Shown piece after piece: positions 1-64,000 of a DNA stretch of 64,000 bases. The DNA is from Thalia democratica. Lineage: Eukaryota. The stretch covers positions 17,422,001-17,486,000 of the forward strand of contig OZ241832.1 in assembly GCA_965202585.1 (NCBI GenBank), in the 5' to 3' direction. How positions within the stretch are numbered: position 1 is the first letter of the stretch; each line of letters begins with the position of its first letter. The notes beneath the pieces were generated by a model. The model ran no database searches and had not been told where the DNA came from. It saw only the letters and a list, made by a program, of their open reading frames with translations. The position numbers and the translations under genes were made by a program.

Positions 1-324
1 TTGAAAAAAAAAAAAAATGTTTACAGTAGCTTTAAACATGGCATATTAAAAAAAAATAAAATTGTAAAATTTCTATCCGGTCAGCAAAAAAAAAGTTTCA
101 TTTTAGTTACAATAGATTTTATTTTGACCTCACTTATATTTTACAAGATTTAAGCGCATAAAAAGTAAGCTTATCCAACATAAGAAGAGCTTAAAGTATT
201 ATCTGATATTACAACATCCCTAAAAATCGTCTTAACTTACTGCTTCTTCATGTTGGTACAACGACATCTGCGCTATATCGCCCACCAAGTTAATATTTCC
301 CACCCCGACATCATTGAAACCGAC

Positions 325-457
325 CACATGTCACTTTAATGACGTAACACTTAACTTAATACTTTGTATTATGACGTAACGCACGAGACGTATGCGGCGT
401 GTTTTCCCTCCAGTGTATTTGTCGTGAGAAATAATTTGAAGTTTGCCTGCCTCGCAG
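325..457. promoter_or_regulatory. Unit-start conserved module (CACATG, TGACGT(A/C)A CRE-like site, acga(g/a)acgtatgcggc, ending in ttgcag)
   Basis: Five copies: 325-457, 21998-22132, 42390-42541, 62705-62856, 63606-63760. Regulatory role is inferred from the motifs and conservation. Confidence 0.5.
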
Positions 458-2893
458 CACATCAGAGGTTTGTTGTTTAACCAAATAAAATGAACAAGAT
501 TATAGTCTCATATGTTATAAAACATGTTTCATTTTGAACGTTCTCATAAACTAATCATAAAAGTTTGATTTTGTACTCTTCAAAAATGTTAAATAATCAG
601 GTTCCAATAACGAAAACTTGAGCAATCAGGAAGAAAACTGTAGATGTATCTAAACTTTTTATGCCTTCTATGACCACTATGCTTAAACTCTTGAAATTTT
701 TATTAGTTTCTTTAGGGATAATACTGAGAATGTTAGACTGTTTTTAACTTAAATTTAGATAATGTAGTAATAAAATTGTACCTCGCAAAAACAAAATCTT
801 TTTGCTTTCTAATTACCCTTATCTTGTAGTAACTGTACCTTTGTGATGTCATAAAACAATGTTGTCGGTTTTCAGATGAAATAAAAACTTTGTAATCACC
901 GTTTTTTGCGGGGGTACTTGTTAAATGAACTTGTCAATATTTCAAAAACAGTCTTTTGAAACCTTATGAAATCAGTTCTATTTTCATTGAACTGTTTTTT
1001 TTACGAGATGGTTTGTAGCCAACAGTTTGTTTTAGTTCTTTGTAGGATTAATTAAAATAGCTAAGAAAAACCGATGCACTTTTTTACTTCGTTGTTTGAA
1101 GAACTATCAAGCTTAGCTTTTAACCTTGCTAAACACTTAAATTTCTAAAAATATTAAAGATTTGGCACAGGCCCATCGGTATAAAATATTGTTTGTTAGT
1201 TTGTAATAAGGGGTTAAAACAACTTGATATTGCATATATCTAAAAAAAAGCAGTTATTTAGACTAGTCGAGTATGGTTATAGTGTACTTGCCAGGAAGGT
1301 ACAGCAAGGTAAAACTTGTTTTGTTTAGCAGACGAAATAAAGAGAGTTTTTTTGTGTTTAGCAAACGTAAACACAACAATTTATATTTATTCTATGCTTA
1401 ACATGTGCTTATTTTAACAAAATTGGCCTATTAACAATCGATTTGGATTCAACTCACATATCATACAGAATCACAAAAGTCACCTGCAACTCAAGATTAT
1501 TTAAAATGAGATAATTCGGCGCTGACCTTTGAGAGAACTGAAAGAAAGTAGAAATCAGTGATGCGTGAAATATGAAGCGTGTTTGCGATCACCACCTTGT
1601 GGTAAAAGTTGAAGTTTGCAGAAGAAATTTGAACGTTTCAACAAATTAGTGTTGATGTTGCTTTGTTGGTGGCAGTTACAAATTATTTTGTTGGTTTAAA
1701 TTTGCTTAAACAACCTTTTACTTGTAGTTTTGTTTTAAAAGTTGTTATTTTCAATGCTTAAAATTTGTTATAAACTAATTGATATTTTTTGATAACTTTT
1801 TCAAACTAATTAGGTTTCATAAAATAAGACTTCGTTGTTTAGTGGCAGTGCAAAGTATATTGTTGTTTAGTTTTTATTTTTTAGAATACCTTTTCTTTTT
1901 AATTTTTATGTAGAATAACATTATACAAGTTGTTTTATTTTTACTTTAAAGTTCATTAAGTTTGTTTTTATAGTTTAAAATGCTTAAAATACGTAATCTA
2001 AATGTTTTTAAATGTGTAATCAAGTTTAGATTCTTAAGATTTAAAGTTAAACTCATAAAGACAAATGTTAACTTTTTATAGCGCAGTTATTGATTTTTAT
2101 GTTAAGTAGTAATAACAATACTATCGTAAAAATGGAATACAAACAATCTTAACTTACTATGTATTCTCAGTAGACATTTATTTGAACTTGATTAATGTGT
2201 TAATTTTATCTAAATACTGTCATGTTGACAGATACAAAATGATCATATAAAAGTTCCAAAAAACCATCTTACTAGTTCTTATAAAACAATCAAATAACTT
2301 TTTCAGTCTATGCTTCTAGTAGTTTTTTATCAAGTTGTTTTTGTTTGTACCTTATTTAGTGGATAATTAACGAGTTTTATCAACATTATATCTTGTTGAA
2401 GCCTGACAAAGTTAATTGTAAGCTAAATATTTGCTTTTACTTCGGTTAATAGTTTGTTTGTATTAATTTATAGTTGCAAAAAGCATATGTCGTGTTACTT
2501 AAACACTTAGCACAACTTTTTTAAATATCTTTCAACGTGGCCTTCAATTTTTTTGCAAAGTCAAAACTAATATGAAAAACTTTATTAAACTTCAGATAAG
2601 TTTTGACAGAAAACAGAAACTATTTGTTATACCGGACGCTGGTTTAAAATATATCAGAAATATGGATTAAACTGTCCAATTTATACTTTTTATCTAAATT
2701 AAACATCAGCCTAGCTGATCAGTATTATCAAGCACACAACAAGCTAATTGACATTCACTAATTATTAAAAGTTTTATACAACTTTCTTTTTTGTATTTTA
2801 TTACATTTCAATGTGTTTTCATGATATAAGTTTTCACAGTAAAGTCGAAAATAGCCGGGTTTGTAAAGAATTTGCATTGTGAGGCATATAAAA

Positions 2894-3018
2894 GTATGTG
2901 GTAATTTAATATTCTTTATAAATTCGGCGGAAACTTGCTCTACTCAAAGAGCTGGGCATTACTGGCTGAACCTAGCTGAAATCATTGTGACCATTCAATT
3001 CAACTTGAGCATTTAGAT
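2894..3018. promoter_or_regulatory. Conserved non-coding element B (units 1 and 2 only)
   Basis: 123/125 identical to 25546-25670 by eye; missing from unit 3 near 46075. Confidence 0.55.
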
Positions 3019-3418
3019 TTCAATTCTTTCCAAATTGCATGTTTTTATTTTTAGTGAGTTTATCACGTTGCAAAGCTCCTATGTAAATACAACTTCGCCT
3101 TGCTTCACTGATAATGTTTTGAAAAATATTAAAATCGAAACTGCTTCGTCAAAGAGTTTTATTTTACTATGTAAGCGTCATTTTAAAGCTATGTTAAGTT
3201 AGTATAATACTTTTATGGTTATAAAACAATTTTTTTATATTATTGTAACTAAACCAAAAAAATATTCGACTTCAAAGTAATCAAAAATAACTTTGATAGG
3301 CTTTTAAGCTTATTAACAAAAATATAACATAGTATTCGACTTACACTAATATAACATAAACAGATTTGTTAAACTACTAGATTACCAACAACTTAATACC
3401 AATGTTAACTACTTGTTC

Positions 3419-3573
3419 AAGTCAAAATACAAAAATCTACTTTAAAGAGGCGACTTAAGAAGTTGCAGTGTTTAGTGTAAACTCGGCAGGAGAGAAAAAT
3501 CCAGTTTACAAAACAATAACGCGGAAAATTATTCAAGCGTGAAACGAGCCCCCATATCAGGTTACCTGTTTTT
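3419..3573. promoter_or_regulatory. Conserved non-coding element C (units 1 and 3 only)
   Basis: 153/155 identical to 46557-46711 by eye. Only the left edge survives in unit 2 (~26082). Contains inverted TGTAAAC/GTTTACA forkhead-like sites. Confidence 0.55.
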
Positions 3574-6213
3574 TGTTTGAAAAAAACCACTTCAAAAAAA
3601 TTTCTTAAATTTTTTTTTGTTTCATGATCTTAAATTTTACTTAACTCTGTATATCTTTCTTAAACTTTTACAATGATTAAAAAATTAGTGTGATTATGCC
3701 TACAATAAATTCGAATTAAACGCTAAATTTTTAAGTGGCAAATTTATAGTTTCTTTATAACATGAAAGTTACTGCTGTGAAAAAGCACTTAAAAAACTCT
3801 CGAAAGAGGCTTTATTATTCTTTGTTGTCCAATGTGGCTTGTAAGAAACATGAAGTTTGATAATGAAAAATCCAATAACTTTTTTTACAGCCTGTAAAGA
3901 GTTTTTAATTTTCATTTCATATTTTGATTAATTTTGTTTGTGTTAGAATGTTTTCTTACTTAGACATAGTTTTTTAAGAATACTTTTTAAATGTAATATA
4001 ACGTATCTTATGCTTGCATCTAATAATTCTACTAAAAAGATACAACGCAGATTTAGTATTTTAAAAAAGCGTTGGTGCCTAAAAGAAAAACAATTATCTT
4101 GTCATGCGACATAACTTATTAGTAATAACGATTAAAACCGTAAATCTCCAAGTTGAAAGTTTTTTTTTTTGAAAACAAGCAACAGCGCGCCATTAAAGTC
4201 AGTTTGAATTTAAACAAAAGTTAATTTTCCAAACTTTCAAGCTTCATAATGCGATTATGACGTATAAGAACGAGCAATTGCTACAACGTCTGAAATAAAA
4301 ACGAATTTTATTCCGAACAATTGGTTTACTAGTTTAGTTGGTTTTTTGAAAAATATGTAATAATTAGTTTTCGGCTCGAGTTATATGTCGTTTATATTTG
4401 AAATATATTGAAACTAATATATATTTATGTTTGTATTTAGTTCGGCGCATTGTACAACAATCTATTAAACTGACTTAACTGTCGCTATTAATAGCTATTG
4501 CTTGATTTATTGACCACTGCAACATTTTATTAAACTGTTTAATTGAGGTTAAAACAGCTTATTTGCTTATCTTTTCTTTAGGAAATTTGTTTTGAATTGT
4601 AATATCTATAACAAAAATTAGTAAAATTAGGTTTAAAAGTAATGGCATTATAATATGCTACTTGGCCAAATAAACTATTATGATATTGACGTTGTATAAG
4701 TAGCTTTTCACTGAATGTTTATTTCTCTTATTTGCCTTGCAAATAAAGAAACCGCAGGTCTAAATGTCATTACTTGGCCAAAAAGAAGATTAATTATTAC
4801 ATAAAAATTGTCTTTGGCTTCAGAGTTGTTATTGAAACAAACTTTTTCTCAAGCAACGACTCATTATACAACTTCATTATTTTCAAAGTTTGTCTTTTTC
4901 GTTTTTAAAAATAATCCAAAGCACTAAGCATTAAAAAAACTTTATGTTTATTTATGTTTATAACGTAAAATTATAATAATTGAATGAAATAGAGCAGGTG
5001 TTACGATAAATTAAATTTTCATGCATGTAAACAATAAACAAATACGAAAAAAGGTTTTAGTTTTATTATAAGTTTATTTTGTGACATTATAAAGGTTAAT
5101 CCAAACTCTTCACATTTGTACTTAACATCTGAAGTAAGCAATTGTTAACCTTAGTAATTAGATTAGTGACTAATTAGTGCTGAATGTCTTATTTTATTGA
5201 TCTAAAACTGAACTACAAAGTTTACAGAGAAAATTTTTGAAGTAGATTTAAACTTTTTGTTTATGATAATTAGGTAGTTGGTATAAGCCTAATTTTTTTT
5301 TGTTTTTAAACTAGTTTGAAATAATGAGCTAAAAACGTTTTTTTGTGTTTGATGTATTTTTTAATCGAAGCTTAGACAAAATGCAAATACTATTTGTCCA
5401 ATTATCAACATTTAGAAATTATCTAAAATAAAGTATAAACATTTTTTAAGCTCAAGCATAATATTTTTATATATTCTCACCAATTTAACAATTGAAAAAA
5501 CCACAAAACAGTTTACAAATTGCCACACACACTGCAATGAGATACCAGGAGACAAACAGTGACTGATGATTGAATTCTTACGTGTTTCGAACCAACTTAA
5601 ATCCACAAAAAGGGGTTCACCTTTCCTTCTTAAAACCCTTCAATCGCCTAGATACGCTTCAATTGAATCGAAAAAACTTTCAAAACTCACCAGACTCGAC
5701 AGATAGCTCTTCTTAAAAAGCTAGCATCAAAAAAAAGAAAAAACTGATTAAGTTGGTACTAACATTTAATGGCTCTTTGTTTTGCTTAGAATCTTGTTTA
5801 CCTGAGTTTTAAGTTTGTGTAAATCTCAGGCACGTTTATCTACCTACTCGTGAAGTTTTTTAGTAAAACATTACATGTATAAAAAGGAAAATCAATACAA
5901 ACAATATTTTATTACACAACTAGTACGTACGTGACATTGAAAACAAGAAGTTCAAAATGTTTCGAGTTTAAAACGTTTTGCTTGATCGCTTACAGAAATT
6001 TCAGGATCGTTTTACATCTGACCGGCTTAAATTTTTGCAGTGAGTAATGTAGATACTTATACACGTGCCAATAAAAAATAACGCGGTCATGTTACAGCAT
6101 GTAACCATAACACTACAACTTAACACTTTATTGAAACATAATTGAGAGAATGCGTGTCTCTTCAAACACAAACAAAAGGTACATTCAAAATAATTAAACT
6201 TTTAACCTTTTTT

Positions 6214-6310
6214 ATTCCGATTACCACGCTACTCAGATCAACCAATTAACCTATATGCTCAGCTGTGTGTCTTTGATATCTCGCCCCAATATTTCCATAG
6301 CAACAACAAG
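6214..6310 (+). other. Putative first (5' UTR/uORF) exon of FLRT-like gene A
   Basis: 97-bp indel-free block in all three units ending in the consensus donor CAAG|GTAACT (GT at 6311). An E-box CACGTG lies ~150 bp upstream. Start is approximate. Confidence 0.5.
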
Positions 6311-7589
6311 GTAACTATGCAACTTCGACAGCTATGCACACTTTCAAATCAGCCATTTTGGTGTTAATTTTGCCGATAAACATGTTAGCATGTACACAAC
6401 TTCTACGAAGAATTTTTCTTGTTGAGGCTAATTAGCTCGTCTCGTTCGAAATTGGCGTGTTTAGTTAAGTTTTTGTGCCAAAATCAACAGTAGATAACGA
6501 CTCATTATAGAGCTTCAGTGTTTCAGTGTAATGAGCAGTCGAGGTGGTCTTTGGTAGCTAAAACAATAGTTTTTTAATCTCAATGAAATCTTAGAATGTT
6601 CATTTTGATGGAATCTTTTATAAGTGTTGTTGAAAGATGATTTTTAGCAGGAGTTTGTGTTTGTTTGTAATTGTTAGAAAAAAGTTGTTGTCATAAAAGT
6701 ATCTCGGTTTTACGACTTTTTTTATTGCCATCGGAAAGAATCGAATATAGTGAGTAGTTTAATAAAAGTTTAGTGTAACTAACTCGTCTTTAACTTTAAT
6801 TATATAAAAAATACTCTTTTCTTTAAATTGTGAGTCAGTTTAAAACAAGATTTTACAATGCAATTAAACTTAAAAAAAAATTATCAAAGTAAGAAATTAA
6901 TTGAAGCGTTCAAAAACTTTGACTCTTTTAAATTAAATCTACCGTGAACTGATTTGAAGCGCCGAAATAAGACGATTCGCCCAATTAGGGTAAAAAATTA
7001 TTCTTTACCAAGGATTGAATTTCTTTGAAGCTAGGCAACTGTAGCCAAAAATCTTTGAAAGATCTAATAAGCTGACTATTTATTTGTAACTGAATACTAA
7101 GAAGGTTTTTTTTATTCTGCAGATCGGTGTTTGTTTTAATGATTAAATTATGTTTTAACCGTTATCAACAATAGTCTGACAGTTGCAAGTTTTGATGAGT
7201 ATGTTTTGTTAAAGTTTCAGAATTTGTTTTTGCATAAAGTTTTAACAAAGGAAAAAGGTATTTATACATGTTGTAACACAGATAAAGGTTGTTTACAGAT
7301 ACTTTTGTTTTTAATGTTAAAAAGTTAACTGATTAAAAGTTTTATAAATATAAACCAAGTTAAAAAACAAAATTGCTTTAAAAAGCATTAATTATTACAA
7401 CAAACTATTAGCATCATAAATTTAGGTTCAGTAAGTTTAAAATTTGTAATTTTGCAAACTATTTAATGACCTTTTGTCGTAGAAATAAGTAAAAGTATTA
7501 TTTGACTTAAATTGAAACATGATAAAGGGTTTTACAAAACTTTCAAAATGTCACTGTTGTTTTGTTGTTTTTGTATTGCAGTTAAGGAA

Positions 7590-7710
7590 ATTTGTTAAAT
7601 CTCTTTATGAGAGAGTAACTATGTTTTGATACAAATAACAAGCGCATGTGTTGCAACAAACATTAAAACTTTGTTTTACATCTAACTTACATCAGAATTA
7701 CACGGTCAAT
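7590..7710. promoter_or_regulatory. Intron-1 conserved non-coding element
   Basis: tatgagagagtaa...gttttgatacaaataacaag...tgttgcaacaaacattaaaactttgtttta is conserved at ~30280 and ~49888. Confidence 0.45.
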
Positions 7711-10700
7711 TAAAAACTAATATCGATCAAAAATACACATTTAAATTACTTGTTATGAAATTAGCTCCTATCTTTGTGTTTTATTTAAACCACAATAACT
7801 ACATCTATATTAAAAAGTATAACAAAGTTTAAAAAACTTAAGTAAAACAATGATTAATTCTGAAAATCTTAAAAAGGATACTAAAAAAACTATACATAAA
7901 AAGCAATACAGTACATATATAAATTATTAAAATGTTACTCATCTAAAATTAAAAAGGATTTAGCAATTTAAAACTAAGATAAAGTATTTAATTAAACATG
8001 ACATAAATTAAACTAACAAATCAACTTTTTTACATAAGTTTTAACATTAATCGCAAATACTAGTCAATTTCTGACTTAACTGTTTCAAATATGTTATTTT
8101 AAGTATCAGTGTACAAGTTGTTGTTATTTCAAGCATCATTACAACTATAAAGTACACTGTTTTTATTTACGTCATATCGAAACCTGTTTTATTAAAGCTA
8201 TTTGTATTACTTTAACTTAAGTGACAAGCTAGACTTCAATAAAAACCTTTAAAAGTTTAAAAAAAACAACAAATAGCATTATTTCAATAAAAGTAGTTAT
8301 AAGTTATAATAAATATACAAAATAATTTTCAAGATTGAAGTGAATTTAAAAGATAAATTACTTACAAACTCCGTTTGTTTTCGTCAAAATAAATTAGATA
8401 TTAAATTGCCCTTCGATTTTCAAGACCCCTTTTAAAAATGCGGCCAAATAAAACCCCATCTGTCAACATTTGAACATTTCAGTGGTGATCACGTACTGTA
8501 AATAAGAAGCCATCATGTGTATAGAAGTTCATTCGTGCAGTGGTTGATGTAAACTTTGTATTCAGAAAAATAATAAATATCGAGCAGGTGTTTGTGTGTG
8601 AGAAAAATAATTGTATTTTTTGTATTAAGTTGTTGGTAGTCAGCTATGTCTCTCTGTTGGTTAATCTATTTTGTTGCTTAGATTATAATCAGAAATATCG
8701 AATCATGCTAGATCTATATGATAACAATATTATATTTATGTTATGTATTATTTTATATTATGTAAAACAAAAGAAATTTATTATTGCGTTTAACTACAGC
8801 TTTAGAAATAAGCATACTAAAACTAATAATTTGGTTTATTTCAATATAAGTACTTGTTATCAACAAAAATAAAGTGTTTTTTGATTAAGTTGTAAGGATT
8901 ATCTTATTTTGAATGTGTTCGTCTAAAGATTTTACATACTGATTGATACTTGTTTTGAAAGTTGCATTTTAATGTAAAATGATATTTATTGCTTTTTAAT
9001 TGATTTCCTGTAAGTTTGCTTAAAACTGTTATAAATCTTATTAAAATACAGTTTCGCTAAGACCAAAGAATTAATCAACTTTAAACCTTTTGACAGCTTA
9101 CATTTAAGATATTTCATTTTTTGTGCTTGACCTTAGACAAGCTTTAGACACTAAAAACTTAAAAAAAAAATGTTTTTTGTTTATCTTGTTTACAAAGCGT
9201 TTTAGCGCTTTCCGACAATTAGCTTGCTACTATTCACAAACGCTCAATTCTTTTATAGCCTATACTCGCCTTTTTATTATTCAGTCAAGTCACCTCAAGG
9301 CTTTTAAGCTTCACTGTGAAACGAGCTAGTCTAAAAGAATTTTCAGCAAGTAAAAATTGATTAATCTTAATTTTGACGGCAGGGCAGATCGGAAAAAACA
9401 AACAAAAACTCATGCTCATATTTATTTTTGTAGTTGGATTTACGACCTTTTGATACTTTTAATCTTGTGAAAATAAAGATTCTTTTGTTGCTGTTTTTCT
9501 TCTACGTGTTAACATCAGAATATTTTTGATAAAGTAAACAACCGACTAACTGTCTTTTGTAGTTTTTCAAATCATTGAAGTGTTTCAATAAAAATCTAAG
9601 TTATTTTAGATCCCAATGTCAACATTACACGTTAAGGAAAATTATTCAATTTAAAATAATATGTCTAGTAGATTATAGTTTAAAAATTATTATAAATCAA
9701 ACGTAGCGACAATATTTACTCATCTTTGTCTAACATAAATGGCCTTTATTGCAAGGTCTGACTTTTTGTGGCAACTACGTGACAACAATCAAATTAGGGT
9801 TTAGTATTTAAATAAAAATCATAAATAATTTAAAACTTATTTTTTTAATAAATTCAAGTTTTATTTGGTTATGTGCTTTTAAGTGAAAAAACTTAACTTG
9901 TTTATTTCCCAAGGTATAATCTGTTTTAGTCATGGAAAAGTTACTACAATTGCTTAAACTTATTTTTGGATTTTAGTTTTTAGTTATAAACTAAACCTTA
10001 TTTTAAGTCACATTAAGCTTTTTAATATTTTTAAGTTTTTAATTAAAATTAAGCTTTTGGAAAAACACACTAACTGTGTTTTTTTAAATTAAAAAAAAAA
10101 CTAAAAATGGTATGTTGAAGTTCAATTATTCAAACAACTAAGCATGAGTTAGATAAACTTTTTCTTACTTTTAAGTTTTTATGTAATTTTGTTTTTGTTA
10201 TTTAAAAAAAATTTTTAGTCGTGTTTAAACAGTGCGATAAGAAAATTGGCAAAAATATAGTAGCCAGAGAACTTGACCTCTGTGTGTTTTATGAGCTTAA
10301 TAAAAAATCAGCTTACTTTCTCACAAACTTGAAACTATCGAAAGTTAGTTTGTTATTTGTAAATTAGTTTACTCTCATTTAACTAACAAAGTCAAGTTTA
10401 ATGTTGCTTTCTTTCACTAACAACTTGATAACTAACAACTTTCACAATATCAATGTCAACCCAGTTCTGTCTTATTAAATCTACCCTTATCTTTTCACTT
10501 ACGCGCAAATTAATTTGCGTTTACATAAAAACGTTGCATGTAGCAGGTGCGTACTAATTTAGAATTTAATTTTAACACTGGCGGTTTTTTTACGAAAAAA
10601 ATTGCAACTTTGCATTTGAAATCCGAGCATTAGTTATTAGCACTTTTTATAAAGAGCTGACAGAGTAATTCGTGTTCTCACGTTATAAATTAAATTAACG

Positions 10701-11365
10701 CTGATTTAAAAGAAGTTTCTTTTTTAAAATCATTACATTTTTCAATAGCTGAAAGGCTCATGGGGTGTAAGACTTTCAACTATTTTTTCCTTTGAAGTTT
10801 TGCAAAAGTTCAGTTACGCGCCAAATTTAATGTAAACTTTCCTCGCGAAACAATTAAACCGAGGATTCGTAAATTCTTCAGATCGTTCTTGAAATTAAAA
10901 AAGGCTGTGCTCTGATAAGAAGAATGAAATAAATTATTTTGTATTATACGGTTTGAGGAAACTTTAGTTTTTTGTATTGATTTGCATGCTAGAAATAATA
11001 AGCTATGCTGAAAATATTATATTCTTTCTAATTTTATATAACATCTGTACTTTGAAGATAAAATAAATAAACTATTTTAAACTTCATTCGTCTGTAGAAA
11101 ATGTAAGCAAAACTGGTTAGCTGTTTTTAGATTATATACATCGTTTACTTAATTACTTATTAATAAAGAAAATTGATAAAATCAGTGCTTATCCTTTTAC
11201 GTTTAATAGCACATTTATGAAAGTTTTTTATATACAAACGTGACACAGTGTTAATTGGTTACAAGAGATGTGCGCAAATTTCTGTAAAAACTAAAACAAA
11301 TTTTGCATCAATGTTTAATTAGGCTTTGTTATCACAACTGTTTATCTCCCTTTATCGCCCGTAAG

Positions 11366-11411
11366 CACCTTGATTGTCATGACAACAGTTCACCTTGGTT
11401 GTCATGATAAA
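11366..11411. promoter_or_regulatory. Tandem pair of RFX X-box-like palindromes (25-bp direct repeat)
   Basis: caccttgattgtcatgacaacagtt followed by caccttggttgtcatgataa; the same pair occurs at 33553-33602 and 52952-52997. Confidence 0.5.
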
Positions 11412-11792
11412 AAAAACTGAAATGCACATCAAGCTTCCTACATGCATTGTTTGTATAGCTATCACCTGTTATCTATCGTTTGTTTGATTTAAAAAAATCA
11501 GGGTTGTCATTACCTCTTGTTATCAATGAGCACTTTGAGCTATTTTATCGGTTAAGCATTAATTGAAGTTATCTGTGATAATGTTTTTGTAAAAGAAACT
11601 AGATTATTATGAATTACTAATAAATACTTAACTGAAACAAAGCTTCTACGTCATAACATAAAAATAAAATAACTACTTATTAAAAACATTATAACTTAAT
11701 TAACTTTGTCACAAAAACACACAAAAATCTTTTTCAGAAAAAATATATACTTTTAAAACTTTTAATGATATTGGATCAAGAGTGAATGTATA

Positions 11793-13858
11793 ATGAGGAA
11801 AATGAAACTACTTTTTATCGTGGTAATACTCATAACAGTTATTGTTGGTTGTCATGGTGTTAACAAAGAAACTTGTCGACAAAGTCATGGAAAGATATTT
11901 TGTCAGGAGAAAGAACTTAAAGAGATTCCTTCAGACATTGTGTGGCCTGAAGCAACGACCCTACTTCTTTATGGAAACCAGATTGAAAGTACTGAGCAAC
12001 TAGATATTCATCTGAGCATGTTCAAAAAACTTCAGACTCTTGATATGCACATCAATCGTCTAAACAGGGTGCCTAAAGCCCCAACAACTATCAAAAAGCT
12101 AGACCTTGATGCGAACAGAATCAAAAGAATAAGCACGGATCTTAACAGCTTAAAAGAGCTCAAGGTATTGTCTTTGAGATCGAACAAATTAAACGACGCT
12201 TCTTTTGACTCAAACACTTTCTCTGAAAACAATAAATTAGAGGAAATCAACTTAGACTACAACCAGTTAGAATTCATACCTAAAAACTTGCCGTTGAGCC
12301 TGAAAAAGTTGACACTGAAAAACAATTCAATAATCAGTATTCAGAGACAACCCTTAGACCGTTTAGTAAACCTACAATTTCTAATGATTGAAGATAATTT
12401 AATAACAAACATGCAAATTGAAAGAAGCTCTTTTTCGCAATTGAACAATCTTAAAGACTTAAACTTGCAAAATAACAAGTTGACAGACGTACCTTTGGGT
12501 CTTCCGTACACTCTAAAGAACTTATACCTGTCACACAACCAGATAGAGTACATCAAAATTGAAGATGGACCTCACAGTGGTACCTTGTTTAAGTTTGAAG
12601 AACTAAAGTTTGTAGATCTAAGCTACAACAAACTGAAAAGTGTTCAACCTCGTTCATTAGACAGCGTCAAAGCTGCGAGTTTCAAAGGTAATAAATGGGT
12701 TTGTGATTGTTGGTTGGATTATTTTAGATCATGGCTCGAAACGTCACTTAGTAACAAGGATCTCACTTGCGATGGTGGACCTCTAAATTTGTTAAGTAAA
12801 CCAATAAAAGAATTGGATGACTTGAGTTGTGAGTCTAGATACAGGGCGAGAAATTTTATTAGTGCTTCTGTTAATCACAATTCAATTAAAATAACCTGGC
12901 AGCATCCGTATAAACCACCTGCTTTCGTGCAAACTCTTGTATTATACGGTGAATGTGTCAATTGTAACGAACGTACAATGTACAGGAACAACATAGCAGT
13001 AGAAGACATGACTTCGAGATACAAGACTACTAACTTTACTTCAGTAGACAAGAAAGCAAACAAACTGGCAACTCAATTGAACAGTTTGAAAAGTAACATG
13101 ACGTATCACGTTTGCATTTACGATAGCGAACAAAACGTTGATGACGTCATTAATAACCAGTGCAGGTTGATCAGGACGAGCCCACAAACCGTGGACAGTT
13201 CTTCTATGGACCCTGTCTACTTGGCCCTGATAGTTTTATCTACTCTATTGTTGCTTACTGTGATTGCTACTGCTACTTACTGTTTATTTCACCACCAACT
13301 ACCTGGTTTTTCAAAGTTCAAACGAAAAACTACTACTCCTAGAATGAGTCCTGTTGACCTGGAACGTCAATTTCTTCCCAGAAATCATCAGAGTTTGCCT
13401 CCAGGTTTTCAAGGGCATCCTGAAGATTACCTAAATCAACAACTTCGACCACAGCCATCCATACCTGTTACAACCCATAATAACGGTAGCTACCCTAATC
13501 ACCATAGCAACCAAGCTGATTACAACACCCAGTGGTCGAACCGAACTTACGCCGAGTGCGGGTCGTACCACATGTCACAACAGCGACACCCAACGAGAGA
13601 ACCCACAATAAATCAGCTTATACCACCCATGTTTCAACCAAGGGACGATGATTGTTACCATGACAACCGAGACGCAGCTGTTGACGCAACAAGAGAGTTC
13701 CAATCGTTGCTGCCTGGCAACAAGAACTCTCCTTCATACGAAGTTCCACAAGTTCCTCTAAGAAACTCACCAATCAGGAGTAATCTTCCGTCACCTACAA
13801 ATGAAATTAACACAAGGTTGTCGTCACCTTTGAGGCATGACAGCTGCAGTGGTAACAG
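11793..13858 (+). CDS. FLRT: FLRT-like LRR-FN3 transmembrane protein A, main coding exon (signal peptide, LRRNT, 10 LRR, LRRCT, FN3, TM, tail)
   Basis: Long ORF with a hydrophobic N-terminus. EATTLLLYGNQI resembles vertebrate FLRT DATTLYLQNNQI. Ten LxxLxLxxN repeats, LRRCT NKWVCDC...C...C, FN3 (SIKITW...LKSNMTYHVCI) and TM VYLALIVLSTLLLLTVIATATYCLF. Acceptor ttttcag at 11737; donor AACAG|GTAAGA at 13858/13859. Family call is from recalled architecture, not a search. Confidence 0.88.
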
Positions 13859-15100
13859 GTAAGAGTTTTTATCACTTATTAACAAGATTTCCTTTTTATA
13901 ACTACGTAATATTAGGTACCTTACTACGTTTAAATATTTTTAAGTTTGAAACTTGTTTATTACTAAATAATTTAGCATACATAAAAAAAAAGTTCAAATT
14001 AGTTCGAAAATTTTTTAAAGTAATACTCATATCTAATATAATCACCACATTATATAAACATAAATATAATGATAACTATCTATTTTCTTGTTTAATTACT
14101 CTTTCCTAATATCGAGTTAATCATAAGCGTTTTTAAAACGTTGTAAACGTAAAAACATGTAAAAGTGAAAAAAACTGACACTTTTAACGCTTGTTTGTTT
14201 GTAGCAACAATTAAGTCTGTAATGACTTGAAAGTACTTTTGCCGCCCGATTAACCGTATGACGTCACAAAGGTATCGGAAAGTTGTGAGGATACTTAGTA
14301 GACACTTGAGAGTCCTCAAATGTTAGAACAATTAACTTTCCTCTCTTTTTAATTTAAAAAAGAATTTTGTCTTTATGAAATTTTTAGTTGTTTCCAGTTG
14401 TTTTAGAAAAAAACCTTCAAGTAAATTAATAGACATATGTTTCCAAAAAATAGGATTAAGCACAATTCATCAATAAGAGTTCAAAAATTTTAATTTTGAA
14501 TTTTAGAAGAGTAAGCAAATACTTTATCAAAATTTTTGAATATGTCTTTAACTATTCTTATTTAAATGTCTACAAAATTTTCCTCCCGAATTAAGAAAAA
14601 TCGCGGCGTAGCTAACTTTAACTTTAATATTTGTTCAGTACTTTACTGCCTTGTTGACTAGATTTACAGCTTTGAATTACTTCTTTGTAAGAAGTTCTTT
14701 ATATTTGCGTTCTATGTTTTTTGCTCATAAAATGAAGTCTTTTAGAATTTTATTGTTGTAAATGCTAAAGCGTGTTTTGCATATGTTTTTTAAATTACTT
14801 GTTTTTGTTTGACTTCTTTAGACCATTATAAGTTGACAAGTTTATAAAATGTTTTTACAAAAATTCAATGTTTAATTTGCAAAAAGATAAACACAACCTT
14901 CATTGTTTTTGTTAATAAAATCTGCTTTTTAATAATGTTTTCTCTTAGCCTCAGGCCTTTTCAAGTTTCCAACTTTTAAAGTACTTATGATGTTGGCTTG
15001 CGAAAACTTAAGTGTAATATATTTCCAAGTAACATACGAAAAAAGTTTATATACTGTACATATGAGTATATATGTTCAATTAATGTTTATCAGAAAGCTG

Positions 15101-15157
15101 AAAATCATAAACTGGCAGCATCCGTATAAACGTCCATATTTTGTTCAAACCCTTGTA
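15101..15157 (+). pseudogene. Intronic fragment homologous to the FN3-coding segment of the FLRT-like gene
   Basis: Translates KIINWQHPYKRPYFVQTLV versus KITWQHPYKPPAFVQTLV at ~12888-12941. Confidence 0.7.
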
Positions 15158-16871
15158 CCTTAACTTTAAGAAGGTTATCTCTTCATTTCAAGTTTATTAC
15201 GTATGTATGTAACAAATATGTAATTGCTGTTTATTTTTATAAAACTTATTTTTTATAATATTTTTAAGTATTTTTGTAAATGAACGAAATAATCTTAAAT
15301 TGAACAAGTATGTGATTAAAGATACATAGAAATGAACCTCAAACTTTATCATACTTACCAAATTGACCAATTCGAAATTTTTCAATAAAAAATTTCAATT
15401 TTACATTCATAAATACCACATTACGTGCTTATACTAAAAGGTAGGTCTACAAAATTCATACAAGATGAAAAGTTAAGACGCCGAAATTACTTCTTATCTG
15501 CAGACAATTGCAAAGTGGCCCATCATCTAAATTCACCATAAAGTAAACGACAGTTTAATACCAACAAATTGGTCTTTTTTGTCCTATCTTTTCACACCAG
15601 GGTTTAAAAAAATCTCAACTGTGAACTTTGAATCTGTTTGCCACTCCCTGGTATTTGTTGGAAGTTTGTGTTATTTGAAAAGTATAAAAATATAAACATT
15701 GAAAGCTTTTTCATGGTTTGATCAACTTAGCAGTGAACCAATTGTTTTCAACGAGTTTTTACGGGTGTATTATAAATGCACATGATAACATGTAACATCA
15801 TGAAGTTCACAACAGTTGATAATAAATTTCAAGTAAAAAATAGTCTTAAGTCCTTCACCAAGAAAAAAACTTTACTAACAATGTTGTCTAAGCTTTTACA
15901 AAAGCATTTATTCAACAAATTAGTTTTTGTTTTTAGTAAATTTACGCATCAAAATTTGCTATCAAACAAAACACTAACATTCTGAGATAGGCAACGGTTT
16001 ACACCAAATATCACGGATTTATTTGCAGTTCATCACCGACTTAATAGCCACTACTTCGCTCTGATTTTGGTGCAAAAATATTTTGTTTGTTGTCAACCTC
16101 ATTACCAATTTCATGGTCAGTAACAACGAGGTTTATACTTGATAAAAATTTGTCACATCACACCAAACAAAGAGATGAAAAAGAAAAACTAATGGACATA
16201 ATTACATTTCAAAAAAAAAATTCACAAGGTTTAAACAAAATTTACTAAGCAAACGAAACAAACTTTAATCTTTCGAGGTTAAAAGTTTAATCTCAGTCAG
16301 TTAGCAAAAAAATAAAACAGCCAGCAAACAAGAACACATCGATAACATTGTGTGATGTATAGATGAAAGTGACTACTGTTACGTCATAATGTGTATCGAT
16401 CTATAAGTTGGCACTTAAACATCTGTTTTGAGAGCCTCTTACACAGTACATGGCTGGCATTTTATCTAGTAACACTTTTACTTGATGCTACTCATAACAA
16501 TTGAAATGCCACACTCAACAGCTTGGCAAAAAAGTCATTTTTATGAAATTGTTTCGACTTTATAAAGCCTTGTTTGTTCAAATTGTTTTTCTGTCTTGTT
16601 ATACCTCATAAGATTTTTAAACATTAGAACTTAATACTTTTTCTCCTATGTAAAACTATGAAGTAATAAAAATTTATTCGAACCAAATATTTGATTATAT
16701 AGCTAATAAGCTTGAGCTTCTTATATTAACACTATAAATTTAAAAAAATTGCTAAATTTTTTAACCAATTATATACCATAAAAAGTTATAGCTTAAACCA
16801 CAATTACTTTTTTACTAAAACAGTCAAAATGATTTACAGATAAATAAATTTAATGTATTTTGTTTTTGCAG

Positions 16872-17139
16872 CGACTTGAATGGACCAGACACAATGTCAA
16901 CTCACCAAACAACAATCGAGTCCAGTCCCTCACCTGGACACCAAGTTTCGATGACAACGCACAGCAATGACGTCAGAATGCGACACGATGACGTAATAAG
17001 CCCGTACGACCACCTGATACCGCAACATCATTCATCATCAGTGACGTCACCGTCGTTTCTACGCAACAGTAGCGCGTTGTCACGTGACAGCGAGTATCAG
17101 CAGGTCAACCAGGGAGAAGTCAAGTGGTACGAAAGATGA
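16872..17139 (+). CDS. FLRT: FLRT-like protein A, terminal coding exon (Ser/Thr-rich tail ending KWYER); joined protein ~777 aa
   Basis: Acceptor tttgtttttgcag|C; the phase-2 join AG|C = Ser keeps the frame. A homologous exon with an acceptor exists in all three units. Confidence 0.8.
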
Positions 17140-20100
17140 CGTAAATGAAAGGTGCAGGTTGCTAAGCAACCGATAAGTGATGACGTTTAGGTTGTTAAGC
17201 AGCCAACTAGTGATAAGGAGGTGATGATAACCTGGTTGCTAGACAAATTTCGAGATCGTTTCAAAGGTGTTGGTTGTCAGGGATGTTTTTGGGTGTTTCT
17301 TTTTTACTGCATACTTCTTAATGCAAAAAAAGTCTAGACTTACTTGTAAAAATTTACTATCAACTTAGTAAACAATATGCCAAATAGTTTTTTAAACGAA
17401 AATTATTCTTAAATTACTTGTTTTCATCAAACTCTTTTCAAATTTATTTTCACAAAATCCGCTAAAAAAACTTTATATTTCTTTGTAAACCTGAATAATT
17501 TTTTCCTTATTGTAAAATTGTTTAATACTTAAATTCTAAGTCATTTTTTTCGTACAGTAGAACAAGATAATATTTAGATATTTATTCTAATTGAATAAAA
17601 ACAAACTTTTTTTGGATTTAACAATGCCTTCTTTGTTCAAATTGAAAAAAAAAAGTTTAAAGTAAAAAAAATAATTAAGAGGACCAGCGTTTTTTGTATA
17701 TTGTGAGCCTATAAAATTTGCCACAAAAATGTGCTCTTATATTTGTTGTTAAATCATTTTAAACTTGTTGCTTTTCATTGCCATACTTTTAAAAAATTCA
17801 TTTGTGCTAAAATTTGTATTTTAATTTGCTACCTGACAAAAGAAAACTTCTACTCACTAGCTTTAATTTCTTTGAAAAAAAAAGTTTAAACTTAATTAAG
17901 TTAATACAAAACATTTTTTTTAAGCAACTTTAAATTGATAAAAACAAATGTTGCCAATATTTTTAATCATTAGTGTCTTTAAGAATTTTATATTTTTTTT
18001 GTCGATTTGAAACAAATACATAAATTACCAAGTATTTAATTTGCTTCTTCTTCTTATAAAAATAATAAATAAAGTTTATACTTACTTATCTATATTTTAG
18101 TAGTACAATATTATATAAATTTAATATATAAATATAATTTAATGGGTTCAGCTTGTTATGATAGTAAATTCAATTTTCTTAAATTTTTTAAAGTTATTCT
18201 ATAAAAGTAAAAAAGACAAGACTCATTTAAAAGCAAACTTTTTTAAAATTTTTAAATAAACTTTTTTCTTAATGAAATAAGTAAAAATGCAACTTAAACT
18301 GACAAAAAGTCCTAAAAAAATATTTTATAACAAATTTATAAATACTTGCTGCAATTAGTAAGACCATTTTTCATCTTTTAAAGTAATTGAAAAATATTAG
18401 AAAAATTCAGTTTCTCATTGCATTAGACCATTGTTTACCAAACTCATTTTTATCAGTCGACCCTTTTTAGAAAATGAAAAAAAAATAATTGCTCTTATTT
18501 ATAACTCCCCTAGTCTAAGTTTTAATCTCCCGTACAATATCCCTCAGACATTTTTTTATTCTTATTTAAAAACTTAAAAATATCTAATTTAAAATAGTTG
18601 TTTTTACCATACGAGTTATCGACCAAAATAGTAAATCATCCCCTTTACTACTTATTGACCCCTACTTACTTAAATCACCTAAAAGGGACAACTTCTTTGG
18701 GAAACTCTGCTTTAGACTTAGCTGAAAAGGATTGCATTACATATCTACTTATTACAATTTTAAATTGCTCTTTTTTTTTTTTGAATACGTTATAGTAATT
18801 TTAAATGAAAAAAGTCAAATACGGATATTTGTTTACTCTTTTATCTAAAAGTGTTTTAAATGATAATAAATTATTTGATGTGTGCAAAAAGGTTGTTGTT
18901 CTTAGAAAAGCAAGTTTTTTTTTCAAACTGTTTTTGTAACAAACAGTTTTGATCAAATAGAACTGTAAAAACAAAATAATTTTGAATAAAACACTATCCC
19001 ACTAAACTTGTAAAATTAGCAGTTTGTACAAAGGTTTGTATAAAGATTAAATAGAGTAAAAAACAGCAATTCAGATATTTATCTCTAAAAAGTTTACACC
19101 AAAAATGCAAAACACAGTCAACTATATTAAAATTCTAAATTATAAAAATACTAATTACCGGTTAAATTTTAAGGATTTATTTACAACAAGTTTCTGTCTA
19201 CACTACGCATAAAAGTAGATACGTCATAATCATGCTTTAAATTTCAGAAGTTAAGTTTAAACATAGTTGATAGATTTAGTACGAAACTTAAAGTTGTTCA
19301 CAAAAAACACAATTATTCAATTAAATATTTTTTTTACTTCTATGATTTAAAGCAAGTTAAAGTAGTATATTAATTAATTTAAAGGTTTATGTTATATAAT
19401 CATATTTTGTAAAAAAAAACTTTGAATTCTTTGCCAAGTAAGTAAAACTTTGTTCAAGTAAAGCTACCAAACTTGCAAAAAAAAAAAGGTACAACAATAC
19501 TTTATAAGTAAACAAAAAAGTAATATTGTTTTGCTAAACATATTTATGTAAAACTTAATATTGAAGCTAAAAGTAATTTTGTCAATGTTTGTTTTTCATT
19601 TACAAAACAAGTATTGTGTTAGATTTTTAATATTTGTAGTTACCAAGTACTTATTAAGTGTTGTTTTCGATTATTTGTATTGCAAATAAGCAAGTTTAGA
19701 AATAAACTTTAGCTAAACTACATTTTCTTTGGTTGTGAGGGACTGCAGTGAATTAGTTGTTTTATGTGAAAAATAAAAAAGTTTTAAATATTAAAAGTTT
19801 TATCATTGTCCGAATTTTATACTTCTAATGAGAAATATGTACAATAATAAAATAATTTACACGTCACAACAAGATAAAAATACGATATAAAATCGCGACG
19901 TAAATTATCACAAATTCTACATATATAAGTTCGATTGATAAAAATCGTCTAAGTTAACTTCAAACCAAATTTTAATGTGTGTAGCTACTTAAAACGCTTA
20001 AAAAGTCGCCTTAAAAGTTAGTCAAAATTAATTTTTAAGAACAGGATAAAAATATTATTTTTATTCAAATAAATTTTCACACGACCTTTTATACTAAGTT

Positions 20101-20159
20101 AAAAAATCGATGGTATTTTATTTGCTTTGTAATTATGTTCTAGTGTTTGGCTTATGAAT

Positions 20160-20165
20160 AATAAA
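20160..20165 (+). other. Putative polyadenylation signal of gene A
   Basis: AATAAA within the conserved block ctagtgtt...cttatgaataataaagtgtt; also at 40135-40140 and 60141-60146. Confidence 0.4.
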
Positions 20166-23100
20166 GTGTTGGTTGTCAGTATAGAATGTTTCTCCTGTTT
20201 ATTTGTGGAACTTTTACAAAACCAAACTTGTTTTAGTTGTAAACTGTCTGTAACGCTTATTCATTTTACTTTAATTCTTAATATTATGATTTTGAAAGTT
20301 ATAAAAGCTTTCATTATACAGATTTTCACAGCGTTTTTCTTAATCTTCGTTTTAGTGCAGTGTTTGGCATTTTTACTATAGTATAATCCTTATAATAAGG
20401 TATATCAATACCATCTAGTTGAAAAACATGTTTTTTTTAAGTTTTTTGTTAATATAAATTAAGTAAACATTGTATTTCTTTTAATAGTTTTTACATATTG
20501 TAAATTCTTTATTTAAAATGAAACAGAAAGGTTTTAGGCAAAACAAGTGTTTTACTTCGTCAGTCAATTTAATAAAAACACTAAGTTTAAAATTTATCTA
20601 TAAAAAGACAGGCGTTTCTACAATTAAATTATATGTTATAAAACTTGCATTATAATATTTATCCTTAGTTTGTTGGACTTACAATCTAGTTTACATTCTT
20701 GAAAAACCAAGTATGTTGTAGAACTTTAAACCTAAAAGTACTGAACTGTATTTATGAAAACTTCAGAGAAGTATTTTTAAGTAAAACTTTAAAACACAGG
20801 TTCAGATTTATACGTGATCTATATTCTTTGTGTCGCCTACAATGACATGACTAATCTTTTGCAAACTGAAAAGTTAAAATATCATTAATACGAGGTGTCG
20901 TAAGCAAATAGCAAATTAAAGTTAAACAAACATTTTAGTCTGTATAATGAAGGAATGTTCTCATAAAGCAGACCACACAAACTGATAAGATGCTTCTGTT
21001 CAAATTAATAATTAACCAGGCTGTAAAGAAATATGTTACTTGCATGAGCATATTGTTGTAAAACAATCAATTAATTTTCATAATTAGATTACAAATGTTA
21101 AATTTTGCAGAAAATAAATTTAACAACAGAAATATTTTTAAAGCTGCAATAATTTTTGCGCACTTCAACTATCTGTTGAAAAGCATCGATTTCAAAACAA
21201 AATCTAATATGTTTTATTTTTTACGATTCTGCATATAGAAATGAGTATCGAACACAAGTATACTTTTCAAATATAATATATAAAAATAGTGTGCTTTAAA
21301 ACAACTACCCTATAAAACAAAGGGTATTCATACAGTTGATTTTTGAAATAACCAAAGAATTACTTCACTGTAAAACATTTTTTCAGTTTTTAATCAAAAG
21401 TTTCATTGCTTTTCATTCAAACTTTTTTACCTTTAAGATGTGTCCAGAAGAATTTCTTATATCAACATTTAGTTCTCTGTTATGCTTTTAATGATAAGCA
21501 AGACATTAGACAATTGATGATGATATAAAGAACAAAAAAATATCAGCAGCAATCCGATTAACAGGGAGGGACGACAAGCATTATTACGTCATAAAAGCTG
21601 AGCATGGTCTTATAATTGAAAATTAAGGTTATTAAACTGTATGTGAGAGTAATATTATAACAAATAGATAGTTCACTAACAATAATATTTATGAATATTT
21701 ATAGATACATAAAAGTAACCATAAAAATATAAAAAAGAGTACCTTAACCCTTAAAATTACAAGGACAACTCAAAAGTGTGCTTTAGATTAAGACTTTTAC
21801 GTCATTTTATAACGGATTAGAAATTTAAAATGTTGTTTTCTTGACCCTAAAATAACTAATAGCTGTATAAAGTTAATCTTAGAAAACCTTTAAAGACTAA
21901 TACAAAGTGCTTATAATATAATCCAAAAGTATAACAGCTATAAAAACTAAAGCGACCGCCAGCAAAGTTGACATTTGATCCCTGAATGACCGGCGACCAC
22001 ATGTTATTATTGTTTCGTCACATTAAGCTTCATGCTTTTTTATGACGTCACGAACGAGATGTAATCGGTGTATTTTGCTGCAACTTGTCGTGAGAATTAT
22101 GTTAAAGCAGATAAAATGTTCTTGCTTTGCAGCAATTGGAGTTAGTTTTTTAAATAAAGGCAAACATCGAAAAACTATTAATACTAAAATGTATCTAAAT
22201 TCTGATTTGTTTTTAGAAGAACCTATCATTTTTGTAGTTAGTTTGGTTTCAAGCAGGACCTGAAAAAGTCAATTGCTAGTAAAATAAGTGATAAAGTTAT
22301 TTTATTTTGTTTAAAAACAATCTAAAACTTGAGCTACTAAAAATGAAAACAAGTTTTTCAAAAGTGGTTTAAGACTGTAATGATGCAAACATAAACTCAA
22401 AATAATTTGTTTTATAAACTGTTATATTCTTGCTTAAAAGCTAAAACGTAAATCTAGAACTCCTAAATCTTCTCAAACCACATTAATATAGTTGCTAATG
22501 AAACGTTAACTAGTTTTAAACTTTAAAAGAAATAACTTGCTTGTAATCACTTTGATCGAAACTACCTACCGTTATAATAACAACATCTTTATGATGTCAT
22601 AAAGGGTTGTTATCAGTTTGTATTGTGATGAAACATAAACTCTATAATCACCGTTTATTTTGTGAATATTTGTTAAATGAACCTGTCGATATTTTGACAA
22701 CAGTCTTTTTAAAATTGATGAAATTAATTTATCTTCTTTTTTTGAAAACAGTTTGAAAAGCTTAACTTTCACTGAAGGTTTAAAAAATTGTTTTAAATGT
22801 ATTTTTAAATTCCCAACCAAAAAATTCTTAAATATCACGAAAGTACTTTAAACTACTTTGATTATTAAAATAACCAAAAAACCTTGAACAGTTTTCACAC
22901 AAAAAAAATCAGTATTTGCTATTTAATTAATACTGTATAGAAATAAAATTTTTAAAGTTGTTTTGCACGGAAATAACCTTAAACTTGACATATACTTTTC
23001 ATCTCAAGTTTTATATGCGTTACCTATCAAGTTACTTAATGACGGAAATCGAAAGAAGTTTCTTCACTTGTATACACAAAGCAGTTTCAAAACCAAGTCA

Positions 23101-25545
23101 CAACTTTCAATTACATTTCCTTATGTTCACTTCTTTAGAAACCTGTTCAAAAAGAAAATGTTATTTAAACAAGACACCACGTTTTTTACAAAGGCGTTAA
23201 TCATTTAAACTTTATTCTGCTTATAAGTTAATGTATTAATACTACTAAACTTTTTAAGAAAAAACAGAAACAAGAAACTTTTTTTTCGAACTTTCGCAGC
23301 TCGTTTACGAAGCTAATAATAAATAATTATTTTTTCATGGTTTTTTATTTGCCTATTAAATAATTTAAAACTTTGACTAAATTTTATTAGAGTTTAATCC
23401 GTTTGTGTAAATTACATATATAGGAATTTCGTAAATTTTCATCGATATGGTTATTTTATTTGTTATTTGACTATTAGACTAAAAATAATTTTAGTATTGT
23501 AAACGATATTCGCAACATGGCAAACATAAACAACATTTTGTTTGATTAATAGCTGTTAAACAGAGTTTGCGTAAAACTTTAAAATATTAAAGATGATCAA
23601 GTGACAGCTTATCTATAACACTTAGTTTGTTCTATAAAGATTTCTTCATTAAAATAATGCTACATAAATAGCTCAAACAATTTTGTTTCCAAAATAAATA
23701 TAACCACAAAGCACTACAAGTTTGTTCGTTTTACTAAAATTGCTTTTAAATATTATTACATTTATATGACTTAAATCTTATATTAGCAGAAAAATAATTA
23801 TTTATATTAGAAACGTTTAGTACGTTTTTTTTTCTGGAAACATTTCATATTTACATAACTGATATAACACTAAGTATTGCAAAAAACATTAGAAAAATAA
23901 TTATAACAATTTTTGTTTACTAAAAATGTTCTTAAAAACTCATTTTTAAATAAAAAGCTAATACTTGTACTAGTAAAAGCAAAAAACATAAACACTTTTA
24001 CAAAATTTAATATGATGCTTCTAATTACTAAGTAATCTTATTTTAAAGTTTAGTTAAACAAGTATACAAACTATTTAGGACTTCTTGACAAAATAACTAT
24101 ATTCTTTTTTTTTTACTTTATCTCTTCAGTAACTATCAAGAAATTTATATAAAAAAAAAAACTAAAAGTGTTAATTGTCATGTTCTTAACCAAAAACTTA
24201 AACACTAAGATTAAACTTAAACTTGGGCTTTGACTTTGTATTTACTTAATTAATTATACTTTAACAGTAATCAACTGGTTTCAATTCGTAAATTCATAAC
24301 TATCTCTTAACTATCAATTCACGTGTAAGGTATGTTTTAATCTGTTGTGTTCTACTAAAAAAAATTTGAAAATGTAAATTTTGTTGAAATAAAAAGCTTA
24401 AAAATATTAACAACGAGAAAACTTGATTGATTATTTAGACAAAAATGTTTATAAAGATTTCGCAGGAAAAACGACGGAAACACAATTATTTACAAATAGC
24501 TTACGCTTGGCATTTGTCTCATATTCAGCAAATTGGCCTATTAAGAGTCGTTTTAAAACAATTCACATATCAGACAGAATCACGAAAATCATTCGAGTAT
24601 TTACTTAGACTCAAGATGACAAACACGAGAGTGAAATATGAGAGAATTGGAAAAAGATATAATCACTGGTACGTGAAAAATTAAGCGTGTTTGCGATCAC
24701 TACCTTGTGGTAAAAGTTGAAGTTTGCAGAAGAAAATTTGAAATTATCAACAAATTAGTTTTGCTTTTTTGGTGGCAATGCAAACATTTTGTCGGTTGTA
24801 GTATTTTAGCTTGTTAAATATATTTCTATTAATGGTCTTATCCAAAGGGGTTGATCATGTCGATTCGATTTCTGACGTCAAACGAAGGTTCGGACTTCTG
24901 TTCTGCAGACTTTCGCCGATGTTTTTGTTGGTTTTATCCACTTATTTTTTTAGTGATTGTTTATTTTTTTTATAATTGATATTAAACTTGTTTTTATTAC
25001 TTAAAAATTTAGTTTGTCTAAATCTAAACTAAGAACGTTTCAATGTGCTAAAATATAGATATCAAAAAAGTCATTTTGTTTCTGTTTATAAAGACAAACA
25101 CTAATTGTATTGTTGTGCGGTTGTCCTTTGGATAATTCACTGTGAATTACACTACTTAGTAGTGACAATTATAGTTCAGATACTAATAATTAACTACTTG
25201 TATTCCTAATGGTGTATTATATAAGCTTGTTAACGAAAAATTTTATCAAACTTCATATAAGTTTTAAAAAAAACAGAAGTTTTTTCAATATCGCTTGTTT
25301 ACAAATATCAGAGATATAAGTTAAACTAGACAACTTACATTTTTAAATCTAAATTTAAATTAACCTAAGTGGAGTGCTAAATATTACCAGATTTATAAAA
25401 ATTAAATTGAAATTAAAAAACTGTTTTAGGTTTTCAATAACTTTGTTATTTGTACTTTATACAAATTCAATTTGTTATCGTAAGATAAACAGCAAAATCG
25501 AAAATAGCCGGGTTTTTAGGAATTTTTATTGTGGTGCATACAAAC

Positions 25546-25670
25546 GTATGTGGTAATTTAATATTCTTTATAAATTCGGCGGAAACTTGCTCTACTCAAA
25601 GAGCTGGGCATTACTGGCTGAACCGAGCTGAAATCATTGTGACCATTCAACTCAACTTGAGCATTTAGAT
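25546..25670. promoter_or_regulatory. Conserved non-coding element B, unit 2 copy
   Basis: 123/125 identical to 2894-3018. Confidence 0.55.
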
Positions 25671-28600
25671 ATCAGTTTTTTCCAAACTTCATAAATTATA
25701 TTACATTGTAAAGCTCCTATGTAAATATAACTTCGCGTTGCTTCATTGATAATGTTTTGAAAAATATTAAAATCGAAACTGATTGAATTGTTAACTTTGT
25801 TTTGGTTTGCAAGCGTATTTAAAGGCTGTAGTAAGTTAGCACATTTTGTTTTTTCTTTTACATAAAAGCTTTCAAATACCTACTGATGTTTAGTTGTTTT
25901 CCTTATTAGACTTATAAAAAAAACATTTACATACTTTCTACCTATAGAATTTTATTTAAAAGCATTTAATTCATTAATGAATATTGGAAACAAACTTTGT
26001 TTTTTTTTTGTTTTTAATATTTACAGGTTTATTAAACTACCAGACTATCAATAACTTAATATCAATATTACCTACTTGTTCAAGTCAATGTACAAAAATC
26101 TATCCTTTTATTAGAAATCCTCTTTTAATGGTATATTTTTTTTGTTTTATCATCGTACTTTTTCTTAACTCACTTATACATTCTACCTAGTATACCTATA
26201 TGGTAATTTTTGATGCTTAAAAATTTAGTGGGATTATGCTCACAAAAAAGTCGAATTAAAACGCTTACAGCATTAAGTGGCAACTTTCTAGTTTCTCTAC
26301 AATATGAAAGTTACTGCTGTGTAAAAGCACTTGAAAAACTCTCGAAAAAAGCTCTTTAAATACAATATTGTGCTAATGTGTAGCTGATAAAAAACATACA
26401 ATTTAGCTTTATACTCTCTAGAATAAAATAAAGTACTGTGGAGGTTCAACTTTTTTTTTGAGTTTAAATGTGCTTTTAACAATAATTTACCTTCATTTTC
26501 TTTATTTTGTTTTTTCATTTGAGTTTGAATTTATATTTAATTTAGAAACTTACTTTGCTATATTCATAAAAGAATAGTTTTCATCAGTAACTTTTTTTCG
26601 CACAATACAACTTGTATTATGATTTTATTTTGTTTGTCTTTTACAACACACAAGCAATCATTCAAAAAACGTGCGACTTATAAAAAATATTTGCATTGTC
26701 CCACATATCTTTGTAACGACTAATTCAGTAAGTTTCAGTTGAAAGTTTGCAGTCAGTTTAAATTTAATCAAAAAGTTTTTTTCCGAATTTACAAGCTTCA
26801 AATGCGATTATTATCTCATAACAAGAGAAATAAGTATAATGGCTCTAAAACACATTTAATAATTATCCACGGCTGTATAACAATTCAATTTATTAGTTTT
26901 CATCTTATTTTAAATACAGCTTATATTGAAAATACATTTTCAAAATATTGAATGATTTAGTTTAAAAACCATCACAGAGTTAGAAAATCAATAAAACTGA
27001 TTTATCTGTCGCTATAAATAGTATTGCTTGATTTATAAATCATTACAGTATTTTGTTTAGACTGTGGCAATGAAGTTTAAACAGCTAACTTACTTATTTT
27101 TATTTTGTTTTTCTGTTTTCTTAAGTCACATAAGTAGAACGAAATATTCTTAAATTGTTTTAAAATATGAGTTTTAGCCAAATAAGCCAACATGATATTG
27201 ACATTGCTTAAGTATCTCTTCGCATTACTTCGCAAATAATAGAAACAACAGGGTTCTGCTAAGTCAAAATAAAGATTAACTATCTTTATTTTTACAAAAT
27301 AAAACAAACCATTGGCGTCGCATTTGTTAATAAACAATTTTTTTGTAGAAACTTATTGTAAAAACTTTAGAAAGTTTTATGAGTTTTTTTTAATTCAAAC
27401 GTAAAATGACCAAACTAAATAAGCAATAAAAAACTAAACTCAATGTTTACTTTTATTTTTTATGGTAATTTAAAATAGTTGAATAAATAAGCAGGTATTA
27501 CGATAAATTTAATTTTCATGCATGTATACAATAGACAAACGTACAATTGTTTTAAATTTTAATTTAGAAACTTACTTTGCGATATTTAAAACTTAAACCG
27601 GACTCTTAACATTATTACTATATTTTTAGATGTAAGTAATATTTTCTAGTAATTAAATAATTTACTTATTAGTGATGATTGTGGTACCAAAGCTTTTCTT
27701 GAGCAATTACTGAAACTTTCTACTTCAAAAATATAGAGTTACAGTGAATGCTAATTTGTGGTTTGCTACAGTTAAATTGTTAAATTTAAAAAAAAAAAGG
27801 TATTTTGAGGCTTCAATTTCTTAACCAAACTAGCCTTAAGTTTTTTTTTTGTATTTCTGTAGCCTTCAGAAAACGATACAAAATTTTAGCAGATTATTGT
27901 TAATAAAATACTATAAAAATTAAACTAAGTTTAAATGTTTGTTATTATTTAAGCATCATTTTTTTTTACATTCTTTTCGACATTTCTGACCAAAGAAACC
28001 ACAAACTTATTAACAAATTACCACACACAACGTAATAAGATAACAGAGGACAAATAGTGACTGATGATTGAATTTCTACAAAAAAAAAAGAATCTACTGT
28101 AGATTTTAATTTCCGCTTTAAAAACTTATCAATCGTCGGGATACTCTTCAATTGAACCGACAGTTCTTTTAGACCCGCATTTAATTGCTTATTTATCCGC
28201 TGACTTTATGTAAATACACTATTTTGCTAGCAGTGAAAAGATTAAGGTTTAGTTTTGACGTCTTTTTGGGTGTTCCTTATAAACTTATCTTTTCAGTCTC
28301 TAAAGGGTTTTGTGAAGTGTAAGCAAATAGTAAGAAAAATACTATAAGATTTAGAATTTCAAAAAGTAAACGATATTGCCCCTATTTTTGCTATCAGGGT
28401 TTATTAACTAGTAAGGGGAGAAAAAGTAAGTGCTTAACTAACTAGTAAAAGAAAAGTATTTAAAAAACGAAGGAACTTTTTAAATTTTTGCCTATAAGTT
28501 TAGAAAATGACTTTAGAAAACCTAATAACATTCATAAATAGTTATGTTTTAAAAGCTTAATGCAAACTATTAAAATCAAAATTTATACCGCTTTATCACA

Positions 28601-28890
28601 GTGGCTATCTTAAGTGAAAAGTTTAATTGCTGCAAGTTTAAAGTGTGTTGCTTGACTGCTTGTACAATTTTTAGGATCATTTTACATCTAACCGGCTTAA
28701 ATGTTTGCATCGTAAAACTAAATACTTGTGCACGTGCCAAAATTCGCGGTCATGTTTACAACTATCGACATAACACTGCTACAACATAAGTTTAAATTTA
28801 AAAATAACCGATAAAGACGAATTGATTCATATACATCTTTGTACAGATACAAAAGATACATTTTACCTTTATAAACTTTCAACCTTTTTT

Positions 28891-28987
28891 ATTCCGATTA
28901 CCACGCTAGTCAGATCATACAACTAACCTATATGTTTAGCTGTGTGTCTTTGATATCTCGATTCAAAATTTCCATAGCAACAACAAG
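28891..28987 (+). other. Putative first exon of pseudogene B
   Basis: 97-bp homolog of 6214-6310 with an intact CAAG|GTAACT donor. Confidence 0.45.
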
Positions 28988-30906
28988 GTAACTATGCAAT
29001 TTCGACAGCTACGCAAACTATCAAAGCAGCTATTTTTGTAATAATTTCCCCGATAAGCTTGTTTGTATGTAAACTACTTTTTGTTAATTCTTTGCACGCA
29101 GAGGCTAATTTGTGCTTCGTTTGGTTTTCGGCGCGTTTCGTTCAGCTTTTGTGCCAAAATCAACAAAAGACAACTCAGCCAGCCAAGTAGTAAGCGTTAA
29201 GGTGGTCTGTTGTAGAAAAAAATGTTTTTTTATCGATTAAGTCTATAATTGTTTATTTTAATCGAAGGTTTTTGTAAACTTTGTTGAAAGATGATTTTTG
29301 CCTTTGTATTTATTTTGCGATTTTGAGAAAGCGTTGTCGTTTGTAAATGTGCATTAATTTTACGACAAACTTAAAAGATTTGTTTGCATAATCTCGACTT
29401 TACGACTTGTTTAATGCCATCAGACAGAATTGAAAAAGGTTTTTTTCATAGTTTTGCCTAAATCACTCGTTTTTTTCCAAACAAATATATTTTTTAAAGT
29501 TTATTTGTAAAATATTGATTAAAAAAAATGTAATGAAAACAAAATTTCTAAGTTTTTTTATTAATGAAATAAACTAATTGAAGCCCTGAAAAACTTTGAC
29601 TATTTTAAAATAAATCTACAGTGAACTGATTTGAAGCGCCTAAATAAGACGATTCACCCAATTAGAGTTAAAAATTATTTTCCACCAAGAATGGAATTTA
29701 AGTAAGATTGCCACTGAAGCAAATAAGTCTTTTAAATGTCTAGTAAGCTGCCTATTTGTTTGAAACTATATATGAAGTTGCTTCTGAAGATCAGTGTTTG
29801 TTTTAATGATATTTTTTACTTGTTTCAGCTGTAAGTTTTGATGATTATGAAAAACTTGTTTTCTTAACAGTTATAAAACTTAATTTTGATGAAGTTCTAA
29901 AAAAAAAAAGCAAGAATGCTTTTGATTTATCATTTGTTACAGGTTTTAACGATATTGTACTTTTTTGTACTTAAAACTTTTAATTTCAAAAATTTAATAT
30001 GTATAACAGTTAACTAACTTTTAGCGTCAAAACAAGTCAGTATGTATTAAAATACTCTCAGTATGTTATCTACCAACGTTATTAATTAGGCGACGGCTTA
30101 AAACTTTTTATTTGTATAAGATTTCGTTGTTAGTTAGTTAAGCTGTTATTAGTCAAACAAGTTTGAATATTATCAAAAGATATATAGCGACATAACAAAA
30201 GGGCTTTAAAAAACTTTTAAAATATCGTTTTTGTTTCGTTGTTTTTGTTGTACAATTAAGGAAGTTTGTTAAATCTCCTTATGAGAGAGTAAATGTGTTT
30301 TGATACAAATAACAAGTGCATGTGTTGCAACAAACATTAAAACTTTGTTTTACATCTAACTTACATCAGAATTACACAGCTAACTAGAAAGAATAATAAA
30401 TAGAAAAATACCAATTTGTTTTTACTTGTTATGAAATGTAAGCTCTTTTTTTCGCTTTTTATCTAAAGTAAAAGAATTTTGTTCTTGAAAAAACTAAATG
30501 TTACAGTTTTTAAAAGATTGTTTTAATAGTTGTGTGCTAAAGTTTTTATTAGAATCATCATTACAAAGTACCCTGTTTTTATTTATGTCATAACAAATCA
30601 ATTTGAGAAGTATCATTTGCGTAATTATAATTAAGTTACCAAGTAAACTTTAATAAAAATCTTCAAATGTTTAAAATACAAAAAAATCTTAGTTATAATG
30701 AATCAGTTAAAAGCTTAAATAATTACTTTCCATTAAAAGTTTGTTATTCTTTCAGTGACCATCTTAATAAAAAAAAGGTTTTCACATTTAACACAAACTA
30801 ACAATAATTTTGTCAAATTTAGATTTATTAAACTTGTATGAAGAGCAGCCGTATATATAACCGTTTGTCAACATGCTTACATTTCAAATCAAAATCACGT
30901 ACAATA

Positions 30907-31020
30907 AATAAGAAGCTTTTTCGGCACGTTATATTTTGTGAAATATCAGCATTTTTTTATTTATTAATAAGGCGTTTATCGCTAAAGATTAAATTTTTAT
31001 TGTTTGTTTGCCTAATCAGT
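30907..31020. promoter_or_regulatory. Conserved non-coding element D (units 2 and 3 only)
   Basis: aataagaagctttt(t)cggcacgttatattttg...aataaggcgtt...aagattaaatttt matches ~50569-50683. Unit 1 diverges right after aataagaagc (~8510). Confidence 0.45.
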
Positions 31021-33552
31021 TGTTCGTAGTAAACTTATTTTTTGTTTTTTATAACTTTATGCTACTTTGAATGTTTATAGCAAAGTCGAGTTTAGCTTAT
31101 AATTTAATGATTTTTAAGAACTAATGTACTGCGTTTAAATAAAATTTGCAAATATACCTGTAATAATTTTAATACATTTGTTTTTACTTTGGTGATAATA
31201 ATTGGAAAACTTTATATATAGACTGATAATTCTGTGTCTTGTATTATTTTATTGATATTTCATTTTCATTGACTTTTCATTGACTTAAAAAAACAGTTGA
31301 CTAAAAACCTAAAAATAAACTGACTTTAAATCTTTTGATAGCTTTTGAAAGATAATATCTATAGTTTAATTTAAGTACATCAACAGTAACTCATTAAAAA
31401 TTTCATTATAATTTGTTTACAAAACTCATTTGTTTTTTCTTACAAACTAGCTTGCTTCGTTTTACAAGAACTTATCTTTTTATTGGCCTCTAATCGCTTT
31501 CTAATTAAACGCTGATGTCAACCTTGAGGCTATTGAGTTACATTGTTAAATTAGAAAGTCAAAAAATTGACTTCAGCAAAAAAAAGAAGTTGATTAATTT
31601 TAATTTTGACGGCATGAAAGTCAGGTAAACAAACAAAAAACTTATTTCAGGATTTTATTTTAGATTCATGACCGTTTATAGACTTTCAGTCTTATCAAAA
31701 AAAAAAAATTTGTTAATTTTTATAATTTTCGTCTAAATTGAGAAATATTTTCAAACAATTTTATTGATTTGCGAAATATTATAACAAAGTATAAGTTATT
31801 TAAGATCCTAATGTAAAAATTACGCGTTAAGGAAAATTATTAAATTTAAAATAATATGTGTGGTAGATTATAGTTTTAAACTTCTTATAAATCAAACGTA
31901 GGGACAATATTTACACATCTTTGTCCAACATAAATGGTCTTTGTTGCAAGGTCTGACTTTTTGTGACTTTTTGTGGTAACTACGTGACAACAATAAAACT
32001 AGGGTTTATTAGTTAAATTAAAATTTCACGACCCTTAATACTTTAAAATTTAATTTTTTGAACAACGTTTAACTGTATTTGTTTATTTGCTTTTTATTAA
32101 AAAAAATATTTTTTCTCAAGGAAATACGAGATTTAATTATAATAAAATTCTTAGGAACTTTTTTAATTAAGTTATATTGACAAAGTTTCTTGTTTTTGAA
32201 CCTATTTTTATCTACTTTTAAAGTTAACTTAAGCTTTATATATATTGCCATTAAGTTCTAAACAGAAAAAAAAAATAAACTAGCAAACAAAATAAATAAA
32301 CATAATTATTTGAAATTTAGTATTTCTAATAAATTTTAGAAGTCTTAGGCTTTTTAAATTTTTGTTGTTTTATAAAATAAATCAAAAAGTTAAAAAACCT
32401 GCATCATTTATATATTGTTTGTTTGTACGGTGGTTTTTCATGGAAAAAATTAATGATTTCATAAAAAAAAACGCATTAAAATATATATTTACAACTAAAT
32501 ATTAAAAGAGTAGTGAAAATATTTGAACTTTTTATGTTTTATGAACTTGATTCGTAAACTTTCACACATTCAAAACTATCAGATAATAATATATTATTTT
32601 AAAGTTACTTTACTTTCAATTAGTTTATAAAGCCATATTTAATGTTAATTTGTAAGTATTTCTTCTACCTCATCTAATTTCACAATCAATGTCAATATAA
32701 GTTCATTTTGATAATTATATTATCATTTTATGAAGCACGATTTAATATATTACAAACACGGAGGTTAATAACACAGGTGCGTACTAAATTAGTTGCAGAA
32801 ATTTAATTCGCACTTTTAAAAATTATTTTAAGTTGTTTTAAAAGTTTCATTGTTAGCACATTCTATGCTATATAGTCTTATAACTATTAGTTATGTTCGT
32901 ACAATATAAATTAAATTACGTTGAGAATACTTTGGGTTTTAGGGTTGAATGTATAACTTTGAACTACGTTTTCCTTTGAACTTTGCCGACAATAAAGTTG
33001 CGCGTCAAATTTTATGTAGTCATTTTCGAAATGACAGTTAACTCGCGGATTCATAAATTTTTTATACCATTCGTCAAGGTAAAATTATTTTAATTAATCA
33101 TTCTGCCTTGTTAAGAAAGCAAAAACAGTTTTAAGTTTTTTTGCGGTTATAGTTTTTCGTAAAATATAACTTTTTAGTAATGTATAAAACGTAGAAAAAT
33201 CTAATAATGTTTAATATCTCTAATGATTTACCTTTTTAGTATAAATAATATAAGTTTTGTCAATTTTATTTATTCATAAAGTATTTAAAAAAAGGAAAAT
33301 GTCTTTAAAATTATTAACACTGTAAGTAAATACAAATCAAAAAAAAAAAACAAAAAACTTTACGTTAAACTAAAGACTACAGTTTTACATTTAGTAGCTC
33401 ACTTATGACATGTTTTAATTGCAAAAATGACACAATGCTAATTAGCTACAAAAGGTGTGCGAAAATTTCTCTGAAAACTTCTCCGAATTTTGCATCAGTG
33501 TTTAATTAAGCTTTGTTATCACAACTTTTTATCTCCTTATATCACCAATAAG

Positions 33553-33602
33553 CACACTGATTGTCATGACAACAGTTCACTTTGATTGTAATGACAACAG
33601 TT
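33553..33602. promoter_or_regulatory. X-box-like tandem pair, unit 2
   Basis: attgtcatgacaacagttcactttgattgtaatgacaacag. Confidence 0.4.
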
Positions 33603-33979
33603 AACCATAATTGACATGCAATGCATGTAACTCAATGCATATCAAGTATCCTGTATTTTATGTTTGTACAACTAAACCCTTTTGTCTAAAAGTATAACAT
33701 GACTAAAACAATCCTTTTGTGATAACTTGTTAATTTCACTTAATGAATAAAAAATTTTTAATTAAATAAAGCTCAACATGATTTGTTATTGAATTCTTTC
33801 TTACAATGCTTATAAAATTACAACCTTTTATAACAATTTTCACGATTAAAAACAACACTTAACATACATCAATGTTAGAAACTTCTATTAGATCTTCTAA
33901 AAATAATACAATTTTTTGAGATAAAACTTAATAAAATTTAATTCAATACCTAGATGATATTGTACCAAGATATTCAAAG

Positions 33980-35077
33980 ATGAGGAAACCTAAACGACTC
34001 CTCAAAGTTTTTATGGTAGTATTTATGGTAACTGTAATTAGTTATCATAGTGATAAGAAGGGTGTCTGTCGACGTAGTCGTGGTAAAATATCCAGTCAGA
34101 AAAAATTAACTGAATAAAATCCTTTCGATATTTTGGTACCTGATGTAACGACATTACTTCTATATGGCAACTAGATTGAAAGTACCAAGCAACTAACTTT
34201 CATCTGGGTTTTTCAAAAAATTCCAGACCGTTGAACTGCATAACAACCGTTTAAATAAGGTTCCTATAACCCTAAAAACTAGTAAAAGTTAGAATTTGAT
34301 TCAAAAAATTAGCATGATAGACAAAGACTTCACAGTTTAAGAGAGCTAAAAATGTTGTCGTTGAGATCAAACAAATAAAACAACGCTTAGTTTGAGTTGA
34401 ACACTTTCTCTGAGAACAATAAATTAGAGGATCTCAACTTAGACTTTAACTAACCTTGATTTATACCTAAAAACCTGCCACGAAGCCTAAAAAGGTTGAC
34501 ATTTAAAAACAATTCAATAGTTAGTATTCGAAGACAGCTCTTGGATCATTTGGTTAACTCACGATTTCTAATGATTGAACATAACTTAATCACTAATATG
34601 CAAATCGAAAAGAACCCATTTTTTCACTTAAACAATCTTTAAGATTTAAACTTTCAAATTAAAAGCTGACAGACACAACAGGTCTTCCGTACACTCATAA
34701 GAATTTATACAACTTTAAACACCATAGCAACCATGCTGACTACAACACCCAGTGCGCGAACCGAACTTACGCAGAGTGCGCGTCGTATTATTTGTCACAA
34801 CAGCGACATTCAACGAGATAACCCACAATCAATCAGCTCACTCCACCCATGTTTCAACCCAGGGACGATGATTGTTACCATGACAACCGAGGCGCGGCTG
34901 TTGATGTTACAAGAGAGTTCCAGTCGTTGCTGCCTGGCACAAAGAACTCTCCTGCGTTTGAAGTTCAGCATGTTCCGGTTAGAAATTCTCCTAATAGGAG
35001 AAACCTTCTGTCACCTTTAAATGAAATTAACAAAGATTGTCTTCACCTCTGAGCCATGACACAATCAATGTGACTAA
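33980..35077 (+). pseudogene. FLRT-like pseudogene B, main exon (premature stops, frameshifts, ~963-bp internal deletion)
   Basis: Clearly homologous to 11793-13858. First stop TAA at 34115-34117, with further stops and frameshifts. LRR9 sequence is joined directly to the cytoplasmic tail at ~34710-34720. Confidence 0.9.
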
Positions 35078-37842
35078 GTTAGAACTGTTTTATTTTTAAT
35101 TTTTATAACATTATAAAATATATTTAAGTCCTATTTTCATAAATTTTTTTACCCTTTAGTACTACAGGACTATTTGAAACTTGAAAAAACTTCCAATAAA
35201 ACTCTCTTTGTAAGCTCTACTCTCTCTGTAAGACTATATAAGAGTATATTTTTTAGTTCAGTGATATGTTATCATATATCATTAGCTATTGTTTTAAAGT
35301 CGAACTGAAGTTCAGTGACAGCTGAAAAAGTCTGCACTTAAACTTTAAACATCTTTAACTAATATTCAATTGGTCAGCTGGCTTGTGTGAAAACCGCAAA
35401 AATGCCGACACTTTACAAGCTTGTTTGTTTGTAGCAACAATTAACATGATGCTGAGTTGAAAAGCATCTTGCCGACCGATTATCATTGTGACGTCATAAA
35501 GATAAAAGGGTAAGTTGTGAGGATAGTTTAGTCGAGGGCCCTCAAAGTATCCTATACAATTAACTTTCCTCTTTTCTTTTAGAAACAGCGTTTTTGTCTT
35601 TTGAGTTTCGTTGTGTTCTACAAAAAATTTTCAGCAGACAAATGATTGCAGAAGTTTAAAAATTTTCAAATGTTTTTTTTTGCAAGCATGTTAACGATCT
35701 CAAAATAAAGTTAATTTATGTAAAATTAAAATAAGCAGAGTCTAGAATAAATTAAAAATATATAGTGCTTGCAGTAAAAAGAGAGTCTATAATTACAACT
35801 TTGTGAAAAAGCATTTTTTGCTTGTCATGTATAATTTTCTCAAACTAATTAAGTTCTTAAAGGATTTATAATGTTTTTAAAAAGTTTTATGTTTTTTTTT
35901 TTCAAAACTTCATTAGCTTTTTAATAGTTAGCTTTTAATCTTATGTTTTTAACTTTTTACATGCAAACTTTCTAAATTCAAGCATAATAAATTATTTACT
36001 GTAGTTTAAAGCTAATAAAGAACTTTTATAAAGTTTAAAGAAAACCTTTTACATAAAAGTGTTTTTATTGTTTTTAATTCGGTGGTAAAAACTGTTTTTA
36101 TAAATTTTAACTTCTTGCCTTAGGCACTATAATCTTTAAACTTTTAAAGTACTTTTGAAAATAACTTTTTGAAAACAAAATATAATAAACGTTTTCACCT
36201 TTATATATACTTTTCTTAATAAATTAGCTTTGCCTACAACATACTATACAAAATTTATCAAAGTTTATGCTCTTTGTACTAAGTTTAAAACGACTATACG
36301 GTATAAAATTAAGAAAAAAAGTTCAAATTTTATTATATCTACATAATTTAATAGTTTGGCTAAACAACCCATTTTTGAATTATTTTTTGAAAATGCTATA
36401 TAACATGTTTTTCAAATTTTAAAGTTTTGAATAGTATAGCTGGGAAAATTTTTTGAAGATGAAAAACTAAGACGCCGAAATACTTTTTGATCTCTATACA
36501 ATTGCAAAATGGCCCATTATCTAAATGTGCCATAAAGTAAATGACAGTTTAAAAAATACAAATTGGTCTTTTTGTGTTCTACCTTCTCACACCAAGGTCT
36601 AAACGATTTGCAAGATTTTAATCTGTTTTTCTTTACTAGTTGTTGCTGGAAAATTCAGAAAATTAAAAATAATTTAAGTTTAACAAATACTTCTAAATTC
36701 ATATATTCTAATTCGTATAAACCTCCCTTTTTATATATTTTTGCAAATAATTTTTGAAATTTTTGCTTAAATCATAAACTCCTGATTGTACAGATTGTTG
36801 GCAACAATACACAACAAGCATGTAACATCATGTGACCCTTAACATTTTCTAAACAAAATCTTAATCAGTATAATTGTCATTCATGTTGTTTTAAAGTTTA
36901 CTAGCAACTCTTGCTGATAAGTTAGTTTCTTACAAAAAGCTGTAAAGTATAGAAATCAGTAGTATACTTTATAGTTGTTACATTGAACAATATTATGCAA
37001 CTAAGTATATTAGAAAAACGTTTTTAACTAAGTTTTTTTAATATTTTTGACCATTAGCTCTCACTGATCAATTTGTTTTTGTCATAGATCTAGTGGCCTT
37101 TATTTTGCACTGATTATGAGTCACAATAAAATATGAAGTATTTTATTTGTTGTCAACCTCATTACCAATTTCATGGTCAGTAACAACGAGATTTATATTT
37201 TTGATAAAAGTTTGTCACATCACACCAAACAAACTGATGAATTAATGCGTACATGAATAATTAAAGAAACTATTTAAAAGACTCTAAGGTTAAAATATAG
37301 TTTGCGTAAACATATATACAATACAACTAAACTGTCGAGGTTAAAAGTTTAAAAGGAACCAATAGATACATAAAATACTGGAAAAAAACTTAATGATAAC
37401 ATTGTGTGATTGTGGGATGAAAGTGACTAATGTTACGTCATACTGTGTATTTGTAAGAGAATTTGCACTTAAAAACCTGTTTTTAGAAGCTCTTACACAT
37501 TACATGGCTGGCATTTTATCTAGTAACACTTTTACTTGATGTTGCTCATAACAATTGACTTACCACACTCAACAGCCTTTTTAAAATAGCATGTTGTATG
37601 AAATTATTTCGATATATGGAAGTTGATCGGTTTGAGTATTCTTATATAAATAATTTGTTGTTTCGACGCATTTGAGTTGGTTGTAACAATGAATATAGAA
37701 GTGTGTGAAAATAAATTATTGCTAGCTTGTAAACAATCAATACTAAAACATCATATTTAGAATTAATTTCATTTTAATTTGTTTGAGAACTAATGTTGAA
37801 AGTTTACTATAATTAGATTATATATATCTAATCGTTTTGTAG

Positions 37843-38087
37843 CGATCTGGATGGGCCAGTCACACTGTAAACTCAATACGAGTCCAGTCCTTCAGCTGGA
37901 CACCAAGTTTCTATGACAACGCACAACAACTACGTCAGACACAATGACGTTATAATTCTGGTAGACTACCTGATACGTTATTCGTCATCAGTGACATTAC
38001 CGCTGTTCTACGCAACAGTTGGACGTTGTCACGTGACATGAGTATCAGTAGGTCAACCAGAACGATATCAACTGGTACGAAAGATGA
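37843..38087 (+). pseudogene. FLRT-like pseudogene B, terminal exon
   Basis: Acceptor cgttttgtag| is retained and the exon is homologous to 16872-17139 (ends WYER*), but it has an early in-frame TAA and indels. Confidence 0.8.
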
Positions 38088-40753
38088 CGTCTTTATAAAG
38101 GTTGCTAAGCAACCACTTAGGAAACGACCACTAGGCGGCTCTAAATTGCTGATGAACAACGAACGATGAACATTAAAAATGTATGATCAGGTTCAGATTA
38201 CTATGCAACTGAATCATCACTAGAATTTTTTTGGAATTTAGAAATAGTTAATTTTATTTAGGTCAGACTGTAAAAAGCAGCTTTAGAATTATTTAAAGAT
38301 ATCCATGCAGTGGATTTTAATTAGTTAAACAATAATTTAAATTCTCCTTCTCTCGATTTTTTAACACTTTTAACACTGCTTATTACCAAGTCAAGCTTAG
38401 GTAATTTTAAAGGGATTTCCTTTTCGGGTGTTTTAGTTAAGTGTAAAATTAATTTACAGATAGACATCAAGTTGTAATTAAGATGAAAACTAGAACGTTC
38501 CTTAGTGCCTCCTGAACAAGGTGATAAGATAACCGACTAGAAATCTATCGTTAGACCCCGAGGATGATGCTAGACAAGTTTCGGAATCGTTTTAAAGGTG
38601 TTGGTTGTCATGGTGGATTTTTATGGTGTTTTTTTTTTCCAACTGAAGTCGTTTTAATATTAAAAAAATCTAAGTGCAGGCTTAATAGATTTATCAAAAT
38701 TTGCTATTACTATAGTAATACAATTACCAAAGAACATATTTATACAGTTTTTTTAAGCTTATATTTATACTTTCAAATCTTATTCAATTCATTAGTATTT
38801 TTTGTTGTGATGCAGAACACGAAAGCATCTTAATATTCATCTTTGTACGATTTACAAACAAAAAGTTATTTTTCTATGTTTTTAGTAAAAAATTTTTCTT
38901 TATTTAGCTATAAGTTTAAAATTATTAAACCCAAATAAAGGGGCCAAAACTTTTAAATGGTTTTAGCATATAATATTTGCCGTACAAATGTGCTCTTATA
39001 TTTGTTATTAAATCGTTTGAAATTTGTTGCTTTTCATTGCCATAAAATTTTTTCTTTATTCGTACTTTTTTTAATTATTTTTGTTGTAAAAATTGTACTT
39101 AACTTTTTTACCAGAAAAAAAACTTTTACTCACCAGTTGGTTAATATACAAATACAATATGTGACTTATCTATTATAGCTAATCAAATTTTAATTATGCA
39201 AAATTTTTAAATAATCATATTTTAAATTCTACAGTGATAAAAAAAGAAAATATTTTGCCAATATTTTTAATCATTAGTTTTTTACAGTATTCTAATTACT
39301 TTTGTTGTCGATTAAAAACTAACAAAAAATACAAAGTTTTAAGTCTGGTTATTGTTATAAAAAACATTTAAGTTTAATACTAACATACTTACTTTCCAGT
39401 AAAACAAAATGATAGATCTGATATGTTATATAAAGTTACCTTATAAAAGCACAATTATTGCAGTATTTTAAAAGTCTTCAGTTAAAGTAAATTAAAAGTT
39501 AAAATTGCATAACTTTACTGCAAAATTAAGTATCACTTTGTATATATTTTTTAATTAAAAAATCATGTTTAGTTAGACTTTGAGTGGTTGTAAGTTTAAT
39601 GTAGTTCTTAAGTATTGTCTTAGACTATTTGTGTTCAAAATAAACAAAATTAGAAGTAAGTTTTATTTCAAGCTACACTTAATTTAGTATTTTAGATATT
39701 AGAGTACATTAGTTATTTCATACAGAATATAAAAGCGTTAAATTAGTTTTACCATTTTCTAGACTTTAAACTTATAATGAGAAGTGAAATAGATTTTTAT
39801 AAAAATAGAATGTACTACACGTGCATTAAAATAAAAATACGAAATGAAATTGCGACGTATATCATCAAAAATTTTACACACTCATGTTCGATTGATAAAA
39901 ATCGCTTAATGTGTGTAGCTAGTAGAAACACTTAAAAAATTACTGTAAAACTTTGTAAATTTTTACATTTAATCTAGGTACTTTTTTTATTTTTTTGAAA
40001 AGTATGACATACATAAGTTTATTTTAGTTTAAATTGGTTTTAGTTTATTGTTTTCTCACGGTCTTTTGTATAGATAAAAATTCTTAGGATTTTTATTTGC
40101 TTTGCAATCATGTTCTAGTGTTTGTCTTATGAATAATAAAGTGTTAATGGCAAGAGTGAATATTTCTCCTATATGCTTATGGAAGTTTGACAAAACCACA
40201 ATCATTTTTATTGTAAGCTGTCTGTAACGCACATTTGTTTTTTTCGCTATTTAAATTACAAAAGTATTTTTTATAGTAACATGTTTAGTTAAGTTTTTTC
40301 ATTATATAATGTAGTAAAAGCATTTTTAATAGAGCAAATGAATGTAGGTATTTATAAGTCTGTTAAAAAACAAAACTCTTTTTTACTATTAACTTTGTTT
40401 TCGTTTAACAGTGTCTATATATAAAACCATGGTTATATAGTATAAATGTAAAATAATTGTATCATTGGTCTTTAAAGTAATTAATTTCATCATTCACAAT
40501 TTTGTATATCTATGATAGGTCCTAGCTATATAGATTACAATACAAAATCAAACCTTTTATAGTATTTGTTTACTTGTTTACACTATATTGTATACAACTT
40601 GATTTATAATAGTTGTCATTGTTGTATTTGACTGTCAATTGTTTAATGTGAGTTTACTTTTTTAGAATTCCCTTATTTAGAAACTTAAAAAACTAAGTAT
40701 ATAGTATAAGTTTAACTTTAAAGTAATGAACTGTTAATTTGTTAACAATTCAA

Positions 40754-41026
40754 TCGTGCAAAAGTGCAACCCGTACAAAACTGTCACTCGGGAAAAATTG
40801 AAGCATTGTGAAAAAGTTAAGTCTTATAAAAGTGACACCTGTACAAAAGTGACGCTTAGCAAAGTGACGCTTAGAAAAAGTAACTCTTTTTGCATATTTG
40901 ACACATGTACAAAAGTGACGTTAGTAAGAGTAACTCTTTTTGCACAACTGACACCCGTGCAAAAGTTAAGCCGTGAACAAGTGATGCTTTGCAAAAAACA
41001 GTGTGAAAAGTGACTGTTTGCAAAGC
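40754..41026. repeat. Degenerate ~15-bp minisatellite (tg(t/c)(a)caaaagtgac-type) inserted only in unit 2
   Basis: Repeated caaaagtgac/aaagtgac/aagtaactctttttgca motifs; absent at the homologous position of unit 1 (~20745). Confidence 0.7.
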
Positions 41027-44000
41027 ATATCTATCCATCTTTTAACAACTGATTTGCTGAAGTAATTTTAAGGAAGGTTTTTTAAACTATAACTCTAAAA
41101 CTATACTTGTCTTTTATTTTTATGCCGCCTTCAATGACATGATCAATCTTTAGCAAACTAAAAAGTGAAACATCATTAATACGAGGTGTCGTTAGCAGAT
41201 ACCAAATTTAAATTAAACAAACATTTTAAACTGGTTAATGAAGAAATATTCTCATGTACTTGACACTGATAAGATTCTTATGTTCAAATTAATAATTAAG
41301 TGTATAGTAGCGGAATATAATACTTACATGAGCAGATTGTTGTAAAATAATCAATTTTGTCTATCAATTAAATTTCAAATATCTACTGTTTAAAAACTTT
41401 CACAAAAATCAATATAACAGCAGAAACACTTTTTAAAGCTGCAATAAGTTTGCGCATACTCTACTCACTTTTAAAAAGTATGGAGTTTTTAAACAGTTTG
41501 TTAAATGGTAAACAATGAAGCTAAAACTCTTATATACAACATAGAAAGTAAATTTGTTTTGAATTTTATGATTCTACGCTTACTTCAAAACTTCTAACAA
41601 ATGTTTTACATAAAAATTTAATATAAATAATGTATCTTTTTAAATATTGACCCCAAAAAGACATGAGTATTTATGACTTTTCTTCAAAAAATTAAAAAAA
41701 TACTAGACTGTCAAGATATTTTATCCTCGTTTTATCAAGAAATTCATTGGTTTTCATTCAATTTTTTTTACCTTCAAAATATTGTCCAAAAGAATTTCTT
41801 GTATCAACATTTAGTTTCTCTGTTATGCTTTTGATGATAAACAATACATTAGACAATTGATGATGATATAAAGAACAAAAGAAAATCAGCAGCAATCTGA
41901 TTAACAGGGAGAGACCACAAGCATTATAACGTAATAAAGGCTGATAATGGTTTAAACTTTTGAACATCAGTTCAAGTATGTTAAACTAAATAAAAAAGTT
42001 GAAGGTAAGAATAATATTTTAGTACAAATTTCACTAATTATAGATTCATTATTTTATGGATATATAAAAATAGTCCGTATTTTAGACTTAAAAATTAAAT
42101 AAACGGGGCAACTCAGAAATGTGATTGTGATTAAGACTTTTACGGCACATTGTAACAAATTAAAGTATGAAAAGCATGTTTGGTCGACCCTTAAAAACTT
42201 GTAACTTTGTAGTTAACCTTATAAGTACATAGAGATTATTTAACCTCATACATAAAAAACCGAAAGTATAATCCAAAAGTGTGACAACTACAAAAAACGC
42301 CATAACTTAATACTTTTAAGCATTTTAGCTAGAGCAACCGACAAAAAAGTTTAAATTTGATCTTTACACCACTTATACTTGCCGGCAAACACATGTTGCT
42401 ATTTTGACGTTACATTAAGGCTAAATACTTCATGATGACGTCACACACGAGACGTATGCGGCGTGTTTACTATCTGTATATGTTTTGCTGCATTTTGTCG
42501 TGAGAAATACGTTTGGTTAGATAAAATTTATTGCCTTGCAGAAGCTGGAGGTTGTTGATAAAATAAATAAATCCATCAAAATAATAGTATATTTGAAATA
42601 TGCCTTTAACATCACTTTTTTATAAGTATTATTACATATTGTAGTTTGGTTTAAAGCAAAACCTGAAAAAATAACTGCCAGTAAATCAAATAAAAAAGTG
42701 CTGCTAAAAATACAACAGATCTGTTGTTTAAAACTTCAAATCTATGATCTAAAATTTGTTCTTCTACGCATAATAGTTTATGTAATAATTCATACAATTA
42801 GTAATCATGAAAATTGTCGTAAATTGTTTTATAATTTGCTTACTGCTTAAATTATAAAACTACACTGCCTAAAAATTCATTAAATGAAGTTTAAATACAG
42901 CTAATGAAAATAAAAATTTTTAAGCACTAAATGAAACAACTTGCTTGTAATCACTTTGATTTAAACTACCTACCGCTGTAATTACAACATATTTATGATG
43001 TCACGAAGGATTGTTATTGGTTTATATTGTGATGAAACGAAAAGATTATAATCATTGTTTATTTTGTGCATATTTGTTAAATGAACATGTCACCATTTCA
43101 ACAACAGTCATTTCAGAATTAATGAAAAAGGTTTATCTTTTTTGTTTAAAAACAGTTTGAAAAGATTATCTTTCACTACAGGCTTCAAAAGTTATTCAAG
43201 TGTAAAATAACTATAAAATAATATTAACTATTAGTAAAGTGTTAGTCATTAAGCTACTTTAGTTATTAGAAGAAATGAAAATCCTTGAATAAACTCTAAC
43301 TAACAAATATAACTTGTAGCTAGTTTTATAAAAACTACAAACTACAAAGACATACAATATAAAGTTTTATGAAGCATGCACTAAAACAACTTTGAACTTG
43401 TCACATATATTTTGCATCTCAAATTTTAGTTGTGTTAGCTATCAAATTACTAAAATACGGAAACTAAAAGAAAATTCTTGAGGTATAAAAGTTTTGAAAT
43501 ATTTAATGTCAAACTTCGTACATGAATAAAACATTAAGATATAAAAGTTTCTATACTAATTAATTTTAAAGCTATTTCAAAGAAAAAATCATTTAAAATG
43601 TTTCATAGTTTTTAAGCATTTAAAACTTTTTGATCAATTAACAAAATTTCTGTTGTATAGATTTTTTTTAATAAAAAAAAAGAAAAAAAAAGGACAAACT
43701 TGATTTAATGTTGTATAAAAAGTAAAGCTTTTTATTTAATTTTAAAACATATAACAAAAAAGAACAAGATGATACTTTACTTATACAATAAACTTTCAAA
43801 ACTTTGATTAGAGCTGTTTAAATAATTTTATAACAAGTGTTATCCGTTTGTGTAAGTATAAGATACTCTTAAACTGTAATCGTAATAAATAATAACTATT
43901 CATACGTTTAGTATTGTGAACGACATTTGCATTTTAGAAAACAACACATTATTTTGTTGTATTTAAATCTCGAAATTTAAGTTTATGTAAAACTTAATAA

Positions 44001-46556
44001 TGTTAAAGATGATAAAGTGACAGCTTATCTATAACATTTAACTTTTTCTGTAAACAACCTTCGCTAAACTTTAAAAATAGTTTACTTTCAATATTTTTAT
44101 TTGCAGTAAAATATTTCATATCAAGACACAACAAGTTTTATGTGTTTTACTGAGATTACTTTCAAAAATACACTATTAATTTTGAAAAATACTAAAGCTC
44201 GTATTTATAAAAGTGTTTTAATAAGCTGAAAAAATAACTGTATTTTAAAAATTTCTTAAAATTCTCAATTAGCTTCAAATTACCTTTAAATTACTAAGAA
44301 AACTTAATTCGAAATTTGACCAAACAAGTATACAAAAGGTTTTATATTTTTACATAAAATTATCTTATCACAAAATATTTTAAAAGTTTTATCTTTATCA
44401 GCATCAAAATTTAAAATTATACTTTTCGATACAAAATATTAGATTGTTAACCATAAAACTTAAACATTTCAGAAATAATCAAACTTAAACTTTGGTTTTA
44501 ACTTTGAGTTTACTTTATTAATTATACTATTAGAGTTATCAAGTAGTTTTAGTTCATAAATTTATCATTATTTCTAAATTATATAAATACGTGTAAATTT
44601 TTTATCTATTATGTTTTTTTTTTTAAATAATTGTTTAAACAAGTAATATCTGTAACAAAAAAGATTAAAAGATTTAAATACGAGAAAACTGCATTGATTA
44701 TTGTTTTCAAAGACTTTAATAACATTTTTTAACAGTATAGGAAAAAGACGGAAGTATAACTATTGTAATTTAGGTTACGCTTAGCATCTGCTTAATTTCA
44801 ACCAAATTGGTCTATTAAGAGTCGTTTTAAAAATAATTCATATATCAGACAGAACCACTAAAATCATTTGAGTATTCACCTGGATTCAAGATGACATAAA
44901 ACGAGAGAAATCATTAACATAAGAGAATTGAAAGAAAGTAGAAATCAGTGACGCGTAAAATATGAAGCGTATTTGTGATCACTACCTTGTGGTAGAAGTT
45001 GAAGTTTGCAGAAAAAATTTGACTGTCTCAACAAATTAGTTTTGCTTTGTTGGTGGCAGTTACAAATTATTTTATTGGTTGTGATTTTGATTTCGTTTAG
45101 ATAGCTCTTTATTAAAATTTTTTATCCACGAATTTCTTTTAGTGATTGTTTTATTTTTCCTATAATAGACAATAAGCTTTTTTAGTACTTAAAAAGGTTA
45201 AGTTTGTGTAAACTATGTATGTTTGAGTGTGCCAAAATATTAGATTTTAAAAGAAATATTATATTTCGATTTATAAATACACACACTAAAATTTATACAG
45301 TGCAGTTGTAAAATTCGATAATTAAGTGAGAACTAAAATACAACTTTAATCTATTTGCGTTCCAAATGGTGTATTATATAAGCTTGATAGTAAAATAGTT
45401 TCTTTTAAAACCTAACATTTAAGCATTTTCAAAATACCTTAACAAACAAAATTAAATCAAACCTAACTTAAACTATATCTCAAAACACAACTTTAGTACT
45501 TTTACGTTTAGTTTGTGAACTAAATTTATACTTCAGCTTTTGTTTGAACCATCTTTGGTGAACAGTTAAAGCGTTTTATGAGTTTAATGTTTTGTTGAAG
45601 CCTCACAAAGTTAATTGTTAGCTAAATATTTGCCTTTACTTTAGTTAATTGTTTGTTTGTCTTAATTTTTTTTTATACAGCATATGTCGTTTTTACTTAA
45701 AAACTTAGCATATGCTTTGAAATGATGTAAAAGTCAGGTACTAGTCTGTGTTTTTTCGGTATTTTTTTCCGAATTTAAAACCAGTATGGAAACTTAATTA
45801 AACTTTATATAACGTTTTCTGAAAAAACTAAAACTTTTTTTTAAAACTGTGTGCTTATAAAAGAATATTAGGAAAATGGATTAAACTCTCCAACTTATAC
45901 TTTTTATATAAACTAAATATGACCATAACTGTTTAAAATTACAGGTCTTATAAACACCGAATCGACATAAACTAATTTGTTAAAGTTTTTAAAGCTTATT
46001 TTTTAAATTTTATACAAGTTTAATGCGTTTTGATGACGTAACTTTATAAAATAAAGTCGAAAACAGCCGGGTTTAAAGGGAACTGTGCAAGTCTCTTCAG
46101 TAAAATAATCTTGTTGCAAAGCTTCTATGTAAATACAAGTTTACTTTGCTTTATTGGTAATGTTTTGAAAAATATTAAGTTGGAACTGCTTGAATTGGGA
46201 AGCTTGTTTTTTTATATAATTGTTATTTGATGGCTCTAGTAATTTAGCATATTTTTATCTTTTGGCTAAAAGCTTTCAAAAGTTTTTTGATATTTTTATT
46301 GTTGTTGTTATTCGACTAAAGTTGGATACGACTACTTTAAAGCTTTTAAGTTTATTAACAAAATTTCAACAAAAACTTTTACTTACACAATTTTAAAGAT
46401 ATGTAAGTTTTTTATCAGTGTACTTTTGACATAGAGATTTAACATAAGTTTAGTATGCGATTTATTCTTAAATTAAATTATATATATACAGATATACTAA
46501 AATACCAGATTATTAATAGCTTTATACCAACATTAACTAATTAGTCACCGTACAAT

Positions 46557-46711
46557 AAGTCAAAATACAAAAATCTACTTTAAAGAGGCGACTTAAGATG
46601 TTGCAGTGTTTAGTGTAAACTCGGCAGGAGAGAAAAATCCAGTTTACAAAACAATAACGCGGAAAATCATTCAAGCGTGAAACGAGCCCCCATATCAGGT
46701 TACCTGTTTTT
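46557..46711. promoter_or_regulatory. Conserved non-coding element C, unit 3 copy
   Basis: 153/155 identical to 3419-3573. Confidence 0.55.
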
Positions 46712-48486
46712 AGTATTGACAAAACGAACTACAAAAAATTTATATTATATAGCATACTTTTTTCTTTCAAAATTATGGTTTACTTTAATTTTCAATACGT
46801 TTTACTTTCTGATAATTTTAGATGATTAAAAAATTAGTGGGATTATGCTCACAAAAAATTCGAATTAAACGCTAAATTTTTTAAGTGGCAACTTTCTAGT
46901 TTCTTTATAACATGAAAGTTACTGCTGTGAAAAAGCACTTGAAAAACTCTCGAAAAAATCTGATTAAATACAGTATTGTGCTAATGTGTAGCTGATAAAA
47001 AAAAATACGATTTAACTTGAACCAATCGACTACAATAATTTGTCGAGATTCAAAGCGTTAGGAATTAAAGCTTCTAATGAAAGTTAATTTTAGATTTATT
47101 TAGTTTTTTTATCTGATTTAAAATTTAATTACATTGAAGAATATTTTTCTAATAATAGTTAATTTCTTTCAATATTATATATGTCATTAATTTAATTTAT
47201 AATTTATAGTTTGTTTTCAACACACCACAGTCGTTAAAAAAAACGTTGGGAGCGGTACTAAAAAATAATAAAAATATTTGCATTGTCACACAGAATTTTA
47301 TAACGGCTAATTCAGTAAGCTTCAAGTTGAAAGTTTTTATAAAAACAACATGCCACCAAAGAGAGTTTGAAATTAACAAAAGTTCGCTCTACAAATTTAC
47401 AAGCTTGAAATGCGATTATTACGTCATTGTACTTTGTTTACATTATATTTTGAAATTGTTACAACGGCTGTAAAACATGTTTAATTATTAGTATGTACTC
47501 GACTTGTTTTACATGTCATTTATATTTGAAATATACTGAAACTATTAGACGTGCGTTTGTTTTTTTGGGCGTATGTTTATATTTTGTTCTAAAATCGTTG
47601 CAGAAATGAAAAAATCAATTAAACTGATTTATCGGTCGCTATTAATACTACTACTTAAATTATTGATTATTAACTGTTTTATCTATGATATTGAATTGAG
47701 GTTTAAACAGTTATTTTACTCCGTTTTGTTTTGTTCACTTATTTTAAACTTAAACATTTAGAACAAAATATTTTAAATTGGTTTTAAAAGTCAAAAAGAT
47801 ATTTAAAAATATAACTTTTAGCCAAATAAGCCATTATGATATTGAAATTGCTTAAGAAGCTCTTCGCTAAGTGTGTATTTATTTAAATTACTTTGCAAAT
47901 AAAAACAAACGCAGGTTTTAGTGTCTCTGAAGTCAAAATAAAGATTGATTATCACATAAAAGAAATGATTGGCATCACGTTTGTTATTAAAACAAACTTT
48001 TTTATACCAATACTATATTCTAAATACAGCAAAAAACTTTTTATAGCTTTCATTCATTGAAACATCAAAACGATCACACTCAATTGTCTGTTTATATTTT
48101 TTCACTGTAATTAAAAAAAAAGTAAATAAAATAAAGCAGTTGTTACGAAAATTTAAATTTTCATGCATGTAAACAATAAACAAATTCGCGAAATTTTTAT
48201 GTTTCAATTTATGGGTTTACTTCGTGTCATTTAAAAATAAGTCAAAAATCTTCACAATTGTGTTTCAATATCTAAAGTAAGCAGTGTGTAGCATTCTGTA
48301 AAATATACACTTATGCACGTGCCAAGGAAACAGTAGGCGGAAATGTGATACTATACAACCGTCGACATAATACTGCTACAACATGAGTCTAAATTTAAAC
48401 ATAATCGATTAAGACGAATTGATTCACATTTATTTTTGTACAGAAACAAAAGATACATTCTACCTTTCTAAACTTTTAACCTTTTT

Positions 48487-48583
48487 ATTCCGATTACCAC
48501 GCTAGTCAGATCAACCAATTAACCTATATGCTCAGCTGTGTGCCTTTGATATCTCACCCCAATATTTCCATAGCAACTACAAG
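48487..48583 (+). other. Putative first exon of FLRT-like gene C
   Basis: 97-bp homolog of 6214-6310 with donor CAAG|GTAACT. Confidence 0.5.
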
Positions 48584-51500
48584 GTAACTATGCAATTACG
48601 ACAGCTTTGCAAACATTCAATTTTACTATATATTGAACTAATTTCGACGATAAGCCAGTTAGTAAACAGTTTTATGTATAATTTCTCTACGCAGAGGCTA
48701 AATTGTGCTCGTCTTGTTTAACTTTCGGCGCGTTTTGTCCGGTTTTTGTGCCAAAATCAACAAAAACTCGGTTTAATGAGCATTCGAGGCGGTCTTTAAT
48801 AAAATAAAAAAAATATTTTTCTAACAAATAATGTTTAAAAACGCTCAAATTGAAAATTAACTTTGTTGAAAGATGATTTTTGGCAGGAGTTTCAGTTTGT
48901 TTGCAATGCTGAGAAAGCGTTTTCGTTTTAAATATGCTCTGATTTTACGGCAGTTTTAAAAGTTTGTTTGCGTTAAAAAATATCGATTTTACGACTTTTT
49001 AATGCCATCGGAAAAAGTATACAAAATAGTTTATTTTCATTAGCGTAAACCGCCGATTTATAATTCTTCACGATAAAATGGTATTTTTATTTTATATTAA
49101 ATGCGAGATAGTTTTAAAAAGTTTGTTGTGCAAACAAAAAACAAAATTAATAAAGCGTTTAAAAACTTTGACTCTTTTAAATTAAATCTACCGTGAACTG
49201 GTTTGAAGCACCAAAATAAGACGATTCGCCCCACTAGAATGAAAATTATTTTCTACCAGGGATCAAGTTAAAAAATTGCCACTGAAGCCGATAAGTCTTT
49301 CAAATGTCAAGTAAGCGGCCTACTTGTATGTAACTAAATATTAAGTTACTTTGCAATCACTATGAAGATCAGTCTTTGTTTTCAATAATTACTTTAACTA
49401 GTTTCAATTATTAGACAACTGTAGTTTTTGTTCAGTTTGAAAAGCGTTTTTTCTTAATAATTATACAACTTGTATTTGAAAAGTTTTAAACATTAAAGAA
49501 ATATATTTTTGATTTGTCTTGTGCCATAGAGACATGAATGGATATTTTTACTTTTTTGTGTGTCTTGAAAATTAAATTAAAAATTACAGTACTAAAAAAG
49601 CTATATTAAAGTATTTTAGTATGTATTAACACTAAAACATTTTTAACTTCACAATTATTTAAGTAGTATAAATGTTTTCAGTATAATATTAACTTTCAAC
49701 ATTAATTAAGAAAGGGCTTAAACATGTTTTACTTGGAAAACTAATGAGAAAACTGTTTTCTGATAAACAAGTTTTAATATTACTAATATTTAAATTGAGA
49801 CGCGATAATAGGCCTATACAAAACTTTGAAACTTTCACTATTGTTTTTTTGTTTGTTTATTAATAAAGGTAATTAATTAAACTTCTCTATGAGAGAGTAA
49901 ATGTGTTTTGATACAAATAACAAGCATGTGTGTTGCAACAAACATTAAAACTTTGTTTTATCTAACATACAACATAATTAAACGGTCATTAGAAACTAAA
50001 ACAAGTAGAAAAATACCCATTTTTAACTTTTTGTTGTAAAATAAACTCTTTTTCTTTGTATTTGTTTTTTGAAAAATAAGTTTGTATTAGTTTTTGTTTA
50101 CTTACAAAATTGTAAGTTTTGATAGTTTCAAGTATTTTATTCTAAGCATCAGTATTTTATTTGTTAAAAGCCTCAATACAAAGTACTTTGTTTTTATTTA
50201 AATCAATTTAAAACAATCTCTAAACATATATAACTAAAACTAAACTTACTAAATAGTTTTTAGTTTAAGTCTTTAAATATTTGAAACACAACAAACATCT
50301 TGGTCACAATAAAACCAGCAACAAACAAAAACAAAAACTTCCCTTAAAAGTCTACTTAAATTGTTTGATAAAAAAACTAAGTTAAAAATATATTAAACTA
50401 ATTTAAATTCACAAAGTTACTGTCAATATAAAAAAAAATTCTAAATTGAATCAAAATTTATTGAAGCCACTTCAAGAGCAGCAAAATAAACAACCGTTTG
50501 TCAACATGCTAACAATTAAAATTAAATTTTTAATTAATTAAAATTTTATTTATTAAAATTAAAAAAAAAATAAGAAGCTTTTTCGGGCACGTTATATTTT
50601 GTTAAATATCAGTAATTTTTTATTTATTAATAAGGCGTTGATCGGTGAAGATTAAATTTTATATTTTTGTTTGCTTAACCAGTCAACTTTTTTGATATTT
50701 TATAACTTTACGTTACTTTGACTGTGTGTAGCAAAGTCTGGTTTGACTTAAGTTGTTTTATTTAGATTGTATTTTTATTTACTTCCTGTAAGCTTACTTA
50801 CATGTTTTAAAAATTATATAAAGTACAGGTAGTTTACATTTAAATATTAATCAGATTTATATCTCTATATTTAGATAGCTTAATTTTTTAACATTAGTAA
50901 TTACATACAAATTAGCCTCTTTCTTTGTACAAGTGCTTATCTCTTTATTGGCCTCTAATTGATTTCTAATTAAACGCTGAACCAACCTTGAGGCTGTTGA
51001 GTTTTATTGTTAAATTAGATATGTAAAAAAAAAGATTTTGGGGAGAAAAAAAGATTAATCTTAATTTTGACGGCTAAAATGCCGAAAAATAAACTCGTTT
51101 AAGAACAATTTTGTAATGTTGGACTTATGACGTTTTAAGATCGTAATACTTTAAATTTTTTTTTTGTTTTCGTGTTTTTTACGTGTGAAATGCGAAACAA
51201 GTCCAAGTAGTAATAGAAATCTTTCGGTATTTTGAAATAATTAAATCGATCAATAAGTTATTTTAGATTCTAAGGCAGTTGCACCTCTGCAAAACTATTG
51301 TCTGGTAGGTTAACAATTTTAATTTATATAAAATTCTAAGGTGGCGCCAATATTTACACATCTTTGATCATTTCAATTGTTCTTTATAGCGAGGTCTGAC
51401 GTTTTGTTAGATTTTGTTGAACTACGTGACAACAAAAATAAGGATTAGTACTGAAATTAAAATTTCTCACCCTCAAAACTTAAAAGTTAAATTTTAACTT

Positions 51501-52951
51501 TATTTGTTTATGTGCTTTTCAAGTAGATAAACATTGACTACATTCTAAAACAGGTACAAGTTCTATTTTTAAAGAATACGTTGTGAAATTTATATTAATC
51601 ACTTATAATGAGAAAATATTTTGTTTGTGAACCTTATTGGTTACTTTTAAACTTAACTTAATTTTATACCGGTTACAGTTAAGTTTCAAACGGAATGTTT
51701 TTAAAATATTTTTGCATAAACTAGCAAATAATAAAAATATTTAGTGTTTTTAAAAATTTATTCTTTTAAGCAGTAGTTGCTGAATGTTTTCATTTTACAA
51801 CTAAAGTTATAGAGTTGAAAAACCTGATTTCATTTAATGTTTTTTGTTGTTACTTTTAATGGTCTTTTTACATGGAAAAAAATAGTTGTTTCATCGTAAA
51901 AAATGCAACTAAAATGTTTGTATTAAAACTGCTGTAAAAAGCTTGAACTTTGTTTTACGAGCTTAATGTTCAAATCGTAAACTTTCACACACTTAAAACT
52001 ATCGAATAACAATTTAATATTTCAAAGTTACTATCAATTAGTATACAAAAGTCAAGTTTAATTTTAATTTGTAAGTTCTTCGCCTTACCTTTATTAGTGT
52101 CAATATAACTTCCTATTCTTCTTTATATAATCTTATTTAAGCTCGATTTAGTATTTTGAAAAAAATGAGGCTTATAATACAGGTGCATAAAAAATTAGTT
52201 GCAGAAATTTAATTCGCACATAACAAAAATTATTTGAAGTTGTTTTTTAAGTTTCATTGTTAGCAAATTCTATGTAGTCTTAAAATTTTTAATTATGTTC
52301 CCACAATAAAAACTAAGTTAACGTTGAGAAAACTTTGGATTTTAGAGTTGGAAGTAGAAAACTTTTAACTATTTTTTCCTTTGAAGTTTTCCGAAAAGTT
52401 CTTTTACGCGCCAAATTTAGTGTAAACTTTTCTTGCAAAGACAATTAAACTGAAGATTCTTCAGATCATTTTTCATAAAGGAATCATCATAATAAATCGT
52501 GCTGCTTTGTTAAGAGTGCAAAAATAGTTTTTCCAATTTTTACGATCAGAGTTTTTCTAACAACTAAACTTTTTATTGATGTATAAAAAAAAAATAATGT
52601 AAATAAAAACTTTTATTGTTTAATGATTCTTAAGATTAGTATAAGTTTACTTTTTAAATTGAAATACTGTAACTTTTGTCTGCTTTATTTATTTATAGTG
52701 TTTAAACAAAGAAAAGTATTTCTAAATTTTTTTACACTGCAAGTCAACACAAAATAAAAATCCTTAAACTAAATATTATTGTTTCACGTTTAATAGCTTA
52801 GTTATGAATTTTTTTATATGCAAACGTGACACTGTGTTTATTGGTTACAAGACCTGTGCACGAATTTCTGTGAAAAGGAAAACAAATTTTGCCTCAATGT
52901 TTAATTAGGCTTAGTTATTACAACTGTTTATCTCCCTTTATCGCCCATAAG

Positions 52952-52997
52952 CACCTTGGTTGCCATGACAACAGTTCACCTTGATTGTCATGACAAC
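52952..52997. promoter_or_regulatory. X-box-like tandem pair, unit 3
   Basis: GTTGCCATGACAAC (52959-52972) and ATTGTCATGACAAC (52984-52997). Confidence 0.55.
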
Positions 52998-53335
52998 GCA
53001 TAAAGGTTTTTTTTGTGCTGCTTGTACATCTAAAATATTTTATATAAAACTATGGCTTAATTGAAAAATTGACATGTCACGATGCCTTTTGTGATAATTT
53101 GTTAATTACACCATTATTTTACTTCTAAAAGTTCCATCGTACAAATGGCAAATAAAAATCTCGATGTAAATTGAAGCCTATTGAACCTTTGTACTAGTAA
53201 AATTAATTACCTTCTTAAGTTAAAAAAAAGTTATTAAACTTTTCAAATAAAGTTAAAACATTTTGTAACTTTTTTCAGTTAATATATATTTAATTAAAGC
53301 AAATAATTTTATAATATTGGATCAAGATATCAAAA

Positions 53336-55392
53336 ATGAAGAAACTGTTCATAATGTTCATGGTGATAACCACGACAATTATAACCGGTTGTCATTGTGA
53401 TAAAAAAGAAGTCTGTCGACAAAATCGTAATAAAATATTCTGTCAAGAAAGAGAACTGAAAGAGATTCCATCGAATGTATTAGGGCCCGAAGCAACTACT
53501 CTACTTCTCTATGGTAACCAGATTGAAAGTGACCAGCAACTAGACTTTCATCTGGGTATGTTCAAAAATCTTGAGACCCTTGATATGCATAACAACCACC
53601 TTAACAAAGTTCCCAAAGCCCCAAAAACTATCAAGAAGCTAGACCTTGATTCCAATAAAATCACCAGAGTTAGCAAGTATCTTGATCACCTGAGAGAACT
53701 GAAGGTATTATCTTTGAGGTCAAACCAACTGAATGACGCTTCTTTTGACTCAAAGACTTTCTCTGAAAACAATAAATTAGAGGAAATCAACTTAGATTAC
53801 AACCAGTTAGAATTCATACCTAAAAACCTGCCAAGAAGTTTAAAAAAGTTGACGCTGAAAAATAACTCTATACTCAGCATCCAACGTAATAGTTTGAATC
53901 ATTTAGTAAGTTTAAAGTTTCTAATGATTGAAGAGAACTATATAACTAACGAGAACATTGAAAAGAACTCATTTTCGCACTTAAACAATCTTATAGATTT
54001 AAACTTGCAAAATAACGAGCTGACAGACGTACCTTTGGGTCTTCCGTACACTCTTAAGAACTTATACTTGTCACACAACCAGATAGAGTACATCAACATT
54101 GAAGATGGACCTCACAGTGGTACCTTGTTTAAGTTTGAAGAACTAAAGTTTGTAGATCTAAGCTACAACAAACTGAAAAGTGTTCAACCTCGTTCATTAG
54201 ACAGCGTCAAAGCTGCAAGTTTCAAAGGTAACAAATGGGTTTGTGATTGTTGGTTGGATTATTTCAGATCATGGCTCGAAACTTCAATTAGTAACAAGGA
54301 TCTCACTTGCGAAGGTGGGCCACAGATTTTGTTTGGGAAGTCATTAAAAGAAGTTGGAGAACTTCGATGTCAGTCTAGATACAGGGCAAGAAATTTCATC
54401 AGTGCTTCTGTTAATTACAATTCAATCAAAATAACCTGGCAGCATCCATATAAACCACCTACCTTCGTACAAACTCTTGTATTATATGGTGAATGTGTCA
54501 ATTGTAACGAACGTACAATGTACCGGAATAACATAGCAGTAGAAGACATGACTTCGAGATACATGACCACTAATTTTACTTTAGTAGACAAAAAAGCAAA
54601 TAAACTGGCAACTGAACTGAAAAACTTAAAAAGTAATATGATGTATCACGTTTGTGTTTATGACAGTGAACAAAATATTGATGACGTCACTAACACCCAG
54701 TGTAGGTTGATCAAGACCAATCCAAAATCAGTAACTAGTTCCTATGTAGATCCTGTCTACTTGGCCCTGATAGTTTTATCCATTTTGTTACTACTGACAG
54801 TGCTTGCTACTGCTACTTACTGTTTGTTTTACCACCACCTAAGTGGACTTTCCAAGTTCAAACGCCATAAAACTGCATTTCCATTAAGCTCTGTCGATTT
54901 GGAACGTGAATTTCATTCTATGAACCATCAAAGCCTCCCTCGAGGATTCCAGGGACATCCTGAAGATTACCTGAATCAACAACTTCGACCTCAACCATCC
55001 ATACCTGTCACGACGACCCACAACAACCTTAGTCATCACAACAACCAACCTGATTACAACACCCAGTGGTCGAACCGAACCTACGCCGAGTGTGGGTCGT
55101 ACCACATGTCACAACAGCGACACCCAACGAGAGAACCCGCAATCAATCAGCTCATACCACCCATGTTTCAACCAAGAGACGATGATTGTTACCAGGACAA
55201 CCGAGACGCGGCTGTTGACGCAGCAAGTGAATTCCAGTCGTTGCTGCCTGGCAACAAGAACTCACCTGCGTACGAGTTTCCGCGGGTTCTGGTTAGAAAC
55301 TCCTCTAATATGAGTAACCTTTCGTCACTTGTAGATGAAGAAAATACAAGACTGTCATCACCTTTAGGGCCATACACCAACGGTTGCAGCAG
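53336..55392 (+). CDS. FLRT: FLRT-like LRR-FN3 transmembrane protein C, main coding exon
   Basis: Same architecture as gene A. Acceptor ttttttcag at 53278; donor AGCAG|GTTAGA at 55392/55393 aligns with the gene A donor. Confidence 0.88.
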
Positions 55393-58264
55393 GTTAGAGT
55401 TGTTTATTAATTTTATTCATTTCTAGTTCTACTTTAACCGTAAAATTTTCATTTTAATCTATAGGTAGTACTCAACTATATACAAACTTAATACTACTAG
55501 TGTGTACTTATTAATTGAATAGTAATTTGTCATATATTGCTGTTTTGTATAAAACCATACAATCATTTAGATTAAAATCATAGTCGTAGCTAAAACTGAA
55601 GTAAAACAGTCTTTCTTGGTATGTAATTCATGAATTTCTTTTTTTCTTAGCTCAAAGTAGTTTCAACCTCACATACAATTGATCAGAACGCGTCTCTTAA
55701 AGCCGCAAAAATGCGGACACTTGTTTGTAGCAACAATTAACATGATGCTGAGTTAAAAAACATTTTGCCGACCGATTATCATTATGACGTCATATAGATA
55801 AAAGGGGAAGTTGTGAGGATAATTTAGTTGAGGGTTCTCAAAATAATCCTAAACAATCAACCCTTTTCTTTATTTCGCTTACAAAAAGAGTTTGGTCTTT
55901 TGAGTTTAATTGTTGTTTCCACTTGTTGTACAAAAGAGGTTAAGTAGAAAAATGATTACAGAAGTTTAGCAGCTTTTTTCCATATTTTATTAAACACATG
56001 CATGCAAGTCATCTAAAATCAAGAACGAGATATTAAACAAATAAGTAAAGTCTAGTAATTGTAAATTAATATGTGCTTGTTGTCATTGAAAAGTTTTACT
56101 TATTTTTATAATACTTATAAAGCAGCGGCATTTCAGAGTTTACTATTTGTTCAATTAAATTGCCTTGTTGACAAAATTCAAAGCTTTAAGTTACTTCTTT
56201 GTGAATAATGTTATTTGCTTCTTAGGTATGTTTTAATCGAACTAATTTAGCTTTCCAGAAATCTTTTGTTGTTAAAAAATGCTTCATGGCTTTTTTAAAA
56301 CTTCATTTTACTTAATATCATCGTAAGCTCTGAACTTATTTTTTTAATTTGTTGCATGTAAACTTTCTAAATGTTGTTATACAAAATCATTAGCTTCTTT
56401 TCAAAGTAAACAAAAAACCTTTATAAAAGTTTTAGCATATTTTTAAAACAAAAATCAAATCTTTTTTTTTGTGCTAGGTAATAAAAGCTACTTTTTATGG
56501 TTTTAAAAATTTTTCCTCTCAGAATTTTTTTAAAGCTTTTGAAGTTTTTTTGAAATAGGTTTTTTAAAAGTTAGCAAAAGTTTCAAAAGTTTTAATGATT
56601 ATTCCCTACTCTTTTATATTTTAAGTAAATTAGCTTTGACTACTATATGCAGTAAGAAATTAATGAAACTATATGCTCTTTGTACTAAGCTTAAAACGAG
56701 TGTAAGGTACAAGATATATAAAAACAACTTAAAACTTTACCAAAATTACTAAATTTAAAAATTCACGAGCTAAAATAAGCAATCTTTGAATTCTTGTTTA
56801 AAATTTCTTCATTACACTCTGTATTTTAAAAGTAAAGGTGTTAAAATTTTTCTAAGATGACAAAATATAAAGTATAAATAGTTTCTTATCTATCAACAAT
56901 TGCAAAATGGCCCATTATCTAAATGGGCCATAATGTAAACTACAATTTAATGCTAACAAATTGGTCTTTTGTGCTCCACCTTCCCAAACTAGGGTCTTAA
57001 CAGTTTACTAATTTCAAGATATAGATCTGATTATCACCCCCAGCTTTTACACTGGAAGTTTCAGCAAATTGAAAGCGTAAGTATCAAATAAGCAAGTATT
57101 CTTAAGTTAAACGTTTTGACTTTTTTTTGTTTAGGCTACCAAGGGTTTTAATATTTTAAATTTGATTTTAAATCGTAAAATAATGGGCGTACAGATAAAT
57201 GAAAAAGATACACATTAGTGTTTAAATATATTGTGACCATAACCGTTATGTTGTGAATTCTACAACTGTAAACTTTACTGTTTTATTTATATTTGTTTAA
57301 CTTCTCTAGATTACAAGCAATTTTTGTTGATAAGTAAGGATTTATATTAAACTATTTAAAAATTAAACATTAAAAATTCAGTAGTGTACTTTTTAACTAT
57401 TATATTTAAAAGTTTTATGAAAAGATTCAAAATTTTTAACTAATGCAGTTTTCTTTTTATTTTAGAACGTTAGCATTTACTGATCGATTTATTTTTTTAT
57501 CGCCGATCTAATGACCTCTACTTTGCAACAATTGTGAGTCATAATAAGATGCTAAAATATTTTGTTTGTTTTCAACCTCATTACCAATTTCATGGTCAGT
57601 AACAACGAGATTTATATTTGATAAAAGTATGTCACATCGCATGAAACAAATTGATGAATTAATGCGTTCACTAGTTGTTAAAAAACATCCAAAAAAGCTT
57701 AAAAGTTCAAGCGTGGTTTGCTTGAAAATATATACATATATATAACCTGTCACGGTAAAAAGTTTAAATAGAATCATTTAATATATTCGATGCCAAAAAA
57801 CTTATCGAAAACGTTGAGTGATGGAGATGAAAGTAACTACAGTTACGTCATAATGTGTATTTATAAGAGAATTGGCACTTAAACATCTGTTTTGAGAGAC
57901 TTTTACACACTACATGACTGGAATTTTATCTAGTAACACTTTTACTTTATGCTACTCATAACAATTGAAATGACACACTCAAAATGTTTTTTTAAAACTT
58001 ATAAATAAGCCACATTTTTTACTTACTTTACTTAAAGTAACGATTTAAAAAAATTAATCGGTTAATTTATATTAAAACTAATAGAAGCAATTGAGTTTAT
58101 TCAAAAAATAAATGTATAATTGTATAAAAAAAAAACCAAAATTTACTAATTCAAAAAACACGATTACTTTAATATCTAATTTTATTTCAGTTTTTTTATC
58201 TTATTCGGATTTTGAAGTTATGTAACAAGTTGAATATCATTAATTGTAATTGATTTTTTTACAG

Positions 58265-58502
58265 TGACCAGAACGGACAAGACACAATGTCAACTAACTA
58301 CGAATCCAGTCCTTCACCTGTACACAAAGTTTCCATGACAACCCACAACAATGACGTAAGATCCGATGACGTAACAAGACCGTACGATCACCTGATACGT
58401 CATTCGTCATCAGTGACGTCACCGTCGTTTCTACGCAACAGTAGCGCATTGTCACGTGACAGCGAGTATCAGCAGGTAAACCAGGCAGGCATCAAGTGGT
58501 AA
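58265..58502 (+). CDS. FLRT: FLRT-like protein C, terminal coding exon; joined protein ~764 aa
   Basis: Acceptor ttttttacag|T; AG|T = Ser keeps the frame into DQNGQDTMSTNYESS...; homologous to 16872-17139. Confidence 0.8.
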
Positions 58503-61500
58503 GAAAGATGACGTCACTAGAAGATTACTATGTAACAACTAAGATGAACATACAATAGGTGAAGGTTGCTAAATCACTAGCGGTGTTTGTTAAAAGCTGC
58601 AGGTTGCTAGAAAATTTACGTTAGGGTGATTGTTATAAAAGTACATTATTAATTTTAATCTTTATAGTTAACTGTGAAATTAGTTTAAATGTAAAATTAA
58701 ACTACTCAACAACTTTGAGTTTTTCTTTAGTAAGTAAACTATTTTATACAATATAACAATTGGTAATTGAAAATATGAGTTTCATACAAATTTATAAAGT
58801 TTATAGTACTATTGTTGGTAAACTGTTTGTGTTGAAATACTGTATAATGATTTAACTTTTTGTTCTAATGTTTATATTTTAGTTTTTAAATTTTATTGAA
58901 AGAATTGAAAAGACACTTTTTATTCTATAAGTCTGATTTTCTTTAATATGCTAAATATATGAAAACCTATTTTTATAAAAAATAATTGAATGACTAGTTT
59001 TTTTTCCATATTCTTTCTTATGTGATCTTTTGTAATACAGGACACAAATGTGCTCTTATTTGTGTTATAAATCATTTTGTTGCTTTTCATTGCCACAATG
59101 TTTTATGTTTCATTATGCTACAATTTATTATCATGAAATCTACCTGACAATAACAAACAAACTAAACTGTTGTACTTACATTCTACATAAATGTCAGATT
59201 ATATATATTTTTTCCTTTTAGTTACCCTCAGTTGGCACTAGTAAAAACACTTTTATTGTACTAAATTTAACTTTAGCATTATTCTTGTGCCAACTTTTAT
59301 ACATTATAGTGTCTTTTTTGATGTCGATTCAAAATGAAATAAAAATGCTATGGATACATCACGCTTTTGTTTTATTTATAATAAACAGTTTTAAACTTTT
59401 TCTTCGATTTTAGTAGTTCTTATAACGAAGTTTAGAAATACAAAGTGAAATATAAATGTAATAGTTACTTTTGTTCAAACAGTCTTCAAATTAATATACA
59501 ACAAAACATTTTAAAGTACCTATACTAGAATACAAAATACAGCTTGTTTTAAATTTTTGATTTTAGTTATGTTTTCAGTTTACTTATTTGTTAAAGTAAA
59601 AACTATGTGAGTTTTTTTTTTTTTTCAAACCTATACTAATCTTTTATGTTAATCATCAGTTTTAGTTTTTTTACGTTAATTTAAAGTAAGAGATTATTTA
59701 CATACATGTGTATATATGTTTGTATGTAACTGTGGATCAGACGTATAGTTTGTTAAGTATGAAAGAAAATACACTTTATATTGAAAAAAGTGTTGCATAG
59801 TATTGAAACAACACTTATCCTTGCAATCTCCGAACTAAAAATATATTACTAAAAAGTTATGAGTAAAGTTTCAACTAACACTTTAAGGCTTGTAACTACT
59901 TATTTTTGTGTTTTCTTCTGCCAACAAACACTTCAGAATTTATTAAAACTTGTATATTTTTCTTTACTTTTTGTCTAGACTTTTCATACTTGTGATAAAA
60001 TTATTAGGAAATAGGTTATTTTAAATTACACTTGTAACCATTGAAAATTTCTTGTTTTTCACACGGGTTTTTTGTAAAGTCAGAAATTTCAGGGTCTTTT
60101 ATTTGCTTTTCATTTATGCTCTAGTGTTTATCTTATGAATAATAAAGTGTTAGTGGCAAGATAGAATATTTCTCCTATTTGTTTGTGGAAGTCTTACAAA
60201 ACAACAATCATTTCTATTGAAAGCTTAATTGAAACAAATAATCGAATTTTATGTCTTCAAAGGATAAACTTTAATAATACAAGTATTTTTATAAGTTTTT
60301 TTTTTGTGTTGTGTTGGGTGTTTTGATTGTTGAAAATAAAGTACTTTTTTAACAGTTATTAATTGAAACATGTGCCTTTTTTTGTGACAGAAAGCTGATT
60401 AAACACAATATTAAATGTTAACAAAAATTGTTTAGACATGTTCTGTTAAATTAATTTTTCGTTAAGTAAAACAATCTAATATGTTATACGCTTAGCATAA
60501 TCAAGTTATAATCATGTATCTAACTTTCACGTTAAGTTTTATTGATAACAATATATTTTAACTAAAAAAATTAATATTGAAGTTTTAAGGTGTTTTACTG
60601 ATTTAATTTAGTTCAAACATTTTCATATACACTGTATGTTTATTTCATGCGCGTTAAGGTAAAAATATTGTTTTGGATATCAGATAAAGTCATTGAAATT
60701 AAATCGGTTGTAGAAGTTAAGTTGTTGTTATCACATATACTCACTAAAACTCTACATTTTTTATAGTATTTGATAAGTTAAATGTTAATTCAAAGTTTAA
60801 AAAATATCCATATATTAATCTTTTTAAAACTTATTGCTATTAAATTATAATTTAATGCAATAAGTTTGGAGCTTTTATTATCTTGTTGTACAATTTAACA
60901 GCAACATAGTTGTTTTTAAAACAAGTCATTAACCATTATAACCAATAAAAATGCAGTCTACATTTAAAAATTAGTTTAATTGATATTTAAAAATCACAAC
61001 GTAGTAGTACTTTAGGATTTGCTTTTGTAAAACTAATTTTTTTTTAAAGTTGTAATTTTTTGCAGCAAAAAAGTAAAGTTATCACAAGCATTAATAGCAT
61101 CTTCTAACTTAACCCTAAATTTATAATTTAATGAGTAAATTCCTTGTAAAGTTTGTTAGCTTACTGAATAAACACTGCAAATATTTATGATACATAGATT
61201 TTAATATTGCGACAAAATATATTCCATATCATACAATGTTGATGTTTTTAATTTTATTGTTTTAAAATGAAAAATAAACTTGAATTAGTTGACAACAATT
61301 TTTTGCATAAACCTTATAATTTTGTGTTAATTTCATACTTATAAATGGCAATCTTCTTTTCTAGTAAGTTAGTATAGCAATTTCAGCTTTACCTAGTTTA
61401 TGTGCTATAAAAGCAGTAATAAAACAAAATTTTAACAAGAAAAGACTTATATGTTCTTAATTATATTATTCAGTCTAGGTAAAGCATTGAGTAAAACGTC

Positions 61501-62659
61501 GTTTTAATTGAATCGAATAATCTTCAGCAAATATAAAAGTCGAAAAAGCGTTAATAGGAGGTGTCATTTGCAAGTAACAAATTAAACGAGCATTTTAATT
61601 AGGTCAATGAAGGAATGTTCTCATAAAGCAGACCACACATATTTTTAAGATGCTTCTGTTCAAGTTAATTATTAACTAGGTCGTAGGGTTGCTTAACATG
61701 ACCAGATTGTTGTAAAACAATCAATTTGTTCAAGATATAAAACAAATATAGCTCGAAATAATGAAGAAAATCAGTTAACAATCAATATGTTATATTTTTA
61801 TTTTAGAATATAAATAAAAATTTTTACATACGCTGCAAATAAAAAATCTTGTCAAAAATGATGATTTCAAAGCCGAAATCTAACAAAGACAAATCTTAAT
61901 GAAATATCTTAATATAGCTAATTTAATGCTTTGTATAGTTTTTAAAACTATGTGTACGTTTCTGAAACATAAAAAACTACTTTTGTCTTAAAAATTGTAT
62001 AAAATCTTCTAAAATGAAGCATTAAACAGGATTTACATCGACATTTACAAACTTATTATAAAAAAAATGTTTTCCAACAGTTTTTTTACTACATTAACTA
62101 TCCTTAACCTTTAACATACTGTCCACAAGAATTTGTTATACCAACATTTAGTTTCTTTGTTATGCTTTTGATGATAAACAAGACATTAGACAATTGATGA
62201 TGATATAAAAAACAAAAGAAAATTAATATCAATTCGATTAACAGGGAGGGACGACAAGCATTGTTACGTCATAAAAACTGAAATATGCTTTAAACAAAGC
62301 ATGACTCTTTTCAAGTATTAAAACATACAACAAACATACTTCAAAGTATCAGCAAACCAATATTAAAGTTTATTTGTTTACATTTTAAAACATTGAGAAT
62401 TTTTGTAGGTATAAAAACTAAATACGTTAATTACGCCGTAAACTGAGACTAATATGCAAGCATAAGAACGAAATTAAAAACTTGAAGTATACAAACAAAA
62501 CTTTTAGTGACATCAGAAAGAAAGATACTTTTAGTCTTCTAATTAATCTGAAAAAAAAATTCAACAGTTTAATTCAGTAGATGAAAACCTTATAATATGA
62601 CTCAAAAAAAATACAAATTACATTTCAAAACCTTTTTAGCATATTACGAAAAACTACCG

Positions 62660-64000
62660 CAAAACAAAGTTAATATTTTCCATCTTGACATCGTTGATAT
62701 CAACCACATGTTGTTGTTGTGATACCACATGAAGCACTGTGTTTCATTATGACGTAACAAACAAGACGTATGCGGCGTGTTTATATACATGTATAATTTC
62801 TCCTTCTGTATATCGTGCTGCAACTTTCGCAAAAAATACATTTGCTTGCCTTGCAGCAGCCAAAAATTGATCTTAAAACAAGTAAAATATCGAAATGAAA
62901 TATCATACGTTACCACTTTTTGTAATAAATTTTGTTTTGATGTTTTAGTTAAATTAAAATCTTAGAAAAGGTAACTGCTAGAAAAAAAGAAAGTAGTACA
63001 AATTATTTTTTTAAGTTCTAAATCATTTTGAAAACTTTATTTGCATTGAATTAAGACAAAAGTAATTTCAAAAAACTGTTAAAAACTCTAGTATAGCCTG
63101 ATAAAGTAAAGATTAAAATATTTCTATAACTTGTAAAACATACTTGTTTTATGATTAGCTTTAAAAACTTAATCAAATTTTAATAAAACAATTTGAAAAA
63201 ACTCAAGTTTAAACTACCAAAAACTAAAATTTTTTGTAATAACAACTGTCAATCTTTGTAAAAACAAAGTCTTTGTGACATCATAAAGCAATATGAACGA
63301 TGCAATAAAAACTTTATAATCACCTTTTGCTATGTGGATATTTGTTAAACGAGTCTTTCAATGTTTTGGCAAACAATTTAGTTGTAAAATTTTTATAATA
63401 ATTTTCAATAACTAGTATAATTTTTAATAGTTTTTAAATTAATAAAATGCTTTATTTAATGACTCATTGCTACGTTTCTGTTAAAAGTAAACTTCTACAG
63501 AACAATCTGATTGTTTTTAGATATATAATTTATTCTCTACACCATATAAAATATATATAGTTGTTTTAAAATAAGGCAATCAACTACATATTTATACTGA
63601 AACGTCACATGAAGCAATATGTTTTATTATGACGTCACACACGAAACGTATGCGGCCACTATATCGCATGGCGAATGCGGCGGATATAGTATCTGTATAT
63701 TTTTTCCTTCTTAATGTTATGCTGCGTTTTTAGTGAGAAATACATTTGCTTGCCTTGCAGCAGCAAAAACTGATCTTAAAATGAGGAATATATCGAAATG
63801 AAATATTATTCGTTACCACTTTTTGTAATAAATTTTCGCTTTTGGTGTTTTAGTTGAAGCAAGACTTGAAAAAGTTAACCCCCAAAAAATGTGATTGAAT
63901 ATTTAAGAAAAAGAGTTCTAACTTATTTTGAAAACAGTCAAAGCCTTGATCTGCTATGAATAAAGTCGGTAACTGTTTGTTAATAACTGTAATGATGTCA
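62660..64000 (+). repeat. Two tandem partial copies (~0.9 kb period) of the unit-start module
   Basis: 62715-63270 is repeated at 63600-64000 (e.g. atacatttgcttgccttgcagcagc...cgttaccactttttgtaataaatttt); both are homologous to 280-960. Confidence 0.8.

Follow-up and report, generated by a model that had tools for sequence, protein, structure and literature searches.

The vertebrate FLRTs are three dispersed paralogues that guide neurons and vessels via Unc5, latrophilin and homophilic contacts. To our knowledge FLRTs have been studied almost only in vertebrates, to which tunicates are the sister group. Vertebrate FLRT1, FLRT2 and FLRT3 each carry a signal peptide, an LRRNT, 10 LRRs, an LRRCT, one FN3 and one TM segment, an architecture that recurs in the proteins encoded by the 64,000-nucleotide stretch of Thalia democratica DNA analysed here (the window). 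Vertebrate FLRTs are the best matches of these proteins in sequence (E ~1e-32, 28-30% identity) and in structure (TM 0.87-0.89); in both groups nearly all of the coding sequence lies in one large exon, and the FN3 motif Y-x-[IV]-C...C is common to both. In contrast to the vertebrate proteins, those of the window have no Ser/Thr/Pro-rich linker between LRRCT and FN3, carry a Y-G-x-C-x-N-C insert in the FN3, and end in a tail of ~280 aa, with its last 79-89 residues on a second exon, where the cytoplasmic tail of vertebrate FLRTs is roughly 100 aa. Their genes stand in tandem rather than dispersed.

Closer at hand are ascidian proteins predicted to be 'FLRT2-like' (Clavelina lepadiformis XP_076818899.1, Phallusia mammillata CAB3246489.1, Ciona XP_002127547), which share the linker-less architecture and the FN3 insert at ~26-29% identity and fall in one clade with the window proteins (support 84/97 to 100), within which the window cluster stands apart by its long branch, at 1.35-1.44 changes per site, and by a conserved tail of much greater length. 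The next-nearest LRR proteins, podocan, podocan-like 1 and ECM2 (class V SLRPs and relatives), reach 33% identity over ~36% of the protein in partial, multi-stretch alignments and, unlike the window proteins, are secreted and have neither FN3 nor TM. In its organisation the locus resembles tandem families that evolve by birth-and-death with conversion, whose units likewise run head to tail, with an unprocessed pseudogene flanked by live copies and a homogenised tract in paralogues that have diverged elsewhere. Compared with these, its units are large (20-22 kb) and gene-poor, and its distal non-coding blocks are kept equally around live genes, a dead gene and CDS-less units.

Self-BLAST of the window, for which the original prediction had proposed a self dot-plot, resolves three colinear head-to-tail units (U1, U2 and U3; Table 1), and a three-way MAFFT alignment agrees. 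Each is a 20-22 kb segment copied with its introns and flanks, as had been claimed for units of ~21 kb, and the expansion is local and tandem. Identity among the units over aligned columns outside the genes is 0.67-0.69, and the coding exons of g1 and g3 are 81.8% identical across 2156 nt (E = 0; self-BLAST). The three-member cluster first proposed is an undercount for the locus: past the window the array runs on, with five partial units that lack a CDS and, ~50 kb downstream, a fourth gene that is intact (g4), and upstream there is one partial unit in inverted orientation. The unplaced contig C267 is colinear with the g4 region and 89-97% identical to it. The window scan returned no other gene, no TE ORF of at least 150 aa and no sizeable tandem repeat, and in two other tunicate assemblies the 10-kb surroundings of FLRT-like genes hold no tandem copies. 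The locus is a tandem segmental duplication array whose head-to-tail units include non-coding flanks and have diverged beyond the allelic level. It probably arose through repeated unequal crossover or segmental duplication, each time of a stretch of 20-22 kb that contains a single gene of the FLRT family together with intron and flanks.

Table 1. Features of the window. Blocks are placed by their U3 copy, with copies in the other units alongside.
Feature	Position	Other copies	Strand	Basis or remark
U1, 21.7 kb, holds intact gene g1	284-21997		+	self-BLAST, MAFFT
U2, 20.4 kb, holds pseudogene	21998-42389		+	self-BLAST, MAFFT
U3, 20.3 kb, holds intact gene g3	42390-62663		+	self-BLAST, MAFFT
Unit 4 start, CDS-less partial unit extending past window	62664-64000		+	284-404 matches 62664-62782 (self-BLAST)
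g1 large exon	11738-13858		+	ORF, transcript contig L001, splice sites read
g1 conversion tract, residues ~201-420 (LRR8-10, LRRCT, FN3)	12393-13052		+	4-fold sites, codon identity, region trees
g1 intron, 3013 nt, phase 2, contains blocks I1 and I2	13859-16871		+	L001 gap, GT..AG ends
g1 last exon	16872-17389		+	translation; L001 2103-2612 on 16868-17389
U2 large-exon relic: 963-bp deletion, at least 10 small indels, 14 in-frame stops	33954-35075		+	
U2 exon 2 relic, stop-riddled	37843-38114		+	transcript alignment, splice reading, translation
g3 large exon	53279-55392		+	ORF, splice sites read
g3 counterpart of conversion tract	53933-54592		+	
g3 exon 2 CDS, 78 codons + stop, ends 3 codons before g1's	58265-58502		+	splice sites, translation
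Block E	44819-45080	U1 1532-1696, U2 24545-24797	+	unit alignment
Block A core, ends CAG/GTTACC	46524-46739	U1 3416-3615; deleted in U2	+	alignment
Block A2	46825-46957	U1 ~3670-3805, U2 26201-26350	+	112/132 columns invariant in all three units
Block B	48357-48700	U1 6166-6347, U2 28765-29107	+	83-90% identical
Block F	49094-49350	U1 6894-7101, U2 29567-29782	+	unit alignment
Block G	49815-50010	U1 7533-7720, U2 30207-30405	+	unit alignment
Proximal block C, 280-510 nt 5' of exon acceptor	52768-52996	U1 11189-11410, U2 33369-33597	+	
Intronic block I1	57488-57600	U1 16071-16121, U2 37076-37181	+	
Intronic block I2	57772-57959	U1 16330-16495, U2 37383-37549	+	
Block D, near unit end	62105-62295	U1 21429-21601, U2 41770-41957	+	86-89% identical

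The predicted succession of live, dead and live copies is borne out. Open frames of 689 codons in U1 and 696 codons in U3 are the first coding exons of g1 and g3, each of which is intact with two coding exons and a product of ~777 and ~764 aa, respectively. The gene models rest on two spliced transcript contigs, L001 and L002; these come from JGI samples, related environmental material rather than the animal of the window. In g1 the 5'UTR (11738-11792) directly follows the acceptor TTTTTCAG, the large-exon CDS (11793-13858) comprises 688 codons plus 2 nt and ends at the donor CAG/GTAAGA, and the last exon contributes 88 codons and a stop (16872-17139) with a 3'UTR reaching at least 17389. Positions 1-2093 of L001 align with g1 11738-13830 at 94.6% identity, and the alignment then skips from 13830 to 16868, in support of the intron. 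In g3 the 5'UTR begins at the acceptor TTTTTTCAG, and the large-exon CDS (53336-55392) holds 685 codons plus 2 nt before the donor CAG/GTTAGA; no g3-specific transcript is among the transcript contigs found, and L001, 94.5% identical to g1, is itself a mosaic of g1 and g3. With dN/dS of 0.16-0.19, the live genes evolve under purifying selection. The U2 copy between them is an unprocessed (duplicative) pseudogene, which retains its intron, flanks and exon 2 relic and is disabled by frameshifts and stops; its 963-bp deletion is equivalent to g1 12526-13495 (residues ~245-568).

Within the coding exon, the central segment of the live copies g1, g3 and g4 has been homogenised by interlocus gene conversion. 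The 4-fold-site difference is 0.17-0.26 inside the tract and 0.34-0.48 elsewhere, and the identity of codons for the same amino acid is 0.86-0.95 among g1, g3 and g4 vs 0.48-0.65 to the outside transcript L002, so that the low synonymous divergence of the paralogues in the tract is not common to the outside sequence. Because of this conversion among live copies, the birth-and-death evolution originally proposed, of which duplication and gene death are both seen, is not pure; subfunctionalisation of the copies, proposed along with it, is a conjecture. A timing of the expansion after the split from the L002 lineage was dropped because region trees outside the tract do not resolve the branching of g1, g3, g4 and L002. 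Nothing at the locus is unexpected in kind; it is an ordinary, well-preserved example of local duplication, gene death and copy-to-copy correction. We consider it likely that the account holds as a whole, from the origin of the array and its FLRT-family protein through the fates of the copies to the adhesion and cis-regulatory functions proposed for them.

Around nine discrete non-coding blocks are 75-95% identical in the units, above a near-neutral background. Because the divergence of the alignable background (p ~0.31-0.33) is close to that at 4-fold sites (0.34-0.48), most of the non-coding similarity needs no selection. Of the whole regulatory landscape said to have been duplicated, the copied flanks and the conserved blocks stand, but the remainder is near neutral decay, and we infer rather than observe a regulatory role. 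Genome-wide searches with five blocks (A, B, C, D and I2) gave matches only in this locus or its copy C267: eight each for the block A core and block B, five for block D, all within this locus, and just three for block C. The blocks may be cis-regulatory modules, or 5' exons, serving live neighbour genes.

An alternative is that the blocks have no function and are short conversion tracts or slower-decaying remnants, like the tract in the coding exon. Conversion is demonstrably active in the array, the mosaic L001 is in keeping with it, and the near-neutral background fits as well. Against this, the blocks hold their identity across the three units and also in copies without a CDS as far as 60 kb away, 5/6 copies of block B share one start position, the block A core (95% between U1 and U3) exceeds the synonymous sites inside the conversion tract (83%), and by relative-rate counts each unit lineage changed at 7-9% of block columns vs 13-16% of background columns. 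We regard absence of function as possible, if somewhat doubtful. Conservation of the distal blocks is no poorer near the dead gene than near the live ones, and we put forward only tentatively, as a rather doubtful proposal, that they work as regulatory modules or else as alternative promoters and 5' exons, selected even around the dead gene and the five gene-less units and acting on the surviving genes. If so, the array would amount to a regulatory landscape that is amplified and shared, not to debris of duplication. Because live, dead and gene-less copies of one 20-kb landscape adjoin, the locus offers a convenient natural test of which blocks matter.

The block A core is a candidate distal promoter plus 5' exon, or enhancer. 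Its donor-like CAG/GT end and the breaks of both L001 and L002 at the acceptor 55 nt 5' of the ATG would fit a set of alternative first exons joined to the coding exons. Metagenome scans gave zero matches to an exact 28-nt word of the core and two distant LRR contigs only for the N-terminal 300 aa, and turned up no transcript joining block A with the coding exon. A structured-RNA reading of the core was dropped: it has no stable fold (z = 0.47 vs shuffled sequence) and no Rfam match, and Rfam returned nothing, either with gathering thresholds across the entire window or with E <= 0.1 for 44.5-53.3 kb. In U2, which lacks the core, proximal block C is under relaxed constraint, with 33 unique changes vs 12 and 16 in the other units; it is 88% identical between U1 and U3 and 77% to U2.

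The product of the live genes is a type I membrane protein of ~765-777 aa, with a signal peptide, LRRNT, 10 LRRs, LRRCT, an FN3-like domain, a TM helix and a long tail. For protein searches the exon 1 product served as query; exon 2 was only translated, and the transcript-derived P0001 served as full-length proxy. Pfam matches LRR_8, LRR_4 and LRR_1, with a weak LRRNT. The AF2 model of the ectodomain (pLDDT 88) places ten LRR strands between cap regions, and its LRRNT-LRRs-LRRCT horseshoe superposes on FLRT2/3 LRR domains, which make up the best 10 Foldseek matches (TM 0.87-0.89, rmsd 2.1-3.3 A). Directly after the LRRCT, residues 348-472 are modelled as a seven-strand sandwich (pLDDT 88.5) whose best PDB matches are FnIII domains at modest Foldseek E values (6e-5 to 2e-3), and the columns of the Y-x-[IV]-C...C motif are invariant across tunicate and vertebrate FLRT sequences. 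The Pfam scan did not detect fn3 in the protein, and the single juxtamembrane FN3 domain is accordingly recognised at the level of the predicted fold only. A TM helix is modelled at residues 474-499, and the cytoplasmic tail, partly encoded by exon 2, is conserved among g1, g3 and P0001-P0003.

The FLRT-like assignment first suggested for these genes is supported in the broad sense of a tunicate clade adjoining vertebrate FLRT1-3. In PDB phmmer the top 7/7 matches are FLRT2/3 LRR domains (E 9e-33 to 3e-31), aligned end to end (query 26-351 to 6-333), and the next family, osteomodulin, follows at 1e-21; the top 5 ESM Atlas clusters are all FLRT1/2/3. Exhaustive HMMER finds single-stretch LRR + FN3 + TM matches in 'FLRT2-like' proteins of Clavelina and Phallusia, a Ciona protein and FLRT-like proteins of lamprey and hagfish; the ascidian and lamprey proteins are the closest relatives that carry a name. 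A quick tree makes the tunicate clade sister to vertebrate FLRTs (SH-aLRT 88), and a more careful one groups the clade, including the window cluster (100/100), with the FLRTs and apart from podocan and ECM2 (split support 100/99). LRRN and LINGO were compared via the PDB and Foldseek rankings only. In the careful tree a long-branch CPN2 outgroup joins the vertebrate FLRTs, though weakly (75/68), so that a strict sister relationship between FLRT1-3 and the tunicate clade appears moderately supported, not firm. In published work FLRT trees are rooted on Ciona, and FLRT2/3 are listed among the genes arising at the tunicate-vertebrate base (PMC3560075, PMC11203038).

The genes might instead belong to an independent tunicate LRR-FN3-TM family (for example SLRP/podocan or ELFN/LRFN-type relatives) that resembles FLRT and is not orthologous to it. 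Podocan and ECM2 came first in a word-based protein search, functional FLRT residues are not kept, the tail is long and the linker missing, and, of the two trees, one gives the node uniting FLRTs and tunicates only 88, and in the second CPN2 disturbs it. However, exhaustive HMMER, PDB phmmer, Foldseek and the Atlas all put FLRTs first with end-to-end alignments, the FN3 motif is invariant in tunicates and vertebrates, and both the 100/99 split and the published rooting speak for FLRT; we judge an independent family unlikely. Podocan/ECM2 itself was rejected as the family by the exhaustive search, the PDB ranking and the trees. An assembly artefact, with haplotypes or repeats misplaced in tandem to give three units, is practically ruled out: haplotig-like redundancy does occur in this assembly (C267), but the units differ by 31-33% outside genes and 18% in CDS, far above allelic divergence, and the all-unit comparison shows unit-specific insertions and deletions and one of three genes decayed.

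As an FLRT-family member, the window protein would be a cell-surface adhesion or recognition molecule acting via its concave LRR face. The latrophilin/Unc5 ligand role carried over from vertebrates in the original prediction is not backed by the residues. At D188 of FLRT2, which we take to be a concave-face residue needed for homophilic and latrophilin binding, g1 has K176, and at R186 it has T174; R and D are kept in some ascidian relatives and not in the window proteins. The R186 position, an engineered glycosylation site, lies on the concave face involved in homophilic and latrophilin binding (PMC4396693), and H170N in mouse FLRT2 abolishes Unc5 binding (PMC4838878). The H170 position is Q158 in g1 and Q157 in g3, is variable throughout the tunicate sequences, and lampreys have N or Q there. 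Because residues essential to Unc5 binding and to homophilic and latrophilin contacts are replaced, binding partners may differ from those of vertebrate FLRTs. The locus represents a fast-evolving tunicate FLRT branch, locally expanded to at least three or four live genes, and because known binding residues have changed and a long conserved tail has been gained, it may show which functions of FLRTs are ancestral. The genome also encodes several OLF-domain loci.

In the AT-rich window (GC ~26%), self-BLAST and three-way MAFFT alignment resolve three colinear units, U1, U2 and U3, with unit 4 beginning at 62664. The only two long open reading frames (11793-13862 and 53336-55426) mark g1 and g3, the intact FLRT-like genes of U1 and U3; together with the lesions in U2, these data bear out the coordinates and the intact / pseudogene / intact pattern of the original prediction. 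The assembly artefact that it named as a possible refutation is ruled out, because the units have diverged to a pairwise identity of 0.67-0.69 (aligned columns, MAFFT) and the large exons of U1 and U3 are 81.8% identical. Its count of three members falls short: beyond the window lie a fourth intact FLRT-like gene, g4, and five partial units that lack a CDS. These five are copies of upstream and intronic parts of the unit, and each keeps one or both of the conserved non-coding blocks A and B at 80-98% identity. Rearrangement marks the array's left end, where an inverted partial unit and a direct tail fragment precede U1. An unplaced 69-kb contig of the same assembly, C267, is colinear with the g4 region at 89-97% identity (C267:1-30000, L015-L017), and its gene copy shows a dS of 0.10 to g4; the contig represents a divergent haplotig or else a duplicate of very recent origin. 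Taken together, the array is genuine and well preserved: tunicate FLRT-family genes in tandem, with an unprocessed pseudogene, gene conversion and conserved non-coding islands. It is of an ordinary kind, and its value is as a test case for comparative and regulatory work.

Features of the array and related loci (window coordinates unless a contig or transcript is named; C8 is the contig carrying the window, at C8:17422001-17486000)
Feature	Position	Remarks
Inverted partial unit	-16.9 to -9.2 kb	upstream of window; crosses a unit junction; loci L004-L006
Direct fragment of unit tail	-2.8 to -0.1 kb	just ahead of U1; loci L004-L006
Unit U1	284-21997	head-to-tail; self-BLAST, three-way MAFFT
Unit U2	21998-42389	head-to-tail; self-BLAST, three-way MAFFT
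Unit U3	42390-62663	head-to-tail; self-BLAST, three-way MAFFT
Conserved acceptor upstream of ATG	11730-11740 (g1), 53270-53280 (g3)	
g1 CDS	11793-13858 + 16872-17139	phase-2 intron, 3013 nt; 777 aa
U2 large-exon relic	33954-35075	963-bp deletion, at least 10 small indels, 14 stops
g3 CDS	53336-55392 + 58265-58502	764 aa
L001 mosaic comparison	L001:1900-2612 vs window 13700-13830, 55250-55392, 58262-58523	
Five CDS-less partial units	~62.7-70, 73.4-80.8, 81.5-91.6, 93.8-99.6, 103.4-111.3 kb	downstream
g4, intact FLRT-like gene	~113.6-118.8 kb, ATG at 113565	74% aa identity to g1
Downstream array part (CDS-less units and g4)	C8:17484664-17540800	loci L007-L012
Distant FLRT-like loci	C8:40591412, C8:20341148, C8:20456818, C5:19537146, C5:62605383, C5:62685888, C7:37767146, C4:39387845, C792, C1097	

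Gene models draw on two intron-less transcript contigs of ~2.6 kb each from JGI environmental samples, L001 and L002, which encode proteins of 765 (P0001) and 785 aa (P0002). At 94.6% identity, L001 covers 11738-13830 and then resumes at 16868-17389; this jump and the splice sites CAG|GTAAGA (13858/13859) and TTGCAG|C (16871/16872) give g1 a two-part CDS with a phase-2 intron. The g3 stop lies three codons before that of g1 and the transcripts (KW* versus KWYER*, 58494-58502). The 5' end of L001 falls exactly on a conserved acceptor that precedes the ATG by 55 nt (TTTTTCAG|), and that of L002 lies within ~2 nt of the same acceptor (55-57 nt upstream). Transcripts starting at an acceptor suggest trans-splicing of a spliced leader, or else alternative 5' exons farther upstream that break assemblies.

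Protein searches used exon 1, exon 2 being a translation. Pfam returned LRR families and a weak LRRNT, nothing else, and a word-based protein search ranked podocan and ECM2 first. The top seven phmmer matches in the PDB are FLRT2/FLRT3 LRR domains aligned end to end (E ~1e-32), followed by osteomodulin at 1e-21, and the top five ESM Atlas clusters are FLRT1/2/3. Exhaustive HMMER gave proteins of 600-730 aa that match in a single stretch across LRR, FN3 and TM; the named ones are 'FLRT2-like' of Clavelina and Phallusia, a protein of Ciona, and FLRT-like proteins of lamprey, hagfish and bird. Podocan / podocan-like 1 was the closest non-FLRT family. In the AF2 model of residues 1-500 (pLDDT 88), ten LRRs precede a seven-strand sandwich (356-461), and a TM helix follows at 474-499. 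All of the Foldseek top ten for the ectodomain model are FLRT2/3 LRR structures (TM 0.87-0.89), with LRRTM2, NGL, LINGO-1, Nogo receptor and decorin/biglycan weaker by at least four orders of magnitude; modelled in isolation, the FN3 region (pLDDT 88.5) matches FnIII domains.

A 52-row tree recovers vertebrate FLRT1-3 (100*) as the sister group of a tunicate-type clade of 28 rows (100*), the window cluster among them, and leaves podocan and ECM2 outside; a more careful 33-row tree splits podocan/ECM2 from FLRT plus tunicates at 100/99. Because the FLRT1-3 and tunicate join has an SH-aLRT of 88 in the former, and long-branch CPN2 attaches weakly to the vertebrate FLRTs in the latter (75/68), we regard the grouping of the tunicate clade with FLRT1-3 as moderately supported. 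Ciona sequences have already been handled as FLRT relatives (PMC3560075), and FLRT2/3 are listed among genes arising at the tunicate-vertebrate base (PMC11203038). The environmental transcripts, together with the ascidian identity of the closest relatives, point to a pelagic tunicate as the source of the window.

The window proteins share with vertebrate FLRTs an invariant FN3 motif, Y-x-[IV]-C...C, but they lack the Ser/Thr/Pro linker, carry a cysteine-containing insert in FN3 and end in a tail of ~280 aa with a strongly conserved C-terminal segment. Position D188 of mouse FLRT2 takes part in homophilic and latrophilin binding. In the same protein, H170 serves Unc5 binding (PMC4838878) and R186 homophilic and latrophilin binding (PMC4396693). 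Because H170, R186 and D188 are replaced by Q, T and K in the window proteins, a latrophilin/Unc5 ligand role finds no residue-level support.

Among g1, g3 and g4, dN/dS is 0.16-0.19 and dS 0.66-0.92. Four-fold-site difference is 0.17-0.26 in residues ~201-420 and 0.34-0.48 elsewhere in the exon; within that segment, codons for the same amino acid are identical at 0.86-0.95 among genomic copies versus 0.48-0.65 to L002, and region-wise trees place a long common branch in this segment solely. These three patterns show that the segment has undergone gene conversion among the genomic copies. L001 is itself a natural conversion mosaic from a related population or species: it resembles g1 over most of its length, but g3 over the final ~50 codons of exon 1 and over exon 2 (92% to g3 exon 2). 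Outside the converted tract, region trees give no settled branching order for g1, g3, g4 and L002, and so provide no basis for timing the expansion against the L002 lineage.

The U2 gene is a pseudogene, and an unprocessed one since its intron and flanks are retained. Its large deletion, corresponding to g1 12526-13495, takes out the part from LRR9 up to and including the TM helix, along with the beginning of the tail; exon 2 has many stops, and U2 also lacks the core of upstream block A. A U2-specific insertion contains a 50-bp tandem repeat (2.1 copies, 40861-40966).

Because alignable background differs between units by 0.31-0.33 per site, near the four-fold level, the bulk of non-coding similarity is what near-neutral decay would leave after duplication of whole segments. 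Standing out from this background are about nine discrete blocks (100-340 bp), 75-95% identical across all three units. Blocks A, B, C, D and I2 (C proximal to the large exon, I2 intronic), the five searched genome-wide, occur only at this locus and on C267, and so are not transposable elements. Neither an Rfam family (whole window) nor a stable fold (block A core) was found. Unit-specific changes, counted three-way in the order U1, U2, U3, number 57, 108 and 73 in the 5' part of the CDS, 7, 31 and 18 in exon 2, and 12, 33 and 16 in proximal block C; over all blocks (1715 columns) they number 128, 152 and 120 (p = 0.12). U2 shows relaxed constraint at the gene itself and not in the distal blocks, which suggests that the distal blocks act for something besides the U2 gene. 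Gene conversion may also account for their conservation.

At least nine further FLRT-like loci elsewhere in the genome, with LRR domains 31-39% identical to g1, indicate that the tunicate FLRT-like family is sizeable here. Three different FLRT-like proteins of another, presumably tunicate, assembly (P0102, P0245 and P0398) are each recorded on a 225,124 bp contig and are probably linked on one contig; around P0102, the only one placed on ENA ERZ21736675 ctg13410l (L020), no FLRT-like neighbour was found within 10 kb. Most of the distant loci in the present genome have a split near residue 262; linked pairs also occur among them. The genome also holds several olfactomedin (OLF) domain loci (C4:53668585, C7:17464563, C5:53062963, C2:50329940, C1:88540679 and others; L023-L025).

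Follow-up and report, generated by a model that had tools for sequence, protein, structure and literature searches.

Pair-only conserved blocks in a tandem FLRT-like gene array of Thalia democratica probably reflect staggered duplication, deletion and decay

The duplication-degeneration-complementation (DDC) model, said to have been put forward by Force et al. in 1999, is one framework against which tandem paralogues can be read. Globin and olfactory-receptor clusters are tandem arrays that have grown by unequal crossing-over and have been shaped by birth-and-death evolution and gene conversion, and in the protocadherin and UGT1A loci multiplied promoters or first exons feed common downstream exons. 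Orthologues of FLRT2/3 have been reported to go back to the tunicate-vertebrate ancestor (PMC11203038).

The window analyzed here, i.e., the whole 64,000-nt stretch of Thalia democratica DNA, had been described in an initial annotation as three paralogous units among which conserved non-coding blocks were partitioned reciprocally, and this was taken as the hallmark of DDC, with ancestral regulatory inputs divided among the copies or shared across the array. Taken as a whole, the locus is probably best explained by staggered growth of the array, deletions and decay, not by divided regulatory inputs. Colinear self-matches and a three-way alignment delimited unit 1 (U1, positions 1365 to 24473, 23.1 kb) and unit 2 (U2, 24474 to 44767, 20.3 kb), the latter holding a pseudogene; unit 3 (U3, 44768 to 64000) truly ends approximately 100 nt past the window, where gene-less copies start. 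These and all other features given below lie on the plus strand. Outside the window, there are four copies without a gene and a fourth intact gene (UL), and a separate contig (C267) carries a near-copy; the window thus appears to hold three members of a larger FLRT-like tandem array, which comprises at least eight units in addition to the near-copy, not three units. Below, Ub, Uc and Ud denote gene-less copies ahead of UL. Block matches were determined by blastn against a 164-kb extended region, and the units were aligned three ways using MAFFT in fast mode; because this mode misaligns parts of the U3 3' region, BLAST and segment alignments were trusted there.

By self-matches and three-way alignment, the units are colinear and their similarity is diffuse. 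A continuous diagonal at an offset of ~20 kb marks a younger ~20-kb tandem duplication, with its left copy at 19592-38120 and its right copy at 39548-58543. In the gene parts, 493 quartets join U2 and U3, compared to 271 and 226 for the alternatives; in the intergenic parts, 160 quartets join those of U1 and U2 (Q1 and Q2), compared to 58 and 59, and the same pair shares 3334 alignable nt, compared to 714 and 942. Because the younger duplication is staggered relative to the gene, U2 and U3 are sisters in their gene parts and U1 and U2 in their intergenic parts. Raw distance is 0.42 for U2-U3 compared to 0.47-0.48, and the internal branch joining U2 and U3 is short, so the younger duplication accounts for only a modest excess of sharing. 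We propose that the array grew by unequal crossing-over, i.e., by ~20-kb tandem duplications, that a later duplication fell out of register with the gene, and that the middle gene then died. The resulting units retain old neutral similarity throughout, at ~65-72% identity, with some 25-30 slower-evolving short islands in each.

The large coding exon is intact in U1 (11793-13862, 689 aa) and in U3 (53336-55426, 696 aa), the U1 product comprising an LRRNT, LRRs, a weak FN3 segment, a transmembrane (TM) helix and a tail. The FLRT-like protein matched Pfam LRR_8, LRR_4 and LRRNT, and the top seven phmmer matches in the PDB were all FLRT2/3 (E 9e-33 to 3e-31, residues 26-351); like FLRT proteins, it has an FLRT2/3-like ectodomain of LRRNT, ~10 LRRs and LRRCT, followed by a ~25-residue hydrophobic run near residue 480 and a ~190-aa tail, the TM helix being taken by eye directly from the translation, without a TM predictor. 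The fn3 segment scored E 0.0027 and 18.3 bits, under the Pfam cut-off of 25. Exact-protein look-up of the gene calls found nothing, and the small open reading frames at 8540-8872, 13837-14109 and 62644-62916 had no Pfam match. At least one island that had passed for non-coding is probably coding exon 3 of this gene (U1 16872-17139; U3 copy 58265-58502), as suggested by a donor overlapping the stop codon, a strong acceptor, a phase-compatible open frame, in-frame indels and dN/dS of 0.23-0.41; in the probable three-exon model, the exons were analyzed separately and left unjoined. Purifying selection is evident in U1, U3 and UL (dN/dS ~0.17, dS 0.66-0.91), and third-codon-position identity between the gene copies is 64-71%. 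The U2 gene (34008-35061) has become a pseudogene: at least 13 stops interrupt its frame, ~963 bp are deleted internally (U1 12528-13495 is missing) and the frame shifts past the junction; its coding sequence has accumulated 0.132 unique substitutions per site, near the background of 0.144. Retention of all duplicates as functional genes, which DDC presupposes, is therefore not seen here: U1 and U3 are intact, and U2 is dead.

All six two-unit blocks of the initial annotation are real, in that each is a significant colinear match (blastn E 6e-18 to 2e-79), and for B, C, E, F and G the third unit gave no match at E<=1e-3 in the blastn search of the extended region. Block B aligns U1 2858-3040 with U2 25511-25692 (91.3% over 183 nt, E 4e-70) and precedes the putative start region within block C by ~430-610 nt. 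Ub, UL and C267 retain its 3' 69 nt as well; its 5' half is alike in U1 and U2 only, the two being 91% identical there compared to ~51% against UL. In U3, 151 of the 154 block B columns are gaps, and alignment and junction sequence place the junction of the ~170-bp deletion that took the block out at 46081-46084. Block E (U1 2390-2510, aligned from 2393; U3 45592-45708; 85.7%, E 2e-33) is present in Ub and Ud as well and weakly in UL, and its absence from U2 falls inside a ~300-bp deletion at ~25236. Block D, in the long first intron, joins U2 30850-31099 (aligned 30903-31099) to U3 50565-50750 (81.4% over 199 nt, E 3e-48), and its core also occurs in Ub, Ud, UL and C267. U1 has not deleted it, since a diverged homologue of ~60% identity stands at 8461-8650, its recognizable remnant being at 8461-8510; a 30-nt piece of the same region is kept in U1 and missing from both U2 and U3. 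For block F, which had been placed at ~5510-5660 and ~28010-28160, a weak match was recovered at U1 5454-5576 and U2 27951-28074 (75.6% over 127 nt, E 6e-18), and the right half of the former range yielded no alignment; U3 has lost the block in a ~800-bp deletion (U3 48285-48297), and in UL it is not conserved either. Block G (U1 19860-19960, aligned 19871-19947; U2 39828-39904; 83% over 77 nt, E 9e-18) sits within the younger duplicated segment, and neither F nor G is better conserved than neutral DNA of the same age.

Block C is the most alike of the six, aligning U1 3419-3603 with U3 46557-46741 at 94.6% over 185 nt (E 2e-79). Its core of ~153 nt has sharp edges, stands 8.4 kb upstream of the ATG and differs at 2 positions between U1 and U3. 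All four intact genes have it undamaged; of the five units without a working gene, only Ub does, and the copies in Uc and Ud are damaged. At the U2 deletion site (26095-26150), ~55 unalignable nt stand in for ~190 nt. The motifs associated with it are a TATA-like TTTAAAG 26 nt ahead of a CAGT initiator-like site and a weak donor (CAG|GTTACC), and a conserved acceptor lies 75 nt upstream of the ATG. Since every intact gene is preceded by an undamaged copy and the pseudogene has none, block C is most likely a gene-essential element, putatively a core promoter or a non-coding 5' exon, as these motifs suggest, and not a partitionable enhancer.

We considered what else the blocks might be. Copies of B, C and D occur only in the array and C267 within the 801-Mb genome, which excludes a dispersed repeat or transposon origin. 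A structured RNA was likewise rejected: Rfam gave no match at the gathering threshold or at E<=1, and fold z-scores of B and C on both strands ranged from -0.8 to +0.1; a tRNA search found none. In the six blocks, neither three-base periodicity nor a conserved frame on the plus strand was seen. A minus-strand frame of ~51-60 codons is open in all copies of block C; at 153 nt and roughly 40% G+C, in nearly identical copies, it is not significant, and most of the few substitutions in it would alter the amino acid, so it was rejected.

With the paralogues outside the trio as outgroups, the claim that the elements are older than the units was borne out for the 3' core of B, for C, for the core of D and for E, which recur among UL, C267, Ub and Ud; it does not extend to F, G or the 5' half of B. 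Since the outgroup paralogues carry the former four, their absence from one unit each represents loss, not insertion. Island losses that do not follow sister relationships are all deletions of the gap type, and deletions are as frequent in islands as in non-island DNA. We suggest that single deletions of 170-800 bp took B and the F region from U3 and C and E from U2, that block D eroded in U1 by substitutional decay, and that G, most of the remaining pair-only islands and, in part, D result from sister segments simply having more in common. In keeping with such a history, islands confined to U2 and U3 are all in the gene part, and those confined to U1 and U2 are nearly all in the intergenic part. 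Partitioning is a poor description of the islands as a whole, most of which are three-way, pair-only blocks being the minority: U2 keeps 24 of the 27 islands shared by U1 and U3, U3 keeps 24 of 35 shared by U1 and U2, and U1 keeps 23 of 31 shared by U2 and U3. Moreover, as an element is recognizable only if at least two copies keep it, the occurrence of every pairwise combination and the apparent complementarity are guaranteed; three copies each losing pieces at random give all combinations, and so the pattern is not diagnostic of divided inputs.

With U2 dead, nearly all pair-only islands other than the deleted blocks following duplication history and the combinations forced by detection, a reading of the pattern as the DDC hallmark is not supported. 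The losses of C and E from U2 accompany the death of its gene, and since that gene is a pseudogene they do not amount to subfunctionalization; among the live copies, block D is missing from U1, and B, together with the F region, from U3. The pairing of B, lost in U3, with D, decayed in U1, is the only one formally compatible with DDC between live genes, in which U1 would have kept the proximal B as its intronic D decayed, U3 would have kept D and deleted B, and the ancestral expression would have been split. Both are intact genes on which purifying selection acts, the cores of B and D are ancestral (present in UL, C267 and Ub), and an upstream-proximal site and a first intron are plausible places for cis-elements. 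However, UL and C267 hold B, C and D together, leaving no subfunction uniquely held; units only 20 kb apart could have enhancers acting on neighbouring promoters; conservation of block D is only 77-81%; divergence between UL and C267 is not reduced in islands; and the pattern is indistinguishable from random loss whose complementarity block detection forces, which makes this division very improbable. What duplication history leaves unexplained is the likeness of B between U1 and U2 and of C between U1 and U3, which is far above neutral expectation and needs selection or gene conversion. Short interlocus conversion tracts may, with a rather modest likelihood, have homogenized blocks in non-sister units (B in U1/U2; C in U1, U3 and Ub), and on that tentative view sharing would record the latest exchange of sequence between copies and would not tell which of them had kept an ancestral enhancer. 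Non-sister tracts are indeed far more alike than neutral sites (B, 91% over 183 nt; C, 2 differences in 153 nt against a dS of 0.66). The C core differs at 2 sites between U1 and U3, 4 between U1 and Ub and 7 between UL and C267, even though synonymous sites put the last pair ~7 times closer (dS 0.10 compared to 0.66); C sites 102, 111 and 126 show all four haplotype combinations (four-gamete violations), and a linked two-site variant is common to C267 and Uc, but two of the shared sites involve CpG, where recurrent mutation is possible. The divergent 5' half of B outside U1/U2 and the higher G+C of islands (30% compared to 25%) also fit conversion, as does the loss of the (U2,U3) tree signal in islands, where quartets number 10/12/9 against a background of 190/164/321, a contrast that is not significant (p 0.09). 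In the comparison of UL with C267, divergence is higher in islands instead of lower (8.9-10.6% compared to 6.4%; stratified odds ratio 1.74), with a p-value that is optimistic because divergence in this pair is clustered. Against conversion, we found no tract that makes UL or C267 nearly identical to another unit, as donor and recipient would be, no cluster of UL/C267 differences having a high-identity match in another unit, and the same sharp edges in all C copies point to a functional unit, not to independent events.

The other half of the initial proposal, that inputs are shared across the array, fits the dead U2 keeping islands as well as live units do. Islands might then be cis-regulatory modules that serve neighbouring live genes array-wide and are selected even in the pseudogene and gene-less units, single losses being tolerated because of redundancy; we regard this, too, as possible but doubtful. 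Besides the islands kept in U2, three-way islands carry similar numbers of unique changes in U2 and U3 (187 and 177), the third-copy substitution rate in islands relative to non-island DNA is 0.66 in U2, 0.61 in U3 and 0.59 in U1, and U2 islands have decayed by 12.9% compared to 16.5% for its own dead coding sequence. In gene-less units past the window, C and further islands persist at 90-98%, and 13 copies of the perfect CRE palindrome TGACGTCA, compared to 0.37 expected, occur at homologous island positions including U2. However, constraint on islands is not visible between UL and C267, for which reason the islands are treated as candidate cis-elements only; islands are not depleted of deletions, at least one is really a coding exon, and gene conversion could mimic retention. 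That the islands, including the promoter-like C and the CRE-bearing blocks, are active and selected across the whole array, dead U2 and gene-less units included, as one multiplied regulatory landscape is unlikely; if so, the extra C copies would possibly supply FLRT-like coding exons downstream with alternative promoters or first exons, and loss of a block from a single unit would tune the output of the array, not divide it.

Under the preferred account of staggered growth, deletion and decay, the locus illustrates how a presence/absence pattern of conserved blocks in tandem paralogues may be misread as subfunctionalization: whether each copy is alive, how its pieces are related and whether detection forces the pattern are to be checked before a DDC reading. 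With live, dead and gene-less units side by side, it is also a reasonable test bed for whether array neighbours share enhancers and whether likeness is due to selection or to gene conversion. It resembles the DDC model in that different duplicates have lost ancestral non-coding blocks and that live genes each lack one block the other keeps, but one of the three duplicates is dead, further intact paralogues keep all blocks, and most islands are kept by all copies, the pattern matching that expected of random loss plus ascertainment. As in protocadherin and UGT1A, repeated upstream units (Ub, Uc and Ud ahead of UL) each place a promoter-like C before a downstream coding exon, although two of these three gene-less C copies are damaged and each live gene has its own C. 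The genes share with vertebrate FLRT1-3 the FLRT2/3-like LRR ectodomain, a putative FN3-like segment, the single TM helix and coding sequence nearly all in one large exon, and differ from them in forming a lineage-specific tandem array, in an FN3 match under the Pfam cut-off and in what is probably an additional coding exon on the 3' side, reached by way of a donor overlapping the stop codon. Finally, like globin and olfactory-receptor arrays, the locus combines head-to-tail ~20-kb units, staggered breakpoints, a pseudogene amid live copies, relics without a gene and signs that copies may have exchanged sequence; unlike them, it has short non-coding islands that are better kept than the synonymous sites of the gene and that persist in dead units.

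In self-comparison, the window, C8:17422001-17486000, resolved into three head-to-tail colinear units, U1 (1365-24473), U2 (24474-44767), and U3 (44768 to approximately 64100), spaced only 20 kb apart and each carrying one large exon for an LRR protein. This exon is intact in U1 (11793-13862; 689 amino acids [aa]) and in U3 (53336-55426; 696 aa), and the closest solved relatives of its product are FLRT2 and FLRT3 (E value of 9e-33, residues 26 to 351); an FN3-like segment, with a weak score (E value of 0.0027), is followed by a transmembrane stretch and then a tail. The initial annotation counted three units, which holds for the window, but the array extends further in this 801-Mb genome (G+C content of ~26%). 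Beyond the window, at window coordinates ~64.1-98.6k, lie four partial copies without a gene (Ua to Ud), and 3' of these a fourth full unit, UL (103.4-119.4k; CDS at 113565-115607). A second contig, C267, aligns colinearly with UL for 25 kb or more, with 89-97% identity (C267:1563-29219 versus C8:17522975-17547996, C8 being the contig of the window), and represents either a haplotig that has diverged or a segmental copy of very recent origin; the differences between C267 and UL are strongly clustered, with a CDS dS of 0.10 and dN/dS of 0.29. An inverted partial unit copy was also observed on the minus strand, 9-17 kb upstream of the window (C8:17404669-17412730); it lacks a coding exon and is homologous to U1 at 1.4-2.2k, 16.1k, and 20.1-22.7k.

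Read in the homologous frame, the large exon of U2 contains at least 13 stop codons, lacks a counterpart of U1 12528-13495, and shifts frame past the junction; its unique coding substitutions (0.132 per site) are on par with the non-coding background (0.144). The U2 copy of a probable third exon likewise holds one stop and a frameshift. Because the U2 gene is a pseudogene, blocks "lost" from this unit belong to a non-functional rather than a subfunctionalized copy. The evidence for the third exon starts with the large exon, whose stop codon overlaps a GT donor at 13859/13860 in U1 (AG/GTAAGAG) and ~55396 in U3 (AG/GTTAGAG), and in UL (AA/GTAAGTG). About 3 kb 3' of the donor, a strong acceptor is followed by an open frame of matching phase, 16872-17139 in U1 (88 aa), 58265-58502 in U3 (78 aa), and 52 aa long in UL; with the exons examined separately by reference, without joining, these copies differ by in-frame indels only and show dN/dS of 0.23-0.41. 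Given the donor, the acceptor, the phase-matched frame, the in-frame indels, and the dN/dS values, at least one "conserved non-coding island," that at 16844-17148, is very probably a coding exon. In U3, the stop overlapping the donor is gone (TAA to TTA; 55396-55426), and the unspliced frame runs a few residues longer.

All six block pairs named in the initial annotation proved to be significant colinear matches: between U1 and U2, B (91.3% over 183 nt, E value of 4e-70), F (75.6% over 127 nt, 6e-18), and G (83% over 77 nt, 9e-18); between U1 and U3, C (94.6% over 185 nt, 2e-79) and E (85.7%, 2e-33); and between U2 and U3, D (81.4% over 199 nt, 3e-48). The restriction to two units was confirmed for B, C, E, F, and G, with no match in the third unit, but not for D, which has a diverged, undeleted homologue in U1. 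A search of the 801-Mb genome found B, C, and D nowhere outside the array and C267. Such two-unit blocks are a minority among islands, short non-coding stretches with at least 80% identity in 50 columns between two units: the third unit retains 24 of 27 U1-U3 islands (U2), 24 of 35 U1-U2 islands (U3), and 23 of 31 U2-U3 islands (U1).

The initial annotation had named an outgroup without these elements as refuting; with the paralogues beyond the trio as outgroup, the B core, C, D, and E are present, whereas the 5' half of B is missing there, as are F and G. B was removed from U3 by a clean deletion of ~170 bp (gaps in 151 of 154 columns); its 3' 69 nt match UL at 96%, C267 at 94%, and Ub at 81% and are ancestral, while its 5' half, 91% identical between U1 and U2, is only 51% identical to UL, its similarity being confined to U1 and U2. 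C was lost from U2 through a deletion of ~190 bp, occurs in U1, U3, Ub, UL, and C267, and is damaged in Ud and Uc by internal or terminal deletions. E falls in a gap of ~300 bp in U2; Ub and Ud carry it, and UL shows a weak match. U2, U3, Ub, Ud, UL, and C267 all carry the D core, at 76-81%. F is a weak patch within a U3 deletion of ~800 bp and shows no conservation in UL, and G lies within a younger duplicate. Synonymous divergence provided a neutral yardstick (dS of 0.66 for U1-U3, 0.75 for U1-UL, and 0.91 for U3-UL; dN/dS of ~0.17-0.19 for the deep pairs; third-codon identity of 64-71%), and much of the unit sequence remains alignable in long stretches at 66-70%. By these measures, blocks of the F and G type (75-84%, ~100 nt) are close to the expectation for indel-free neutral DNA of such age, and a clear excess over this expectation is confined to the strongest islands: B, C, E, and about a dozen that are three-way.

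The edges of C are sharp and common to all copies, and C gave no RNA structure signal and no Rfam match. Within it, a TATA-like TTTAAAG lies 26 nt ahead of a CAGT initiator-like site, and its 3' end reads CAG/GTTACC. All four intact genes have an intact C 5' of the ATG, at a distance of 6.8-8.4 kb; the pseudogene has none. A T-rich tract with a CAG acceptor is conserved ~75 nt 5' of the ATG in U1 (11726-11736), U3 (53267-53277), and UL, the site being GAG in U2; this implies that either a non-coding exon lying further 5' or a trans-spliced leader would be joined there. From its motifs and its association with intact genes, C is most likely a core promoter with a non-coding first exon, although the acceptor could take a trans-spliced leader instead.

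Quartets with UL as outgroup for the gene part (U1 3.1-17.0k) gave 493 parsimony-informative sites for (U2,U3)/(U1,UL) versus 271 and 226 for the alternatives, and the intergenic part (U1 20.0-22.9k) gave 160 for (Q1,Q2)/(Q3,Q0) versus 58 and 59; of 4974 nt, 3334 are alignable between Q1 and Q2 and 714 and 942 in the Q3-containing pairs. Together with a continuous diagonal at an offset of ~20 kb (19592-38120 versus 39548-58543), these quartets indicate that a single staggered tandem duplication or, equivalently, an unequal crossover copied the intergenic region and the gene together. In line with this, a 30-nt stretch of D that U1, Ub, Ud, and UL retain is deleted in both U2 and U3. Islands restricted to U2 and U3 all lie in the gene part, and those restricted to U1 and U2, G among them, lie nearly all in the intergenic part. 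Since the U2-U3 internal branch is short (raw distance of 0.42 versus 0.47-0.48), this history accounts for the tendency in sharing, not for the very high identities.

With islands defined on the other two units, the third unit evolves within them at 0.66 (U2), 0.61 (U3), and 0.59 (U1) of its non-island rate. Three-way islands carry 187 unique changes in U2 versus 177 in U3, and the coding sequence 145 versus 112; the dead unit therefore retains islands about as well as live ones do, which fits either regulatory use across the whole array or homogenization by gene conversion. Favoring regulatory use, the perfect CRE palindrome TGACGTCA, frequently in the form ATGACGTCAC, occurs 13 times (13142, 14259, 16968, 17042, 22043, 24873, 35489, 42436, 54682, 55785, 58414, 58509, and 63630) versus 0.37 expected, a count reached in 0 of 100 shuffles; the sites lie at about six homologous island positions across the units, U2 included. 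Against simple constant constraint, UL and C267 diverge more at columns conserved in all three units (8.9-10.6%) than in the background (6.4%) or coding sequence (4.1%), with a stratified odds ratio of 1.74 and a nominal p of 3e-4, which is optimistic given the clustered differences; islands are no better conserved than flanks in this pair, and the C core differs at 7 positions between UL and C267 versus only 2 between U1 and U3, with four-gamete violations present. A coding tract in the LRR C-terminal cap region (U1 12507-12791; U3 ~54050-54330) is nearly free of synonymous change across four paralogues (nucleotide divergence of 5-8% versus 18-27% across the remaining CDS); because its shallow-to-deep divergence ratio matches that of the remaining gene, as under constant constraint, it is under nucleotide-level constraint within the exon. 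No recent gene-conversion tract was found, and the disappearance of the tree signal within islands was not significant; selection and conversion both probably contribute.

The block sharing, a real but overstated observation, had been read as the hallmark of duplication-degeneration-complementation (DDC). Recognizing a block requires at least two copies that keep it, so independent losses will by themselves produce complementarity and all of the pairwise combinations. Deletions strike island columns of the third copy as often as non-island columns (10.6% versus 9.6% in U2, 13.5% versus 14.4% in U3, and 4.6% versus 5.6% in U1), and UL and C267, with intact genes, each hold B, C, and D together. 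With one of the three copies dead, this detection bias, equal deletion rates, complete UL and C267, and a spacing of only 20 kb, the pattern is not a DDC signature and does not serve as evidence for it; only the loss of B in U3 versus the decay of D in U1 would be compatible with DDC, as a possibility for these two live genes. Altogether, the moderately interesting remainder is the persistence of short islands in dead and gene-less units, and the locus is best explained as a tandem array under ordinary birth-and-death evolution, in which a staggered duplication, the death of one copy, and small deletions at random all took part.
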